Below are positions 1 to 64,000 of a stretch of 64,000 nucleotides of DNA, in pieces. Source of the DNA: a virus. Taxonomy: Duplodnaviria > Caudoviricetes. The position numbers and the translations under genes are program-made. The stretch lies in the IMG/VR virus record IMGVR_UViG_3300028833_000053; one strand, written 5' to 3'. The notes below the pieces were generated by a model that was not told the origin of the DNA, searched no databases, and worked only from the letters and a program-made list of their open reading frames with translations. Numbering within the stretch: position 1 is the first letter of the stretch; each line of letters begins with the position of its first letter.

Positions 1-194
1 CTTTCCTCATGGATGGCAAGTTCATCTTCTCACATGAGCCTTTGGGTGAGATTCCAGAGGGCAAGGTGAACATCTACGGCCACGTCCATGGAAGCAAGTA
101 TTACAACACGAAGGACGACAACAGGCTTTGCGCTTGCGTGGAGCGTTGGGATTGCGCTCCAATTGAGTATGAACACATCAAGAGCTTGTTCTGA
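1..194 (+). CDS. Calcineurin-like metallophosphoesterase, C-terminal part (truncated by window start)
   Basis: Motifs FSHEP, NIYGHVH and CVERWDCAP are typical of phage phosphoesterases. Confidence 0.75.
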   Translation, partial: FLMDGKFIFSHEPLGEIPEGKVNIYGHVHGSKYYNTKDDNRLCACVERWDCAPIEYEHIKSLF

Positions 195-212
195 AGTCGT
201 ATAATTGACTGT

Positions 213-611
213 ATGACATTGGAAGAACTTGACGCAGCACTTGAAAAGACTGGACTTGACTTGACCAATCCACCCGACATGGAAGCCAGGAACCAAGTTC
301 TTGCCTTGCATGGGCAGAGCATATTGAAATCAAAATAGGTTCGTTGCGAGAGGTGTTGGTATAGGGAAAATGGGAGATGTTTCCCCGGGTGCAGGTATTA
401 TGACTTGCCATCAGATCCTGTGGAAGTCAGCAAGCAATACTTGGCATCCCCAAATGACATAAGTGTATTCTCCTTCTTGTGTCAGTTCATGATTCCTGTG
501 TATGAACAGGTGACTGGAAACAAGGGTACAATGAAGGAAATAACGAAGCATTTTATGAAGATGTGGAAGAAGAAGAAGAAGAAAAAGAATAGTGTGGGTA
601 AAGGGTTATAA
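213..611 (+). CDS. Hypothetical Cys-containing protein (one in-frame TAG at 336)
   Basis: ATG lies 7 nt after TATAAT (200-205). Read-through of TAG joins it in frame to ORF 405..611. Confidence 0.6.
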
Positions 612-773
612 AATAAATTCAGTTTAGCTTTGATTTTTACATTTTTTGGCGTAAATATTATCTATAACTGAACGGACTTTACACATACGACCAAAAAGTT
701 GTATAATACAGGATATGTTCAAGGCGATGGGGAGTTCCCATCAACTAAACAAACAAAGAAGAGGAAAAAGAAA

Positions 774-1487
774 ATGAAGAAACTAATGACATTGGCATGT
801 TGCGCAATGCTTGCACTGGCCGGTTTTGCCGGAGGTGCGTCCGCTACGCCATGCTGCGGATTCACTGGCGAGTCTTCTTGCCAGATTTGGTTCAAGGGTT
901 CCGCAAACGGTAAGATCTCAACTGGCGTTGCCAATCAGTCCTACAAGACTGTCAAGGCACTTCAGGTCAAGAGCGTTCAGCTTGTGATTGCCGACGATGG
1001 TTCTAACGTCGTGGCTCAGGTTGTTCTCTCTGGCAAGAAGAAGGGAGTTGAGAACTTCACGAAGACTCTGGATTGCACCGAGTTGAAGTGGAACGTGTTC
1101 GGAAAGAACATCAACAGCACGAAGAAGGAAGTTTCCCTTGAGAGCGAGATTTTCTTCCAGGCTGAGGATGATTATGGAACGACCCAGGTGAGTGGCGTTC
1201 TGTTCGGCACGGTAAAGGCGAAGAAGACTGGCTCTGGTTGCAGCCCATGTGGTGAGACAATCACGGCCAAGTACACGCCTGGAACGTTCAAGGGCAAGTA
1301 TGTTGGTTTTGCACCAGCTACTGGTTGCGCTTGCGCCGCTGAAGGTACCGCCGCCCTTGGCGAGGGTACTTGCTCCGACACGAGCTGCTTGACCTTTGTT
1401 GAGCAGACCGACGACAAGCAGGAGTATTTCTGCGGAGACGTGACGCTCAAGTTCGACTCCAAGAACTCCGGCTACAAGGCCCGCTAA
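774..1487 (+). CDS. Secreted Cys-rich protein
   Basis: Signal peptide MKKLMTLACCAMLALAGFA, SD GAGG upstream, terminator downstream. Confidence 0.7.
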   Translation: MKKLMTLACCAMLALAGFAGGASATPCCGFTGESSCQIWFKGSANGKISTGVANQSYKTVKALQVKSVQLVIADDGSNVVAQVVLSGKKKGVENFTKTLDCTELKWNVFGKNINSTKKEVSLESEIFFQAEDDYGTTQVSGVLFGTVKAKKTGSGCSPCGETITAKYTPGTFKGKYVGFAPATGCACAAEGTAALGEGTCSDTSCLTFVEQTDDKQEYFCGDVTLKFDSKNSGYKAR

Positions 1488-1519
1488 ACGAAACACACGT
1501 TTAGTTTCTTGAACATATG

Positions 1520-1550
1520 AAGGTGAGGTGAAGAACCTCACCTTTACTTT
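1520..1550 (+). terminator. Intrinsic terminator
   Basis: AAGGTGAGGT-gaaga-ACCTCACCTT followed by a T-rich tract. Confidence 0.7.
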
Positions 1551-1593
1551 TTTTGTTGGATGAGGTATAATATACAGAGAAAGGTTTATTGAT

Positions 1594-1971
1594 ATGACAC
1601 AAATGTTTTTAGCATTGCTTGACCATCCTTGGATATTCGCGTTCTTGGTTCTTTGCGTCTTGGCGTTCATCCGAATGACATACGATTTCATTCTTCGTCT
1701 GTTTGGGAAGAAGGGGTTTGAGAACAAGACTGATGAACATTGGGTGGGAACAATTAACGATGCTCCACCTCCGCCCCCGGAGCCTGCAAAGGTGCCGAAT
1801 CCCCCAACGCCACCGGATGACGTGTTGGAGGCGGAAGAGGATTTGCCTTGCAAGGACTTTAAGGACGAAGATGATTATGTTTATCGGGACGGCAATCTTG
1901 GCATCTCGTCATGGACTACGGACTTCAAGCCCGTAGAGGAAGTAAAGAAAGAAAAAGAAGGAGTGCATTGA
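1594..1971 (+). CDS. Membrane-anchored hypothetical protein with Pro-rich linker
   Basis: N-terminal hydrophobic helix and PPPPPEP linker. Confidence 0.65.
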   Translation: MTQMFLALLDHPWIFAFLVLCVLAFIRMTYDFILRLFGKKGFENKTDEHWVGTINDAPPPPPEPAKVPNPPTPPDDVLEAEEDLPCKDFKDEDDYVYRDGNLGISSWTTDFKPVEEVKKEKEGVH

Positions 1972-1972
1972 A

Positions 1973-2509
1973 ATGGGATATGACGTTTCAGCATACGTTG
2001 AGAAGAAGAACAAGGAAACCGGAAAGTGGGATCTTGTAACTCCCCAGGCCGTGTCGGCAAGGTTGAAGTACATTTTTGACGACTACAACAAGTTTCCCCA
2101 GGTGAAGTGGGACGATCTTTCCGATGGAATGAAGGGAATGTACAAGCAGGAGAAGGACGACACCACTGGCGAGGCGCGTTGCTACACCAACTTCTATGTC
2201 ACCACCCTTCAGGAACTTGAGGACAAGACTTCTGACAAGATCAACGATTGCTTCACAAGGTTGAACATGGTGGTAAAGGCTTTGGGTTGCGAACGTGTGT
2301 TTTCGGACGAGGGTGATGAGCTTGAGCCTTGGGGGGATGATGAGAAGAAGGACAAGCTGACATTTCCCATCAACAAGCAGCTTATTGAGGACTTGCAGTA
2401 TGGGTATGAGAACATGCGCCAAATCGGCCAAAGGGAGGCGTTTGATCTATTCATCAGCGAGTATATCCACTATGACGGCGAATATCGCATAATCTTTACG
2501 GTTTCGTGA
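1973..2509 (+). CDS. Hypothetical phage protein
   Basis: ORF with SD GGAG, tightly packed with neighbours. Confidence 0.7.
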   Translation: MGYDVSAYVEKKNKETGKWDLVTPQAVSARLKYIFDDYNKFPQVKWDDLSDGMKGMYKQEKDDTTGEARCYTNFYVTTLQELEDKTSDKINDCFTRLNMVVKALGCERVFSDEGDELEPWGDDEKKDKLTFPINKQLIEDLQYGYENMRQIGQREAFDLFISEYIHYDGEYRIIFTVS

Positions 2510-2609
2510 GTTATGGTTGGTAAAATGAATTGAAAATAATGTCCCAGGGGTCATTGACTTCAGGGACGTTTTTTGATATACTGTTGGTGTTGAAGGAAAC
2601 AAGGAGTTA

Positions 2610-2837
2610 ATGATGAAAAACCCTGAATACAAGCCCAATTGCGAAAAGGCAATCTTGACAGTCAACTACCCTCTGGGGTTGACCCGTACGTATTCTCATT
2701 ATGCTTGGAACCGTTTGACCGCGGCTCTTTGGGCTATGTACAAGTCAATGTCAATTCTTCTTCGTTTTCCTCTGCGCAAGACCCATTGGGTCCGCACGGG
2801 ACTTGAAATCCGTCCTTGCAACGCAATTTATCTGTAA
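2610..2837 (+). CDS. Hypothetical protein
   Basis: Follows TTGACT..TATACT promoter and SD AAGGAG. Confidence 0.6.
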   Translation: MMKNPEYKPNCEKAILTVNYPLGLTRTYSHYAWNRLTAALWAMYKSMSILLRFPLRKTHWVRTGLEIRPCNAIYL

Positions 2838-2849
2838 AGGAGAACCATC

Positions 2850-3380
2850 ATGATCAAGTTCATCCTTACCGCTGAGAAGGAAGACGATCTCATCAACCTT
2901 TTGGTCAACACGGCGTCTGTTGATGTTCAGCGCGTGAAGTGGAACGTCAACAGCATTACGCGCTCCGACGAGGACGCCCACTGCGAATCCGACTGGGATC
3001 TGCACGATCTTGTGAAAGCTGGAAAGTTCCATGAGGTTGACAACGCCATTATGAGCGGAGACGTACCAGTTGGCGGCCTTGTTGTGGTGTGCGATGTTGA
3101 CACCAACCCCATCTGGGGATACGTTTGCGGCAATGGCAACTCTTGGTACAAGGTGTATCTCTGCCCTGAAATCGTCAAGGCGATACTGCACATAGTCCAT
3201 CCCACCGCCCGCTATTTCGTGATTGGAACTCACACGGCACATGCGTTCAACACCAAGACCGACGTTGGCATGTGGCTTGAGGAGGGATTCAACGCCTGCG
3301 AGGGTTCTGAGCAGCGCCGCTACGCCTCCATGATGAACCAACTTGACTCTGGCAAGATGTTCCTTGACTACGATGCCTAA
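2850..3380 (+). CDS. Hypothetical protein
   Basis: SD AAGGAG and genome-typical codon usage. Confidence 0.7.
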   Translation: MIKFILTAEKEDDLINLLVNTASVDVQRVKWNVNSITRSDEDAHCESDWDLHDLVKAGKFHEVDNAIMSGDVPVGGLVVVCDVDTNPIWGYVCGNGNSWYKVYLCPEIVKAILHIVHPTARYFVIGTHTAHAFNTKTDVGMWLEEGFNACEGSEQRRYASMMNQLDSGKMFLDYDA

Positions 3381-3394
3381 TTGGAAAGGAGAAG

Positions 3395-3667
3395 ATGAAA
3401 ATGAAGACGAAAACCTATAATGTCTATGCCGACCCAAGCCATGCGTGGGTGAAGGTGAAGATTGCCGAATTGGACAAGTTGGGCATTTCAAGGTACATTT
3501 CTGAGTTTTCCTATGCGCGTGGGAACTATGCCTATCTGGAGGAAGACCAGGACGCAAGCACCCTCATTGATGAACTTGAGAGACGAGGAATTGAGCCAAA
3601 GTTCAAGTTCCACCACACGGACAAGCAGTCCAAGATTCGCAACTACATGAGTTTCACAAGAAGGTGA
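3395..3667 (+). CDS. Conserved small phage protein (DPxHxW...YLEEDxD type)
   Basis: Motifs ADPSHAWVKV and AYLEEDQDA. Confidence 0.65.
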   Translation: MKMKTKTYNVYADPSHAWVKVKIAELDKLGISRYISEFSYARGNYAYLEEDQDASTLIDELERRGIEPKFKFHHTDKQSKIRNYMSFTRR

Positions 3668-3673
3668 GTCTAA

Positions 3674-3925
3674 ATGAAAAACCTGGTGAAGTGGTTCAAA
3701 GGTCTGTTTTCTCGGAAGTGCGTTTCGCATGAACATGACACGCGCAAGATGAACAAGTATCTGGTATTATGGCGGACGAAAGACACCGGTTACTATGCAA
3801 ACGAGTCCCGTGTATGGGCGGCTTGCGAAGAGGACATTCCCGATATTTTGCGGAAGTTCTTCAAGCTGAAGAAGAACGAAAAATTCACAGAGTTTCGGGT
3901 TCTTAAGAAAATTCGTCCACTTTGA
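3674..3925 (+). CDS. Hypothetical protein
   Basis: ORF within an operon. Confidence 0.55.
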   Translation: MKNLVKWFKGLFSRKCVSHEHDTRKMNKYLVLWRTKDTGYYANESRVWAACEEDIPDILRKFFKLKKNEKFTEFRVLKKIRPL

Positions 3926-3946
3926 TTGGGAAAGGAACAACAGAAA

Positions 3947-4339
3947 ATGAAAACTTGTTCTTGGGGGCATCCCGCCCTTACCGAGAAGCAGGTGATTGCG
4001 ATTGCAGAGAACATGATTCCGGTGAAGCTGCGCCCATACTATGTAGGGATTGACGCAATGCGCCAGACATTGGATGAACCTTGGACGGAGTGGAACACAG
4101 ACATCATCCTCTACTTCAAGTACCCTGTTGCTGGGGGTCTGTCTGACGAACGTTACGCCCATTCAGACCTATACAACCTCAAGGAGGATTTGGATTCGCT
4201 TTACATTGACGAGGATTCCAGTGACGAACTGCTTGAGGAATATGACGAAGAGCATGACGGCATGCCCGTCAAGGAAATCAAGCCATTGCGAAAGTCCGTC
4301 AAGTGGCACAAGCCCGGATATGAGGGAGAAAATTGCTGA
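3947..4339 (+). CDS. Hypothetical protein
   Basis: SD AAGGA, acidic ORF. Confidence 0.6.
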   Translation: MKTCSWGHPALTEKQVIAIAENMIPVKLRPYYVGIDAMRQTLDEPWTEWNTDIILYFKYPVAGGLSDERYAHSDLYNLKEDLDSLYIDEDSSDELLEEYDEEHDGMPVKEIKPLRKSVKWHKPGYEGENC

Positions 4340-5307
4340 TGGGATGTACAGTTCCAAAACCACCAAAGTTCAAATCCATTTACGTTCCGGAAACCAATTT
4401 TCCAGTGACGCCGAGACTACCCCATGACATAGCCTTGCCTACGTGGGTTGAGGTTCCAGAAAACTACTATGTTGCGTCATGCAGAATGCAAACTTACAGG
4501 AACAGCTATGCCGTGGTTGTGGTGTTTTGGGGAAAGCCAAACAGCTTAAAAGAATGGGATCGTGGCTATGCGAAGGTGTATGTTTACGATGACGATAAAA
4601 TGCGACCATTTCCCCAAATGAAGGGGATTATACAGGAGATACGCAAGCGCAAGTTGAACTACTCAAGTAAAAGCTTTTATGAGATTTCCGAAGATGGTGA
4701 AATACGCGAGAGCATAACAAAGGACATCCCATCCAACGATACCTTGCGCGAAGTGGCCGTTCTTATGATGGAATTGCATGAACGTTGGCGCGACTATCCC
4801 AACATTGACAATTTTGACATGGTTGAGAAGTTGGAGAAGGCCAAGGACTCCATACGCCGGATGAACGATGAGGAGACATACGGCTATACGAAAAACCGAA
4901 TAGAGAAAATCAGAGCGTCAATCAAGGAAGAACAGGAGCAAATTTCCCAAATTGAACGCGGCTTGAATTCAATGTACGAAGAGGCAGCAGATGCCATGAA
5001 CCTTCTTGAGGAAAATGGCATTGACCCAAACCACTTTGACGATAAGCCGGAAGAGGAAGTGAAGCCAACAGTTGAGCAGCTTCAGCACATGGTTGACTGC
5101 CTTAACAACAGGCTTGGGGGAATGCCTGGAGATTCCATCAGGTACATTGGAATTGCGGACATCAAGAAGTTGGGAAATGGCAGCACCATTGTCCAACCAA
5201 TGAACATAACCGCCAACCCAGAAGCTGGAGACATAGTGCTTGACCCCAAAACTGGACATACCGCCATGCTTGACAGTTATGGCAATTGGCAAGTTGTTTC
5301 CTCTTGA
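4339..5307 (+). CDS. Coiled-coil protein, paralog A
   Basis: Shares YEEAADAMNLLEExG and SEDG motifs with the next gene. Confidence 0.7.
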   Translation: MGCTVPKPPKFKSIYVPETNFPVTPRLPHDIALPTWVEVPENYYVASCRMQTYRNSYAVVVVFWGKPNSLKEWDRGYAKVYVYDDDKMRPFPQMKGIIQEIRKRKLNYSSKSFYEISEDGEIRESITKDIPSNDTLREVAVLMMELHERWRDYPNIDNFDMVEKLEKAKDSIRRMNDEETYGYTKNRIEKIRASIKEEQEQISQIERGLNSMYEEAADAMNLLEENGIDPNHFDDKPEEEVKPTVEQLQHMVDCLNNRLGGMPGDSIRYIGIADIKKLGNGSTIVQPMNITANPEAGDIVLDPKTGHTAMLDSYGNWQVVSS

Positions 5308-5337
5308 CAAAAAAGTGGATTTGACGTATAATGTAGT

Positions 5338-6333
5338 ATGAGCATAAGAAAACCATCACACACAACCTATCATCTGCCGAGGGAGTGGACTGCCTCGGTT
5401 CCAACCGGTTGGAGCAATGCCTCAAACTGGGCAACACGGGCGTGGGCTTCCGCGGACGCCGACTATGACTGCACCGGAAGCCGTTTTAGTGTGACAAAGC
5501 AATTTTCTGTTCCCCTTCCAGATTGGACGAAGAAGTACGAGGGGTTCAAGGAATCTGCGTTCAGCTTTGGAGGCAATCCAAAACTCGTTGTCATCCAGTA
5601 TGATCCCACAACTACGTTGGGTGTTGGGTTTGCCGTCCTTCATCTTGTTGATCCAAGCACCGATGAGCGGCTTCCCATGATGGATTCAATCTACAAAGTG
5701 GTTTCGGAGACATACAAGGGAAGTGGGCGAAAGGAATACAGTCTGTCCGAGGACGGCATTGTGCGTGGTCCGTTTGGAATTCCTGACATTTCCGCAATCA
5801 CTGCCATTATGGAGGATATGACGTCCGTGTACTATGAGTGGAAGGATTTTCCCAACGAGACTGAATATTCTGTGGTTAGGCAGTTGAACGAAGCCAAGAA
5901 GAAGATAAAGAAGATGCAGTCCGAGGTTGGACTCAAGACCATAGAGACCAGGATTTCGGACAGACGCAACATGATTCAAGAGGCTCAGAACGAAATAGCC
6001 GAGCTTGAAAAGAAGTTGAACACAATCTACGAAGAGGCAGCGGACGCCATGAACCTTCTTGAGGAACATGGCGTGAAGGTTGACGATCCCGAGAAATGGG
6101 AAGATAACAATAAGTTTCCTGACTGTGAAGTAACAATCCCGTATGACCCATCTGCCCTTATAACTCTCAATACACCAGGTGATCAGCATATCTACAAGTT
6201 GTGTGATGAGGATATAAACGCAGCTGGGCGCACTTGGAGCAAGGAAGAAATACAGGATATTATAAACGAGTCTCTGGCAAGCTGCGCATATAATTCAATT
6301 GGGACAAGTTCAAGTTCGTCCAGTGGGAGTTAA
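5338..6333 (+). CDS. Coiled-coil protein, paralog B
   Basis: Paralog of 4339..5307; has its own TTGACA..TATAAT promoter directly upstream. Confidence 0.7.
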   Translation: MSIRKPSHTTYHLPREWTASVPTGWSNASNWATRAWASADADYDCTGSRFSVTKQFSVPLPDWTKKYEGFKESAFSFGGNPKLVVIQYDPTTTLGVGFAVLHLVDPSTDERLPMMDSIYKVVSETYKGSGRKEYSLSEDGIVRGPFGIPDISAITAIMEDMTSVYYEWKDFPNETEYSVVRQLNEAKKKIKKMQSEVGLKTIETRISDRRNMIQEAQNEIAELEKKLNTIYEEAADAMNLLEEHGVKVDDPEKWEDNNKFPDCEVTIPYDPSALITLNTPGDQHIYKLCDEDINAAGRTWSKEEIQDIINESLASCAYNSIGTSSSSSSGS

Positions 6334-6560
6334 TGTGAAAAAGACATTGAAGAAGTTATTGAAGACCGAGTGGGATTTCATGCTTTCAACGGGACCGTTG
6401 AAGGTCATGTCCGCGTATTTCGACGCTGTTGCGATAAATGGCCGACAGGTTGGAAGCAAGGCAAATTCTTATGTGGATTTCCTTGAGAACATGTGGTATG
6501 AGGAATACGCATGGGTTGAAGTGAAAAGAACGATTTATGTATGATAAAGAGGTATAAAAT

Positions 6561-7604
6561 ATGGAAGTTATAACTGGAAAATTGTGGTTTGAACCATGTT
6601 GTCCTAAATGTGGAAAGACAATTGATATTGAACGAGGAGAAAGCGGACTTTACGCCAGGTGCGGGAAATGCAACAACGAATGGTCTGCATCTTCATTTGG
6701 AGACTTACTTGACGAGCAGAAATGGCTTGAACAGTTCAACCCCGAAAAAACCGAACAAGAATAGACAGAAGAGCCTGAAGAGGGACACGAAGGTAAAAAG
6801 GTTATGGGTACGGTTACAATTCAGAATCACACTACGTTGAATCCAATCACGCTGATAGGCGAGGAGGCCGGCATTTGCTGGGGAGCAGATACAACAGACG
6901 AGGCGAAGAACTACAAGCGGGGAGTGGATTGCATCAAGTCGGACCATGGACGCGCAATGGAGTTTCCCCAGATTTACCTTGTCCTTGAAGGTTGGTCTGC
7001 GAAGGTCATCCGAGAGTTCTACACGCACATTGGCGGCGCCCCGACAAGACTTCAGGCAAGCACAAGGTACATTGACTACTCAAACGGATTCTATTCCGTC
7101 ACGCCACCTTCGGTTGAGAACAACCCGGATGCACTGGCGGCGTGGAACGAGTTCATGCAGACTGTCGCGCCGAAGATTGAGCAGTTGAAGAAACTGGGAA
7201 TCCCGAACGAGGATGCAACCAACGTCCTTCCACTTTCCTACATGACGAAGGTTGTTGTGCGCACGAATCTCCGCAATCTCATCGACATGTGCCACCAGCG
7301 TCTTTGCACAAGGGCGTATTGGGAATTCAGGCAGTTGATGAAGGAGATTCTTTGGCAGTTGGAGAACTATTCCGACGAATGGGAGGACTTGGTTCACGAC
7401 CTCAAGGTGTTCAAGCCCAAGTGCGAGTTGCTTGGCTACTGCCCCGAGAAAAGGGGTTGTGGGAAGAAGGGTAAACGTACCGAAGAGGGTAAATGTACAG
7501 ACGAGGTACAAAAGCCATTGGATTTCATTTGGAATGGAGAAACGCAAACAAAGGTAGTGTCAAGGGATGAACGCTACGATTAGAAGAAAGTGGACAAGGC
7601 GTGA
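6561..7604 (+). CDS. thyX: FAD-dependent thymidylate synthase ThyX; N-terminal Zn-ribbon fused through TAG 6762 (second TAG at 7581)
   Basis: ThyX core 6804-7580 (HGRAMEF, QASTRY, N-L-R, RLCTRAYWEFR). The upstream CPKC..CGKC ORF is in the same frame, separated only by TAG. Confidence 0.85.
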
Positions 7605-7799
7605 TGATGGATTGGAACGTTAAATGGGCGATGGATTCCGAAAAGGGGCAGTTGTCTGGTGAGGAAATTGTCTCCGGTGTAAAGGTTGTTGACGCAATCA
7701 ACGCCTTTCTCCGCAACAGGGAAAACAGATCCAAGAGAATCATCGGCATAAACGCAATCCAGGAAAAACCAATCAGAAAGAGAAGGAGAATCAGGGACT

Positions 7800-8003
7800 A
7801 TGAAAGCAACTATTGATGGCATAACATATGAGGGAACAGAAGAGGAAATCCGCCGTATTGTGGAGAATCCGCCGCACAGACCTCCAGTGCAAATCAATTA
7901 TTGGGACGAGTGGGGAAGGAACATTCCGAGACCGCCAATATATTCCCCAACCGAAGATCCATACAGAGGGGGATATCCGATTGTGATGTGTTCAATCATG
8001 TAA
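7800..8003 (+). CDS. Small protein, paralog A (TIDGITYEGT)
   Basis: N-terminus nearly identical to that of the next gene. Confidence 0.65.
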   Translation: MKATIDGITYEGTEEEIRRIVENPPHRPPVQINYWDEWGRNIPRPPIYSPTEDPYRGGYPIVMCSIM

Positions 8004-8019
8004 TGGGAGAAAGAAAGAA

Positions 8020-8280
8020 ATGAGAGTTACTATTGACGGCATAACATATGAGGGTACGCCCTCTGAGATTAGGAACATTGTGGAGAATCCACCCAAGGTG
8101 AATGACCAACACATTGACTGCCCCGACAACGACAATTGGAACTATCCACACCACAGTCCCAACCTCCCGGGTTTTGGTTCTGGACTGACGTGGTGGGACT
8201 CTCCTGGAATTCAGAGGAACTGGGACGGTTCTCCGAAGGTGACTTGCTGTGCAGCTCTGCCCTCCAACATGTTGTACTGA
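8020..8280 (+). CDS. Small protein, paralog B (TIDGITYEGT)
   Basis: MRVTIDGITYEGT..EIR.IVENPP. Confidence 0.65.
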   Translation: MRVTIDGITYEGTPSEIRNIVENPPKVNDQHIDCPDNDNWNYPHHSPNLPGFGSGLTWWDSPGIQRNWDGSPKVTCCAALPSNMLY

Positions 8281-8293
8281 CAAGGGGGTGGTT

Positions 8294-8662
8294 ATGACTT
8301 GGCAGGTTATACTGGTATTGATGCTATTGGGACATCTTGTTGCGGACTACACGTTGCAAGGTTGGTTGGCAGATGGCAAGCAGAAGAAGTGGTGGCAAAA
8401 TTGCTTCAAGGGAATTGTACCGGAAAAATACAAGAGGGATTATTGGGCCGCGCTTTATTGTCACGCCCTCTATTGGAGCATTTTCATATGCGCACCGTTC
8501 TACGCATCACCATATTTCATTGTGGCAATCGCTGTCAACACACTGGCACACGCCATCATAGACAACGAAAAGGCCAATGTGATGAGCATAAATCTGATTC
8601 AAGACCAGTTGCTTCATCTTGTGCAGATACTCTTGACCTTTGGAATAATGATGGTACTTTAA
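8294..8662 (+). CDS. DUF3307-like membrane protein
   Basis: GHLVADY-LQ, HAIID and DQLLH motifs. Confidence 0.75.
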   Translation: MTWQVILVLMLLGHLVADYTLQGWLADGKQKKWWQNCFKGIVPEKYKRDYWAALYCHALYWSIFICAPFYASPYFIVAIAVNTLAHAIIDNEKANVMSINLIQDQLLHLVQILLTFGIMMVL

Positions 8663-8674
8663 GGAGAAAACGCA

Positions 8675-8968
8675 ATGGCAGATGACAATGAGAAACCCGG
8701 ATTGCCGGACTACAACTTTGAAGCGCAGAAGCTGGTTGTGGACTATGTGAAGGAGCATCTTGACAAGTCCGATCCATACGTGCAGTTTGACGTGTATGTT
8801 GTGTGGCAGTGCTGCATACTTGGAAACCGGAAGTGGTTGATTTCAACTTCGCTTCCAGATGGTATGTACTATGAAGTGACATACGATTTCAACAAAGGCT
8901 GCTACTACTTGGACGCATACAAGAAGTTTGAGAACCGCTGCATCTGGTGCAGTGAAATACGTAAATGA
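8675..8968 (+). CDS. DUF6275-like phage protein
   Basis: YVVW..ST.LPDGMYYEVTY..YLDAYKKFEN. Confidence 0.75.
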   Translation: MADDNEKPGLPDYNFEAQKLVVDYVKEHLDKSDPYVQFDVYVVWQCCILGNRKWLISTSLPDGMYYEVTYDFNKGCYYLDAYKKFENRCIWCSEIRK

Positions 8969-9165
8969 AGAGCAAGGGAATAGCCATATTTCTTGCCCTC
9001 ATTTTTGGGGGTTTGGGCTTTCACAAGTTCTATCTTGGGAGGCCGTTCCAGGGGTTGTTGTATTTCTTCTTTGCAGAGACTGGCATACCTTCCATAATAG
9101 GGTTGTTTGAGGGAATACGATATTGCTTTATGACCGACAATGAATTCTACTGCGAATATGGCTGA
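8965..9165 (+). CDS. TM2-domain membrane protein
   Basis: KSKGIAIFLAL..GGLGFHKFYLG. Confidence 0.85.
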   Translation: MKSKGIAIFLALIFGGLGFHKFYLGRPFQGLLYFFFAETGIPSIIGLFEGIRYCFMTDNEFYCEYG

Positions 9166-9218
9166 GTTACTGAAGGGTACTTGACATCGGGTACCTTTTT
9201 GTGGTATACTGTATGCGT

Positions 9219-9428
9219 ATGGAGAAAAAAGCAGATACAAGTCTTGATGTTTTTGACGTGGTGGGCATTGTGCTTGTCACCCTCAAGATAATTGGCGTTG
9301 AGCCTGTGGTCGGTTGGTCATGGTGGCTTGTTCTTGCGCCGTGGTGGATTTACATTGGTGCGCTTGCCGTCATGGCGTTGCTTGCGTCATGTGTGAAGTC
9401 CGACAACAAAGAAAAGGAAGAAAACTGA
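9219..9428 (+). CDS. Small two-helix membrane protein (WSWW type), paralog of 22812..23015
   Basis: LKIIG..WSWWLVLAPWWI. Confidence 0.7.
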   Translation: MEKKADTSLDVFDVVGIVLVTLKIIGVEPVVGWSWWLVLAPWWIYIGALAVMALLASCVKSDNKEKEEN

Positions 9429-9429
9429 A

Positions 9430-10194
9430 ATGAACCTTGGAATACCAGATTGTTGCCCCGTGTGTGGGGGAAAGCTTGAAGTCCTTGAAAGCAAGGATGG
9501 AATCAAGAACCTCTTTTGCGTGAACGAGAAATGCCCTTCACGGTTCAACGAGCAGGTCTCCGCGTTCTGCGAAAGGCTTGGCATCATGGGCGTGTCAAAC
9601 ACAACCCTTGAGAATTGGGGCATCAAGACCATACAGGACATTGTTGGATTTACCCCAAATCCGGCATACAAGTCCGAGGTGAAGTTCTCGGAGGAACTTG
9701 ACAAGAAGATGTGGACTGCAAGCAAGGAGAGCATTTTCGTTGCATTGTCTGCGCTTGTCTATGGCGTTGGACGCAGAGAAATGAAGAAGTTCTGGGACAA
9801 CTACGCCCCAACTTGTCTGCATGGCAACATTTCAATTTCCGACCCATCTGTGAAGGAGCAGGCAATCCTTGACAACCTCGATGTTGTTGGAGAGGCGTTT
9901 GATTCCATCGTGCAGAATTCCAAGTACAAGGAACCGGTTGTGGTTGAGACATCCAAGGTTGAATCCACGAAGGGAAGCATCTGCTTCACAGGCAAGTTGG
10001 AGACAATGACCCGTTCCGTTGCACAGGAAAAGGCGAGGAATCTGGGCTATGAGATTGCAGAGTCCGTGGCGAAGGGTCTGGGAACTTTGGTTGTTGCTGA
10101 CGCCGGGTTGAAGGGAGAGCCATCGTCAAAGTTGAAGAAGGCTCAGAAACTCGGAATCAGGATAATGAGTGAGTCAGAGTTCAACGCCCTGTAA
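9430..10194 (+). CDS. ligA: NAD-dependent DNA ligase, C-terminal half (Zn finger, degenerate HhH, BRCT)
   Basis: Begins at IPDCCPVCG..C.NEKC; BRCT ICFTGKL..TRS.A..SSKLKKAQKLGIRIMSE. Confidence 0.85.
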   Translation: MNLGIPDCCPVCGGKLEVLESKDGIKNLFCVNEKCPSRFNEQVSAFCERLGIMGVSNTTLENWGIKTIQDIVGFTPNPAYKSEVKFSEELDKKMWTASKESIFVALSALVYGVGRREMKKFWDNYAPTCLHGNISISDPSVKEQAILDNLDVVGEAFDSIVQNSKYKEPVVVETSKVESTKGSICFTGKLETMTRSVAQEKARNLGYEIAESVAKGLGTLVVADAGLKGEPSSKLKKAQKLGIRIMSESEFNAL

Positions 10195-10207
10195 AGGAGA
10201 GCAAGAC

Positions 10208-10747
10208 ATGTACGGAGACAGGAACACAATCAAGGACAAGTTGCCGAGCTGGTGGAGATATGGCGACCCGCTCTACTACTGCGAAGAGGACGACACCCTT
10301 TGGACTTCCCAGGCCGAAGTGTCGATCCATTGGCATGACATCCGCATCAAGAACGTCGTGAATCTTCTCTACAAGGCGCGGAACGAGGCTGCCGAACATC
10401 TGGCCGGAATGAACAGATGCAAGAGCATGTATCCAGTATACCAGAAGGAGATTGACAGAGCCAACGAACGTCTCAAGGTGCTTATGGCTTCAAGGGATTG
10501 GCGCGAGACGAACGCTTCACATGCCGAAAAGAGGCGCGAGGTGGTGACTCTTCAGTACAAAAGGTACGAGTGGCTTGACAAGCTCCACAATGAGCAGAAG
10601 GTGTTTGCTCAGCTGAAGGTGGCGTACAAGATGGCGAAGGAGGCTGTTGCTGACTTTGAGAAGATGCTCAAGGATTATCAGACCAAAAGGGATGCCGCAA
10701 GGGAACGCTGCAAGGCGCAGGAAGCCGAGAAGAACAAGGAGAAGTAA
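10208..10747 (+). CDS. Coiled-coil hypothetical protein
   Basis: SD AAGGAG. Confidence 0.65.
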   Translation: MYGDRNTIKDKLPSWWRYGDPLYYCEEDDTLWTSQAEVSIHWHDIRIKNVVNLLYKARNEAAEHLAGMNRCKSMYPVYQKEIDRANERLKVLMASRDWRETNASHAEKRREVVTLQYKRYEWLDKLHNEQKVFAQLKVAYKMAKEAVADFEKMLKDYQTKRDAARERCKAQEAEKNKEK

Positions 10748-10750
10748 GAA

Positions 10751-11002
10751 ATGAAAACATTTATGGTATTCATTGGAATAGTTGCGGTGTTCATCGCAAT
10801 CCTTGTTGTCAGTCTGAACGTTGAGAAGCGCAACGCCATACGGGACTACAATGGTGGATTCCACAGAGAGTGCGGAGGAAAGTGGGATTTGTATTCTGCC
10901 GCTCATGTGTGGAATTCTGGAACGGTCTACTACTACAAGTGCTTGAAGTGCGGTGAGAAGTTCTCCACACGATTCGCAGACTTAAAGGATGGGAAGAAGT
11001 GA
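10751..11002 (+). CDS. Membrane-anchored Zn-ribbon-like small protein
   Basis: N-terminal TM helix; HRECG..CLKCG. Confidence 0.6.
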   Translation: MKTFMVFIGIVAVFIAILVVSLNVEKRNAIRDYNGGFHRECGGKWDLYSAAHVWNSGTVYYYKCLKCGEKFSTRFADLKDGKK

Positions 11003-11003
11003 A

Positions 11004-11333
11004 ATGCACACATACATGAAGAAGAGCCCGGTCTACTACGCCGTTTCCATTCAGGGATTCCATAACAAGTTTGGCTGGTATCTTTGTAATGAAACGGAAG
11101 TCGAGTTGGTGGAGTTTGCAAAGATGGTCAATGCTTCCTGGGCTTGGAACATGAAAACGGGGGTTCTTTCATTCAAGGACAAGTCGGAGGGGGTAAAGCT
11201 CAACAGACCCGAACATGTCAAGATTGGGGATGTTGTTGTTGCCTATAACGATTGGGAGAAATGGCGCGTTGATGTTTGGACTTCCGAGGATTTTGAGAAG
11301 AAGTTTATCAAGCTTGAACGAATGGGAAACTGA
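11004..11333 (+). CDS. Hypothetical protein
   Basis: ORF within an operon. Confidence 0.55.
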   Translation: MHTYMKKSPVYYAVSIQGFHNKFGWYLCNETEVELVEFAKMVNASWAWNMKTGVLSFKDKSEGVKLNRPEHVKIGDVVVAYNDWEKWRVDVWTSEDFEKKFIKLERMGN

Positions 11334-11335
11334 CA

Positions 11336-11572
11336 ATGGCTACGAAGAAAACTCAGACGATAACCGAGGTCAAGGACTTCAATGGAACACCCGTCCATGT
11401 TGGGGACTTGGTTGTGTATATCGCAAAGACCTATTGCACGGCCAACCTTGCATTTGGAAAAGTGTCTGCCCTTTCAAGGGTCTTTGGTCAGGATTGCGTG
11501 GTCATCAAGCGCGATGGCTGCGATTGGGTAGAGGCAAAGCCAACGTCCAGAAGCATATACAAGGTGGGTTGA
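11336..11572 (+). CDS. Hypothetical SH3/KOW-like small protein
   Basis: KDFNGTPVHVGDLV pattern. Confidence 0.6.
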   Translation: MATKKTQTITEVKDFNGTPVHVGDLVVYIAKTYCTANLAFGKVSALSRVFGQDCVVIKRDGCDWVEAKPTSRSIYKVG

Positions 11573-11618
11573 CAAACAGAAAGAATTATGATATACTATA
11601 GGTGAAAGGACACAATTT

Positions 11619-12716
11619 ATGGATTCAATGTTGAAAGCGAGAATTGCATCTGCGAACTCCGCGTATAGGCGCGGCGAACCTGTCATGTCAGACCAGGAGT
11701 ATGACGACCTTCTTGATGATTTCAGGAAAACCGTCACTCCAGAGCAGTATGAGGATTTCATTTCCGGGTTGAACGAAGGTGTCGTTGAACTGGATGATGG
11801 CAAGGTCAAGCATCCCTACATTATGGGGTCGTTGGAGAAGCTGAAGTACGAGGAGCCCGAAACCGTCAAGAAGTGGATTAAGGAGAATATCGTTGGGAAA
11901 ATGTCAGTGTCCGCGAAGGTTGATGGCATTTCCTCACGCGCCGAATATCGCAACGGCAAGCTCGTCTCCCTCACCACGCGAGGTGACGGCTACATGGGAA
12001 TGGATATCACCTCCAAGGCGAAATACGTCAAGGGGCTTCCATCTGAGATTCCCTATGGCGTGTGGGACAATTTCACGGGTTCCATCCGCGGCGAGCTTGT
12101 CATCATGCGCGAGGACTTCGAGAGCATCAAGGACAAGTACGCCAATCCACGCAACGCTTGCGCCGGCATCATGAACCGCAAGGACGGCGACAGGAAGTTC
12201 AACGAGTCAGAGGCAAGGCTTGTGTCCTTTGTCCCCTACACCGTTCTTGGGAACCAGTATGCCAAGGAAGAGCAGTTTGGTTTCCTTGAGGATGTTGGAT
12301 TCAACGTGGCATGGAACGTTCTCATTGACAAGAGCGGCATTGACGACACCATCGTTGATTGGCTTTTCAAGACGGCCCAGGACGAGCTTCCCTATGAAAC
12401 TGATGGACTTGTGATTTGCGATTCCGAATGGAGGAACGAGGACAAGTACCGTCCCGATGGATGCAAGGCGTTCAAGATCAATCAGAGCGCGGGCATCACG
12501 AAAATCATCGGCTTTGACTGGGGTACGCCCAGTGCGAATGGCAAGTTCACGCCAGTTGCCCTTCTTGAGCCAATTCAGCTCGCCGGTACGACAGTGAAGC
12601 GCGTGACCTGCAACAACATCACATGGATTGAGAAGATGGGCATTGAGATTGGCAAGACCGTCAAGGTTTGCAAGCGAGGAGAAATCATACCTGCTATTGA
12701 AGAAGTGTTGGATTAA
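11619..12716 (+). CDS. ligA: NAD-dependent DNA ligase, N-terminal half (Ia, adenylation, OB)
   Basis: Y..GEPVMSDQEYD, MGSL, KVDG, TRGDG, RGE, NPRN, YETDGLV; ends at RGEIIPAI. Confidence 0.9.
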   Translation: MDSMLKARIASANSAYRRGEPVMSDQEYDDLLDDFRKTVTPEQYEDFISGLNEGVVELDDGKVKHPYIMGSLEKLKYEEPETVKKWIKENIVGKMSVSAKVDGISSRAEYRNGKLVSLTTRGDGYMGMDITSKAKYVKGLPSEIPYGVWDNFTGSIRGELVIMREDFESIKDKYANPRNACAGIMNRKDGDRKFNESEARLVSFVPYTVLGNQYAKEEQFGFLEDVGFNVAWNVLIDKSGIDDTIVDWLFKTAQDELPYETDGLVICDSEWRNEDKYRPDGCKAFKINQSAGITKIIGFDWGTPSANGKFTPVALLEPIQLAGTTVKRVTCNNITWIEKMGIEIGKTVKVCKRGEIIPAIEEVLD

Positions 12717-12737
12717 AAACAAATAATATGGTATTTG

Positions 12738-12769
12738 ATAAAACCGAGTGAATATTCACTCGGTTTTAT
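12738..12769. terminator. Perfect 32-bp palindrome, probable bidirectional terminator
   Basis: ATAAAACCGAGTGAAT|ATTCACTCGGTTTTAT. Confidence 0.7.
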
Positions 12770-12861
12770 TTTGTATAATTGTAAATAGTAAAGAACGAGG
12801 TTGGATGAAACTCGGAATCTCAACCAACCTCTAACCACAAACAATAATCGAGGTATTGAAT

Positions 12862-13998
12862 ATGGCTAATAAAAATTATACTCATTTCACAGGATAGGAA
12901 TTACTGGATGCGGTAGACTGCATATTTGCAAACACAAATAGAAGACTTCCAGCTACAATAAAGAAATACAATCCTGACTTGCTTTTAGAAATTGAACGCA
13001 GAACACAGTTTCTTAATGCGTTCTATGAGCAACGAAAAAGCAATGTTCCAATTGGTGCAAGACTATTTTGCATTGAACACAATTTGAATTCACAACCAAT
13101 ATGTCAAAACCAAAATTGTCCAAATCATAGTCCAGTTGAATGGAGACATGCAACACAATCGTTTGCTCCACATTGTTCTTGCAGTTGCGCTCAATCAGAC
13201 CCACAAGTTAAAAATCAAATAGAAAAAACCAATGTAGCAAAATATGGCAGTAAAAATGTATTTCAATCTGAAGTGATAAAGAATCGGATACTGAATACTA
13301 TGCGAAACAAATATAATGTGGATAATCCTTCTCAATCTTCAGAAATACAAAAGAAGAAAATTGAAACCTTTATCAAACATTACAACACAACACATCCATT
13401 AAAATGTAAATCAATAAAAGATAAGGTACGAGCAACAAACGAGGAACGTTATGGTGGTCCGGCTCCCATGTGTGATAAAAGTGTTCAGAGAAAAATGGAG
13501 AAAACATGTGAATTTCGCTATGGTGGTATAGGATTTGCATCAGAAGAATTGGCGAAAAAGTCTATTGAGACAACAGTAAAGATATATGGTAAAACACCAA
13601 TTGAATTGGGGCATGAAGCGGCGAAAATAATATCTAAGTCGAAATCCGAAATTGAACTTGACAACTATGTATCTACTATTTGCAATTGTGAAATTGAATT
13701 TAATTGTCGCACAATACTTAAGAATGACCGAGAACTTGACATCTACATTCCATCAAAGAATCTGGCTATTGAATTCAATGGCGACTATTGGCATATGAAT
13801 CCACGATTATATGACGAGAGTTATTACAATTCACAGTCTCAATGTACGGCAAAGGAGAAGTGGGAATATGATAAACTGAAACAGGAAGAATGCCAATCTC
13901 TCGGAATCAAGTTGATTGTTGTATGGGAATATGACTGGATTCATTCTCGAACTGATGTTGAAAACATGCTGCGTACTGAATTTACAAAATCCAGATAA
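12862..13998 (+). CDS. Free-standing homing-endonuclease-like protein (KYG repeats plus C-terminal Vsr/PD-(D/E)xK domain); TAG at 12895
   Basis: Repeats KTN..KYG, ELDIYIPSKNLAIEFNGDYWH, VWEYDW. AT-rich relative to flanks. SD GAGG precedes ATG 12862. Confidence 0.75.
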
Positions 13999-14032
13999 TG
14001 TGGTATAATATGACAAAGGAGAATTTGAACAG

Positions 14033-14353
14033 ATGAGCAAGCCAACAAAGACACAGATTCATTTGACATTGGAAGCCAAGCAGGTAGTCAATCTTGCCGT
14101 TGGACATTCAGATGTTCACGATGTCGTATGGGTGAGGAATTACAAGAAGGGTAGAAACCCAATGCAATTTCCCAAGTTCGGACAATGGAAGACCTTTGAC
14201 GAAATAAAAAAGTCTCTGAAGCAGGAGATTGAGAAGAGGTTTCCGAAGGACGCATTTCCCTTCAAGCAGCCAGAAGGCAAAATCACATTGTATCGCCGAA
14301 ACGAGGAGGACAAGGAATATCTCTGGGACATGGGAGACTTTGACGTGGAGTGA
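14033..14353 (+). CDS. Hypothetical protein
   Basis: Promoter TATAAT and SD AAGGAG. Confidence 0.65.
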   Translation: MSKPTKTQIHLTLEAKQVVNLAVGHSDVHDVVWVRNYKKGRNPMQFPKFGQWKTFDEIKKSLKQEIEKRFPKDAFPFKQPEGKITLYRRNEEDKEYLWDMGDFDVE

Positions 14354-14357
14354 AATT

Positions 14358-14699
14358 ATGGCCGAGAAGAGAAAGAAGCACAAGAAGGTGAAGGTCTACG
14401 AGTGCAAGCACTTCAAGTCAGACTCTGACGATTTCAGCAGGTGGATTCATTGCAGGAACCGCGACCTCCCCTGGAATCAGTGCATTTGCGAAAACGTCTA
14501 CGCCAGAAAACTTTGCCCTTGCTTCAAACGCGGTGCTCTTCTTGGCGAGTTCGACAGACTTCCTGAAATCAACACTGATGAGTGGAAGGAGAAATTTGCC
14601 AATGAGTTCAAGTCCGTGATAAAGGAACTTGAATGGGAAATTGAGGACAAGCAGGAAACTCTGGATATCTTGAAGAAAAGGATGGAGAAGTATGGCTGA
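14358..14699 (+). CDS. Cys/His-rich small protein, paralog A
   Basis: YECKHF..HC..C..CPCFK.G shared with the next gene. Confidence 0.65.
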   Translation: MAEKRKKHKKVKVYECKHFKSDSDDFSRWIHCRNRDLPWNQCICENVYARKLCPCFKRGALLGEFDRLPEINTDEWKEKFANEFKSVIKELEWEIEDKQETLDILKKRMEKYG

Positions 14700-15003
14700 C
14701 CTGGGAAACAAGGTTGACATTTACGAATGCGCCCATTTCGAGTACGAGTACGATGACTTTGGAAAGTATTGCTGGTGTCATTGCCCCGAAAGCGGACATA
14801 GGGAATGCCCCAGTGAGAAAATCTACGCAATGCAGTTCTGCCCCTGCTTCAAGAAGGGTGAACGCAGGGGCGCATGGGAACCTGACCCCTATGAACTGGA
14901 ATACGCGGAGAGGTTCAAGAAGAGGATGAACAGAGAATCCATTGAAAGGGAAATGAAGGAACGTGCCATGTTGCACTATCTGAAGGAGAAATACGAGCCA
15001 TGA
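14692..15003 (+). CDS. Cys/His-rich small protein, paralog B
   Basis: YECAHF..HC..C..CPCFKKG. Confidence 0.65.
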   Translation: MADLGNKVDIYECAHFEYEYDDFGKYCWCHCPESGHRECPSEKIYAMQFCPCFKKGERRGAWEPDPYELEYAERFKKRMNRESIEREMKERAMLHYLKEKYEP

Positions 15004-16022
15004 GCAAATTGAAGTACAGAGACATGAGGACAAAGTGCGAATTATTCTACCTGGACAACCCCGAATTCGCGGAAGAGCCGTGGAAGCATCCCGACCCTTC
15101 CATTCATGTTGTCGAGGTGTTCAAGGTTCATTCGTTCAACGAGGCAATTGAGTACACGAAGAACTACAATCTTCAGCACTCCGACCACAGGTATTTCTGG
15201 AGACACAAGCATGAAAAGGGCGACTATGGCTTGTGGCACGAGGATGGCGTTTGCAGTTGGGGATTGTCCGACGTTGACAACTACTTCGTTGACAAGATAG
15301 CGAAGGAACGCATCAAGCTGCGGGAATTGGATAGCAGCAAGATGTTGTATGAAGATGAATACAACGCGAAGAAGGATGCCATTCTTGAAAGGGTTGGACG
15401 TATCCGCAGAAGGTCAAGGAACAAAGTCATACGTTTCTTCGTGAAGTCCGGCATGGCGATTTCCGACTGGTGCGGATGGTATTTGAAGGACAAGTGGATT
15501 GAGAAGCACAAGGACCGCAAGTGGAAGCGCGAACGTCTGGCGTATTGGAAGAAGAACAAGCATGACATCCAGGAGAGCTGGAATCTTGAACTGCATCTTC
15601 TTGGGGACTTGAAGTGGAACTTGAAGCGTCTGAATGAAGAGGGCTACGGCATAAACTCCGAGTTCATTCGGGACATCGTTATGGAAGACCACAAGGACGA
15701 ACCTGATTTTGACTACACCAAGTTCATGGAGAAGTTCTGGATGGGTGGTTCCGTTGGTGACGTTGAGGACCGTGCGATTCAACGTCAGAAAGAAACTTAC
15801 GAGCGCATTTGCCATTTGGTTGACCTCTACACTTTCTACTACAACTCCGAGGTTGATGGCGAGGAAGTGAACGAAAAGACACGCACCGATGATATGAGGG
15901 AAATCTACATCCCCGAGACCTATGACATGATTGACTACATGGCTATGTCCGAAAAGGGCAAGGAAGCCTGGAACGAGATTTGGGACTTGGTGAAGAGGTA
16001 CGGACAGCAGATGAACGATTAA
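15000..16022 (+). CDS. Hypothetical protein
   Basis: 340-aa ORF with ATGA overlap. Confidence 0.7.
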   Translation: MSKLKYRDMRTKCELFYLDNPEFAEEPWKHPDPSIHVVEVFKVHSFNEAIEYTKNYNLQHSDHRYFWRHKHEKGDYGLWHEDGVCSWGLSDVDNYFVDKIAKERIKLRELDSSKMLYEDEYNAKKDAILERVGRIRRRSRNKVIRFFVKSGMAISDWCGWYLKDKWIEKHKDRKWKRERLAYWKKNKHDIQESWNLELHLLGDLKWNLKRLNEEGYGINSEFIRDIVMEDHKDEPDFDYTKFMEKFWMGGSVGDVEDRAIQRQKETYERICHLVDLYTFYYNSEVDGEEVNEKTRTDDMREIYIPETYDMIDYMAMSEKGKEAWNEIWDLVKRYGQQMND

Positions 16023-16036
16023 TGGTAAATATCCGT

Positions 16037-16324
16037 ATGATTTCATACGAATATGTACCGCACAACATCTGCACCCAACTCATAAAGCTGGTGATAGACG
16101 ATTCCAACGACACCGTGAATTCAATTTACATTCTTGGTGGTTGTCATGGTAATTTGACCGCGATAATGAGGATGATGAAGGGAAAGTCCGTACAGGAGTG
16201 CATAAATTGCTTTCAGGGAATAATCTGTGGCCGCAGGGGAACTTCTTGTCCAGACCAGATAGCAAAGGCTTTGGAACTGTATGTGAAAGGACAATGCGAA
16301 AATGGAAAAAGATATGAAGGATAA
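16037..16324 (+). CDS. TIGR03905-like TSCPD-domain protein
   Basis: GGCHGNL..GIICGRRGTSCPDQIAKAL. Confidence 0.85.
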   Translation: MISYEYVPHNICTQLIKLVIDDSNDTVNSIYILGGCHGNLTAIMRMMKGKSVQECINCFQGIICGRRGTSCPDQIAKALELYVKGQCENGKRYEG

Positions 16325-16625
16325 CAAGGACATTCGGAAAGACGCGGAAAAACTTTCTAAACTCATAGGTTTGACTGTTGTTTCCAAGGAAGAGTGCTGG
16401 GACGAGACGCGCAAGATGTTTCGTAAGTTCTATTCTATCAAGGGGATTTCGTGCGTGGAACTTGAAATAGAGCCAAGGCCGCACATATATCTGAAGTTCA
16501 CGGATGGAACTGGACGTATCATATGCTCATTGGGGGAGTTTGAGAAATACACCGCGAAAATAGACGAATACGGTTCCATTCTTGAATACCTTACATGTGT
16601 GGGCTTTTCCACGCTTGACCTTTGA
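16302..16625 (+). CDS. Hypothetical protein
   Basis: ORF within an operon. Confidence 0.55.
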   Translation: MEKDMKDNKDIRKDAEKLSKLIGLTVVSKEECWDETRKMFRKFYSIKGISCVELEIEPRPHIYLKFTDGTGRIICSLGEFEKYTAKIDEYGSILEYLTCVGFSTLDL

Positions 16626-16694
16626 TTTCTTCCCTTAAATTGTAAATATTACCAATGAAAGAACACATCCAGATTTTTCAGGGGTAATATCGCA

Positions 16695-17663
16695 ATGGAA
16701 GAAGATTTGACATCAAAGACAATTGGCTATGTGGTTCCGCCTTACGTGCAACCACCTCCACCGCCACCTCCTCCACTACCGCCGCTACCACCTCCGCCAC
16801 CACCGGCTTTCGTATAGGGGTGGATAACGTACATCAACTCGTACATGGACATACGTCTGAAGCAGATGTATGACAAAATAGCGCGTGGTTATTTCATAAT
16901 CGACGAGGCGAGCTTTGACCAGATGAGGGTCAATGACATCATTCTTGGCGGCAAGAGCCTGCGGGCAATAATACAGAAGTTGCTTGGTATGCAGCCGTTG
17001 CCACCACCTCCGGCACCTCCGCCACCTGCCCCAATACCTGTTCCTGTGCCACCTCCACCAGTTCCGGTGCCATATCTTCCAATTGCACCGGTGCCGCCAC
17101 CTCCATATGCTGCATATCCTTATGCACCACCTCCGGGGATGGATATTGATGGCTTGATTGCGTATTTCAACCAGTACGTTCAGGACGTTGGAAAGAAAAT
17201 TTACGAAAAGCTGAAGAGCTACGAAAAGACCCCACATACGCATATCTGGTTGAAGGACAGGTCAACGGCGCACATCCACGAGCTTATTGTTGAGAATGGC
17301 GTTATCAAGACCAATGACCTTGGTGAGATTAATTGCGATGATGATTGCACTTGCACTGATTGCGATTGCTCTTGCAGGCACAAGGAGCGTGACGACGTTG
17401 CGTTCAACCGTCTCTTGATGACCGACAGGTTGACAAAGAACGTATACGAGATATTCGTGGACAACGGTGTTCTTATGACAAACTTGTTCAGGGGAGATTA
17501 GGAAGATTCTTCTGGAAGTGGATTGATTGATTCTACGGATGGAAACATAATAGATTCAATTGACGATCAACAGCCTTGCTCGCATCGTCCTCATCCACCA
17601 CCGTATCCTCCTTTCCCTCCGCCTCCTCCACCGCACCCACATCATCACCATCATAAACAGTGA
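16695..17663 (+). CDS. Polyproline-rich protein with C-terminal His tract (TAG at 16815 and 17499)
   Basis: Continuous 322-aa frame when TAG is read; GTAAATA at 16642. Confidence 0.75.
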
Positions 17664-17674
17664 GGTGAAACACA

Positions 17675-19114
17675 ATGGAAGGATATACTGACACAAGGGT
17701 ATTCGGCTATTATGGACAGCCTTATGCGTACATTCCCGTACCGTAGCCACCGGTGCCACCACCTGTGGCTCCGCCTCCCCCTCCTCCCCCGCCGCCGCCA
17801 CCGCCTCCATACATATATCCATATGCGCCGCCGCCCGAGGTGAAGCAGCACGAAGAACCAGATCCACCAATAGGAAGTGTGCCTTTGTTTTCGTTCTCCG
17901 TCATTTCGGATGTGCATTTGAACGATGAGACGGATGAATCGGGTTGCGATGACTTGAAGCATTTGTTCTACTTGCTTGGGCAAAGGAATTATCTTGACGA
18001 TTTCAACCTCAAGTACATTTGCTGTTGCGGTGACATTGGAAACAACGAAGACCACGAGTTTCCAACGTTTCAACGCATTGTGAAAAAACACTGCCCGATA
18101 GAGTCCGACAAGGTGTTTTCTTGTGCAGGCAATTACGATTAGGAATTGACCGCGGCACAATGGAAAGAGCAAATGTACGATGCAAGTTTGCATGAGAAAG
18201 TCACGTCCGACAAGAACTTCTCGTTTACGGAAGACAATTTCGTGTTCGCGTTCATGTCTTTGGCTACGCAAGAGGACACTTTGTCCGACGTTCCTGAAAG
18301 GAAATGCTATTTGGATGACGTGAACACGCATACAAGGGAATGGTTGACGGAAGTTGTTGAAAGCGCAAAGGGCAAGACCTTGTTTCTGTTCATGCACTAT
18401 CCTCTTGTCAACCGTCAGTGTGCGGACACCACCCAAGTTGATGTTCCCGTGTATGATTGGACAAGTGGAAGGTTTGACAGCCAAAGAATGAACGTTGCTT
18501 CAACTGCGGTTCCCTATGCGGGTTCCTTGGATCGTTGGTCTCTCCAAGAAGTGCCATTGCATTTTGGCTATGGCTTCCACACGCCTGTTGGAATTCAAGA
18601 CTACAGCATAAAGTCTGAATCAGAGTAGATAATTGAAATTTTGGACAGGCACGAAGAAGGAAAGACTTTCGTGTTCAGTGGACATTCTCATCTTGTGTTC
18701 CAAACGGAAAAGTACGATTACTTCAGTGCAACGGGGTATCCAAACTTCAACGTTGCTGCAATACCCGACACCAACATCGTTACGATACACGTTCCGGCGT
18801 TGAATCACCCAAGAATGTTGGCTGTAACCGATCCCGGAAACATAGCTGGATGGGATACGGTATCACCAGCTTCCCCCTATCGTCAACCTAGCCAGTCTTG
18901 GATAGTGACGGTATATGATGACAAGCTTGTTTTGAATGGGTTTGAATCCAATCTTAACCACGACAAGAAGTATGGGGATTTGCTGACTGACTACACCTAT
19001 ACCTTGAACTTGAATGATTATGTCACGCGGGATGAATAGCCCGGCGACGATGATGAAGGTGGTCATGGTGGAGATTCAGAAGTTGAACACTGGATTAGGA
19101 CACCCAAGAAGTGA
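17675..19114 (+). CDS. Calcineurin-like metallophosphoesterase with polyproline N-terminus (4 in-frame TAG)
   Basis: Motifs SDVH, GD, GNYD, FMHYP and FSGHSH are spread over three ORF-track fragments joined by TAG at 18140 and 18626 (further TAGs at 17744 and 19037). Confidence 0.85.
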
Positions 19115-19159
19115 AAATAAAACAACCTTCCCAATCACGGGAAGGTTTGTTCATTTCTG

Positions 19160-19360
19160 TCATTTCAATTTCCAATCATCCCAGATGTAGGTTGAACTGT
19201 CTTGAAACCATTGGACGTTTATATTGATGTTGGTGCTTTGTGAAATCTGAACCACGTTTGTTTTCGTGTGGTTGGGTTCGGGCGTTGGTTCATCAGTTGG
19301 CAAGCAGGAAATCCCGCTAAACATCAAGACAATTGACGTGACAAGTATTTTCCAGTTCAT
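19160..19360 (-). CDS. Small secreted protein or lipoprotein
   Basis: MNWKILVTSIVLMFSGISC; GTAAATA and SD GAGG upstream. Confidence 0.55.
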   Translation of the reverse strand: MNWKILVTSIVLMFSGISCLPTDEPTPEPNHTKTNVVQISQSTNININVQWFQDSSTYIWDDWKLK

Positions 19361-19389
19361 GTTGTGTGTTCCTCGTTGCGTGTGTATGT

Positions 19390-19428
19390 TATTTACCATT
19401 TGGTTTTTTGTTTGGAACATGGTAAATA
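19390..19428. promoter_or_regulatory. Back-to-back putative late promoters (TATTTACCAT...ATGGTAAATA)
   Basis: Inverted motif pair between divergent genes. Confidence 0.65.
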
Positions 19429-19463
19429 ATAGCAAATTGGGAATACAATGACGGTGCGAGGAT

Positions 19464-19760
19464 ATGGCAAAGTTCACTAAAAGAGAATCAGAAGAGGAAG
19501 AGGACGAGAAGGCAAAATCCCTTCGTTGCTTTGAGAATCAGCCAAACATCAACATGGTGATTCCCTGGCTTTACGAGATTAGCAAGTCCATGTCAAGTTC
19601 AAGAGACAGTGATGATGATGACGACAAGGCAAAGTCCTTGAAGTGCTTTGAAAACCAACCGAACATCAACATGGTGATTCCGTGGGTGTATCAAATATAC
19701 AAGTCCGTGAAATCTGGTGGTGGCTCAGGTGGAGAGACGATAGAATGGGATGAGGATTAA
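19464..19760 (+). CDS. Protein with an internal tandem duplication
   Basis: KAKSL.CFENQPNINMVIPW.Y.I.KS occurs twice. Confidence 0.7.
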   Translation: MAKFTKRESEEEEDEKAKSLRCFENQPNINMVIPWLYEISKSMSSSRDSDDDDDKAKSLKCFENQPNINMVIPWVYQIYKSVKSGGGSGGETIEWDED

Positions 19761-19764
19761 GAAT

Positions 19765-20154
19765 ATGGGAACAAAAGTCACGTTCAAGATAGTTTCTTCG
19801 GGAAATCCATTTGTTTTTTCTACCAAGAAAAACGATTTGGTTCCTGATTATAAGGATGGTCAGATAATTTTCGTGGAAGATTAGTGCAAGATATACCTTG
19901 ACTTCCACGATGAGCGCAAGTGCTATACCCCAGACGTTCCTGTTTCATCCGGTGGATTGCGTTATCTGGGTATATTTGACGATGGATTTGATCAAGATGA
20001 TGAAACTACATGGAAAATTGGTGGAGACAGTGTTTCACCCAATGAAAATGACATGGCAGTTTATGGCAACAAGGAGTTCATGTACCGCAAGGGCGAGGAT
20101 GGGAAGTTTGGTTGGTTTGAAATCGGTGACGAAGACGCTCCTGTGTGGAATTGA
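19765..20154 (+). CDS. Probable virion/tail-associated protein (TAG at 19882)
   Basis: DGQIIFVED*CKIYLDFH continues in frame into ORF 19957..20154. Confidence 0.7.
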
Positions 20155-20271
20155 TTGTGGTTTTTGGGGGATTTATTGTAAATATGACACAGGATTGAAT
20201 TTTCCCGTTAGACTGTGTGTCTTATGGGATTTGCAAATCAAATAACACACAAACAAAGAGGTAAAAGAATA

Positions 20272-21534
20272 ATGGCACAACAAATTAAATTCTATGCTAC
20301 AACTTCTGCGTCCTATGATGCTCTTGTGGCTAGTGAATCAGTGAATGGTGCTGGCATATATTTCGTCGAAGGGGGCGAACTCTACAAGGGAACTTCACGT
20401 TTCGGTCTTGGACGAGTTACACTTGCCAGTTCCACCGCGGGGGTTGTAAACCCAGCTCGTGGTGATATTGTTGTCACTGGCTCCGGCGCTGGTTGGGTCT
20501 TTGACGGAACCAATTGGCAGAGCATTGGCGGTGACATTGGCACAATCACAAGTGCTTGGCAGTCTGACATTTCCGCAGCGGTTGAGGCTCTCGTTTCAAC
20601 CTTCACAACCGGTGACGCAGAGGGTCAGGTGAAGCTTGGTGATACCAATGCAACCGTCAATGGATGGTCTGATTTGGTTGGCAGCGTTTCTACAAATGCG
20701 ACAACTATTGCAAGTGTTTCTGAAAGGGTTACAGCCATTGAGAACATCGTGGATGCTTCTACCAACACGGTGACGGCAACTACGGGTTCCTTCTCCAACT
20801 TGAGCGTAGATTCTGCAACGTTCAATGCAACCACGGTTTCCGCTGGAACGCTTACTGTTGGTGGAAGCGACATCAGTGACCTGATTTCCGCTGGTGCAGA
20901 TGCAAGGATTTCTGCTGCCAAGTTGAGTGGTACTATTTCCACTTCTGACGGCGCGGGCCTTGTCAATGAAGGACAGGTTGTGAATTATGTTTCCGCCCAG
21001 CTTCAGAGTTTTGACAACGCGATGCACTTCAAGGGAGCTGGTACGTCCCTTCCTGCAAGCGCGGAGGCAGGTGACGTATATGTATTCACTGCCAACGCAA
21101 CAGACGAGTCTGGCTACAAGGCTGGACAAGAAGTTGTTTACACGGGTTCCGCCTGGGAAGTCATTGGCGACCAGAACACCTATGCAGTCGCGGCAACAGT
21201 TGACGCTTCTTGGTCAACCCTTGGAACTGCTGCGTTTGTAAACACGGCTGACACGGTTACGGCAGATGCCACCACGCTTCCTACATGCAGCGCAGTTGCG
21301 TCTTATGTTTCAAGCGAAATCGCTTCTGCAATCGGAGCCCTCGCAGGTTCTTCAAGTGACTCCGATAAGGGCGTTGCAGTTGAGGTTGTCACAGCCGACG
21401 GTGAGGTTTCTACCGTTGACGTGACGGTAACTCTTGACACCACGCTCAGTGCAAACGATAACAACGCTCCAACCACAAAGGCAGTCTACGATGCCCTTTG
21501 CTGGCTTGACGCTTCTGGTTCTGTCATCAGCTAA
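20272..21534 (+). CDS. Ala/Ser/Thr-rich fibre-like structural protein
   Basis: AMHFKG..LP..A.AGDVY..WEVIG and APTTKAVYD motifs typical of phage fibre proteins; GTAAATA at 20178. Confidence 0.7.
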   Translation: MAQQIKFYATTSASYDALVASESVNGAGIYFVEGGELYKGTSRFGLGRVTLASSTAGVVNPARGDIVVTGSGAGWVFDGTNWQSIGGDIGTITSAWQSDISAAVEALVSTFTTGDAEGQVKLGDTNATVNGWSDLVGSVSTNATTIASVSERVTAIENIVDASTNTVTATTGSFSNLSVDSATFNATTVSAGTLTVGGSDISDLISAGADARISAAKLSGTISTSDGAGLVNEGQVVNYVSAQLQSFDNAMHFKGAGTSLPASAEAGDVYVFTANATDESGYKAGQEVVYTGSAWEVIGDQNTYAVAATVDASWSTLGTAAFVNTADTVTADATTLPTCSAVASYVSSEIASAIGALAGSSSDSDKGVAVEVVTADGEVSTVDVTVTLDTTLSANDNNAPTTKAVYDALCWLDASGSVIS

Positions 21535-21648
21535 TGAAACGACAAAGAGATAGCAATATCTCTCTTCACACAATGGTGTTCGGGGATTTCTCCGAACATC
21601 ATTTGTTTTTAGTATAATTGTCATAGTATATAAAGCAAAGGAAAATCC

Positions 21649-22701
21649 ATGGCAACCAAGAAAAAGACTACCGCTACGAAGAAAACCACAACTTCAAGGA
21701 AAAAGAAGTCAACAGCAAAGGCAAAGAAACTCCAAATTCTAGTTCCACAGTACAAGGAAACTGAGGAAGTGTTGAAGTCGCTTCTTGATTCAATCGCGCT
21801 TCAACAGGGCATTGATTTCAAGGACGTGGGCGTTATCATCGTGAATGACGGCTACCCGAAGTCAAAGCTTTCCGACGAATTCATCAAGTCCTATCCTTTC
21901 CAGATTGACTACTATATGGAAGAGCACCGTGGGGTTTCGGGCACTAGAAACTCCTGTCTTGATCACGCCACTGCGGATTATGTCATGTTCTGCGATGCGG
22001 ACGACATGTTCTTTTCCATGGTTGGATTGAACGTGATGATGGTGGAAATGGACAAGGGTTTCAACTCCCTCACCACGAAGTTCTATGAGGAAGTTCTGCG
22101 TGGAGACAAGTTCTGGTTCACGGAGCACAAGCAAGACAGAACGTTCGTCCATGGAAAGTTCCACAAGAGGCAATATCTCATTGACAAGAACATCCGCTTC
22201 AACGATTCCCTTATGGTGCATGAGGATTCCTATTTCAACTACATGGCTACAACCTTGGCAGACGACCCCAATACCATAAAGTATTCCGACGTGCCAATCT
22301 ACCTTTGGAAGTGGCGTGACGAGTCCGTTTGCAGGCATGACCCATTGTACATGCAGAAGACCTACAAGAACTATCTTGATTCTGTCACCGCGCTTGTAGA
22401 GCAATTGATTGTAAGGGGGAAACTGGACAACGCAAAGATTCTCATCTGCACACAGATGTTCGACACCTACTATCTGATGAACACGCCAAGCTGGTTGAAG
22501 CAAGACAACCAAGAATATCGCATTGACACGGAGAGGAGATTCAAGGCGTTTTACGAGAAGTACGCTTGCATATTTGACAACGTGGAGAAACCCTTGAAGA
22601 TGAACATTTCCAATCAGGTCCGAGCCAACAAGATAAAGGCCGGCATGGAACTTGAAAACCAGACGTTTGAGCAATGGATTGACTACATCAAGGGTCTGTA
22701 A
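21649..22701 (+). CDS. Glycosyltransferase family 2
   Basis: ILVPQY, IIVNDG, GVSGTRN, MFCDADD, HED.YFN. Confidence 0.9.
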   Translation: MATKKKTTATKKTTTSRKKKSTAKAKKLQILVPQYKETEEVLKSLLDSIALQQGIDFKDVGVIIVNDGYPKSKLSDEFIKSYPFQIDYYMEEHRGVSGTRNSCLDHATADYVMFCDADDMFFSMVGLNVMMVEMDKGFNSLTTKFYEEVLRGDKFWFTEHKQDRTFVHGKFHKRQYLIDKNIRFNDSLMVHEDSYFNYMATTLADDPNTIKYSDVPIYLWKWRDESVCRHDPLYMQKTYKNYLDSVTALVEQLIVRGKLDNAKILICTQMFDTYYLMNTPSWLKQDNQEYRIDTERRFKAFYEKYACIFDNVEKPLKMNISNQVRANKIKAGMELENQTFEQWIDYIKGL

Positions 22702-22811
22702 AATACATATCGTAGCGTGGAAAGTGAAGATGGGAATGTGAGTTTCCCATCTTTATTTTTATTTCAATTTGTGGTATAATGTATCTGGACTATATTGAAA
22801 GGACATATGCA

Positions 22812-23015
22812 ATGAGCAATTCGACAAAAGTTTCCGTGGGTGGAACAAGTTTCACGAACCTTCTTTTCCTGGTTTTTCTTGTGTTGAAACTGACGAAGGT
22901 TATTGACTGGAGTTGGTGGTGGGTGACCGCTCCGCTTTGGATTCCATTCAGCCTGATTCTGGTTTTTCTGATTTTGGTTGCTATTGCTTCATCTTCTTCA
23001 GGAAGAAGATGGTAA
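22812..23015 (+). CDS. Small membrane protein (WSWW type)
   Basis: LVLKLTKVIDWSWWWVTAPLWI. Confidence 0.75.
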   Translation: MSNSTKVSVGGTSFTNLLFLVFLVLKLTKVIDWSWWWVTAPLWIPFSLILVFLILVAIASSSSGRRW

Positions 23016-23023
23016 ATACCATC

Positions 23024-23668
23024 ATGGAAATTGTGAAGAAGATAAAGGACAAGTTGTATTAGTTGTGGGCGAAGTTCCTCACGTACTTTGGGAAGATAAA
23101 GATATTGAGCTTCAATTTCTTTCCCGTGCTTGTATATGATCCCGATCCATTTCAGGTTACTGGATATGACATCACCGAGATAATGAAGTTGATAAAGCCG
23201 GGTGACGTTCTCATACGCGGCTACAACAAGTACCTTGACGGGAAGTTCATTCCAGACGAGAGGGGGTATTCACACGCAGGGCTTTACATTGGGGGAAACG
23301 AGGTCATACATTCAGTTGCACCGAAGGTTTGCATTACGCACCTCATAGATTTCTGCGAAGCAGACCGCATAATGGTGTTGCGTCCGATTTGCGGACAAGA
23401 CGAAGCCATAACGATAGCGAAGAGCAAGATTGACGTTCCCTATGACTTTGACTTCAAGTCCGACATAGGGAAGTTGTACTGCTTTGAACTTATAGCCAAT
23501 TGCTATCCACAGGCGAACATACAGACATACACACTGAAGAAACTGTTTGGTATAATTAAGAGAAAGTGCTACATAGCGAAGTCGATATACCTGAATCCGT
23601 ACTTTGACATTGTATTTGAAAGGAACGTCAAGAATGAAACTGGAGCAAGATGTTTGTGGGAAAATTGA
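23024..23668 (+). CDS. YiiX/YebB-like permuted papain-like amidase (TAG at codon 13)
   Basis: KPGDVL, YSHAGLY, PYDF.F and LYCFELI, with His preceding Cys. Confidence 0.85.
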
Positions 23669-25139
23669 GAACGCCCCCACGTTGCTGGAGAAAGTCAAGA
23701 TTTTATTGAACGAAGCTCATATGTCTGACGTGGTATATGAGACAAAGGAAACCGACAGTTCCAAGGTTCAAGACATTGCGTTGATTCAGTGTTTTTACGG
23801 AACCGACATCCGAAGGATAAGGGCAACAACACAGGCAATTGAATTCAACTTGCACATGACAAGCAAACCATCATCTTGGGTTTTCGTTGAATGTCAAACA
23901 AAGAAGTCCGAATGCGCCTTTACTTGGTTGAAGAAGTATGGCATCAAGCATGTGTTTGTTCCAATGAAAGCGAACAGCAAGGGAATCATGCTCAAGAACC
24001 CCTTATGGAACATTGGGGCTATGAATTGCAAGGAGCAGAAGTTGTGTTTCGTTGACAGTGACGTTGTGTTGTGCAACTCCGATTGGGTGGAAAAGACGGC
24101 CCGGGAATTCGAGTCAGGCTATGACGTTCTTTCCTTGGCATCGCATCAATACTACCAATCGGATGATTCTTGCAAGTTGTATGAAACCATTGGGTACAAG
24201 TGGAAGAACAAGTCAACGGTTGAAAACGGACATTGTGGATTCACCCTTGGAATCACGCGAGGTCTTTTTGAGAAGATTGGGAAGTTTGATCCAACGTTGA
24301 TACTTGCGGACATTGACACGTTCCACAAGATAATAGGGGACAAGTATTTCAAGCCTTTCCAGAAATGGTGGTTTCCAACCAATCCCACGTTAGTAAACAG
24401 GGGATTCAACTGTCAATTCGGGTATGTTGACAACATTGCCTGTCATGTTTGGCATGGTGATTGTGAATCAAAGTATGATGACATAACCACGTTGTTGCGA
24501 AAATGTGGCATGAAAGACATCCTTGACTGTCTTGACAATTGCAAATTGCCGACATGGAACATTTCAACGTCAAGAAATATGGCACTAAAAAACGTCATGT
24601 TGCGGTATCAAAAATATATGTCATTGGATGAAGAGACACGAAATGGAAAGTCCTTTGATATGATGGGGGAATACTATTCTGAATTGGAGAACTTATCTGG
24701 AAAAATAGATGATGCTCATCCGTTGATTATATGCACCGTGGTTGAAGATGGATTCAATGTCAAGTTGACGGATTTTCTTGAGTTTAAGCAACATGTGGAA
24801 AAGGAATTTTCCCATTCCAAATTGAAACCCCAGGTTTTGTTCTTTACCGACTGTGATGAATTTGATTTTGCATCTGTTGAAGTGAATATAGTTCCTATAC
24901 AAAGTGGACTCTCAGAAAATGAATACATTGAATTCATAATGGGTAATGCACAGATATATCCAAAAAATGCCATATTGTACTATATTCCATTTGATTTGCA
25001 AAAGTTCAATGTAAAATTGGGGATTCCAAGCCAGAAGATGGAATTTTATGATGGAACTATTCTCATTCCAACATCAACAAATACTTCAATACAAAACAAT
25101 AAGAAATCAAGAAAACTTATGAAGTTGATTTCCAAATAA
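23634..25139 (+). CDS. GT-A-fold glycosyltransferase-like protein
   Basis: KNPLWNIGA..LCFVDSD (DxD) and HVWHG. Confidence 0.6.
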   Translation: MKLEQDVCGKIENAPTLLEKVKILLNEAHMSDVVYETKETDSSKVQDIALIQCFYGTDIRRIRATTQAIEFNLHMTSKPSSWVFVECQTKKSECAFTWLKKYGIKHVFVPMKANSKGIMLKNPLWNIGAMNCKEQKLCFVDSDVVLCNSDWVEKTAREFESGYDVLSLASHQYYQSDDSCKLYETIGYKWKNKSTVENGHCGFTLGITRGLFEKIGKFDPTLILADIDTFHKIIGDKYFKPFQKWWFPTNPTLVNRGFNCQFGYVDNIACHVWHGDCESKYDDITTLLRKCGMKDILDCLDNCKLPTWNISTSRNMALKNVMLRYQKYMSLDEETRNGKSFDMMGEYYSELENLSGKIDDAHPLIICTVVEDGFNVKLTDFLEFKQHVEKEFSHSKLKPQVLFFTDCDEFDFASVEVNIVPIQSGLSENEYIEFIMGNAQIYPKNAILYYIPFDLQKFNVKLGIPSQKMEFYDGTILIPTSTNTSIQNNKKSRKLMKLISK

Positions 25140-25210
25140 CCCAAATATGCTTGTGCCTTTATTTGTCTTTTTTGGTAAATAATGTATATTAGGCGAATGA
25201 GACACATAGA

Positions 25211-25759
25211 ATGGGCAATTTCTATATAAAAACATTGAATGTAACTGGAAACAGGCTGTTTTCCAATGAGAAAAATCCATTGGACATTCCTCCGTTGCCA
25301 GAGCCAGAGAAGGTTTAGATTCCTGAAGCCAAACCATAGAGGTTGTCTATCGTATGGTGGAGGCATCCAAAGGACGAGCCGAAGGATTGGAAGGAACTGA
25401 AAAGCATTCCACCACCGCCCTGGGCGCCGCCGCCACCACCTCCTCCCATTCCTCCACCTACACCGGCTCCGACTCCTCCGCCAAAACCACCTACACCATA
25501 TAGTCCATATTCCGACCCGGATACGGACAAGCCTGGTGTCATTCCATACATAAGGCCGATCAAGGGTGTTTTGCAGCGTGGCACTATTCATTGTGTTTGG
25601 ATTAAGGGCAAGAAGCCACCACCCCCTCCACCTCCGCCAATTCCACCACCACCATTCCCGGTTCCCCCTCCTCCGCCAGGACAATCCATTCCTTTGGTGA
25701 ATCCAATGCAGCAATGGGGACAATATATGTACTAGGCGTTTCCAAATCAACCACGTTGA
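25211..25759 (+). CDS. Polyproline-rich protein (TAG at 25316, 25337, 25733)
   Basis: Continuous 182-aa frame; GTAAATA at 25175. Confidence 0.7.
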
Positions 25760-25790
25760 TTTGTGTAAATACTTGAAAGGAATCTGAACA

Positions 25791-26438
25791 GTGGTTAACT
25801 ACTTTTACATATCGGACGTACATTTTGGCTATCAGACAGACACAAATCCCATAAGGCGGACGTCCTATCAACTTACTTTCTCGCATTACAAGTTGAACGG
25901 TCCAAAGGACTATGACAACAGATTGACAAACAACTGGAACGCCATAGTGAAACCAACGGACCATGTTTTCATTCTTGGGGACATTTCCTGCTACGACACG
26001 AAAACCACGGTGAACTTGTTGAAGAACTTGAAGGGGCAGAAGCACCTCATATTGGGAAACCACGATTATCAGTTCCTTCACGATAATGACTTCCGCGGCC
26101 AGTTCGTTGAAATCAAGAACTACAAGGAGCAGAACATTGGGGATGGCGTGAGACTTATTCTCACTCATTATCCATTTTATACGTGGAATGGACGTTACAA
26201 AGGCAATCCAATGTTCTACGGTCACGTCCACAATACCTGGGAATATGACTCCTTCAAACAGTGCCAGGAAGCCCTGTACAAGTCATAGAACGAAAACTAT
26301 CCCTTGAACTCCTTGAACGTTGGCAGCATGATGCCTTGGATGAATATGACGCCGAGGAGCTTCCAATTCTGCATGAATGAAATGCAGAAGCAGCAAGACG
26401 AAGAAATTAGGCAGTTTCACATCTAGGGAATGAAATGA
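25791..26438 (+). CDS. Calcineurin-like metallophosphoesterase (TAG at 26286 and 26424)
   Basis: SDVHFG, LGD, GNHD, HYP, YGHVH. The family C-terminal NVG.MMPWMN.TP motif lies after the first TAG. Confidence 0.9.
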
Positions 26439-26469
26439 GGTATAATTGTTGTGAAGGAAACTTTGCAAC

Positions 26470-26847
26470 ATGACACAAGTACCATATCTTGAGGAAATCA
26501 TATCCTCCGTACCAAACCGAACCTATCGCCGTTTCAGAAAGCCAAAGGATGAAGTAATTTTCGTTGACTTGGACAAGGCAATCGCGGCGCGTCCATACAA
26601 GGGCAACACGGTGTCTTCCGGAAACGATGGACATGAATATGAGAAAACGGAAGAACTCATTGACATATACTATCCAGGTGGGGTTGTCATAACAACACTA
26701 TACACTGGATCGATAAGGGGTTTCTGGTTCACCAACAACAAGTCAATCAGTCTTGACCAATACCACGATGCAACACGCAGCTTGGGCAATAACTACAGGC
26801 AGTTGCCACACAACACCAACGACTCCGACCAAAGCGGTCTCATTTGA
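26470..26847 (+). CDS. Hypothetical protein
   Basis: TATAAT promoter and SD. Confidence 0.6.
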   Translation: MTQVPYLEEIISSVPNRTYRRFRKPKDEVIFVDLDKAIAARPYKGNTVSSGNDGHEYEKTEELIDIYYPGGVVITTLYTGSIRGFWFTNNKSISLDQYHDATRSLGNNYRQLPHNTNDSDQSGLI

Positions 26848-26861
26848 AAGGATATACATTT

Positions 26862-27683
26862 ATGGAATTGAACGAGAGAGAGAAGAACATCGTAAACCTC
26901 ATCAACCAATTGTCGGAAGCTGCTTCCGACGAGGCAACTACCCAAGATGCCATTGACAGGATTTTAGGGAACATCAAGCAGGAAACGGCTTCTGACATAA
27001 GGCATCAGATGGAAAACGTTGACAAACTCCCAGAACGTCCGAAGATTCCAATACCGGATGTCGGCCACACAAACGACTTGGCGAACATCATAGCGAACGA
27101 TCAAAAGAGAATGGCAGAGGCTATGGCGCACCAGCATACCCACGCCACGCCAAGGAGTCCGCTTATATTCACGCGCATAAGGGAGGTAAAGGCGCCGGTG
27201 AAAGCGCATCCAACCGACGCGGGAATAGACTTCTTCGTTCCAGATGCAAAGGCTTGGACTGACGAATACAAGTCAATGGTCAGGACATACTCCAAGAACC
27301 CGGACAACCAGGATCTTGTGTTCATAGGCGTGAATGGCGTTGAGGTTGCTCCGGGTGCGCACGTTGCAATTCCATCTGGCATCAAGACAATCATTCCACC
27401 AGGTTTGGCTATGATGATGGTGAACAAGTCTGGGGTTGCTACCAAGATGAAACTTGATCACTCCGCTTGTCTCATTGACTCGGAGTACCGTGATGAACTC
27501 ATTTTCTGCTTCTTCAACAACAATCAGGACAGAGTTTTGATTGAACCTGGAATGAAAATCACCCAGGGGCTTATAGTGCCCGTCATAAATCTTGGAATTC
27601 AGGAAGTTTTGAATCGAGTTTATGAAGATATGGGCAAGCAATCCGACCGGGGTGGCGGTTTTGGCTCATCTGGACAAAAGTAA
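26862..27683 (+). CDS. dut: Trimeric dUTPase with ~100-aa N-terminal extension
   Basis: DAGIDF, KSG, LIDSEYR, KITQ, RGGGFGSSG. Confidence 0.9.
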   Translation: MELNEREKNIVNLINQLSEAASDEATTQDAIDRILGNIKQETASDIRHQMENVDKLPERPKIPIPDVGHTNDLANIIANDQKRMAEAMAHQHTHATPRSPLIFTRIREVKAPVKAHPTDAGIDFFVPDAKAWTDEYKSMVRTYSKNPDNQDLVFIGVNGVEVAPGAHVAIPSGIKTIIPPGLAMMMVNKSGVATKMKLDHSACLIDSEYRDELIFCFFNNNQDRVLIEPGMKITQGLIVPVINLGIQEVLNRVYEDMGKQSDRGGGFGSSGQK

Positions 27684-27782
27684 ACTTTTAGACAAAAATG
27701 AAATAATTTCTCAAACCCCCTTGCTTTTCTGACGGCAATATGATATACTGTTGGTGTCAAGGGAAAACAAGGAGTAGAGAAA

Positions 27783-28064
27783 ATGACGAGAAAAGAGTTG
27801 GTTGATTTGTTGGTTGCCAACTACGCCGAGGATGACGAGGTGTATGTTCGCTATCTTGACGACCAAGGAGAGTGCGTTGACAAGGTGAAGGGCGTTGATG
27901 ACGTGATCCAGACCTACTGCAACGGACACTATGAGGTTCGTGGCGCGAATGGCGAATGGGAGAAACTGAAGGATGGCGATTCTTTGTGGAATTACACGAC
28001 AGACAACTCCAGATATGTTACTGACCACAAGTATGACAGGACGCGCAAGTGCATTGTGGTTTGA
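27783..28064 (+). CDS. Hypothetical protein
   Basis: Promoter and SD AAGGAG. Confidence 0.65.
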   Translation: MTRKELVDLLVANYAEDDEVYVRYLDDQGECVDKVKGVDDVIQTYCNGHYEVRGANGEWEKLKDGDSLWNYTTDNSRYVTDHKYDRTRKCIVV

Positions 28065-28086
28065 TTAAGTCAAGGAGTTGAGTGCA

Positions 28087-28206
28087 ATGGACATCCGCAA
28101 GCATCGTTTCGTACCAAACTTCTCCACCGCAACCCGCGTGATTGTGGACAAGAAGCGCAAGCAGAAGTCCCGCAAGTTTCTGAACAATCCCAAGAACTGG
28201 AGGTGA
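28087..28206 (+). CDS. 39-aa basic peptide
   Basis: SD AAGGAG; MDIRKHRFVPNFSTATRVIVDKKRKQKSRKFLNNPKNWR. Confidence 0.55.
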   Translation: MDIRKHRFVPNFSTATRVIVDKKRKQKSRKFLNNPKNWR

Positions 28207-28412
28207 AGACAATGGATGACAATGACAATGAAATACCAATCCCCCGTACTGTGGGGGAAATGATTGAGTTCCTTCAGAAGTTTCCGAAGGACCGCACACT
28301 TGACATCTACTATGTGGAACACGACGATGGCGGAGATTACGAAACTTCCGCATATTTCATGGAGTTTCAGGAACTCACGGACTATGGTTCGCTTGAACTC
28401 ACCATCAAGTAA
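28203..28412 (+). CDS. Hypothetical protein
   Basis: TVGEMIEFLQKFPKD pattern. Confidence 0.6.
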   Translation: MKTMDDNDNEIPIPRTVGEMIEFLQKFPKDRTLDIYYVEHDDGGDYETSAYFMEFQELTDYGSLELTIK

Positions 28413-28428
28413 AGAAGGAGAAGAGAAA

Positions 28429-28713
28429 ATGAAAACCAATGGATTCATTACCCGCAAGTTTGGCCGTCTGGAGTGCGACCGCAAGATGCTTGAAATGCGT
28501 CTGCGTTGCATTGACGAGACCATCGAGGAACTGCTTAAGGAGGCAATCAGCCTTGCACGTCTCAAGAAGCGTTGCAAGCGCAATCTCACCAAGGTGAACG
28601 AGAACCTGTCCAAGCTGGCTCCGCGCCTCAAATGCGAGGAAGTTGTGGCCGAGAAGGTGCTTTCCCTTCCCGGACTTGAAGTGTCAACCGAAGGACTGGC
28701 AGAGTTGTTTTGA
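28429..28713 (+). CDS. Coiled-coil hypothetical protein
   Basis: SD AAGGAG. Confidence 0.6.
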   Translation: MKTNGFITRKFGRLECDRKMLEMRLRCIDETIEELLKEAISLARLKKRCKRNLTKVNENLSKLAPRLKCEEVVAEKVLSLPGLEVSTEGLAELF

Positions 28714-28729
28714 GAAAGGAGATTGAAAA

Positions 28730-28924
28730 ATGCCGATGATAAGTGAAGAGGACAAGATGAAGTTGCTTGAGGAAATCAGCGACATGACCTTTGTTGCGAG
28801 GTGGCTTGACAAGCGCATTGGCATGGAGTGCAACGCCAAGTGCAAGGAACTTCTCAACAAGACCCGTGATTACGTCAAGACCTCCATTGAAGTGCATTGG
28901 GCAGACATAAAGAACTTGACCTGA
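28730..28924 (+). CDS. Hypothetical protein
   Basis: SD AAGGAG. Confidence 0.6.
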   Translation: MPMISEEDKMKLLEEISDMTFVARWLDKRIGMECNAKCKELLNKTRDYVKTSIEVHWADIKNLT

Positions 28925-29042
28925 AAAAATCTGAAATTTTTTCGGAAAAGACTTTACAAGTCCCGTTGTATGACGTATAATAAAGTATGATTTGGAAGAC
29001 CCAATGATGGGGAATCCTATAACAAAGAAAGAAGAAAACAAA

Positions 29043-29303
29043 ATGAAGAAGACCATGAAGAAGTCCACGAAGTCCATCACCGCGCCCAAGGCCGTTCTCG
29101 TGAAGCCGACCGCCTCCTACACGAAGGATGAGGTCCGTTCCATCCTGCAGCTTTCCAAGGGCACCGCCCTCACGCGCCGTCCTGGCATGAATGGCCGTGG
29201 CAAGATTCCTGGCACCGCCGTCATCGCTTACCTTGAGAGCGCGAAGCGCGTCAAGGCTGGCCGCCGTTATGCGTCCGGCACGGTCACGGTTGTTGCCCGC
29301 TAA
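29043..29303 (+). CDS. Small, highly basic putative DNA-binding protein
   Basis: Own TTTACA-N17-TATAAT promoter, strongly biased codons, K/R-rich. Confidence 0.65.
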   Translation: MKKTMKKSTKSITAPKAVLVKPTASYTKDEVRSILQLSKGTALTRRPGMNGRGKIPGTAVIAYLESAKRVKAGRRYASGTVTVVAR

Positions 29304-29429
29304 TCTAAAGTTCCCTTGACCTCCATTTATTATTGAGGGAACGAGGTGGCTCCGAGTGGAGTCACCTTTTGTTTTACATATTGCGTACTTTGTTGTATAA
29401 TGTGGTATAACCAGAGGAAACATTTTATC

Positions 29430-30461
29430 ATGGAACAGACAACAAAGAAACGTGGCAAGAAGCCGAACAACGCAAATTCCAGAATGTACGTCAACGTCAA
29501 CCGTCAGAAGAAGGGGTATAAGGACAAGTACAAGGTTGAGACGGACAACGCGCTGCGCAAGTTCAAGGCAGATATGGGAAAGCCGGAAGACTATGAATTG
29601 ACGGAGCAAGAATGGCGCAGGTTCTTCACGACAATTTTGATTCCACTTGACCGCGAACGCGAAGTTAAGATGATTGACATGTTCAGAAGCGACCGCCCCC
29701 AGTTGAACAACCTTCTCATTCTACATAACGCCAAGGCCGGGGAAAACCTTGCCGAAGTCTATTTCAAGAAGTACCTCAAGAACTGCCCTACAAAGTGGTA
29801 TGATCTTGAGGACTTCAAGCAGTTGGCGAACGAGGGACTGGCAATAGCCGCAAAGAAGTTCGACCTTGACTACAAGAACCGCTTTCTGACATATGCAACG
29901 TGGTGGATATTGAACAAGGTGAGAAAGCCATACCAGGACAAGGGCGCAATGCTTACGCATACTTCCCTCTCCGCGCCAGCAGATTCATCGGACGACACCA
30001 ACCAAACAACCGTTGAGGACATTTTGGCACCCGACAAGATTATGCCTGGGTGGGAATCCTCCAGTGATGGGGATGACAACTCAAACCCATTGGACGTTCT
30101 TGAACGCAGGGATTCGGAGGAGAACCACAACCTCTACGCAGCCATAAAGACTTTGAAGCCAAACACATTGGAAACATTGGACAAAAACAAGGCAAGGCAA
30201 ATGATGGACTACCTTGTGTCCATCGTGGAGCAAAACGAAAACTCCTATGACAACAAGCAGATTTTCCTATATCTGTTCAGAAAGATATTCAACAAGTGTT
30301 CCACCATCTTCAAGGACTCCGAACCCCAAAGCAGAATAACGTCCTATGTGTCGGAAGCGGCCAAATCCAAGGCCGAACTGTTGAAGCGGTTGAACATGGA
30401 TGAGAAGCAATATGAGATTGCCTGCCAGAGATTGACAAGGGGTGGCTACAATGGCGTATAA
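29430..30461 (+). CDS. Sigma70-family RNA polymerase sigma factor
   Basis: Region 2: DLEDFKQLANEGLAIAAKKFD...RFLTYATWWI. Confidence 0.8.
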   Translation: MEQTTKKRGKKPNNANSRMYVNVNRQKKGYKDKYKVETDNALRKFKADMGKPEDYELTEQEWRRFFTTILIPLDREREVKMIDMFRSDRPQLNNLLILHNAKAGENLAEVYFKKYLKNCPTKWYDLEDFKQLANEGLAIAAKKFDLDYKNRFLTYATWWILNKVRKPYQDKGAMLTHTSLSAPADSSDDTNQTTVEDILAPDKIMPGWESSSDGDDNSNPLDVLERRDSEENHNLYAAIKTLKPNTLETLDKNKARQMMDYLVSIVEQNENSYDNKQIFLYLFRKIFNKCSTIFKDSEPQSRITSYVSEAAKSKAELLKRLNMDEKQYEIACQRLTRGGYNGV

Positions 30462-30786
30462 GAAAAAGTCTGATGGTTCAACAAAACCCAGTCTTGACCT
30501 CTTCATGATTCTGGGAAACATTCTCGTTGACAAGGACGAGAGGATATATGAAAGCCACGTCCAAAACGAACTGTTCCAGTCCGTGTTCTCAACTTTCATG
30601 GTGGTGCGCTATCTTTCCATGAACTCAAACCCCAATGTACGGAAGATTGCCCTTGACTATCTGCCTATGTTGGAAAAGGTGGCGGACAAGCCAGAAATGG
30701 TGTATAAACTTCTGCTTAAGGTTGTGCCAAAGACCTACAACCGGTTCACGCCATACATTAAGTCCGGATTTCCAAGGGCGAACTAA
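30451..30786 (+). CDS. Possible clamp-loader small subunit (T4 gp62-like)
   Basis: LF.IL..I..K and FSTFMVVRYLSM pattern; ~110 aa. Confidence 0.45.
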   Translation: MAYKKKSDGSTKPSLDLFMILGNILVDKDERIYESHVQNELFQSVFSTFMVVRYLSMNSNPNVRKIALDYLPMLEKVADKPEMVYKLLLKVVPKTYNRFTPYIKSGFPRAN

Positions 30787-30895
30787 TATGTTGTATAATG
30801 TAATTGAACTACGCAACAATTGGAGGTAGTTGCGATTCAGTTTGGTTCTTTATGAACAAACTGCTCTACCCGAAGTTCCTTCGGTGATAAAAATG
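30786..30895 (-). ncRNA. Predicted TnpB omega/reRNA (scaffold overlapping tnpB 3' end plus flanking guide)
   Basis: CCGAAGGAACTTCGG hairpin and right-end hairpin; guide inferred from the flank at 30803-30786. Confidence 0.5.
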
Positions 30896-32100
30896 TCCTT
30901 CAAGTTTTGTGCAGCGTTTTGGTCACGGTTGTGTTCCTTGCCGCACTTTGGACATAGCCATGTTCTATCTGATATAGTCAAGTCCCTATTGACATACCCA
31001 CAAACATTGCATGTCTTTGACGAGGCAAACCACTTGTCCGCCTCCATTACTATCTTCCCATGTTCTTCGGCCTTGGCTTTCAACCGTTGAACAAAGGTGT
31101 ACCAACCCAAGTCATAAACAGACTTGCCATGATTGGATTTATCTGGTGTGTTTTTTCTTTCGATCCATTTCTTGAACTTCGCCATGTCCTTCAATGATAG
31201 AGATTCAACAACTATGACATCATTTCCTTTCACCAATTCAGTTGAGGTTTTTTCTATGAAGTCTTTGCGCTTATTCTTGATATGTTCGTGAATACGAGCA
31301 ATTCTCATTCTGAGTTTTTCTTTCAATGACTTGTTTTTTACCGTAGATATTTTTCTCTAAAGTTCAGAAAGTTTCTTCTCATAGGCTCTATAATTTCTAT
31401 CGTATTGGGGTGAATTTCCTTCGTCATCTACGAAGAAGTTTGTTAAGGACATATCCAGACCCTTGACTTTTAAGTTTGGTTTATTGACATCCTTTTGAGT
31501 TTTAGTTGTAATAGCATCTTCGTACAAGATTGAGACATAATACTTCATAGATGGTGTTCTGGAAAAAGTCATGCTATGTATTTTTATGTTTTTAACAACA
31601 CGATTATCTCTGAAAGTTATCCAACCCAGTTTTGGTGCTTTGACTTTCCTTTTATCAAAATCTATTTTCAAGTTATTGTGGTTGCAAACAGTACGATATG
31701 AATTCTTAGCAAACTTTTTCTTGAATTTTGGAAATCCTTTTTCTGAGATTGGTACTTTGGGGTCTTTACATTTTCTCCAAAAATTTTCATATGCTACTCC
31801 AAGATTCATTCGCGTTTGTTGAAGTGCAACAGAATCCACTTCTTTCAAGAATATGTTTTCTTCCTTTAGTTGTTTTTCAGTTTTGTACTTATATTCGTAA
31901 AGTTCTCTCGGGGTGTTCTTTAGTTTTACATATACATCTTTTCTTTCTGAAAGCATAGTGTTGTATAAAAATCTGCAACATCCGAATGTTTTGTCCAATA
32001 GACTTTTCTATTGAACATTCGGATATATTCTAATCTTTAATGCTTTCAATCTCATACTTTCTATCTATGTTCTATTATTATTTACATAAATAGAAATAAA
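30804..32100 (-). mobile_element. Solo-tnpB (IS1341-like) element, no tnpA; left end not defined
   Basis: AT-rich. The right end has hairpin GCAAC..GTTGC followed by GTAGTTCAA, typical of IS605-family ends. Confidence 0.65.
30850..32055 (-). CDS. tnpB: IS200/IS605-family TnpB RNA-guided nuclease, intact under TAG=Gln (401 aa)
   Basis: HTH RIYPNVQ*..KTFGCCRFLYN, RuvC GLD/VVESL/RDQNAA, Zn ribbon CNVC..CPKC; TAG at 32008 and 31357. Confidence 0.92.
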
Positions 32101-32187
32101 AACTTTACATACTTTGAGGTATGTTGTATAATATATTTGGAGTAAATAATAATGTAAAACAAACACTTCTAAACGGAGGAAAAGACA

Positions 32188-32655
32188 ATGAACAAGAAAC
32201 TGACTATTATGGCACTGACAATGTGCATTGGGCTTGTGGCTTTCGCCCATCATGGCTGGAATCATGCCCTTGGCATTGAGGCAATTCGTGGATTGTCCTA
32301 TGTAGTTGGAGGGGCAGTACGTCCCGCTCCGGTGGTTGTGACACCCACGCCGGTTGTCACTACAACTCCGGTTGTTACAACTACACCAGTTGTTACAACC
32401 CCAGTTGTAACCACAACTCCAACGTATTCCTATGGGTACTACAACAACGTGTATTGCCCGTATTATGATGGATATTACTACTACAATAACGCATGGATTT
32501 GGGGCCGCCCAGGATATGGGCATCGTCCTCCACCTCCTGTGTGGCGTCCGTCATTCCATCACAGACCACCGCCTCCAATCCATCGTCCCGGATTCCATCA
32601 TGGCGGTCCAGGACATCATGGCGGTCCGCGTCCAGGTGGACATCATAGAAGGTAA
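32188..32655 (+). CDS. Secreted low-complexity protein (TTPVV repeats, Tyr-rich, His/Pro/Gly tail)
   Basis: Signal peptide, SD GGAGG, both promoter types upstream. Confidence 0.75.
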   Translation: MNKKLTIMALTMCIGLVAFAHHGWNHALGIEAIRGLSYVVGGAVRPAPVVVTPTPVVTTTPVVTTTPVVTTPVVTTTPTYSYGYYNNVYCPYYDGYYYYNNAWIWGRPGYGHRPPPPVWRPSFHHRPPPPIHRPGFHHGGPGHHGGPRPGGHHRR

Positions 32656-32683
32656 GGTTGCTGAGAATCACCGAGAATGAAAC

Positions 32684-32715
32684 AGGTTGTTGGAAATATC
32701 CAACAACCTTTCTTT
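32684..32715. terminator. Terminator between convergent genes
   Basis: AGGTTGTTGGA-aata-TCCAACAACCT plus T tract. Confidence 0.7.
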
Positions 32716-35028
32716 TTACTTTTTGTTTTCCACTATCCATGACGTGTCCTGAAATGTCATGTCGGGTTTCCCAAATTCCTCATCTACGGCTTTCATAACT
32801 CCACCAAAATCTATAGACGGAACATAGTCGTGTCCAGAAGTAAACATAAATTTCAGTTTTTTTGAGTTTTCTATATCGTGTTTAACGCCATCGTGCGTAT
32901 GTAAGCCATCAATATAAATCAAGTCGATATTTTTCAAGTTCTGGTTTTGTTCAATGAAAGTGTCCAATGTGCCTTTGTGTTTGACAATCCGGGGTTCGTC
33001 CTTGAAACGTCTGTCAAAGTCTTTTTCAATGCTTGACATTTGGTTGTGTTCAACTTTTCTGCCACCAACCATATAGCTGTAGCCATTTTCCCAGGGGTCT
33101 ATGCAATATATCTTGTCAACTTTTCCCGTATTGAGCATGATTTCTGCTCCTTCCCCACGGAACGTTCCAACTTCCACCACTGTGAGATTATGGTTTGTCT
33201 TTTCATATACATAGTTTACAAGGTCAATCAAACCAGCAACGCTTTTATTTTGTCTACGCATTTGGTGAAGTGGTTTGATTGTGAATATGCCCTTGTATTC
33301 GTTTTCCCCAAGTATTGCATTGACGATGTTCTCGCATGGTGTCTTTCCGTTGGGATAGTTCAAGCAATATTTTTCCCTGTACTCCCGGCGCAGTTCTTTT
33401 TTCATGTCGTTTCCATTCACCACGTTTTCAATGAACTTGTCCAACGTTTCACCTTTTTCAGCCCAGCAAAGTTCATGGCAGTCAATGGCGTCCTTTCCCA
33501 TCTTTGACCATATTTTTGGATTCATGTTGATGGTGTTCGCCATATAGCACACCGGTTTGTCCATGTAGAGATATTCGCAACGGAACGAGCCGCAATCATG
33601 TATCATCGCATCTGACCATTTCATCAACGGAACGTAGTCGTCTTCAGTTGATATGGTAAGCTCGTTGAACAACTTTATCACATAGGAGTTTTCCAATTTG
33701 CCACGCCTGTATTTCATATACAGATTTGGATGCGGACGCCATATGAATTCAACTTTGTCCTTCCATTTCTATACAACGTCATAGACCATCTTTGCGCATT
33801 TCATGAAACTGGAATAGTTTCCATATTTGTTCTTCTTATCGACCGTGTGGTGGAATGACAGAAGTATTCGTTTCTTCCCGTTGCTTTTCCATGGATCGTT
33901 GAATTGCTCCTTTGGCGTATTCAAATATTCTTCCTGTGGGTGTCCAGTGAATATGTCATTGACATTGACGCATACATCTTCTGAATCTTCGCAATTGATG
34001 TATGCTTGATCATACTGTTTTCTTTGGGTGATGTTGTGCCACGCCAAGGTGTATCTGACGTTTATCAGTTTGAAGTTTTCAACGATGTTCTTCTTTATGG
34101 ATTCATCGCGCAAGAACAATTCATTCTCATACTGCATTGGGGGAACAACTAAATCCGCTTGCTATATGTTTCTCCTCACCTCTTCAACAGAGTCTGCCAG
34201 GATTGTTTTGAATCTTCCGTCTTTGTCCAGGAAATCCCGGAGTATCCATGTCTTGTCCTTCGTTGTAATCAACTTTGCGTTTGGCAACTTTGGTTCAGTT
34301 CTAAATATATTTCCTGAAAAGAACATGACCTCAATTGGAATTCCATCTTTCACCTTTTGCCGCAAGGCTTCTTGTTTGTCAATTCGCGTTCTCTTAAGCA
34401 GAAAGGTTTCTATGTCAGGCATTGTCGCTTGTGTTCTATAGTATGGTATGCCCAGTTTTCTTCTATTGATTAGTTTTACCTTGTTGGGGTAGGGTGTTTT
34501 CATGGTTTCTCTTGAAATCACAATTCGTTTGAACCTGCAATCGCAGTTCGCCAAGTCCTGTAACGTCACGTTCTGGGATTTTGCATAACTCGCTGGACTG
34601 AGCAAAAACACTGGCTCCTCGTGTGATTCAATCATTCGCCTTACTCGCAAAAGATATTTTTCCTCCACTATTCTGGAAATGTCGTTGGAAATGTGTTCAT
34701 ACGGCCATTTCCCATCTGGATATGTATCGTATGACGTATGAGTTTCAGTCAGCTTCTTGTCTTCCTTGTGGTGTACATAATGGATTTCTATGTTCCCTTT
34801 GTCCACTTTCACAACGAACGTGTTCGGGCGTATTGTGCTTCTTTCCACAGCATAGTCCATCCAATTGATGTGTTCCCAGTTTTTCATTATATAAAGAATG
34901 GAATGATACGGGCATATCATCCCGCAAAAGGGGTTGTTGTATTGAAGATGCTTGAATCGGTACACCCAAATACCACAACAGTTGTTTGAAATCAATAACA
35001 TGGTTGTCTCCTTAAAGTGAATTTCCAT
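32716..35028 (-). CDS. 770-aa three-domain glycan enzyme: DUF1919-like, CDP-glycerol glycerophosphotransferase-like, class I SAM methyltransferase (TAG at 34162 and 33769)
   Basis: ISNNCCG; WRPHP (only reached by reading TAG); SDAMIHDCGSF..EYLY.DKPV; EVGTFRGEG, YIDGLH, GHDY. Confidence 0.8.
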
Positions 35029-35761
35029 ATCTGCGCAAGAAGTCCTCTCTTGCCGCTTGTTGCATTTCCATCATCTTTTGCTGTTCATCCGTTTGCGGCA
35101 ATGGGGAATTGATTTGGGATTCCAATCCGCTTCTATCCAACAACACGAAATGGGAATAGGCGCATGTGAATGAGTGCTGGATTTCATCCGCTTCCGAATA
35201 GGACAACTGCAAGTCGGAGAAAGCCTTTATCCATGCGTTCTTGAAGCGGAATCCCACAATGGGCTTCTTGTATGGTGAAAGCAATGTCACGTCGATGTCG
35301 CAGGCGTTTATGAGTCCGTCGGCGTTCACGTTTCCAGTGTCAAGGGCGTTTGCTCCCTTGTTCACGGGGGCGTTGTTCATACACCAGTTGTACAAGGCAC
35401 GGTAGTCTGTCCAATCCGCCGACACGAAATAGTTGAACGTGATTTCCTTTGAGCCCGGGCTCATGGTATAGGTTGGTCGTTCAATCTCGATTGAGCGATA
35501 CATTACCTTGTCAGTACCCATTTCAATTGAAGGTATGGTGAAGGTGGAAAGGCGAAGATTCACGTTTTGATATGCAGTACCCAATACCAAGTAAAGGGGA
35601 ATGTCCGCAATCCACTTGTTCTTCGCGGCATATGTGTTTTGGTTGGAAATGCCGTCGTTGGCGTTTACGTTTATGCCAGGATAGACAAGTTGCTAATCCC
35701 TATTCAGATTTCTCGTCTGATGGGGATGTTGGAAATGATTTATGCCACTCGGAACTGCCAT
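35012..35761 (-). CDS. T4-like tail tube/tube-terminator family protein (TAG at 35693)
   Basis: F.IPSI.MG, Y..LYNW, D..VTLL, F.F.NAW...SDLQLSY, F...YSHF. Confidence 0.65.
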
Positions 35762-35772
35762 TACCCTTTACC

Positions 35773-35937
35773 TCAATTGCTTTCCGTCTTTTTCTCTTCA
35801 ACAAAGAAAATGCCATGTTCCAGTTCGCGCTTTCTTTGTTCCGCTTCCTCAGAACCATCTACGCCCTGTTCAAGTTGCTTGCGCATTCTGTCATATTCCT
35901 CCGGAGTCACGGAGTAGAATTTCACTGGAATTGCCAT
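35773..35937 (-). CDS. 54-aa protein resembling the N-terminus of 20272..21534
   Basis: MAIPVKFYSVTPEEYD..GIFFVEE; SD GAGG; GTAAATA upstream. Confidence 0.6.
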   Translation of the reverse strand: MAIPVKFYSVTPEEYDRMRKQLEQGVDGSEEAEQRKRELEHGIFFVEEKKTESN

Positions 35938-35965
35938 TGTCTTGTTATCCTCATTTACGTATCAA

Positions 35966-35997
35966 TATTTACCATCTGAAGGTTGGAATGGTAAATA
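35966..35997. promoter_or_regulatory. Back-to-back putative late promoters
   Basis: Same inverted motif pair between divergent genes. Confidence 0.65.
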
Positions 35998-36026
35998 ACT
36001 GTAAGGACAATAAACACACAAACTAT

Positions 36027-36227
36027 ATGAACAGCAATCCAGCAAAAGACCATGTATATCATTACTTGAAGGAACTTTCAGATGCAATCAACTGGGATTC
36101 CTTCAACTTGACACGTCATCAACAGGATTCCCTGCAATGTAAATTGAATCTATTTAAGGAGGAACTGGACAAGGCATATTCACGGGAAAAATCTGAACAG
36201 CCCCTTGACAACGGAGCGGGTATTTGA
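36027..36227 (+). CDS. Hypothetical protein
   Basis: Downstream of GTAAATA at 35991. Confidence 0.5.
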   Translation: MNSNPAKDHVYHYLKELSDAINWDSFNLTRHQQDSLQCKLNLFKEELDKAYSREKSEQPLDNGAGI

Positions 36228-36239
36228 TATACTGTCGTC

Positions 36240-36325
36240 GTTAAATGAATTGTTCTACTCATTTGACTCCTTTCTTGGTTTGTGAATAACAATGAAGACC
36301 TCCCGTTTGGGAGGTCTTCTTGTTT
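36240..36325 (+). ncRNA. Candidate small RNA with an exposed anti-SD sequence
   Basis: TTGACA-N17-TATACT promoter (36205-36233), 5' hairpin, UCCUUUCUUGG linker, terminator 36294-36319, no sense ORF. Confidence 0.55.
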
Positions 36326-36344
36326 AATCTGTCCTTGACGTGGA

Positions 36345-38366
36345 TTATCTGCGCTTCACGTCCTTTGACATTGGATAGTCGTGATCCTCAGGATATTCTG
36401 CAATCTGAAGGTTCTCGGCCCAGATGTAGTGCGGCTTTTGCGCTCCCTCGGTTGTTGCATCAACGTAGGTGAACGTCTCTTGGAAGTATGGGTGTTCCTC
36501 GGCCTCTTGCGTGTCTGCCGCGTCACCATCACGAACAAGTTCTTCAAGATAGTCGTTTGCGGAATCGTCGGTCATCTTCAAGATGTCCGGGTCGGTCTTC
36601 TCGATGTACGCCACAACGTAGTTCAGAGCCTCTTCGGCGCTGAATGCGTATGCGTTGTAGTTGTCGGTCATGTAGCCAGAACCCCACCAAAGTTTCACGA
36701 TGTAGAGTTTGTCACCGTCGGATTCTGAATTCACAAGGGTCAAGTCCTCGTCTTCCAGCTTCCAACCTGAAACCTCGTTCACAGGTTCTTCTTCATCTTC
36801 AAGTTCTTCCTCATCTTCTCCCTGGTCAAACGTGCTTTGGTATCCGCAGTTCACGGCGTCGGCCAAGTCTGGGGCATTGAGTTCAATCTTGTCAATGCTG
36901 CCATAGAACTCGCTGTTCTCAACTTCAACATGGTCTGCTTCAATCTTGTCCCTTGAAAGGTCTGCGTGTACCCAACCATGTCCATAGTCGAAGCAAATGT
37001 CCATCGTGCGTCTTGCAACTTCGTGTCTCAGCTCCTCTTCGGCCTCGTCCTCGTCATAGCTGTTCGTTGAATATGAGATAGTGGCAATTCCACCATCAAT
37101 CTTCGCCGTTGGGGTTTCGCCAAACTCATGTTCTTGCCAGAAGAAGTCGTTGTAGTAGTCCTCTGCGGCAATTTCATACTCACCTGGCATGATTTCAACC
37201 TGGCACTCGTAGTAGCTCTCATAGTCCTCCTCCATCTTGACATACTTCTTTTCCAAGATGCTTCCGAACTTCAAGTCCTTGATGTGGACGGTATAGCCCG
37301 CACCGGCTCCTTCCTTCACAAGTTTCCTGGATTCGGCTGCCATCAACGGAACCTTCTCGCCAATTTCCAACATCTTCAGTTTCTTCGCAGGAATGTCCTC
37401 TTGCTTGTGGCTGATGAGGAAGCTGTGGATATGGTTCATAGTTGTTCCTGACAAATAGTCGTTCAAAAGCCAGAAGTCAAGGTGAGAACCATCCTCGCTT
37501 CTTTCAAGCCTTGCAACGGGAGTGTTGTAGGAGAAGAGCGTGAAACCATCATCGTCCTCTTCCTCTGATGCCTTATGCCCAAATGACTTGCGTCCATTCT
37601 GTGGCACAAGTTCCTTTCTGATACCACCCTCGGCGTAGTAGTCGTCGCCCTCGTATTCGTCATCATAGCTGGCAAGATGCTCCAACTCACTCTTAATCAA
37701 GTCCGTATTCTTCCAGCACCAATCGTCAAAGCCCTTGTGGTTGGTGTCTTCCGGGTGTTCCTCGTCATAGAGTTCCCCAAGGTTGCCATAGAACTCGGTT
37801 GGTTCAATCTTGCATCCCTTGTAGAGAATTGCCCAGTCAACGTCCTTTGCTCCCTCTATTCCATAAAGGGATTCGTTGACAAACTTCAACACCTTTCCCT
37901 TATTGGTCTTGAACAGTTTTCCGCTCTCGGAAACGTATTCAAGTTTCCCGTATTTGTTTTGGAAATAGTTTGAGCGGTTGAACTATTCCTTGGTGATGTT
38001 TAGCTTTTTCATTGTCTTTTTGCTCTCGGTAAAAGTTGGATCTTCATTCAAGATGAGTTCGCCTATTCTGACAAGTCCATTCAAGTATCTTCCAAGTCCC
38101 CCAAGATGGGTTCTCTTTGCGCGTTCAACGTCTTTCTTCAACGCAGCTGTTGCAGGGTAGTCCCCTTCCCATGCGTCAAGGATTTCTTCGCATAGATCGT
38201 CCAAGATTGCGGCGTTTTGGATACCCCTTCCGGTTCTCAAACAGAATTCATGCCAACGTCTGACGGAATCTATGGTTTCTTGGTTGAGTTCAAGCCTCTC
38301 CGGTGGAACCTCGTAGAAATGGAACTCCGATTCCCGAATAACTTGTCTGGATTTGTTTTTCTTCAT
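36345..38366 (-). CDS. 673-aa acidic multidomain protein, probable internal virion protein (TAG at 37983)
   Basis: ORFs 37983..38444 and 36345..37892 are one frame joined by TAG; GTAAATA at 38393-38399. Confidence 0.7.
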
Positions 38367-38415
38367 AGGGCAAATAACCTTCTCTTTTTGATTATTTACC
38401 AAATCAGCCCATAAA

Positions 38416-39420
38416 TCAGAACATGGCTGCGGCCTTTGTGCCAATCACGGTGACGTAAATTTCGCTCTTGGCGTTGGCAGAGGACATTTCCAGGTTCATG
38501 TGCATGAGGTTTGGCTTGGAAATGACAATCTCGATGTCCTTTGCCTTTGACGCCGAAATGAAGCTGCGGCAAGTTGACGAGAGCATGTCAAGGATTGCCT
38601 TGTTGCAGAGGAACACGAAATTCTGCGTGGTGGAGGTTGTGCAGCAAATGTCCTTGTAGTTTTCCGCAGCGAAGGTTATTTTGCCAAACTCCACCGACAC
38701 CTTGTTGCCAATGTTTGACCTCACAAGTTTCTGGTTGTCGGATATGGTGGCGTAGAGGGTGTTGGGCAAAGCCTCGGAAGTCACGTCCTCTTCAATCTTC
38801 GCCTGTTCGGGGATTTGGATTTTGATGGAACTTTCGGTGGTCTCCGATAGGGTTGTCATCAAGTCGTTTATCTCAGTGAACTTTCCAGCCCCAATGTTCG
38901 CCGTCAAGAGGAAATTGGATTGCAAGTCCTCCGGGTTTGCGGAGTGGTGAAGGACATCACCGTACCTTGAAGGGACAAGCACTTTCTCAATGTTTCCCAT
39001 CTGCGTTTCCATGATGGCGTTGGTGGAAAGTTGGAACTTTATGTTGTACTTTGGCGACGCAATCCTGATATGGGAATTGCACACAAACAGCTTCACCTTT
39101 CCTCCAGTGAATATGGAGGTGTCCTTTATGTCATAGTATTTGCCGACGTTCTTCAACACCAGAATCAGCTTCTTGACGTTGGGGATGAACAGCGTGATTC
39201 CATCGGGAACAACCGTCCCTTCTTCTTGCTCATCGTCAATGCAGATGGAGTTCGTGAAAAGGTCCGACTTTCCCGTAGCCCATTTGTTGAACATCGTGGT
39301 TTCCACCTGCGTTATGGTGGCTTGGCAGCATGACTGCTCCAATGTGGTGTCAAATGTTGTGAGCATCCCCACAAATTGCTCAAAGTCCTTTATCTTAAGT
39401 CTGTATTCTTCGTTTGTCAT
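38416..39420 (-). CDS. Hypothetical protein, possibly sliding-clamp-like
   Basis: Size, alpha/beta pattern and location near the helicase; the functional call is weak. Confidence 0.5.
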   Translation of the reverse strand: MTNEEYRLKIKDFEQFVGMLTTFDTTLEQSCCQATITQVETTMFNKWATGKSDLFTNSICIDDEQEEGTVVPDGITLFIPNVKKLILVLKNVGKYYDIKDTSIFTGGKVKLFVCNSHIRIASPKYNIKFQLSTNAIMETQMGNIEKVLVPSRYGDVLHHSANPEDLQSNFLLTANIGAGKFTEINDLMTTLSETTESSIKIQIPEQAKIEEDVTSEALPNTLYATISDNQKLVRSNIGNKVSVEFGKITFAAENYKDICCTTSTTQNFVFLCNKAILDMLSSTCRSFISASKAKDIEIVISKPNLMHMNLEMSSANAKSEIYVTVIGTKAAAMF

Positions 39421-39431
39421 TGTGTTCCCTA

Positions 39432-40130
39432 TCAATATGATGAAATGAGCCAGACGCGGTCGCCGTCCTGGATGCCGTTTGCGACGGTGTTCAAGGAACG
39501 TCTGTAGTATTCAAGGGCGTAGAAATCCACGAAATCGTCCTTCAACCCCAAGTCCTTGATTGCGTCAAGACGTATCCTTTCGCCGGTTTCAGGAAGGAAG
39601 AACCCAATCCATTTCGCAAAACCCGTCTTAAGCACAAAACTCCACTTGTTCCACTTCTTCGCAAGTTCCTTCACCTTCGCGGGGTCAAGTTCCATAAGGA
39701 AATCCCCATTTGGATTGGGATTGGGGTTCTTGTCCGACGCGCAGTCGGCAAAAAGGTCGTGCAAGTTCCAGGAGATGCCATCAAATAGGGAAACGCCAGG
39801 AAAGAGGTCTGGGTCGAAGAACAGATGCGTATTTCCTTTCTCGTGTTTCTTCACGGAACCCACAACCCAGGCAAGGCTCAGGGCAAATTCGTTGGAGTTC
39901 ATGCCATTGAGATAGTCCACAAGTTCCTTTGGTTCGGTAACCGTATCCAACACCTTCTGCCTGTTCAAGCACAGAACTTTCTCGCGCAGTTCCTCATATT
40001 TTTCCTTGCGCTTGTCCTCGTCATCCCCCAAGTACCAGTTGAAGCCCTCTTCAACAGCATTGTGGATTGCGTATATTTGGTGAAGGTCAAATACCTTTGG
40101 TGTGCGCACTACTGATATGTCAAGACCCAT
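39432..40130 (-). CDS. Hypothetical phage protein (MGLD start)
   Basis: Minus-strand TTTACA..TATAAT promoter near 40165-40190 supports a start at 40130. Confidence 0.7.
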   Translation of the reverse strand: MGLDISVVRTPKVFDLHQIYAIHNAVEEGFNWYLGDDEDKRKEKYEELREKVLCLNRQKVLDTVTEPKELVDYLNGMNSNEFALSLAWVVGSVKKHEKGNTHLFFDPDLFPGVSLFDGISWNLHDLFADCASDKNPNPNPNGDFLMELDPAKVKELAKKWNKWSFVLKTGFAKWIGFFLPETGERIRLDAIKDLGLKDDFVDFYALEYYRRSLNTVANGIQDGDRVWLISSY

Positions 40131-40251
40131 CGTCTGTTTCTCCTGTGAAATTTCCTCTACCCAATTATACACCTTCCGAACTTGCTTGTAAAGGTTTACA
40201 TAAACGCCCATTAGTGGTATAATTGGGTATGACGATTTAGGCAGATAGAAT

Positions 40252-41763
40252 ATGGCAGATACCAGAAAAAACGATTTTCCAAGAGAAGAGTTGTCGGACA
40301 AGACGCTGGAGTTGATGTTGTTCAAGGAAATGATAACAAACCAGGAATTCCTCAGCAGGCTCATCACTGTTGTTGACATGCGTTGGTTCCGTACGCCACA
40401 TATCCGATTGATGGCGGAGTTCGCGGTTGTATACTACAAGAAGTATGGCGGGTTGGTCACACGCGACTTGATGGAATCGGTCATCCAAAGAAGGAACGAG
40501 ACCCAGTTGCTTGAGGCGAACAAGGTTGACATCAACAGGGCTTTGCTTGACTTCAACAAGGCGAAGGAACTTGACCTCGGCGCGATGGATGAAAGCACCA
40601 AGATAGAGAAGATACAGACCTACGTCAAGCAGGAAGCCATGAGAAACGCCTTGCTTGATTCCGCGACCGACCTTGAAAAGACGAACACCGACGGCATAAT
40701 AGAGAACACGCTGAACAAGTTCGAGAACATTCAGAAAATTCTCTTTGAGGAGGTTGACCTTGGCGTGGAGATGTCAAAGGACGAAGTTGACGATTCCATG
40801 GCGGAGCACATAGAATACCTCACAAACCCATCGGCGAGAATAGCGACAACCTGGAACTGCCTTGATTCCATAACACATGGCGGGTTCTTGAAAGACGGCA
40901 AGTTCCTTGGGGTGTTTATGGCGCAAGCCGGTCTTGGAAAGTCCAACATCCTCGCAAACCTTGGCTACAACTTCCTGCGCCAGAACCTCAAGGTTGTGGT
41001 GATTTCAATGGAAATGAGCCAGAACGTATACCTTCGCAGATTCGACTCCATCATATCCAAGATTGACATCGACGACCTTGGCATTTCAAGTATGGCGTTG
41101 CAGTTGAAGGACAAGATTGAACGTTTCTACAAGTTCGACTATCCCGATGCAAGGTTGGTTGTGAAGGAGTTTGCGCCTGGAAGCAAGTCGGCAAAGGATT
41201 TGCAGCAATTCGTGGAGAAACTTCAGGAACGCAAGGGGTGGAAACCGGATGTCCTCATAGTTGACTACTTGAACCTCATCAAGCCAAACGGGGGTTCGTC
41301 AAAGGGTGATGCATCCCTGTACGAGGACGGCAAGATTGTTTCGGAGCAATTGAGAAAATTGTCCTATGACCTTGCCATTCCAATCATAACGGCGGTGCAG
41401 TGCAATTCAAGCGGCTTTAACACGGCTGACATTGGAATGCAGAACATTGCCGAATCAAGGGGAATCGCGCACACCGCCGATTTCATAGCGGGGCTTTACC
41501 AGACGGAAGACGAGCAGGACAACGGCACGTTCCACATGAAGATATTGAAGTCAAGGTTGGGGGACAAGGGCAACTTGAAGTTCGAGTTTGACCGTCACAC
41601 CATGGAGTTCCGCGACATCAACGACGTTGAGGGAATTGGTGGAACTCAGGACAACGGTGGAACGAATACCTCCACGTTGGATTCAAGCAAGACCAACCTT
41701 GGACTGCCAAGATGCCAAGTTGACGATTCGGACATTTTCAGGGATGTCACGGGAATGGGTTAA
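40252..41763 (+). CDS. Replicative DNA helicase (DnaB/T4 gp41-like)
   Basis: Walker A AQAGLGKS, SMEMS, IVDYL, TAVQ.N, IAES.GI..TAD, LKSR. Confidence 0.92.
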   Translation: MADTRKNDFPREELSDKTLELMLFKEMITNQEFLSRLITVVDMRWFRTPHIRLMAEFAVVYYKKYGGLVTRDLMESVIQRRNETQLLEANKVDINRALLDFNKAKELDLGAMDESTKIEKIQTYVKQEAMRNALLDSATDLEKTNTDGIIENTLNKFENIQKILFEEVDLGVEMSKDEVDDSMAEHIEYLTNPSARIATTWNCLDSITHGGFLKDGKFLGVFMAQAGLGKSNILANLGYNFLRQNLKVVVISMEMSQNVYLRRFDSIISKIDIDDLGISSMALQLKDKIERFYKFDYPDARLVVKEFAPGSKSAKDLQQFVEKLQERKGWKPDVLIVDYLNLIKPNGGSSKGDASLYEDGKIVSEQLRKLSYDLAIPIITAVQCNSSGFNTADIGMQNIAESRGIAHTADFIAGLYQTEDEQDNGTFHMKILKSRLGDKGNLKFEFDRHTMEFRDINDVEGIGGTQDNGGTNTSTLDSSKTNLGLPRCQVDDSDIFRDVTGMG

Positions 41764-41981
41764 GCCTTTTCCCATATTGCATATAGCGTCAAGTCGCTGG
41801 CAAACCAACTGTTGATTACTTGCTCGTCTGTATATCTTGTCCCAGTGCCCATGGGGTCGGTGTTCCATTCCTTGAACTTATAGCCTGAAATGTAGCCATC
41901 CACCAGTTTGGGCGACATGTCGTTAGTAGATTTCAAGTTAACCCTTTTTCCAGCTTCCTCTGTTTGTTCACCAACTTTCAT
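41760..41981 (-). CDS. Single InlB B-repeat (Listeria-Bacteroides repeat) mini-protein
   Basis: GYKFKEWNT...GTGT.Y...DLTLYAIW. Confidence 0.65.
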   Translation of the reverse strand: MKVGEQTEEAGKRVNLKSTNDMSPKLVDGYISGYKFKEWNTDPMGTGTRYTDEQVINSWFASDLTLYAIWEKA

Positions 41982-41983
41982 TT

Positions 41984-44900
41984 TCAACCCTCCCCATTTA
42001 TGGTGTAGATTATGTTTCCAGATTCATCCTTGAAGTCCACCTTGAACTGGAACGGCTCTTGGTTCGTGTTGTAGCCAGTTCCAAATTCGGCGTTTGCAAC
42101 CAAGGAAACGATTTGACTGCTCGTCTTTCCAATAATTGTCACTTCCCTCAAGAGGTTGCATCCGTCAAATGCCAAACCTCTAATCGTTGAAACGCCACTT
42201 GGTATGGTTATTGTCGTCAAGGACGAGCAGTTTCTGAACGCCAGTTTTCCAATTGTTGTGACTGTGCTTGGGATAGTCACGGATTCAAGCTGTGTGCATC
42301 CAAGGAACGTGCTGTCGCCTATTTCCTGGACTCCTTCAGGTATTGAAATTTCCTTGAGGACACTGCATCCATAGAACGCATATATTCCAAGTTCGTCCAA
42401 TCTCACGCTTGGTGCTATGGTTATCGTGGCAAGTGTTGAGCAATCCTGGAATGCGTTGTTTCCAATCCTTCTCACGTTGGTTCCGACGGTCACTTCCTCC
42501 AACTTGCCACATCCCATGAACGCCTTGTCGCCGATGTACTTGATGTTGTTTCCGGTTATCACCTTTGTAATGCGCTTGTTGTTGGTGAACGCCAGGTCGC
42601 ATATGCCTCTTGCACTGGAGAGGTTGATTGTTGTAGACGTGCCACTTGGACCGACAACCCATCCATCCACGGACTCCACGCCACTGATTGTTGTTTCGTA
42701 TAGGGACGTGTTGCATTCCGCGAACGCACCGGAGCCTATTCTGGTAACGCTGTCAGGTATCGTCACGCTTGTCAAGTTCCCGCATCCATAGAACACTTCG
42801 TTTCCAATTGTTTCAACGGTGTCTGGAATTACCATTGACGTTATCCCAGTTCCCTCAAAGGCGTTGTTCTTGATCTTCGCTATTGGAAGCATTTTGCTTT
42901 GCTTTATCATTATTGAAACAACGTCGGATGCGGACAATCCCAATGCACCCAATTCACCCGCCAAGTAGTTTTCGGGGATTACTCCGTCTGGCAAGTTTCT
43001 TCTCTAATATGTTCCGTCTCTCATCTTCCATATCAAGTTGTAGTCGTTGTCGTCAAATGTCACAGTGCCAGTCCAATGAGCGTAGAAAGTTGGGGAATAG
43101 TCCTTGCTGTTTCCAGTGTTTCCAGACCCCATTTCATACACATTGTTTTCCAACTTTGTTCCACCAGACGCCGCCGTGTACCAACCATAGAATGTCTTTC
43201 CCGTGTATTTCGGCGTTTCCACGTCAGTGTTCTTGAATTTCGTTCCATGATTGTATTTCTTCGTCTTTGTGGTGCTGTTGTCCGTGAATTTCCCACCGTT
43301 TGCGTTGAACTTGACGTTGTATTCATATATCTTCCAGTCGGCCTTCAAGGTCACGTTGGACGTTGGATAGAACGTGTCGTCTTTCTGTCCCACGTTTTCT
43401 GTTTCATTCAGCCATCCGAGGAATTCGTGACCAGTCCTTCTGGCTCCAATCAACGTCACAGGCTCTTTACTCCACTGTGCGTAGATTGTGAACACGTCTC
43501 CTTCTGTGTTCTTGAGGTTTTTGACAACTTGGCCGTCGGAATAAGCCGTTCCGCTTCCATTTATCTTGGTGTTCCATCCTTCAAAGTCATGTGTCACCGA
43601 TGCGGTGTCGGAGCCAATGGTTTCTCCTCCGTTTGCGTCGAATGTCACCTCGGAAACCTTGCCATAAGCGTTTGTTGTCAATGCCGTTCCTGGATTGGAT
43701 GAATTGTGTATGTACTGCAACTCCTGACGTTCCATTCTGCCAGACGTGCTTCCATTTCCCATGAAAGCAACATAGTATTTTATTGGTCGCCATTGTGCAT
43801 ACATATCTTCATTTGCATACACAATGTATGTATCGCCTATGTCGCTCTTCTTTGTTCCTCCAGTCGGGGCAGTGAACCATCCCGTAGGGCAATAGGTTGG
43901 TCTTATCGGAGCGGGAAGTATTACATGGCCGACATCTGCCCACTTTGCGTACAGGTCTATTGTGTCGTTGTTTGTACTGGTCAAGTTCTTTACGTATTGT
44001 CCATCTGAAAAAGCAACATCTCCAGCCGCGGACCTTGCCCAACCCAAGAAGTCCATGGCAACATCCACAATGTTTTGATCCCCCTCTATTCTAGCACCTT
44101 CGCCATTTGGATACAGGTGTATGTGGTACTTGTGGTTTATGAATTCATTTAAGCTCAATGGCTTCTACTCATCGTAGTCGTATGAGGAATTTTCCATTGC
44201 GCCATAGGTTGCCCCATTGCCATTGTACTTGATGTAGTATTTGACCGCAAGTCTCCAAATGGCATAGTACGTTATGTCCCTTGTTATCGGAGTGGAAGTT
44301 GTGAGCTTGTTTGCCCCGGATGCAAGGGAATCATACCATCCAACAAGTCCATATCCCGTTCTGGTCGTTGTTGGCAGGGAATCTATCGTATGCCCGTATA
44401 TCACATGGTCTTCGGTCCTGGGGGATGGCTCTGTGCCGCCATTGGCGTTGTAGAAAACAGTCAACGTGTTTATTTGCCAGTCGGCAATCATTGCAACAAG
44501 ATGGTTTGCCTTTGGGGTCAAGTTCTTGAAGTACAAGTCCCCGTCCGCGCCATTTCGGCATTTGTGCAGACGGTCCGGTATGAATTGGTCTTGCGCTCCT
44601 GAACTTATTCCGTATCTTGCTGTTTCGGGAATCAATCCCCTGGCAACGTTCCAACCCATGAATGTATGCCCTTTCAAAACCGGCGATACGAGCTTGAACG
44701 CCCTGTCATAAGTGGCGTTTGTCAAGAACACTCCCCCCTTTGAAACGTAATTTGACCTCAACAAATCGTCCATTGGCATATACATCACTCGGTAGGTGTT
44801 CGCAGTCCAGTGGGCATGGTATGTCACGTTTCCAGTTATTGCCTAATTGGGGTTTATCTTGCTTCCGCCTGAAGCCGCAGTGTACCATCCTGCAAGTTTG

Positions 44901-47365
44901 TAGCCCTCTTTTTCCGCAGGGGGCAACACGCCCAAGGTCTCGCCATGTTTTCTCTTGTATTCCTTGACCTCGTTGCCGCCATGGGAGTTCCATGTCACGG
45001 TATATTCGTTCTTGTGCCACATTGCGTGGAATATGGAATCGTGTTCAACAACGGTTTCCTTTGAGACAACTTCTCCGTTTTCGGTGTACCACCAAGAATC
45101 AACGTCAAGGTAATATCCTTCCCTTGTTCCAGGACTGTACATTTCAGTCAAACCACTCTCTTCCAATGTCTGTCCCGGAACCACAAGCGTTTCCGTTGGG
45201 GTGAGGCTTCCTCCTTCGGAGTCCCATTTTACAACGCAAAATTCTTCCTTGTTTGCAGCAGGCTCTCCCGACAAGTCCCTCTCGTAATCGGAAACCTCCA
45301 TACATTCCCATATGTACACTTCCATCATTGGGGGCATGTTTTCGTGTGGGATTGTCACCGCGTCCTTCACCTGGTATTCCAATGGGCTTATTTGGTAATT
45401 GAGGTTTTCGTTCTTGACGCCGTTTACAATTTCGCCTTGTTCGGTTTCGTTTTTGTCCGCATTCACCAACTGAGGTGTTGCCCCTCCCGTGTTCGCGCAC
45501 GTCCAAGATGCCTCTTCAGTTGTTTCCTGCGAGGAAACTTGAATCTTGTGCGTGTGTGTTGGAATGTTGGATTCACGCAAGCAAACATATTCCTCTCCCA
45601 ATTTCCTTCCCAACACCTCGTCCGTCTTGTTTTCGTTGTCGGATTCAACTCCCCTCAAGAAGTTCATAACCCTGCGCCAACGTGTTCCGCCGTATTTTTG
45701 TATGACCTTTTGCTCAATGTCGTCCGTTGTTGAAATGATGATGCGTCCAACGTATGTCATGGGCTTTACGGATTGCAAAAGTTCCTTCAATGTTTGCAAC
45801 TTCGCTATTATTCTGTCCAAAACTTCAGTGCAGTGGTTGTACCACGCCATGAACTCGCTTATTGGTATCAATTCTCGGTCCAACTTGGGCTTCATTATCT
45901 GCGCCAACGTGACGAATTCCTTGAGGTTTTTCACTTCAACGACGGTTCCTTCTGAATCATCATCCGGATCGTCAGAATCCTCGTCAACCAAAACCCAACT
46001 TCCATCGTCAAAGGTTTTTATCTTGACCATTTCCCACCCAGCCTTCGTGGGGTCGTACTTCACTTCCTCGCCAAGTGTGTTTGCGGTGATGTCCGCGTAG
46101 ATGTCCAAGAATTGTTGGATTGTTTGCTTCATCAAGGAAACACTTTTGCTTCCGTCATTTTCCTCAACAAGCAATCTCAACAGATAATCGTGCGTGGTGA
46201 GGTCGTCTTGCTTGAATTCATCCAAGTGTGGGTGTGGCACAATATCCGAAAAGTACTGGGCTTCTGCGGTATTCCATTTCTCTTCCGCGTCCCGTGCTTT
46301 CTGCAGTTCCCATTCTTCCTCTTCAACAGTCAATATCCTGCGTTGGACAAAAGAAACGTCAAGGTCATCCTGGTATGCCCTGTATCGTACATACACATTC
46401 AAGGACGGCGGCTTGTTGTTGTGCTTCTTCTTCCTGTTTCTCCAGTTTATGACGTTTTCGCCATAGAGGGGGAAGGTTATTGCATCGGCTCCGGTTGCGG
46501 ATGGATTTGTCACTATCTCCAATGTCTTCTCTTCAAGCCGTCCATAGTTTGCGTCATAGGACACTATGGCTTTGTGGCCCGCAGTGAAGTCCCCCACCAA
46601 CTTGCTTCCCCCCTTTATGGAGCTGAAAGATGAAGTCATCGTTTCCGCTTTTGTGTCCTTGTGGGTGTGCAAAAACGGCTTGTCCCCTATTTCAACTTCG
46701 TCAAATCCTTCCTTTAGGTTCTTTCCTTGGTTGTAGCACCATATCCCACCGGGCCCATACAAGAAATCATGGTATATGACTGCATCCATGCTGTCAATCC
46801 TGCCAACTATTATGACTTCTTTCTGTGAATTCAAGGCATATTGGGAGGTTTTCCAGGTATAGTGCTTTTTCATCGTCTTTGATTGGATGTCAACAGCACC
46901 TGGATAGTTCAACTTTGCATGGGCTTTCAAGTAGTTTATCTTGTCGTCTATGCCCTTTTCCAAATCCCTTGTTTTTATGTTGAAATAGTCTTTGTATTCT
47001 TCCCATACATAGCGTCTTTCATAACGTTGGAATTGGTCATCGGTAAGATGCACCAACTTCGACCACTTCCAATCGTCAAGACGTTCAATCAAAATTTGAT
47101 CATCTGGAGTTTCATCACCAACCTCCGTATTGGAAGAGGGAATGAGCGCAAAACGGAAATTGTCCTCGTCACCTTCAATCAAGAACTGGAAGATGGATTG
47201 GTTCAACGCCCAAAATATCGTCTTTTGCATGTACACGACATATCCATCTGTTTCGTTATCGTTTCCAGGGAAGCATAGAAAACAATCCTTCGCGTCTTCG
47301 GAGATGGTCAGTTCGTGGACGGAAATTGGATTTATTCTGAGATATTCGCGTACATCAATGTTCAT
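41984..47365 (-). CDS. ~1,793-aa tail/baseplate adhesin: gp10-C-like module, InlB B-repeats, BspA-type LRRs (TAG at 44843, 44165, 43004)
   Basis: GGTRW..FLRGV..NIPTHTH..HENMPP..VYIW; many GY.F.GWYT..TYYA.W repeats; IP.SV..IG..AF..C..L repeats. Four ORF-track pieces lie in one frame. Confidence 0.85.
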
Positions 47366-47373
47366 GGTAGAAA

Positions 47374-47424
47374 TATTTACCATTCTTGGAAGCAATAATG
47401 TTTTTGTTCCAAAAATGGTAAATA
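47374..47424. promoter_or_regulatory. Back-to-back putative late promoters
   Basis: Same inverted motif pair between divergent genes. Confidence 0.65.
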
Positions 47425-47474
47425 CTGATGCCCCTTTGGGGCATAACATACACACAACACAACGAGGTGCTAAC

Positions 47475-48116
47475 ATGAAAAAGGCATTGATTATGCTGCT
47501 TGCGGCAACTTTGTCTGCCTTTACGGCACTTTGCCAAACGGTAGACACGTACAAGTTCACAATGAACTTGAAAGTCCCGAGGATTTACGACAACATGGCA
47601 TCCAAGGGATACAGGAAACTTCAACCCCAGCGACTGGTTGGAGAACTTCAATTCGTTTACAAGGATAATGGTGACGTGAAGGTGCGCGTCAAGAACCTTG
47701 TCAACAAAACGCACAAGATAAACGGGATTCCCATATCCTATGTTTGCTATGAATATCCCTATGAGTACCACAATCCGTTGGTAGTTGGAATAGGAAGCAA
47801 CAAGACTGGAAAGTTCAAGCAAGGGGGAGCGGAATTTGCTTTTCAGGCAGACCCTTCATACAACATTGGGGCGGTTGACGAGGACAACACGTTGCTTCTT
47901 GAACTTTCCGGCTATGGAACTCTCAAGGGTGACGTTCTGAAAAACTTGAAGGGAGCCGTAAAAGGACGGATTGGATGCGGATGCATGGCATACGGCCATA
48001 TATCCCCAACACGTCTGTTCCTTGGATGGTTGACTAACATAGTTTGGGATGTTGCCCCTCTTTACGGCACGTTCAACGCGCATTTCAAGAGCAGGCATTA
48101 CGAAAAAGACGAGTGA
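47475..48116 (+). CDS. Secreted beta-rich protein
   Basis: Signal peptide MKKALIMLLAATLSAFTA; SD GAGG; GTAAATA at 47418. Confidence 0.75.
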   Translation: MKKALIMLLAATLSAFTALCQTVDTYKFTMNLKVPRIYDNMASKGYRKLQPQRLVGELQFVYKDNGDVKVRVKNLVNKTHKINGIPISYVCYEYPYEYHNPLVVGIGSNKTGKFKQGGAEFAFQADPSYNIGAVDEDNTLLLELSGYGTLKGDVLKNLKGAVKGRIGCGCMAYGHISPTRLFLGWLTNIVWDVAPLYGTFNAHFKSRHYEKDE

Positions 48117-48139
48117 CGTAAACTTTCATATTGAAACTT

Positions 48140-48165
48140 GGCGGGTCTTTTGGGCCCGCCTTTTT
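48140..48165 (+). terminator. Intrinsic terminator
   Basis: GGCGGGTC..GGCCCGCC plus TTTTT. Confidence 0.7.
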
Positions 48166-48196
48166 GTATAATTCAATGTGAAAGGTTTATAGTCAA

Positions 48197-49876
48197 ATGG
48201 ATAATTACTGCACCAAGATAAACGAAAAGACAGACGAGGTGCTTCTTGCCATAAAGAAGTCCTCGCAAAAGATAGCCGACATCGTATCACAAACGGCTGG
48301 TCCGTATGGGCATAACGTGATGCTCATCAACGGGAAATCATGCAGAATCACGAAGGATGGAATTTCGGTTCTGCGTTCAATCACCGAGCCGGAAACTGAA
48401 TCAGATTTCATTGCGTTGAGCGTCATTCGCTCCGCTTCCGACGAGACGAACAGAAAGGCTGGTGACGGAACAACGGCAACCTGCATTCTTGCGAACGAGA
48501 TTTTCCAGCAGGGCTACAACTTCCTCACAGCGGGCTGCAATGGCAACTTGTTGAGGAACGGCATTACAAAGGCTTCTGAAATTGCACAGAAGTTGGTTGT
48601 TGACAATTTGACTACGCCTGTAAAGGATGACAAGGACATCTACAACGTGGCGAAGATTTCATCAAATGGTTCCGACGAAATTGCCAAGATTCTCACGGAC
48701 GTGTTCTCCAAGATTGGCAAGGATGGCATGGCGCGTGTGGAGCTTTCCAACACTGACAAGACCACCTCCAAGATTGTGTATGGCATGACCATTGACCGCG
48801 GGTATGAGTCCCCCTATTTCGCAACAAATACGCATGGCGAGGCCGTCCTTGACAACCCGGTTATTCTTCTCATCAACAAGAGGTTGTCCGTCCTTGGCGA
48901 ATTGCTGAAGCCGTTTGAGACATTGGCGAAGCTCAACCGCCCGATTCTTGTTGTGGCGGAGGGATATGATCCCGACATTCTCAACACGTTCATCCTCAAC
49001 AAGATGCGTGGTCTGCCAATTTGCGCGATTCTTGCCCCGAACTATGGGGAGCACCGCACGAAGATGATGGAAGACCTTGCCGTTGTCACCGGTGGCAAGG
49101 TGATTTCCCCCGCAACGGGAATCACTTTGGAGCAGATTACAACAGATCCAACCATCATGGGTACGGCAAAGCAGGTTATCGTGAACACGGATTCCACGTC
49201 CTTCATCGCCGACACGACAAAGATTCAGAAGGACAGATTCGACGCCCGTGTTGCCGAAATCAAGCATGAGTTGGAGGAAGAGAAGCTGGCCGACTATGAC
49301 AGGAACATTCTCAAGACAAGAATGGCACGTATGGTTTCGGGCATTGGCATCATCAGCGTTGGTGGTGCAACCGAGGCCGAAATGCACGAAAAGAAAGACT
49401 TGGTTGACGACTCTTTCGCGTCCGTGTCAAGTTCCCAGAAGAAGGGCATTGTATCGGGTTGCGGCTTGACCTACCTTGCAATCCACGATGCCCTTTATAC
49501 TTGGTTGAACGATCACTTGGCCGAACTTTCATCCGAGGAGGCAAGCGGGTTCAAGGTGTTTGCGGATTCCCTCACAAAGCCGTTCTTGACGATTTGCGGG
49601 AATTCCGGACACCAGAATTCTCAGTACGCCCTTGGAATCGTTCAGACCACCAACCGCGACGAACACGCCAATGACACCGCAATGAAGAACTGGACAAAGT
49701 GCGTTGATCTTGGAACCGGTGAAATGATTGACGTAATGGAGAAGGGAATTGTGGATTCTGCGGCCGCCGTCATCGAGACCATGAAGAATGGTGCCGCAGC
49801 GGGTGCGCAGTTGCTTTCTTTGAGTGGTGTTGTCAATACTCCGCCAAAGCCATTGCCCGTTCCGCCCCAGGCGTAA
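48197..49876 (+). CDS. groEL: Phage-encoded group I chaperonin
   Basis: TAGPYG.N, ITKDG, AGDGTTT, DRGY.SPYF, VGGATEAEM.EKKD. Confidence 0.95.
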   Translation: MDNYCTKINEKTDEVLLAIKKSSQKIADIVSQTAGPYGHNVMLINGKSCRITKDGISVLRSITEPETESDFIALSVIRSASDETNRKAGDGTTATCILANEIFQQGYNFLTAGCNGNLLRNGITKASEIAQKLVVDNLTTPVKDDKDIYNVAKISSNGSDEIAKILTDVFSKIGKDGMARVELSNTDKTTSKIVYGMTIDRGYESPYFATNTHGEAVLDNPVILLINKRLSVLGELLKPFETLAKLNRPILVVAEGYDPDILNTFILNKMRGLPICAILAPNYGEHRTKMMEDLAVVTGGKVISPATGITLEQITTDPTIMGTAKQVIVNTDSTSFIADTTKIQKDRFDARVAEIKHELEEEKLADYDRNILKTRMARMVSGIGIISVGGATEAEMHEKKDLVDDSFASVSSSQKKGIVSGCGLTYLAIHDALYTWLNDHLAELSSEEASGFKVFADSLTKPFLTICGNSGHQNSQYALGIVQTTNRDEHANDTAMKNWTKCVDLGTGEMIDVMEKGIVDSAAAVIETMKNGAAAGAQLLSLSGVVNTPPKPLPVPPQA

Positions 49877-49904
49877 AAATTCTGAAAAATTCTGCGAAAA
49901 GCAC

Positions 49905-49933
49905 TTTACAAGATCCTGGTTTTCGCGTATAAT
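49905..49933 (+). promoter_or_regulatory. Sigma70-type promoter (one of about 20 in the window)
   Basis: TTTACA-N17-TATAAT; similar sites at 11569, 28953, 29373, 32104, 36205, 40195, 51723, 51850, 53292 and 58403. Confidence 0.75.
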
Positions 49934-49935
49934 GT

Positions 49936-50030
49936 AAGTGTTGTTTGTGGTGATGTGAAAGATACTTCGACGAACAATGAATTAAGGAAATTCACCAAAC
50001 CTCTTTCACAAGTTTTCCCAAGCAACACTT
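49936..50030 (+). ncRNA. Y-RNA-like RNA 1
   Basis: Own TTTACA-N17-TATAAT promoter; terminal stem with bulged U, GGUGA, 9-bp inner stem, UACUUC; adjacent to TROVE. Confidence 0.7.
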
Positions 50031-50060
50031 CAATTTATCAACAGAGAAAGGACATTGGCG

Positions 50061-51719
50061 ATGAGCAAGTTCAATAGCAAGAAGCCGGGAGTTCAAATGG
50101 CGAAGAACTTCATGGGTGAGGACGCATATGTGTTGTCTGACAAGGAAGCCTTGACTTCCATGGTCATGACCACGTTCCTTTCGGATTCCTATTATGTTAC
50201 GGAAAGCGACTTGGTTAACAACATCCTGACCCTTGTTGGGAAGTGCGGCAACGAGTTCGCCGCGAAGTTGGCTCTTTATGCAAGGACGAAGGGAAACATG
50301 CGTTCGGTGAGCCATTTGCTTGCCGCCATTGTCTGCAGGGATTCAGACCATCCATCATGGCTCAAGTCCTTCTACGAGCATATCGTGAACAGGCCCGATG
50401 ATATTTCCGAGATTCTGGCTTGCTATGGCAAGTTGAATGGCTTTGACCTCACTTCGGGAAAGCTGCGCAAGATTCCAAACTCGATGAAGAAGGGCTTTGC
50501 CACGGTGCTTTCGGGTCTTTCCCCCTATCAGATTGACAAGTACAAGATGAATGGGAAGTCATTGTCGTTGGTGGACATCTTGAACCTTGTTCATCCTACG
50601 CCGACCGACAAGAACAGGGAAGCCTATCGCAGGCTGATGCATGGGGAGTCCCTTGATGGAACTTACGACGCCAAGATTCTTGAGAAGGAAATGGCCGAGA
50701 CGGGCAAGAACGCCAGCAACGAGCAGGAACTGTTTTTGGCAAAGCACGATGCCATCAAGTCCGTCTTGGATTCGGGAATGCCCATAATGAACCTTCTCCG
50801 CAACCTGCACAACATCATGATTTACGCCCCAGACCTTGTGGAAGAGGCTATCAAGCAGCTCACGAACCGAGACAAGATTGTGAACAGCAAGTTGCTGCCA
50901 TTCCGCTTCATGTCTGCCTATGACGTTGTAGACAAGATGGAACTGTCGGACTACATTGTTTCTGAAACTCCAAACACCGCGATAAGGTTTGAGTCGGAGG
51001 TTGCCCGCATGGACTACAGCCAGCTTGAAACAATCAAGGCGAAGGTTCTGAAGGCAATTGAGGACGCCATGTCCATTGCCTGCGAGAACGTCCCAGACCT
51101 TGAGGGCAACTGCGCAATCCTTATCGATCATTCAGGTTCCGTGCGCGGTGACTGGGGTGGAGATTCCAGGGTTTCGCCTTGGAGCAATGTACGTACCGCC
51201 CATATCGGGAACCTGTTTGGCTCCATCGTGGCTTTCAAGCAGAAGGATGTCTACATTGGGATGTTCGGCGACAAACTCATTTCACCGAAGATGGACCGCA
51301 GCGTTGGCTTGCTTGAGTTCAACAAGAAGTCCTACGACGAGGGTGACAAGTGTGGTGGAGCGACCGAGAACGGACTGTACAAGTTCTTGGAGAATGTCAT
51401 CAAGGAAAAGAAGCACATTGACAACTTCATCGTGTTCTCCGACATGGAAATCGGCAATGGTGGCGAGGGTGGATGGGACCGCACAAGCACTGCAAGGTGC
51501 AAGTTCCAGGACTTGTTCAAGGAGTTCCGCAAGATAAACCCCAACTGCCTCACTGTGTGCTGCAACATCCGTGGTCAGAGTGGAACTTCCGTGTTCAATC
51601 CCAACCTCAAGATTCTGAACGTCTCAGGGTGGTCTAACAACATCTTTGACGTGATTTCCATGTACAAGACCGGCAAGTTGAAGTCAATGGTTGAGGACAT
51701 CGAGAAAATGAGCATTTAG
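50061..51719 (+). CDS. Ro60/Rsr TROVE-domain RNA-binding protein with vWA domain (extends to 51743 if TAG is read)
   Basis: FAAKLALYAR..NMRSV, RPDD, LLRNL, LLPFRF..AY, IDHSGS, FSDME. Confidence 0.92.
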   Translation: MSKFNSKKPGVQMAKNFMGEDAYVLSDKEALTSMVMTTFLSDSYYVTESDLVNNILTLVGKCGNEFAAKLALYARTKGNMRSVSHLLAAIVCRDSDHPSWLKSFYEHIVNRPDDISEILACYGKLNGFDLTSGKLRKIPNSMKKGFATVLSGLSPYQIDKYKMNGKSLSLVDILNLVHPTPTDKNREAYRRLMHGESLDGTYDAKILEKEMAETGKNASNEQELFLAKHDAIKSVLDSGMPIMNLLRNLHNIMIYAPDLVEEAIKQLTNRDKIVNSKLLPFRFMSAYDVVDKMELSDYIVSETPNTAIRFESEVARMDYSQLETIKAKVLKAIEDAMSIACENVPDLEGNCAILIDHSGSVRGDWGGDSRVSPWSNVRTAHIGNLFGSIVAFKQKDVYIGMFGDKLISPKMDRSVGLLEFNKKSYDEGDKCGGATENGLYKFLENVIKEKKHIDNFIVFSDMEIGNGGEGGWDRTSTARCKFQDLFKEFRKINPNCLTVCCNIRGQSGTSVFNPNLKILNVSGWSNNIFDVISMYKTGKLKSMVEDIEKMSI

Positions 51720-51757
51720 GGCTTTACACGGAACGCGGTTTGACGTATAATTAATGT

Positions 51758-51832
51758 AGCCAGTGGTGAATGGATTGTTACTTCTGATCTGTTAAATCAA
51801 CCTAGTTACCCAATCCACGTTTTTCCCTGGCT
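51758..51832 (+). ncRNA. Y-RNA-like RNA 2
   Basis: Own TTTACA-N17-TATAAT promoter; same architecture as RNA 1 with different stem sequences; followed by a U tract. Confidence 0.72.
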
Positions 51833-51905
51833 TTTCTTTTTAACGCGCCTTTACAACGGGCGCGTTTTATTGTATAATAAAACATAGCAACAAAGGAGAG
51901 CAGAT

Positions 51906-52211
51906 ATGCGACATGTAACCGTACCAAACTACACGGTCAACCGCCCCTATGACGGGGGCTTTGGATACCATACCTACAACTTCACCAGTCCGACGAAGGA
52001 CAGGGTTTATGTCAAGGTTCTGAAGTTTGTTGAGAGCCATCCAAAGTGCAAACGCAGGGATATTCAGTTTGGCGTGTGGGGAAACCACAACAAGAGCAAT
52101 TCCACGTTGTTCGCCCAGATGCTCTACCACGACATCCTTGACTACAACAAGAATTTCGAGTACAGGGTCACGCGCAAGGGCAAGAACATTTTGAGGAAGG
52201 TGTTCAAGTAA
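51906..52211 (+). CDS. Winged-helix-like small protein
   Basis: Own promoter; C-terminal YRVTRKGKNIL. Confidence 0.6.
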   Translation: MRHVTVPNYTVNRPYDGGFGYHTYNFTSPTKDRVYVKVLKFVESHPKCKRRDIQFGVWGNHNKSNSTLFAQMLYHDILDYNKNFEYRVTRKGKNILRKVFK

Positions 52212-52230
52212 AGACGAAAGGCAAGACCTT

Positions 52231-52422
52231 ATGAAAGCCATTTGCATTGTTCTGTTCGCAATAGCGTTCTTCGCATTCGGAATCAGGTGGATTGCGTCCG
52301 ACCCCAATGTTCCCCTTGTTGGGAGGGTTCTATGCCACACGGCAACCACGGTTGTGTCTGGACTAATGATATTCGCAGCGTATTCAACAAGAAAGAACGA
52401 TGATGAAGATGAGCAGGCATGA
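52231..52422 (+). CDS. Small membrane protein
   Basis: Two hydrophobic segments. Confidence 0.55.
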   Translation: MKAICIVLFAIAFFAFGIRWIASDPNVPLVGRVLCHTATTVVSGLMIFAAYSTRKNDDEDEQA

Positions 52423-53309
52423 AATTCGACCTGGCCATAGGCAATCCACCATATACTTCTGGCGTGGACATTGACGTACACAAGTCCTTTTCGGGCATCT
52501 CGAAGAGAATTGTGTTTGTGCATCCCTCCACGTTCTTGATTTCACACAAGCGCAATTCCTTCAAGAAGCAGATGAAGCGGATTGACATGAGGAAACTGGA
52601 AACCGCCCATCTGTTCTGGGGAAACGCCCTATTCAACATCCAACTTTACATGCCCATTGTCATTTCAACTTGGAACGAGGAGAAAACCAACGAAACAGTC
52701 CATGTGATTGACGATGCCTATAACCACTGCGAATATGACGTTGACTATGACAAGGTTCACCACTACGGCAAGGACTATCCCAGGTTCTTGGATTGGGTGA
52801 ACAAGAACGTCATGCCACTTGTGGAGAAGAATGGTTCTGTTGGAGGACATGGGGCGTATGAAGTGACGGAGCAATTTGGATTCAAGATGTCCACAATGCG
52901 CGGGCATCCCCCGCTTGACGATGGGGATTCTGCTTTGCGTGACGATTTCTACACCATACTTCCACAGTCGGACAAGGTGGTGCGCGAAAACTTCTGCAAG
53001 TTGGGTGATTCAGACCCAAACTACAAGCGCATGTTCTCCTTCAAGACGGAAGAGGAACGCGAGAATTTCCTTTGGTATTTGAAGACCAAGTGCGTCAGGT
53101 TCAACCTATCCATATTCAAGTTCTCCAACATGCTGATGAGGGGAGAAATGACGCAGATACCGTGGATGGACTTCACAATTAGATATTCCGACGCGGATTT
53201 GAGGAAATTGTGGAACATTGACGATGATTTGTGGGCATTCATTGATGGGAAAATCCCGGATTATTATTTTGATTATTCTTATCAAACCCCCTTTACAAGC
53301 AGACAGTAA
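52419..53309 (+). CDS. Eco57I-like amino-methyltransferase, catalytic and TRD half (no SAM-binding motifs)
   Basis: Starts at MKFDLAIGNPPY (motif IV); C-terminal YLKTK.VRF..IPW.DF...SDADL. Confidence 0.75.
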   Translation: MKFDLAIGNPPYTSGVDIDVHKSFSGISKRIVFVHPSTFLISHKRNSFKKQMKRIDMRKLETAHLFWGNALFNIQLYMPIVISTWNEEKTNETVHVIDDAYNHCEYDVDYDKVHHYGKDYPRFLDWVNKNVMPLVEKNGSVGGHGAYEVTEQFGFKMSTMRGHPPLDDGDSALRDDFYTILPQSDKVVRENFCKLGDSDPNYKRMFSFKTEEERENFLWYLKTKCVRFNLSIFKFSNMLMRGEMTQIPWMDFTIRYSDADLRKLWNIDDDLWAFIDGKIPDYYFDYSYQTPFTSRQ

Positions 53310-53379
53310 TGTGATATACTGTTGGCGTTCTTTGGGCGCAGAAGGATGCCTGTGAGTTCCTTCAAATGCAAACAGCAAA

Positions 53380-54771
53380 ATGAACATGCATGACAATATC
53401 TGGATCCTCACTGAGGAAAAACCGAAGGTATCTGTGATTCTTCAAATCATAAAGACGTATTGTCAGGACTTTGGTGATTCAATTGTTCAGCAATCTGAGG
53501 AAGTAAAAATCAGACCATTGTTTGAGAATGAAGTTTTTACATTTCAATATGTTGTAGAAGGAATTATCTTGAATAATGTAGCATCTATAATAATAAAGAC
53601 CGTTAGTGGCAATTCTAGTTTTGTTGATTTTCTTTTGTTCAAGCAGCTAAATACACCAGACCCTAAATTAATGGATGATGTTCCTATCATGGCTGTGGAA
53701 GAGACAAAAACTCAAGATAAGGAATCCAGAAATACTAGTGTATATCAACGGGCCACAAAATTTGTATTCATTCACCGATATTACCCAAACGTGAAAACAT
53801 ATATGTTGTATAACAATGAATGTGTTGTTTCCCCAACAAAGGAGCCGAGTCCGACAAACAAATTTGGGATGAATCTACTATTAAGTATTGGTGTGAAAAT
53901 CATTGGGCGTGATATGAAATGGTATAGTAGTTTTTCATCCATAGATGAAATCATTAAGTATAAGTCCACAATGGAAAACCCTCCCAATGGACAACGAACA
54001 GATATAATAAAGGAAGGATCTACAATTTTCATATCTTGCAAGTTGGATAAGAAGCATTATGAGGGAAAAATATCACACGATCCAAACATAGGAATGGTAT
54101 CCCTTCTTGCGTATACATTCAAAACACTTGGGTGGACTGGAGACATAGTAATAACCAACCATAACATTGAACAGAAAAACATTTCCGCAAAAAAAAGCAG
54201 TAATAACAAATTCATGTATGTTTGTGCCTTATTGGGATTGAAAATGGAAGGGCTTTATCTTCCAAATGTTCAACTTCCAAAAAATTACTGGCATTATGAA
54301 GAAAGTTCGGAAAAAATGGCATCAATATTGCTTCATGTTATGTCAGAGTATATTGGATTGGAAGAAGTTTATCAAAATCATGCTGGTTGTGAACGTGGAT
54401 ATTTCAAGACCACATTTGACAATAGGCAGTTGCCGAAGAAATCTGAAGGTAAAAACCTTCTTCTTCCCGATGTTGTCTTACGAGATGATATCACAAAAAC
54501 AATTGTTCTCGTAGAAGGAAAGAAATTATCAACCATAAACAATGGGCTTAAAGAGATAAACGAATACGATGGAATTGAGTTGGAATTTATTCAGAAATTC
54601 TTTCCAACTTATCGCATTGCAAGAGGCGTATCAATCTTTGGTGGAAAGGAAAAATCAATTCCCAAAAAGGGTGTGATATTCTATTTGAATGAGAATGGGG
54701 AAGTGTTTATCTCTGATGATGCACCTGCCTGTATAAAACGTATCATTCAAACTATAAAGAAATCGGTATAA
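53380..54771 (+). CDS. Type IIS restriction endonuclease, BtsCI/BstF5I-like
   Basis: LTEE.PK, VSG.SSFVD, EETKT.D.ESRNT..YQR..KF, DPNIG, NHAGC and PD..E.K match my recollection of R.BtsCI. Confidence 0.7.
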   Translation: MNMHDNIWILTEEKPKVSVILQIIKTYCQDFGDSIVQQSEEVKIRPLFENEVFTFQYVVEGIILNNVASIIIKTVSGNSSFVDFLLFKQLNTPDPKLMDDVPIMAVEETKTQDKESRNTSVYQRATKFVFIHRYYPNVKTYMLYNNECVVSPTKEPSPTNKFGMNLLLSIGVKIIGRDMKWYSSFSSIDEIIKYKSTMENPPNGQRTDIIKEGSTIFISCKLDKKHYEGKISHDPNIGMVSLLAYTFKTLGWTGDIVITNHNIEQKNISAKKSSNNKFMYVCALLGLKMEGLYLPNVQLPKNYWHYEESSEKMASILLHVMSEYIGLEEVYQNHAGCERGYFKTTFDNRQLPKKSEGKNLLLPDVVLRDDITKTIVLVEGKKLSTINNGLKEINEYDGIELEFIQKFFPTYRIARGVSIFGGKEKSIPKKGVIFYLNENGEVFISDDAPACIKRIIQTIKKSV

Positions 54772-54801
54772 TTGTTATAGCGGTAAAGTAGGATAAAATA
54801 A

Positions 54802-55833
54802 ATGAGATACATAGGAAGTAAAATTCTTTTATTGAACCAAATCCAATCAGTTGTTGAACGTCACGCTTCTGGTGCGAAGACATTTTGTGACTTGTTTTCA
54901 GGTTCAGCGTGTGTTGCAAGACATTTCAAACAATTTTTCGAGGTTTACTCAAACGATATTTTGTATTTTTCATATTGCTTGCAGCGAGGAAGTGTTGAAA
55001 ATGATTCTGTTCCAACATTTGACAACTTGACAAAAAAGAAAGGATTTTCCAGTCCCATTGACTATTTGAATAATCTTCATAATAATGAAATGGAGGCTTT
55101 GGACAAAGATTGTCGTTTATTTCAAACTAATTTGTCACCTTCAGCTGGACGTATGTATGTGACGGATGAAAATGCCTTGAGGATTGACTTTGCAAGAAAC
55201 TCAATTGAACAATGGAAATCACAGGGGCTTCTATCAGATGATGAATATTATTATCTTGTAGCTTCTGTCATTGAGGGAATTCCATTTATTTCTAACATCG
55301 CTGGTACTTATGGAGCATTCTACAAAACATGGGATAGACGCGCCCTCAAGAAGTTTGAACTTAAAACAATTCCTGTTGTGTCAAACTTCAAGAACAACAA
55401 GTCATACAACGAAAATGGAATAGAACTTCTCACTAAAATTTCCGGGGATGTGTTATACATTGATCCACCATACAACCAAAGACAATATCTTCCAAATTAT
55501 CATGTTTTGGAAACTGCTGCCAAATACGATTTTCCAAAACTACATGGGGTTACTGGATTGAGAGATTACGAAAAAGAGAAATCAGATTTCTGTCTTTCCA
55601 AAAAAGTGTCAATCGCATTTGACAAGTTGATGAACACGGCCCAATTTTCCCACATCATCATGAGTTACAGCACCGATGGGCTTATGTCTGAAAAGGAAAT
55701 AGAGGAAATTATGAAACGTCATGGAAATCCCGACACGTTTGAACTTATAGAAATTCCTTACCGAAGATATAAATGTCGTACTGGTGCAAAAAAGCCAAAC
55801 CTAAATGAACTGTTATTTTATATTTCAAAATGA
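54802..55833 (+). CDS. N6-adenine DNA methyltransferase M1 (D12 class, FokI-N-like)
   Basis: MRYIGSK, DLFSGS, YIDPPY, NYHVLET. Confidence 0.9.
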   Translation: MRYIGSKILLLNQIQSVVERHASGAKTFCDLFSGSACVARHFKQFFEVYSNDILYFSYCLQRGSVENDSVPTFDNLTKKKGFSSPIDYLNNLHNNEMEALDKDCRLFQTNLSPSAGRMYVTDENALRIDFARNSIEQWKSQGLLSDDEYYYLVASVIEGIPFISNIAGTYGAFYKTWDRRALKKFELKTIPVVSNFKNNKSYNENGIELLTKISGDVLYIDPPYNQRQYLPNYHVLETAAKYDFPKLHGVTGLRDYEKEKSDFCLSKKVSIAFDKLMNTAQFSHIIMSYSTDGLMSEKEIEEIMKRHGNPDTFELIEIPYRRYKCRTGAKKPNLNELLFYISK

Positions 55834-56690
55834 AAAATCAAAAACTTATACATAGTCCATTAAACTATATGGGTGGTAAATACAAAATATTGAAGAATAT
55901 TTTGCCTTTGTTTCCCAATGAAATTAATACATTTGTTGATTTGTTCGCTGGCGGTCTTAATGTTGGAATAAATGTTTATGCAAAGAAAGTTATTGCAAAC
56001 GATCACCTTACATTTTTGATGGACATATATAGGTATTTTCAGAATACGGAATGGGATATTATCATAGATGACATCTACAAGAAAATTGAGAAGTTTTCCC
56101 TTGATATGAACAACAAGGAGGGATACTTGCAGTTGAGGGATGAATACAATGCAAATCACGTTCCTCTTGACTTATTCCTTCTTTCTTGCTATTCATTCAA
56201 TCATCAAATACGTTTTAACTTAAAATACGAATTCAACACACCATTTGGAACTGGTAGAAGTTCATTTAATGAATCTATTAAGACTAATCTTGAAATGTTT
56301 GTAAAGCGGCTTCAAACCAATAACATAGTGCTTGAAAGCAAGGACTTTATTTCAATTCAATTAGATTATCTTACGCACGATGATTTTGTTTATTGTGATC
56401 CACCATATTTAATCACAGATGGAACATATAATAGCAGGCGTGGATTCAAAGGGTGGGCAGAAAGTGAAGAAGTTCAACTTTTGACTCTACTTGATGATTT
56501 GAATGAACGTGGCATAAAGTTTGCATTATCAAATGTCCTTCAACATAAAGGCGAACAAAATAAAATTTTGTCAGAGTGGGCTTCAAAGTACAACATAAAT
56601 TCAATAGATAAGAATTATTCTAATTGTAGTTATCACTTGAAGAGTAGAGATACAAAAACAATTGAAGTCCTTATTACAAACTATACTTAA
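55830..56690 (+). CDS. N6-adenine DNA methyltransferase M2 (Dam-like)
   Basis: SPLNYMGGK, DLFAGG, YCDPPY, EVLITNY. Confidence 0.9.
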   Translation: MKNQKLIHSPLNYMGGKYKILKNILPLFPNEINTFVDLFAGGLNVGINVYAKKVIANDHLTFLMDIYRYFQNTEWDIIIDDIYKKIEKFSLDMNNKEGYLQLRDEYNANHVPLDLFLLSCYSFNHQIRFNLKYEFNTPFGTGRSSFNESIKTNLEMFVKRLQTNNIVLESKDFISIQLDYLTHDDFVYCDPPYLITDGTYNSRRGFKGWAESEEVQLLTLLDDLNERGIKFALSNVLQHKGEQNKILSEWASKYNINSIDKNYSNCSYHLKSRDTKTIEVLITNYT

Positions 56691-56745
56691 GATGTATGAT
56701 ATATTTACGTTCCAATCTTAAATTGGTATAATGTGACGTGTAGAT

Positions 56746-57387
56746 ATGTCTGAAGAGAACTCCATAAGAACTATTGATGAAATTGAATCCCGTTTCAAGG
56801 AAGTGACAGGTCTGACCCATCTTGACCTGTCAATTCCTCATTTTCAGAAAGGCGACAATCAGCAGCAGGCTACCACCAAGGAGGAATACAAGAAGTTCGG
56901 ATTTGTCACAACACCCCTTTGGTTGGTTGACGAGATGCTTGAACCTCAGATTCCAAATCTCACGTTGACTTCCACCACTTGTGACGCATGTTCCGGTTGC
57001 GGCCAGTTCTCAATCAGACTTATGCGCAAGTTGCATGACAAGTTCGTGACGATGGGTGTTCCGGAGGAAAAGGTCAATGCTTGGATCACAAAAGTTTGGT
57101 TGCCGAAGCAGCATTGGTTCACTGAATTCCAGTTTTCCAACGTGGCGAAACTCGTTTACATTTTTGGTCCGAACATCAACGTGTATGCCGGAGATTCCCT
57201 GAACATGAGGTTTGCTAAAGCAAACGAACAAGGTCTGCTCTTTTTCAACGAGAAGCGGAAGACCTGGCTGAACATCCCAAATCTCCAACCCGAAGTTGAG
57301 AAGCGCAAGGACGACCTCGACGCGCTTGTGACGCTGTTCAAGGTGCTTGAAACCAACTGGAATCTCATAAACCACATGAAGAACTAA
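56746..57387 (+). CDS. Amino-methyltransferase, SAM-binding half (motifs X, I-III; no NPPY)
   Basis: GFVTTPLWLVDEML, DACSGCGQF, NVYAGDSL. Confidence 0.75.
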   Translation: MSEENSIRTIDEIESRFKEVTGLTHLDLSIPHFQKGDNQQQATTKEEYKKFGFVTTPLWLVDEMLEPQIPNLTLTSTTCDACSGCGQFSIRLMRKLHDKFVTMGVPEEKVNAWITKVWLPKQHWFTEFQFSNVAKLVYIFGPNINVYAGDSLNMRFAKANEQGLLFFNEKRKTWLNIPNLQPEVEKRKDDLDALVTLFKVLETNWNLINHMKN

Positions 57388-57438
57388 ACATTTTCGGGAA
57401 TTGTCGTATAATGGTACTGAAAGGATAAACAAACTAAA

Positions 57439-58341
57439 ATGATAGTTGATGACAATAAGAAGAATTTCGCCCAGTTCCGGAAGGAACTTTTGAGCCTTTG
57501 CCCGAGAATGGACGAGCAAGAAGTATACCGCAATTGGTGGGCTTACCAAAGTCCCCATAACGATTGGAAAATCCAGCAAGAGCCTATGTGGGGCTTTGAC
57601 AAGAAATACCACATGGTGTATCTCACAAAGACCGCGTTGGGTGAAATCTACGTCGGGATGCATTCCACCTCCAGCTTGGATGACAACTACCATGGATCGG
57701 GCGATGAAATCCGCAAGTTGAGGGAAGAGGGCGCGTTGCTTGAAACCACGCCACTTGAGTTCTTCCGCACAAGGGGCGAGGCGTTGGCTATGGAGGCGCA
57801 CATTGTCAACCGCGACTTCATAATCGCCGATGGGGTTTTGAACCAGACTCCAGGAGGTGACGATACAAGGCACAACGCCGTGGACAACACCAATGACTTT
57901 GACTTCAAGCCGAGGTTCCAGCCAAAGGTCGTCCAGAGGGAAATCTCCCCCTTGTTGAAGGGTTCCGCTCCCGCGTATGAACTTCCCAAGGCGGCTTGCG
58001 ACATCATTGACTCCTTTGGGGCGGAAACCAAGCCAACGGAAACGAAGAACAAGACCGTGACCAAGAAGGACGAGAAAGGCAAGGGGACGTTCTGGCCGTT
58101 CAGTGCGTTGGACGTGGAAATCGGAGACATCCTGACGTTTGCAAAGGACGATTCCATAACGTGCAAGGTTCTGAATAATAACTGCCTTGTGGAGTACCAG
58201 GGCAAGGCGTGGAAACTCACCGAATTGACAAAGCACCTTATGACGGGCAAGAAGGGCAAGTACACAACACTGGGGTTCTGGAAGCACAATGGCAAGTTCC
58301 TTGCGGACATTGCCAAGGAAAAGGAACGCAAGGCGGCGTAA
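57439..58341 (+). CDS. GIY-YIG-like (Seg-type) endonuclease with C-terminal accessory domain
   Basis: MVYLT....IYVGMHST..LDD.YHGSG..E..LN. Confidence 0.7.
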   Translation: MIVDDNKKNFAQFRKELLSLCPRMDEQEVYRNWWAYQSPHNDWKIQQEPMWGFDKKYHMVYLTKTALGEIYVGMHSTSSLDDNYHGSGDEIRKLREEGALLETTPLEFFRTRGEALAMEAHIVNRDFIIADGVLNQTPGGDDTRHNAVDNTNDFDFKPRFQPKVVQREISPLLKGSAPAYELPKAACDIIDSFGAETKPTETKNKTVTKKDEKGKGTFWPFSALDVEIGDILTFAKDDSITCKVLNNNCLVEYQGKAWKLTELTKHLMTGKKGKYTTLGFWKHNGKFLADIAKEKERKAA

Positions 58342-58463
58342 ATTGAATTAACAATGCAGATTGCCCCTTCTGACCTCTTGATGAAATATTTTCAAGGGGT
58401 CATTGACATTCAGAACCCGATTTGGTATACTGTAAGTGTTCTGAGGAAACAAGGAGAAGTTTG

Positions 58464-60107
58464 ATGAACAAGTACATTCAGAAGATTGCGAATGACCCGC
58501 GCCCCGAGTGCAAGGTTCTTGGGCACCGCGTCCACGTCACCATGAACGCCAACGATGAACGTTGGCCGAGCTGGGGCCGTTGCGTCCTTGGCATTGGTGG
58601 AGGGTTCATCCACTTTGAGAACGAGAAGGACTTCAACGATTGGCGGGCTTGCCAGAACAAGCCCAATGAGGTTGATGAGACCCCGGTGGTTCTGGAACAG
58701 GATGTTGGAGGCCGTTGCGTTCCCGAGTGTGGACCGATTGGTTTCCGTCCAGTGATGGCAGCTTAAAAAGGAGAAGAAGAAAATGAGAAACGTTGTTTGC
58801 TGGCTTGAGATTTGCGTCGATGGCTCTACCCAGTGGGAGATGGTTGACCCGCTCAATGGCGAGTGCATCGAGTATTTCCACAACAAGCTGGACGCCGAGC
58901 TGTACGCCGTGCAGCACGACATCAACATCACCGAATGGATTGAGGACTGAACATGTACGAAAAATTCAAGAAAGAGATTGAGCATATCCTGGACTTCTAT
59001 TCCATCGTCCATGACCGCGAGGAAATAATGAAAGACCTTTCCGAAGTGGTGAACGAGGCGTATGAGAAGGGACGTGAAGATGCCGAGGAATATTACTGAT
59101 TCATGAACAAGGAACTTTGAAAATTGTATGCGGGATAATGGAAATTGGGCGGAGGATTGAACATGCATACCAACAACAAATTCAGCGAAGACGAGAAGCA
59201 GAAAATCGTCATGTGCCTTGACATGGCTGGATGAGAACAGCAGGGCAAGGGGTTGAACTTCTACAATCCAAACCTGGATTCCGTCAAGAACTTTTCAACG
59301 TGGTACGAGGCTTACAAGTTTGTCCTCAAAATCTATGGGAAGGAGAATTGAGAAATGCAACTGACACCGAAGCAGCGCAAGAAAGTGGATGCGGCGTACA
59401 TCGCCGCCAAGGCGCGTCAAGATGAAATGTGGGAGCAGATTGACAGGTTGGAAGCAGAACTCTCAAACATGAAGGACATTTGCGCACGGGCAAAACGTGT
59501 GGAGTGCTACGCCGTGAACATGATGAATGGCGTTGAACCGTTTGATGAAAAGAACCTTGAATTGAAGTAATGAGGTGAAACATGCTGAAGAGTTACGAGG
59601 AAATCAAGTCCGAGAGGAATGGTCTTGGCAATTCCAAAGAAGAGGCTATGTGGAACATAGCAAGGGAGTTGAGCAGGAAGAACGATCTGCTTGAGATTGA
59701 CATGCTCTGCAAGACTGCCGAAACCCTGAAGTCCGTTGCAAAAGGCTCTACAAACCTTCACTATGATGGTTGGCTGATGGCGGAGGAACTGGTTTGCATG
59801 GCGCACAAGAAAATCTGCGCAATCACGAAAACCCCAGAGGGTCTTTCCGAGGAAGGAGAGAAGGAAGATGAGGCTTAAGGAAAACGAGGTCAAGGAAACC
59901 ATCAAGAACCTTGCCGAGACCATAGCAACTGGAAGATGGGGCGCGTGGCAGTGTTCGTTGGGCGCACTTGTTGCCCTTGTGGAACTGACCAACAAGTTGG
60001 AACTTGGAGACGATTTTTGGGGTGAAGTTTTTGACATCAAGGAGAAGTATTCCCAGCAAGTAAAGTCCGTGGTGGCTGCAGACCCAAAGGATTTCTTCAA
60101 TAGATGA
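58464..60107 (+). other. Operon of short hypothetical genes (e.g. 58464..58766, 58783..58950, 59355..59570, 59582..59878, 59868..60107)
   Basis: TTGACA-N17-TATACT promoter at 58403, SD sites, tightly packed ORFs. Confidence 0.6.
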
Positions 60108-60128
60108 GTAAATACTATTATAAACCAA

Positions 60129-60509
60129 ATGAGGTATTTTGACATGTGGAAGAAAATCATGAAAGAGTCCAATGGACCGATGATTGCAACAATTGAACTC
60201 CCCCAGTCGGAGATTGACAAGTGGGATGACTTGACCGAGAATGGTGGAGACTTCGAGGAACTTGGGGTTGACCCTGGTGGCTTGGGGTTGTACGAGACCG
60301 CGGAGTTTGAAGATGGTGTTGTGGCTGCGTTGTCAGTGACGGCAAGCGACGATGAGGAATCTGGTCAGTTCTACTCCGAGGTTGGATTATATGACAGCAA
60401 GGGCCGCGAGCTTGTCCTCCCGGATTCCGCAGATGGAATTGGAATCTCCGGCGATTGGGAATTTGACGTTGATGGAAAACAGTACATCGTGAAGATTGTG
60501 GGGGTGTGA
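60129..60509 (+). CDS. Acidic protein, probable late/virion
   Basis: GTAAATA at 60108; KKIMKES N-terminus. Confidence 0.65.
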   Translation: MRYFDMWKKIMKESNGPMIATIELPQSEIDKWDDLTENGGDFEELGVDPGGLGLYETAEFEDGVVAALSVTASDDEESGQFYSEVGLYDSKGRELVLPDSADGIGISGDWEFDVDGKQYIVKIVGV

Positions 60510-60513
60510 AACA

Positions 60514-61215
60514 ATGAAGTTCTTGAAGAAAGGAAGCAAGGTTTCCGTTGAGGAAGTGAAGACCTCATCCGGACTTGAATATGACATCAAGTTTGACGCC
60601 GGCGGACAAGCTGGTGAAATCACGGTCGCAAAGTGCTGGGACTATCTTCTTGCCGAGAAACTTCGTGACGCCGTTTCCGAGTACATGGCCGAGGAATACA
60701 AGGTTGTGGGGCAGGAGGACGCAGAGATGCTTGAAGAGAGTCTTGACAAGCCAATCATGCCTGACACCGCTGTTGCTGGAAAGCCAATCGCCGTGAAGAT
60801 GGTACGCACCGAAGATCCAAAGGAGGCGTTTACGCTTCACAGTCTGAGGGATTGCATTGACGATTTTGAGAAGGAAGTGTTCACCAAGGTGATGACAACC
60901 GGCAAGCCCTATGATGGTTATGACACGGTTGCAGTTCCAGTTCTTCAGCGTGGAGTTCCAAAGAAATACCAACCATTGCTCAGCAAGTTCAGTGAATCCA
61001 AGAAAGTGAACGAGTCGGTTGATGGCGAGCCTTGGCCCGAGGAAGAGCTGAAGAAGCTTGACAACTACATCGTTGACGCGAAGCTGGCTATTTCACAGGC
61101 AACAAGTTTCATTGAGGGCAACGCATCTTCGGGACTTGATTCCATGGAAGAAGTTTGGACGCACCTTAACAGCACCTACAATGACCTGGATGACATTCAG
61201 GACATGTTTCACTGA
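60514..61215 (+). CDS. Hypothetical protein with xxES-delimited segments
   Basis: LEES and KKVNES boundaries. Confidence 0.65.
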   Translation: MKFLKKGSKVSVEEVKTSSGLEYDIKFDAGGQAGEITVAKCWDYLLAEKLRDAVSEYMAEEYKVVGQEDAEMLEESLDKPIMPDTAVAGKPIAVKMVRTEDPKEAFTLHSLRDCIDDFEKEVFTKVMTTGKPYDGYDTVAVPVLQRGVPKKYQPLLSKFSESKKVNESVDGEPWPEEELKKLDNYIVDAKLAISQATSFIEGNASSGLDSMEEVWTHLNSTYNDLDDIQDMFH

Positions 61216-61229
61216 AAGGAACACTCCTA

Positions 61230-62132
61230 ATGGGAAAGTACGAATTGACCGACCAAGGCATTGAGACAATCAATGACAACATGGTAAGGGCGAAGGAACT
61301 TCTTGAAACCGCGGCCCAAATCATCCACGATGCTTCCGATTGGTCTCCTGAAATGCAGGAGATTTGGGAATACATCGACAATTCCTCCAAGGACGTTGGC
61401 GATCTTGTTGACGCTTGGCAGAAACTTGTGTATTGAAAGGACAACAAGTGAGAGACATCGAAACCATAAAGGAAATTGCACGTAAGCTCCATGCCGCGAA
61501 GGAACTTCTGCGGGAAGCATCCAAACTTGCAAGCACCATAAAGGACGCGGAGTTTGAGTGGGATGCTATGACGATTGACGGGCACTATGAAGACGTTTCC
61601 CATACCCTGATTGACGTTGCGGGTTTGGCTTATATGGAGGTATGACAATGGCTTGGCACAAGATTGACCAATCAAGAGTGAAGATGCGGGCTCAAAGAGC
61701 GGCAAAGGCTTGGAACAACTTCATGGAAGAGTTGGAACAGGTCACGATGGAAAGCAACCACACCCAATGCGAGGAAATCTACAAGAAGCTACAAGCACTT
61801 CAGGACGAGGTTGGTGACAATCTCAGAAAGGCATACAAGGGGGCTTGAAGATGTCATATCATAGAAACGACCAGTCGAGCATACCCTGTTCGAGGATATC
61901 TACAATACGATGTCCAATAATGGATAACAAGGAATTGCATAAGGTTCTTCTCAAGATGAGGAACCGCGTCAAGAAGTTTGGAGACTTGATGCGCGAGTGC
62001 TTTAGTCGGGACAGAGAGGACAATATATCTGAAGGGTGGTTGTCCAAAGGTGAAATAGCCTTGTTCGAGGATGACATGAAGAATCTTGTGGATGAGGCAT
62101 TGAAGATTGAAAGGAAGTCTGACAATGGATAA
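61230..62132 (+). other. Run of four short helical ORFs (61230..61436, ~61449..61645, ~61648..61848, ~61920..62132)
   Basis: SD sites; the first two share AKELL..A. Confidence 0.55.
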
Positions 62133-62634
62133 CAACAAGTATTTGTTCCTCATAACGGGTGCTGCGGGTGCTGGAAAGTCCACCCTTGCAGAGAAAATCC
62201 AAGACAACGCCATCGGACTCATAGAGCCGATTGCCGAAATTTGCGAGGCCGACGAGTTCTGGTACATCTTGGGCAAGGGCAAGTACGCTTTCAACCCAAA
62301 GCTGCTCTGGAAAGCGCACAAGTGGTGTCAGGACAACGCCAAGGAACTGATGGCTATGGGGCTGAACCTCATCGTGTCCAACACCAACATCAAGCCCAGC
62401 GACCGCAAGCCCTATTTCGACATGGCGAAGGAGTACAACTATAAAGTTGTATACATCCACCTCACAACGCAGTTCCAGAACCAACATGGCGTTCCTGACG
62501 AGCATGTGAAGAGGATGCGCGATAACTACGTTGATTTGTCTTCCGACGAGAAAGCCCTTGTTGTGAAGTCCGAGGAAATGTCCGATGAATTGGCTGAACT
62601 CTTGAAGAAAGCTGGTGTGAACTATGAATACTGA
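62125..62634 (+). CDS. P-loop (AAA_33 / polynucleotide kinase-like) protein
   Basis: GAAGAGKST, EADEF, AH.WCQ, VSNT, HGVP. Confidence 0.85.
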   Translation: MDNNKYLFLITGAAGAGKSTLAEKIQDNAIGLIEPIAEICEADEFWYILGKGKYAFNPKLLWKAHKWCQDNAKELMAMGLNLIVSNTNIKPSDRKPYFDMAKEYNYKVVYIHLTTQFQNQHGVPDEHVKRMRDNYVDLSSDEKALVVKSEEMSDELAELLKKAGVNYEY

Positions 62635-62926
62635 GAAAATCGTCATTGACACGAAGGAGACAGTTGCCAAGTTGAGTTTTCTCATTGGCAAGACCATTTT
62701 AATGAGGACTGCCGAGGGTGATGCCAGCGTTGCCGCAAGAGTTGAGGCGGTGATGGTTGAAAACACCCCCGGAATGGAAGGTCATCCAGTGGTTTCCCTT
62801 TATACCACCATTGGAGTCAAGCGCATAGCCAATTCATCCCAGTTCGACGACATTTTGGTTTTGGAATCCGACAATTCGTTTCTCAGACTTCGCCTCCACA
62901 CGGATATGGAAGGTATCGTGTTCTGA
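62624..62926 (+). CDS. Hypothetical protein
   Basis: Overlapping start. Confidence 0.55.
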   Translation: MNTEKIVIDTKETVAKLSFLIGKTILMRTAEGDASVAARVEAVMVENTPGMEGHPVVSLYTTIGVKRIANSSQFDDILVLESDNSFLRLRLHTDMEGIVF

Positions 62927-62978
62927 GCCTTTACTTTCAACCCCAAATGTGGTATAATCTGGTGAAAGGACTTCCCAG

Positions 62979-63500
62979 ATGAAGGTCAGACTGGATTTCA
63001 TAAGCAATTCAAGTTCAAGCTCGTTCTTGATGATTGGACGTGACTACACGCCCAATGACGGCCACACTCTGACCATCGAGGACTTCGAGAATCTGAGGGA
63101 TGGCGAGAGGTTCTTCTTGATAGAGCCGAACATGGGTGAAGGTCATTATGTCATTCAAATAACACCAGACATGATGCTTGACTTCGACATGCAGGAGAAC
63201 CGCATAGTTTTGGACACCCACAAGTTTTCATCCTACTTCAGGATATTCAGAAAGTTTTGCTATAGTGAATCCGAGTATGGGGACAACGAGAAGGTGTATG
63301 ATTCCGAGTTTTGGGGGCACCGTTACAATGTGATTTTCTCCAGTGGTTCGGGAAAGGAAAAATCCATACGTGAATTTCCCCTGTGCAAAGATGAGCGTTT
63401 GATTGACATTGACGTTGAGGATCACTGCCCAACCGCGCACAAAGACGTTATGAAATGGCTTAAGGAAAGGTATTCATCCATAAAGGAGCAAGAACAATGA
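62979..63500 (+). CDS. MKxRxDFxSNSSSSSF-family phage protein
   Basis: Signature N-terminus; own promoter. Confidence 0.75.
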   Translation: MKVRLDFISNSSSSSFLMIGRDYTPNDGHTLTIEDFENLRDGERFFLIEPNMGEGHYVIQITPDMMLDFDMQENRIVLDTHKFSSYFRIFRKFCYSESEYGDNEKVYDSEFWGHRYNVIFSSGSGKEKSIREFPLCKDERLIDIDVEDHCPTAHKDVMKWLKERYSSIKEQEQ

Positions 63501-64000
63501 AAGTGAGAAACGATTACGTTAGCAACTCCAGCTCGTCCAGCTTCATTCTGGCCGACCATGAGATTTTCCACCACTTCAACATAACCAAGTACGACATCAT
63601 GAATGCCCTTGTTGAAATCTATGGCAGGGAAAGGCACAAAAACGAAGTCCAGCGCAAGCGGGAGTACATGGCCGCGCATCCTGAATACTTTGAGAAGAAG
63701 GAGCGCAAGGACGGAAACGTTGGTCCGTTCTGGGTCTATGACATGACCGACAAGAAGGACAGGAAGGAAGCCATTTCACGTTGGGGAAGTCTTCTTAAAG
63801 GTTGGGACGCGAACAACTGCCATTTCGTCTACGAGAAGGGCAAGGGTTGCATTGCCACAGGTGGGGAGAACAGCATCCGCTATCAGTCCATGATTGACAA
63901 CATCGCGGAGATCTATGGGATGCACCATTGGGACTTGCGCGAACACGCCGTGAATCCGAAGGAGGAAGTCACGCGCTGGGTGAGTTCCAACAAGAAAGAC
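63497..64000 (+). CDS. Second MKxRxDxxSNSSSSSF-family protein (truncated by window end)
   Basis: MKVRNDYVSNSSSSSFI; open to the end of the window. Confidence 0.75.
   Translation, partial: MKVRNDYVSNSSSSSFILADHEIFHHFNITKYDIMNALVEIYGRERHKNEVQRKREYMAAHPEYFEKKERKDGNVGPFWVYDMTDKKDRKEAISRWGSLLKGWDANNCHFVYEKGKGCIATGGENSIRYQSMIDNIAEIYGMHHWDLREHAVNPKEEVTRWVSSNKKD

Follow-up and report, generated by a model that had tools for sequence, protein, structure and literature searches.

The codon TAG is a sense codon rather than a stop in the jumbo phage that contains the window (the 64,000-nucleotide stretch of DNA analyzed here), and glutamine is by far the best assignment for it according to the aligned codons of relatives and homologs. 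We consider it very probable that one joint explanation holds, in which a T4-like jumbo phage reads UAG as glutamine, decodes it with its own tRNA(CUA), and concentrates TAG in genes behind a late-like promoter motif. The sequence-only reading of the window had proposed that TAG is read as sense, most likely as glutamine; this is supported both by conservation across TAG and by the glutamine-rich codons aligned to it.

The window is part of a complete virus record of 433,895 bp with terminal repeats. Pfam searches identify T4-type structural and packaging domains (Portal_T4, 1e-63; T4-gp15_tss, 2e-19; Terminase_6N, 4e-17), and a gp55-like late sigma factor family was also recovered, consistent with a T4-like jumbo phage of approximately 434 kb. 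Its portal protein is only 20–26% identical to those of cultured phages. The genome has a GC content of 46.6%, and its 435 called genes terminate in TGA (274 genes, 63%) or TAA (161 genes, 37%) and never in TAG. In-frame TAG occurs approximately 291 times genome-wide, spread over 119 of the 435 genes (27%); it makes up 0.24% of all codons, and UAG represents roughly 7% of glutamine codons. When TnpB from the window was used to search for a host, the closest copies were in related phages, and representative prokaryote genomes gave no host match.

Translation tables 15 and 11 were compared using a codon-score gene caller. With TAG as sense, the coding density was 0.844 rather than 0.812 and the number of called genes fell from 549 to 435, while reading TGA or TAA as sense instead lowered both density and codon score. 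The outcome was the same in G1 and G2, the two complete relatives used for codon alignments with the phage under study (G0). We note that the density gain is small, at about 3 points. Coding density from a greedy longest-ORF rule was rejected as a test of the code, being non-discriminating in that TGA as sense raised the density too; this rule also inflates TAG counts close to gene starts.

The small gain in density would fit an alternative in which TAG keeps its normal stop function and the gene breaks reflect pseudogenization, errors of assembly or sequencing, or natural splitting, as would the location of the TAGs at 7581 and 26424, which sit at expected stop positions. However, conservation is equal on the two sides of TAG: for the 156 TAG codons flanked on each side by 20 or more aligned residues, identity to the relatives is 0.471 upstream and 0.474 downstream. 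Pfam domains also span TAGs, and the earlier observation that conserved motifs continue past the breaks is thereby borne out. The alignments to relatives contain 213 in-frame TAG codons against 15 TAA/TGA, so that the statement that the breaks are never TAA or TGA, made for the window, holds genome-wide. Furthermore, all 262 stops shared with relatives are TAA or TGA, and only two TAGs of G0 lie opposite a relative's stop. Essential genes carry TAG (portal, terminase, gp15 and gp55), and the same positions (26286 is one) have TAG in independently assembled genomes, which stands in for a check of the reads for CAG. The normal-stop alternative is effectively refuted.

Each of the 26 in-frame TAGs originally listed for the window was found to be a TAG (nine of them on the minus strand, reading CTA on the plus strand), in frame within an ORF of 132–1858 residues after read-through. 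The ORFs concerned, and the block of genes that follows them, are given below.

213..611, plus strand: 132-residue ORF with TAG 336; the G1 and G2 alignments cross this codon, with TCC and AAG there.
6561..7604, plus strand: ThyX gene with TAGs 6762 and 7581; Pfam Thy1 covers residues 93–268 only, and homology to relatives ends at about residue 306.
12856..13998, plus strand: DUF7487 homing-endonuclease-like gene with TAG 12895 as codon 14, of uncertain coding status.
16695..17663, plus strand: 322-residue ORF with TAGs 16815 and 17499, preceded by a GTAAATA late-like motif.
17675..19114, plus strand: 479-residue metallophosphoesterase with TAGs 17744, 18140, 18626 and 19037; Pfam Metallophos_2 spans codon 156.
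19717..20154, plus strand: 145-residue ORF with TAGs 19741 and 19882, aligned to relatives.
22913..23668, plus strand: C92 (YiiX-type) amidase with TAG 23060; the relatives have AAC and AAG, and conservation crosses the codon.
25151..25759, plus strand: doubtful 202-residue ORF with TAGs 25316, 25337 and 25733.
25791..26438, plus strand: 215-residue metallophosphatase with TAGs 26286 and 26424, supported by Pfam and relatives.
30850..32055, minus strand: TnpB (IS605 OrfB) with TAGs 32008 and 31357 on conserved glutamine columns.
32716..35028, minus strand: 770-residue glycerophosphotransferase/methyltransferase fusion with TAGs 34162 and 33769; Pfam spans codon 420.
35012..35761, minus strand: 249-residue ORF with TAG 35693; CAG in G1 and in a fourth relative, L083, TAG in G2; flanking identity 12–13/15.
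36345..38444, minus strand: 699-residue ORF with TAG 37983; CAG in G2, AGG in G1; flanking identity 10–11/15.
41984..47560, minus strand: 1858-residue BspA-type LRR/Flg_new repeat protein with TAGs 44843, 44165 and 43004.
48197..64000, plus strand: block whose genes can be read with the standard code and are mostly preceded by sigma70-like GTATAAT motifs.

About 13 of these sites have direct support. A Pfam domain lies across TAG in TnpB, in both metallophosphatases, in the glycerophosphotransferase domain and in a Flg_new repeat (at codon 906 of the 1858-residue protein), and the alignment to relatives crosses TAG at 336, 16815, 19882, 23060, 26286, 35693, 37983 and 44843. At 26286, TAG is also present in G1 and G2, while L083 has CAG. 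At 19882 the aligned codon of G2 is GAG, and G2 has a TAG of its own one codon later. Under code 11 the 1858-residue gene becomes four abutting pieces in the same frame, with TAGs as the sole separators. The estimate that the standard code fragments about 16 genes here is correct to within two or three.

While all 26 TAGs are in frame, two to five of them may be former stops or may precede the real start. Those at 7581 and 26424 appear to be former stops or still to act as stops; they are doubted because they lie 7 and 4 codons ahead of the TAA/TGA end and homology ends earlier, and 26424 is the position of the TAA stop of G1. The TAGs at 6762, 12895 and 17744 may be upstream of the true start codon. 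For ThyX, the core coding sequence is probably 6804–7583. Paralogs of the DUF7487 gene are present in multiple copies in G1 and G2, and the column of TAG 12895 holds D, K and L. The ORF at 25151..25759 was passed over by the codon-score caller and has only weak paralog matches, with Q and N at two of its TAG columns.

A few TAGs were absent from the earlier list, among them 19741 and 51717. The latter lies close to the end of the TROVE gene, eight codons ahead of the next stop and opposite a relative's TGA stop. The TROVE gene belongs to the block at 48197..64000, which also encodes a GroEL-like chaperonin and two Dam methylases. One further TAG was called in a small ORF at 51870–52211, and another unlisted TAG, upstream of TnpB, is probably non-coding.

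The amino acid was assigned from the codons and residues aligned to TAG. The codons of G1 and G2 opposite a G0 TAG include CAG 27 + 23 times and CAA 7 + 9 times, and in the reciprocal direction the counts are 18 + 18 for CAG and 14 + 14 for CAA. In an empirical substitution-profile likelihood, glutamine scored −301.8 and the next best amino acid, lysine, −470.2, a lead of 168 ln units; the tabulated homolog residues are thus enriched in glutamine, as had been anticipated. Q accounts for 46% of residues opposite TAG, compared to a Q-to-Q conservation of 64%.

Individual conserved motifs point to the same assignment. The sequence-only reading had placed the two TnpB TAGs on glutamine positions of the family, and this is exact: the YPxxxQ column has Q in 117/117 homologs and in 4/4 TnpBs in the PDB, the LQR column has Q in 69/120 homologs and 3/4 PDB TnpBs, and the orthologous TnpB of L083 has CAA at both sites. 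In the NPFAYFTxI motif of gp55, the TAG column is Q in 56/135 homologs against a background of 3.6%, and at codon 156 of the metallophosphoesterase at 17675..19114, within a GNHDQ motif, Q is found in 3/4 homologs. In distant homologs, E or K rather than Q predominates in some of the TAG columns; at codon 420 of the fusion protein the counts are E 13, K 4 and Q 1, making this column polar and not decisive. Two comparisons were set aside. The gp15 and portal alignments to T4 structures in the PDB, at about 20% identity, are too distant for single columns to be read, and the residues opposite TAG (L, H, E, L) were left uncounted; the stretch around codon 289 of the glycosyltransferase could not be aligned.

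As the sequence-only reading had suggested might be the case, a tRNA(CUA) gene is present elsewhere in the genome. ARAGORN found 36 tRNA genes, among them a tRNA(CUA) on the complementary strand at genome positions 410487–410576, outside the window, which folds as a cloverleaf and is preceded by a sigma70-like promoter site matching at 10/12 positions. It is 90 nt long, with a long extra arm, A73, U1-A72 and G10, and its nearest neighbor among 96 phage tRNAs is a tRNA-Gln. The extra arm is a hairpin whose loop, UUCUGAA, duplicates the anticodon loop of tRNA-Gln and has CUG at the tip; this hairpin covaries across six phage tRNA(CUA)s, five beyond the present one. We found no description in the literature of such a recurrent spare-anticodon extra arm. 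At E ≤ 0.01, an Rfam scan around the suppressor tRNA gave no match to an HDV-like or theta ribozyme or to any other RNA element.

The tRNA also bears on the alternative that TAG is sense but encodes another amino acid, such as Lys, Glu or Tyr. A different identity could be suggested by the variable arm, which is long and class-II-like, and by A73, as well as by the lack of a tRNA-Tyr among the 36 tRNAs and the several columns of distant homologs dominated by E or K. However, lysine and tyrosine are behind glutamine in likelihood by 168 and 465 ln units respectively, tyrosine lies opposite a G0 TAG in only 1/161 codons (8/213 in the reciprocal direction), the conserved-motif columns are Q, and the arm holds a glutamine anticodon loop rather than being of the Ser, Leu or Tyr type. 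CAA is two mutations away from TAG and is nevertheless among its commonest partners (second in the reciprocal direction). A tyrosine-type suppressor in particular was rejected on the codon tables and the likelihood, and we regard any assignment other than glutamine as highly improbable.

A search of the genome for the RF2 and GlnRS genes suggested earlier found neither a PCRF domain nor a class-Ic synthetase domain, respectively, and because the phage is without either gene, charging by the glutamine system of the host, through host GlnRS, is presumed. GlnRS accepts a CUA anticodon with U35, as in the E. coli amber suppressors supE tRNA-Gln(CUA) and su+7 tRNA-Trp(CUA). The phage tRNA resembles these in U1-A72 and G10, and differs in its A73, in its fifth arm with the UUCUGAA loop, and in belonging to a programmed code change rather than being a mutant allele.

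The suppressor locus has turned over between G0 and G1: G1 has a tRNA(CUA) at the same locus, with a different sequence and no extra arm. G2 has 317 in-frame TAGs, yet no tRNA(CUA) was detected in it, whether with ARAGORN (default and relaxed settings), with a pattern for the anticodon loop or with an Rfam search of the syntenic locus. A phage tRNA is therefore not strictly required, since G2 uses in-frame TAG without a detectable one. This, together with the turnover of the locus, is what would be seen if read-through were independent of the phage tRNA(CUA), the phage either disabling host RF1 or depending on a host or co-infecting suppressor, and UAG being read by a near-cognate tRNA-Gln(CUG) or a tRNA supplied in trans; likewise, only 40% of the phages recoded at TAG had a suppressor tRNA detected in the study of Borges et al. 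(bioRxiv 10.1101/2021.08.26.457843). Nevertheless, a tRNA(CUA) is retained at the same locus in both G0 and G1 and has a promoter of its own in G0. No function that targets RF1 was identified, and a tRNA in G2 may simply go undetected. We consider tRNA-independent read-through unlikely, and decoding by the phage tRNA(CUA) the better account.

TAG is associated with genes behind the T4-late-like motif and with the gp55-like sigma factor. Using promoter classes defined by motif (GTAAATA, T4-late-like; GTATAAT, sigma70-like), 47% of genes behind GTAAATA bear TAG compared with 11% of those behind GTATAAT (Fisher p = 1e-4). TAG is present in portal, gp15, terminase and gp55 and absent from DnaB, ligase, dUTPase and Dam, and the gp55 TAG, at codons 24–26, is kept in all three phages. 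The likely order of events, with timing taken by analogy from T4, is that the unmodified host would translate the early genes, the suppressor tRNA would accumulate, and the TAG-bearing late genes would then be made in full. As for the extra arm, it may serve to display the copied tRNA-Gln anticodon loop to host GlnRS and so lead to charging with glutamine. The TAG-bearing gp55-like factor, and hence the late regulon, would be made only after tRNA(CUA) had been charged. Together these steps would form a built-in timer with a self-explaining adaptor, in which a sigma70-driven tRNA(CUA), given glutamine by way of its arm, gates the gp55-like factor and the late regulon; we offer this only tentatively, as a possibility.

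Recoding of TAG to glutamine is a well-documented phage trick, found here in a new lineage. It is known from gut and rumen phages using code 15 (crAss-like, Lak, Garnet, Amethyst, Sapphire, Agate and Topaz clades; bioRxiv 10.1101/2021.08.26.457843), and has been proved by proteomics in crAss-like phages (PMC9523058). The present phage resembles these in its use of in-frame TAG as glutamine, in having a tRNA(CUA) and no aminoacyl-tRNA synthetase of its own, and in having early genes compatible with the standard code, with recoding mainly in structural and late genes and a host that presumably uses the standard code. It differs in being T4-like, at about 434 kb and 46.6% GC, in using TGA rather than TAA as the main stop, and in that recoding reaches only 27% of its genes and 0.24% of its codons. 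An RF2 gene, present in some Lak and Agate phages (Borges et al., bioRxiv 10.1101/2021.08.26.457843), was not found here; accessory code-change genes of the RF2 or aminoacyl-tRNA synthetase kind occur in some code-15 clades only and are not obligatory. Low GC with a preference for TAA stops has been proposed as a route to recoding (Borges et al., bioRxiv 10.1101/2021.08.26.457843); this does not fit here because the lineage is mid-GC and TGA-terminating. TAG-to-glutamine recoding is thus extended to a mid-GC, TGA-terminating, T4-like jumbo lineage. The early-type promoter of the suppressor tRNA, the persistent gp55 TAG and the glutamine-anticodon-like extra arm provide handles on code switching.

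The standard code splits or truncates about 120 genes of this phage, including portal, terminase, the late sigma factor and several giant virion proteins, and re-annotation with TAG as glutamine is required ahead of any functional reading. A fragmented Portal_GP20 gene has also been described in jumbo phages using code 15 (Anim Microbiome 2026, PMC13037316); as in those phages, the T4-type portal splits under code 11, and suppressor tRNA(CTA) genes are present but not in every phage. That survey demanded a 10% gain in coding density, against about 3 points here with the codon-score caller, and such lineages could therefore be missed by density-based screens.

A single-contig virus record of 433,895 bp, with direct terminal repeats, a CheckV completeness of 100% and a GC content of 46.6%, contains the window as the minus strand of its positions 329268-393267. 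Pfam matches include a T4-type portal (1e-63), the gp15 tail-sheath stabiliser and a T4-type large terminase, and the portal is 20-26% identical to those of the nearest cultured phages, which are T4-like cyanophages and coliphages. On the basis of these matches, and because the portal identity is so low, the phage is best described as a divergent T4-like jumbo phage. Searching IMG/VR with the portal protein gave fragments and two relatives that are complete, G1 of 418 kb and G2 of 414 kb, and both complete genomes were retrieved. IMG/VR records for this phage or relatives of it include IMGVR_UViG_3300021400_000025 and 3300021255_002539.

The sequence-only reading had proposed that TAG is a sense codon, most likely for glutamine (genetic code 15), and had listed 26 in-frame sites in the window. 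All 26 coordinates are indeed TAG (CTA on the plus strand for minus-strand genes), and each lies in frame inside an ORF of 132-1858 amino acids once TAG is read through. The coding status of 2 to 5 of the 26 is not secure. Pfam domains extend across TAG codons in TnpB (HTH and OrfB), in two phosphatases (Metallophos_2), in a glycerophosphotransferase, and in a Flg_new repeat of a 1858-residue LRR protein, which under the standard code consists of four abutting ORFs in the same frame, with TAGs as the sole separators.

The same reading holds genome-wide. Of the ORFs of at least 120 codons that terminate at TAG, 24% stay open for at least 120 codons past it, compared with 9% of those terminating at TGA and 5% at TAA. 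Genes were re-called with a gene caller scored on codon usage and trained on long standard ORFs. With TAG as sense, the number of genes falls from 549 to 435 and coding density rises from 0.812 to 0.844; when TGA or TAA is taken as sense instead, both score and density fall. The gain in density is modest because only 119 of the 435 genes carry TAG, with 291 in-frame codons in total (0.24% of codons overall and 7% of those for Gln). TAG is mildly over-represented towards the 3' ends of genes; the longest-ORF rule inflates its counts in their first tenth.

The code signature of this genome recurs in G1 and G2, which have 279 and 317 in-frame TAGs respectively. Protein alignments span 156 distinct TAG codons of this genome, with at least 20 aligned residues on each side, and identity is 0.471 upstream and 0.474 downstream of the TAG. 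Within these alignments the relatives contain 213 in-frame TAGs against 15 TAA or TGA. TAG is essentially never a terminator, since a TAA or TGA stop position is common to all genomes at 262 gene ends, while a TAG of this genome falls at a relative's stop position in only two cases, both in the window (26424, and 51717 in the TROVE gene). A few TAGs close to gene ends seem to be former stops that are now read through for 3-7 codons.

Glutamine is the amino acid indicated by the codons found opposite TAG. Those opposite TAGs of this genome are CAG (27 in G1 + 23 in G2) and CAA (7 + 9), followed by TAG itself (10 + 7) and AAG (4 + 11); opposite the TAGs of the relatives, this genome has CAG (18 + 18) and CAA (14 + 14). 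Tyr codons are rare opposite TAG. CAA is two positions away from TAG, and therefore mutational proximity alone does not explain the CAA partners. The residues opposite TAG were also scored against the substitution profile that each amino acid shows in those alignments, and Gln (log likelihood -301.8) came out ahead of Lys (-470.2) and Tyr (-766.4).

Standard-code homologs agree with Gln where the alignment columns are conserved. Of the two TAG columns of TnpB, proposed earlier to be Gln positions of family motifs, the first is occupied by Q in 117/117 homologs from the database and in 4/4 PDB TnpBs, and the second in 69/120 and 3/4; at both sites the codon is CAA in the orthologous TnpB of a fourth related phage. 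At codon 156 of a metallophosphatase (GNHDQ), Q is present in three of four homologs. In a gp55-like late sigma factor, which lies outside the window at genome 174288-174932 (locus L086), the TAG within NPFAYFTxI stands in a column where 56 of 135 distant homologs have Q (background 3.6%). Variable TAG columns contain E, K or R, as is usual for Gln columns.

In each of the three phages this gp55-like factor has a TAG somewhere in codons 24-26, the exact position shifting between them; a further TAG, on the Q of NPFAYFTQI, is present in this genome only. The public gp55-like entries P0181, P0182, P0213 and P0286 end exactly at query residue 125-126, just before the TAG column, and probably represent genes of other recoded phages that were cut short when called under the standard code.

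In the whole genome, two motifs are strongly enriched upstream of genes. GTAAATA precedes 64 genes (13-fold enriched) and resembles the T4 late promoter TATAAATA; the other, GTATAAT, is an extended -10 (GGTATAAT, 48 genes). GTAAATA and GGTATAAT look like late and early promoter classes, respectively. TAG is carried by 47% of genes behind GTAAATA versus 11% behind GTATAAT (Fisher p = 1e-4), and the window shows the same pattern. It is present in the portal, gp15, terminase and giant virion-type proteins; DnaB, the NAD-ligase parts, dUTPase, chaperonin and Dam methylases are free of it. This distribution would fit the published model of Borges et al., in which recoding delays translation of late genes until the suppressor has been made.

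The check for a suppressor, suggested earlier, found one CUA anticodon among the 36 tRNAs identified by ARAGORN, outside the window:

Genome c[410487,410576] (locus L080:1488-1577), minus strand: amber suppressor tRNA, tRNA(CUA), called by ARAGORN.

The tRNA has a 90-nt five-arm fold with U1-A72, G10 and A73, and because of its long arm the Rfam tRNA model matches it weakly. Its best match among 96 phage tRNAs is tRNA-Gln(UUG) of G2, with nearly identical D-arms. It is preceded by a terminator hairpin and by a promoter that resembles the sigma70 type at 10 of 12 positions. The extra arm is a hairpin whose loop, UUCUGAA, copies the tRNA-Gln anticodon loop (CUCUGAA in this genome's own tRNA-Gln(CUG)). 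Scanning IMG/VR for the pattern of a CUA-loop, UYCUGAA and a T-loop gave 14 places, of which five are ARAGORN-validated tRNA(CUA)s of 89-93 nt; the control scan with a scrambled loop gave eight places and no tRNA. Across the six tRNA(CUA) sequences (this phage and five others) the outer pairs of the extra stem covary. We suggest that the extra arm may recruit GlnRS. A literature search found no description of such an arm. The genome contains no RF1/RF2-type (PCRF) domain and no GlnRS/GluRS-type domain.

The suppressor locus turns over between relatives. The syntenic locus of G1 (L082:1616-1686) encodes an unrelated 77-nt tRNA(CUA), and none is detectable anywhere in G2, including its syntenic locus (L073:17000-19000), despite its 317 in-frame TAGs. 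Most tRNA genes lie elsewhere, in an array of 34 genes outside the window (genome 310600-323600, L081). Long variable regions are found in several class-I isotypes (Thr, Ala and Asn, with Arg-UCU elsewhere), which measure 81-91 nt, and tRNA-Tyr and tRNA-Gly are absent from the ARAGORN set.

TAG-to-Gln recoding with a phage tRNA(CUA) is established in crAss-like phages, Lak phages and several further clades, with proteomic proof for two crAss-like phages (PMC9523058), and is also established in jumbo phages with T4-type portals (PMC13037316). This genome is a new lineage showing a known phenomenon. Its GC content and stop usage differ from the background that has been described, and its recoding is sparser.

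Elsewhere in the window, the domains of an NAD-dependent DNA ligase are divided between two ORFs in permuted order, with the Zn-finger and BRCT domains first (9430-10194) and the adenylation and OB domains 1.4 kb downstream (11619-12716). A DUF7487 homing-endonuclease-like gene (12856-13998) has several paralogs dispersed through both G1 and G2. Nearby, at approximately 12760-12881, is a short DNA repeat that recurs in the relatives. The region 48197-56690 encodes a GroEL-like chaperonin, a TROVE (Ro60-like) protein and two adjacent Dam-type methyltransferases, the methylase stretch having a low GC content of 34.5%.

What the first reader, a model, noticed from the sequence alone, without database searches (positions are those of the whole stretch)
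49905..51840. Phage Ro60 flanked by two independently promoted minimal Y-like RNAs
Seen: RNA1 (49936-50030) and RNA2 (51758-51832) each follow TTTACA-N17-TATAAT. They share one fold with different stem sequences: terminal stem, single bulged U, GG/CC pairs, UGA(A) opposite GUUUU, inner stem (UGUGAAAGA/UCUUUCACA versus UGGAUUG/CAAUCCA), then UACUUC and a variable apical part. RNA2's apex holds UGAU-CUGUUAA-AUCA, an anticodon-arm mimic with a tRNA-Asn-type loop. Established: bacterial Rsr genes neighbour Y RNAs with a bulged Ro-binding helix, and YrlA carries a tRNA-like domain. Inference: stripped-down Y RNAs lacking D and T arms, giving two Ro RNPs with different effector loops. Possible roles are anticodon-nuclease decoy or RNA quality control in a phage that depends on altered decoding.
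Basis: partly seen in the sequence, partly recalled or inferred. Interest (0 to 1): 0.85.

Follow-up and report, generated by a model that had tools for sequence, protein, structure and literature searches.

The report
Phage Ro60 gene with two minimal Y RNAs
A 434-kb phage encodes a Ro60-type ring protein flanked by two small folded RNAs that carry the known Ro60-binding handle of bacterial Y RNAs but lack the usual tRNA-like domain; one instead shows a hairpin that copies the anticodon loop of asparagine tRNA.

Summary
RNA1 (49936-50030) and RNA2 (51754-51836) flank a true Ro60 orthologue: a TROVE ring plus a vWA domain with MIDAS, with a full-length fold match to Ro60 structures. Each RNA follows TTTACA-N17-TATAAT. 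Both share one architecture in the same register: terminal stem, bulged U, GG/CC, UGA, a 9-nt stem, UACUUC, then UUUUCCC. The stems covary.

A covariance model built from these RNAs finds the same handle directly upstream of TROVE genes on the same strand. This holds in crAss-like gut phages and in bacteria (Hymenobacter, Acetivibrio, Clostridia). The handle matches the Ro-binding module of YrlA: GGUGAAUG...UUAC against the Rfam consensus GGCGAAUG...CUAC.

I read them as minimal, YrlB-like Y RNAs. The genome has no YrlA, RtcB or PNPase gene. RNA2's apical loop CUGUUAA is invariant, its stem covaries, and it equals the loop of the phage's own tRNA-Asn. Related phages put whole cloverleaves (Lys, Tyr, Pro, Arg) on the same handle.

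Two corrections. RNA1 shares its promoter with ro60 and is its mRNA leader. RNA2's promoter is missing in one relative.

Expression, Ro60 binding and function are untested. This scan has noted similar handle-tagged RNA sets beside phage Ro60 genes on other DNA. Verdict: a new variant of a known kind.

The parts
49905..49933 (+). Promoter P1 (TTTACA-N17-TATAAT). It serves both RNA1 and the ro60 gene.
   Evidence: It is conserved upstream of RNA1 in L001-L004. No other promoter or terminator lies before the ORF.
49936..50030 (+). RNA1, a minimal Y RNA and the leader of the ro60 mRNA. Handle motifs: GUGGUGA 49947-49953, UACUUC 49963-49968, UUUUCCC 50013-50019. The apex holds a small hairpin around 49977-49993.
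   Evidence: Fold z -3.7; covariation; R1 score 79.7 bits.
50061..51719 (+). Ro60/Rsr orthologue of 552 aa: a TROVE HEAT-repeat ring plus a vWA domain with the MIDAS motif DHSGS.
   Evidence: Pfam TROVE. Best PDB sequence match is phiLo Ro60, E 2.7e-10. The AF2 model (pLDDT 78.5) matches Ro60 structures over the full length, TM about 0.65. MIDAS residues are visible in the translation. It is the only TROVE gene in the genome.
51723..51751 (+). Promoter P2 (TTTACA-N17-TATAAT) in front of RNA2.
   Evidence: Present in L001, L002 and L004; absent in L003, where RNA2 follows the stop codon directly.
51754..51836 (+). RNA2, a minimal Y RNA (core 51758-51832). Handle motifs: GUGGUGA 51763-51769, UACUUC 51779-51784, UUUUCCC 51821-51827. 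A U-rich tail follows.
   Evidence: Fold z -3.9; covariation; R1 score 67.4 bits.
51785..51799 (+). Anticodon-arm-like hairpin of RNA2. The stem is 4 bp here and 5 bp in three relatives. The 7-nt loop CUGUUAA occupies 51789-51795.
   Evidence: The loop is invariant and two stem pairs covary. The loop is identical to that of the phage's own tRNA-Asn(GUU).
51842..51878 (+). Terminator-like hairpin (51842-51866) whose loop holds the -35 box of promoter P3 (51850-51878). It marks the likely outer end of the RNA2/ro60 transcription unit and the start of the next gene.
   Evidence: The hairpin is conserved with stem changes in L001, L003 and L004.

Best explanation
RNA1 and RNA2 are Y RNAs, the small noncoding partners of the phage's Ro60 (Rsr) orthologue. 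Both have a long 5'/3' terminal helix containing a bulged U, a GG/CC step and the 5'-strand motif GGUGA(A)UG. After an 8-9 bp helix comes UACUUC. I take this part to be the Ro60-binding handle, because it is the same module as in bacterial YrlA (Rfam consensus GGCGAAUG...CUAC). It would sit on the outer face of the Ro60 ring, as in the Xenopus Ro60-Y RNA structure. The variable apex would be the effector module. Here it is not a tRNA-like T/D domain. In RNA1 it is a small hairpin with single-stranded flanks. In RNA2 it is a copy of the tRNA-Asn anticodon arm.

RNA1 is made as the 5' leader of the ro60 mRNA. It is either cut out of that transcript, as Y RNAs are cut from operon transcripts in Salmonella and Mycobacterium, or it also acts in cis. 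RNA2 has its own promoter in most relatives and ends at its U-tract or at the hairpin 51842-51866.

The most likely action, by analogy with Deinococcus, Salmonella and phage phiLo, is to gate Ro60 and tether it to a host partner. That partner could be PNPase, which the phage does not encode, or for RNA2 a protein that reads anticodon loops.

Shown here: the sequence, fold, covariation, linkage to TROVE genes, the match to the YrlA handle and the Ro60 fold. Inferred: transcription, processing, Ro60 binding and the partners.
For: - The protein is a Ro60 orthologue.
- Structure and covariation: 21 pairs, 94.6% of cells paired and no shuffle in 500 reaching the observed pairing or covariation score on 10 sequences. 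On 29 model-aligned sequences all 21 pairs have changes on both sides, and 90.5% of cells pair against 45-49% in slid controls.
- Linkage: an RNA-only pattern scan of viral contigs, filtered with model R1, picked loci that carry a TROVE gene just downstream on the same strand. The one exception is L126.
- In 53 bacterial TROVE loci, R1 hits lie within about 400 nt upstream of rsr in 13 of them, including Hymenobacter, Acetivibrio, Clostridium, Ruminococcus and Prevotella. A weak hit (E 0.13) in a 14th locus, L161, lies about 1.2 kb upstream.
- Handle homology: the series GGCGAAG, GGCGAUG, GGUGAUG, GGUGAAUG is seen among homologues. The Rfam YrlA consensus reads GGCGAAUG...CUAC. The published Rsr motif is GNCGAAN0-1G with a conserved YUAY (PMC4201824).
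- The same handle carries YrlA-type domains in csAssE-Sib and in L006.
- R1 finds only these two copies in the 434-kb genome, both beside its single TROVE gene.
- The promoters are placed so that transcription starts at the first bases of each terminal stem.
Against:
- There is no binding test.
- The canonical C of GNCGAA is a U in both RNAs, and RNA1 also has U for the second A.
- Rfam YrlA and Y_RNA models give no match, even at E up to 10.
- Published work says every characterised species has at least one Y RNA with a tRNA-like module. This genome has none linked to the handle.
- RNA1 has no terminator of its own, so it may never exist as a free small RNA.
Confidence: 0.8

Rival explanations
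1. The elements act mainly in cis. RNA1 would be an operator in the ro60 5' UTR through which Ro60 controls its own translation or mRNA stability. RNA2 would be a 3'-end structure that stabilises or terminates the ro60 transcript. Neither would be a free, trans-acting Y RNA.
For: No terminator lies between RNA1 and the ORF. The terminal stem ends 31 nt before the ATG and about 15 nt before the ribosome-binding site. In L003, RNA2 follows the stop codon without a promoter. The RNA2 terminal stem is followed by a U-tract.
Against: The same handle occurs in tandem arrays of two to four units upstream of rsr (L137, L173, L182), and L126 holds three units with no TROVE gene found. In L067 a unit lies 1.4 kb downstream of the gene. 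Neither arrangement fits a single operator. Four of five genomes give RNA2 its own strong promoter. Known Y RNAs are processed from operon transcripts (PMC4201824). The two readings do not exclude each other.
Confidence: 0.13
2. They are conserved structured RNAs that work with some other protein, or alone, and only happen to lie beside the TROVE gene. They might for example be tRNA-related processing signals or decoys that do not need Ro60.
For: No binding data exist. L126 has three tandem handles with no TROVE gene detected in the 1.3 kb that remain before the contig end.
Against: The handle is linked to TROVE genes that are only 22-30% identical to this one and come from different phyla. 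It also matches the experimentally mapped Rsr-binding motif of YrlA.
Confidence: 0.05
3. The hairpins are chance structures or promoter-associated inverted repeats with no RNA function.
For: The reverse strands fold about as well.
Against: Compensatory changes occur in every pair across 29 sequences. The unpaired motifs are invariant. G-U pairs are specific to the + strand. The elements recur beside TROVE genes.
Confidence: 0.02

Closest known systems
YrlB of Salmonella Typhimurium and Mycobacterium smegmatis, and Yrn2 of Deinococcus radiodurans: second, smaller Y RNAs (Chen et al. 2014, PMC4201824)
   Same: They are small RNAs encoded next to rsr on the same strand. They have a long 5'/3' stem with the Rsr motif and no full tRNA-like domain. 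They coexist as two or more Y RNAs per genome and are partly processed from a shared transcript.
   Different: In those species a YrlA or Yrn1 with a tRNA-like module is also present; here there is none. [quoted passage not shown] Here the apexes are 25-33 nt, and one is an anticodon-arm copy.
YrlA (Rfam RF02553)
   Same: The handle is the same: GGUGAAUG...UUAC against the consensus GGCGAAUG...CUAC, in the same order and spacing relative to the terminal stem. The genomic position beside rsr is also the same.
   Different: There is no T arm, D arm or closed acceptor-like stem, and no RF02553 match even at E up to 10. YrlA has no anticodon loop (bioRxiv 10.1101/312249); RNA2 has only that.
Thermus phage phiLo Ro60 with Yrl1 and Yrl2 (PMC12135203; PDB 9KOP, 9L5Y)
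   Same: It is a phage-encoded Ro60 with two small Y-like RNAs at the gene. phiLo Ro60 is the closest solved structure by sequence to the protein here. That phage also lacks its own PNPase; its RNAs bind the host PNPase in vitro.
   Different: Both phiLo RNAs lie upstream and carry a CGAA motif. Here one RNA lies on each side of the gene, the motif is UGAA/UGAU, and one apex mimics an anticodon arm.
Metazoan Y RNAs with Ro60 (Xenopus complex, PDB 1YVP)
   Same: They have a terminal helix with a single bulged pyrimidine and a conserved 5'-strand motif (GGUCCGA), plus a variable effector loop. Several Y RNAs serve one Ro60.
   Different: They are Pol III transcripts with a La-binding U tail. No sequence homology was detectable here.

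Membership tests
Bacterial/phage Y RNA (Ro60-associated ncRNA) | Encoded within a few kb of a Ro60/Rsr orthologue, on the same strand | tested here: met
   RNA1 ends 31 nt before the gene, and the RNA2 core starts about 40 nt after its stop codon. Both are on the + strand.
Bacterial/phage Y RNA (Ro60-associated ncRNA) | [quoted passage not shown] | tested here: met
   The RNAs are 75-95 nt. The terminal and inner helices are supported by covariation.
Bacterial/phage Y RNA (Ro60-associated ncRNA) | 5'-strand Rsr motif GNCGAAN0-1G | tested here: inconclusive
   RNA2 has GGUGAAUG (7 of 8, U for C) and RNA1 has GGUGAUG (U for C and for the second A). Homologues found by the same model carry GGCGAAG and GGCGAUG. 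The position matches the Rfam YrlA consensus.
Bacterial/phage Y RNA (Ro60-associated ncRNA) | Bound by Ro60, and dependent on it for accumulation | not testable with these tools
   This needs a pull-down, EMSA or Northern blot.
YrlA (RF02553) | tRNA-like domain with conserved T and D stem-loops and a closed acceptor-like stem | tested here: not met
   There is no RF02553 or tRNA match in 49850-51920 at E up to 10. The apexes of 25-33 nt have no room for these arms.
YrlA (RF02553) | Conserved YUAY after the Ro-binding stem | tested here: met
   RNA2 has UUAC. RNA1 has AUAC, where the first position is not a pyrimidine. UACUUC is invariant in 28 of 29 homologues.
Ro60/Rsr protein | TROVE HEAT-repeat ring plus a vWA domain with MIDAS (DxSxS...T...D) | tested here: met
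   Pfam TROVE. DHSGS, GATE and SDME are present in the translation. The full-length fold matches 9KOP, 1YVP, 9NF8 and 2NVO.
tRNA anticodon arm (mimic) | 5-bp stem and a 7-nt loop with Y32, U33 and R37 | tested here: met
   The loop CUGUUAA fits the pattern and equals the phage tRNA-Asn loop. The stem is 5 bp in L001, L002 and L004, but only 4 bp in the window and L003.

The most novel reading that the evidence does not exclude
In gut and rumen phages the Ro60 handle may be a modular display platform for tRNA parts. The apex is an anticodon arm alone in this phage (Asn GUU). In crAss-like phages and Lachnospiraceae elements it is a whole, unpermuted cloverleaf (Lys UUU, Tyr GUA, Pro UGG, Arg UCU), some of them annotated as tRNA genes. 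Elsewhere it is a permuted YrlA domain. On this reading the Ro60-bound, exonuclease-protected RNAs serve as decoys or competitive inhibitors for host enzymes that attack or read anticodon loops, such as anticodon-nuclease defences. A cloverleaf form could alternatively be a Ro60-held store of phage tRNA precursors. A competitive-inhibitor idea was raised for YrlA in PMC7790460, although YrlA has no anticodon loop.
Probability: 0.15. Interest if true: 0.8.

Novelty: new variant of a known kind. Interest (0 to 1): 0.5.

Why it matters
Ro60 and Y RNAs are known from animals, bacteria and some phages, but what the bacterial and phage particles do is still open. This locus, with the homologues found here, gives a compact and clearly bounded pair of Y RNAs: about 80-95 nt each, with strong sigma-70-type promoters and no tRNA-like domain. 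The handle and the effector parts are easy to separate, which suits binding and structural work.

It also shows that the YrlA-type handle is more widespread than the Rfam model detects. The handle carries interchangeable apexes, from a bare anticodon arm to a full cloverleaf. That links Ro60 particles more directly to anticodon-loop biology (tRNA damage, repair, defence) than YrlA does, since YrlA has no anticodon loop. A practical consequence is that some tRNA genes annotated upstream of phage Ro60 genes (tRNA-Tyr and tRNA-Lys of csAssE-Sib) are embedded in Y-RNA handles and may not be ordinary tRNAs.

Tried and rejected
- Rfam at gathering thresholds on the whole window gave nothing. At E up to 10 on the locus it gave only chance snoRNA-like hits.
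- RF02553 on the whole genome gave only weak hits inside the tRNA array. These are the known tandem-tRNA false positives.
- ARAGORN found no tRNA in the window.
- The RNA-only pattern scan returned mostly chance matches, as expected for 15 fixed bases. I kept only loci that model R1 also scored.
- I looked for a conserved extra helix in the RNA2 apex (ACU/AGU). It is present in three of five genomes only, so I dropped it.
- For a conserved apical structure in RNA1, RNAalifold found none. By eye there is a small hairpin whose base varies, which I did not test further.
- I counted anticodon-type CU-NNN-AA loops among the minimal homologues. There are three independent cases (the RNA2 family, L002 RNA1 with CUGAAAA, L189 with CUUUUAA) among about 35 possible 7-nt-loop hairpins, against roughly 0.2 expected. 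The count is post hoc and only suggestive.
- Searches of the phage genome for RtcB, Rnl2, TGT and PNPase (RNase PH domain) found none. I did not search for Pnkp.
- I did not run complex prediction, because it does not take RNA.
Full report
**Setting.** The window is part of a 433,895-bp virus record with direct terminal repeats. The genome has 36 tRNA genes, including tRNA-Asn(GUU) and a TAG-reading suppressor. The finding covers 49905-51840.

**The protein.** ORF 50061-51719 (+) encodes 552 aa with a Pfam TROVE match (E 3.7e-17). Its best sequence match among solved structures is the Ro60 of Thermus phage phiLo (9KOP/9L5Y, E 2.7e-10). The translation shows a vWA MIDAS signature: DHSGS, then GATE, then SDME. 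An AlphaFold2 model built on 19 homologues (pLDDT 78.5, pTM 0.73) aligns over its full length with phage, human, Xenopus and Deinococcus Ro60 structures (Foldseek E 1e-11 to 1e-15, TM about 0.6-0.65). It is a Ro60/Rsr orthologue and the only TROVE gene in the genome.

**The RNAs.**
- Three TTTACA-N17-TATAAT sites lie at 49905, 51723 and 51850. The window has 10 such sites against 0.02 expected by chance, so this is the promoter type the phage uses.
- RNA1 and RNA2 fold better than their shuffles (z -3.7 and -3.9).
- The two RNAs share an exact register. On the 5' side: terminal stem, bulged U, GG, UGA, a 9-nt stem strand, UACUUC. On the 3' side: a 9-nt stem strand, 2 nt, UUUUCCC, terminal stem.

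**Conservation and covariation.**
- Four viral contigs whose Ro60 is 80-82% identical (two of them 414-418 kb long) carry both RNAs in the same places.
- Within RNA1, 5 of 20 predicted pairs show compensatory changes. Within RNA2, 4 of 24 do, including two pairs of the apical hairpin.
- On the joint 10-sequence alignment with a hand-drawn 21-pair structure, 94.6% of cells pair and 11 pairs have changes on both sides. No shuffle in 500 reached the observed pairing or covariation score, and slid controls pair at 43-50%.
- Seven G-U cells would be A-C mismatches on the other strand. Together with the direction of the promoters and the gene, this fixes the + strand.

**Is it a Ro60 partner?** I built covariance model R1 from the 10 sequences.
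- In the whole phage genome R1 finds only these two copies.
- I scanned viral contigs with a DNA pattern taken from the RNA alone and filtered the matches with R1. The surviving loci turned out to have a TROVE gene directly downstream on the same strand. This was shown by tblastn and, for L067, by Pfam. The exception is L126, which has three tandem units after a TnpB gene near a contig end.
- These loci include the published crAss-like phages cr111_1 and csAssE-Sib.
- In 53 bacterial genome loci that encode TROVE proteins 25-52% identical to this one, R1 hits lie just upstream of rsr in 13. They include Hymenobacter glacieicola (two in tandem), three Acetivibrio species, Clostridium sp. MSJ-8, Ruminococcus and Clostridiales MAGs, Prevotella sp. 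CAG:1092 and a Thermochlorobacter MAG. A weak hit (E 0.13) in a 14th locus, L161, lies about 1.2 kb upstream.
- On 29 model-aligned sequences all 21 pairs vary on both sides. 90.5% of cells pair against 45-49% in slid controls. This alignment is fitted to the model and so leans towards the structure, but the margin is large.

**Relation to the known Ro-binding site.**
- Chen et al. 2014 define a 5'-strand motif GNCGAAN0-1G and a conserved YUAY after the stem (PMC4201824).
- The Rfam YrlA consensus begins ...GGCGAAUG, then a stem, then CUAC. RNA2 has GGUGAAUG, a stem, then UUAC. RNA1 has GGUGAUG, a stem, then AUAC.
- Homologues caught by R1 bridge the difference: GGCGAAG and GGCGAUG in L126, UGCGAAG in Gordonia phage Rabbitrun.
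- In csAssE-Sib, L006, Acetivibrio and a Ruminococcus MAG, the same handle or the same locus also carries sub-threshold but clear YrlA matches (28-45 bits).
- The handle is therefore the YrlA-type Rsr-binding module with C changed to U. What differs in the window is the apex.

**The apexes.** Neither RNA has T or D arms, and Rfam gives no YrlA or tRNA signal there. The genome has no YrlA elsewhere; the weak hits in the tRNA array are the known tandem-tRNA artefact. The published generalisation that each species has at least one tRNA-like Y RNA is therefore not met for handle-bearing RNAs here.

The RNA2 apex is a hairpin at 51785-51799. Its 7-nt loop CUGUUAA is invariant in five genomes, while the stem switches between UGAU/AUCA and (U)CAAU/AUUG(A). 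The loop is identical to that of the phage's own tRNA-Asn.

Related phages put more of a tRNA on the same handle.
- csAssE-Sib has three handle RNAs upstream of its annotated 'Ro sixty-related protein'. One is YrlA-like. The other two contain whole unpermuted cloverleaves that the record annotates as tRNA-Tyr and tRNA-Lys.
- ARAGORN on all TROVE loci finds handle-embedded cloverleaves reading Tyr GUA, Lys UUU (one variant reads UUC), Pro UGG (Lachnospiraceae and Eubacterium contigs, including Lachnospiraceae bacterium A4) and Arg UCU.
- Two other minimal homologues have loops equal to canonical anticodon loops: CUGAAAA in L002 RNA1 and CUUUUAA in L189.
- This makes the anticodon-arm reading of RNA2 credible. 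The statistics are post hoc.

**Transcription units.**
- P1 is the only promoter before ro60. No terminator separates RNA1 from the ribosome-binding site, so RNA1 is the leader of the ro60 mRNA. It would have to be processed to become a free RNA, as Y RNAs are in Salmonella and M. smegmatis (PMC4201824, PMC7790460). It may also let Ro60 act on its own message.
- P2 precedes RNA2 in four of five genomes. In L003, RNA2 follows the stop codon directly.
- RNA2 is followed by a U-rich run and then by a conserved hairpin (51842-51866). The loop of that hairpin contains the -35 box of P3, which drives the next gene.

**Function.** Nothing here tests function. By analogy with Deinococcus and Salmonella (Y RNA tethers Rsr to PNPase) and with phiLo (Yrl1/2 bind the host PNPase in vitro, PMC12135203), the handle should dock on Ro60 and the apex should recruit or occupy a partner.
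- The phage has no PNPase, RtcB, Rnl2 or TGT gene.
- It does have one T4 Rnl1-type RNA ligase about 90 kb away, so anticodon-loop repair is probably within its repertoire.
- A decoy or competitor role against anticodon nucleases was proposed for YrlA by Hughes et al. (PMC7790460). Phage tRNAs are known to counter tRNA-cleaving defences (PMC11555353). RNA2 would fit such a role better than YrlA, but this is speculation.

**Novelty.** Phage Ro60 genes with adjacent Y RNAs are known: 22 phages in Chen et al. 2014 and phiLo in 2025. So are Y RNAs without a tRNA-like domain (YrlB, Yrn2). I found no paper on this handle variant, on Y RNAs in crAss-like or huge gut/rumen phages, or on anticodon-arm or whole-cloverleaf apexes. 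The jumbo-phage survey PMC7824862 only notes the TROVE protein and 'a tRNA-like partner'. Earlier notes of this same scan describe similar handle-tagged RNA sets beside phage Ro60 genes on other DNA, and the same bracketed layout in one relative. Those notes are unchecked AI notes and are not counted as evidence. I class the finding as a new variant of a known kind.

Noticed in passing
L137:1994-2415 (phage csAssE-Sib, OR575929.1): Three RNAs with the same handle lie upstream of the annotated Ro sixty-related protein. The record's tRNA-Tyr and tRNA-Lys genes sit inside two of them. Their acceptor stems are imperfect, there is no CCA, and the Tyr-like loop reads AGGUAAA here, so U33 is lost. 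They may be Y-RNA apexes rather than ordinary tRNAs.
   Followed up: partly
L010:2340-2445; L149-L157 (for example L157:1336-1471, and Lachnospiraceae bacterium A4, L153): Handle-embedded cloverleaves with other anticodons lie directly upstream of TROVE genes that are 50% identical to this one: Arg UCU in a crAss-like contig, and Pro UGG in Lachnospiraceae and Eubacterium contigs.
   Followed up: partly
L173:1130-1277; L191:1120-1305; L182:934-1473: Bacterial rsr loci (Hymenobacter glacieicola, Acetivibrio straminisolvens, a Ruminococcus MAG) have minimal handle RNAs. In the latter two these stand in tandem with sub-threshold YrlA copies. The minimal form is therefore not specific to phages and is missed by Rfam.
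   Followed up: partly
L126:13421-13679: Three tandem minimal handle RNAs follow an IS605-type TnpB gene. Two of them carry the canonical GGCGA motif. No TROVE gene was found in the 1.3 kb that remain before the contig end.
   Followed up: no
window 51842-51878: A terminator-like hairpin has a loop that contains the -35 hexamer of the next promoter. It is conserved, with stem changes, in L001, L003 and L004. It is a compact terminator/promoter overlap.
   Followed up: partly
window 48197-49873: A Cpn60/GroEL-family gene (Pfam E 5.9e-51) lies directly upstream of the Ro60 unit with no terminator between them. The sequence just upstream of P1 looks similar in L001, L003 and L004, which suggests the same neighbour there. 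I did not test this.
   Followed up: no
G000:C1:249190-249795 (outside the window): A T4 Rnl1-type RNA ligase gene (390 aa by the ORF listing, Pfam RNA_lig_T4_1 E 3.4e-15). It is the only RNA-repair enzyme found among the families searched.
   Followed up: partly
G000:C1:410487-410576 (outside the window): A tRNA with anticodon CUA, which reads TAG. ARAGORN labels it Pyl. It fits the TAG recoding that other notes report for this phage. I did not test the recoding.
   Followed up: no
window 678, 13981, 28953, 29373, 32104, 40164(-), 40195: Seven further exact TTTACA-N16-18-TATAAT sites, including a back-to-back divergent pair at 40164-40223. This is probably the phage's main promoter class for host sigma-70-type polymerase.
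   Followed up: no
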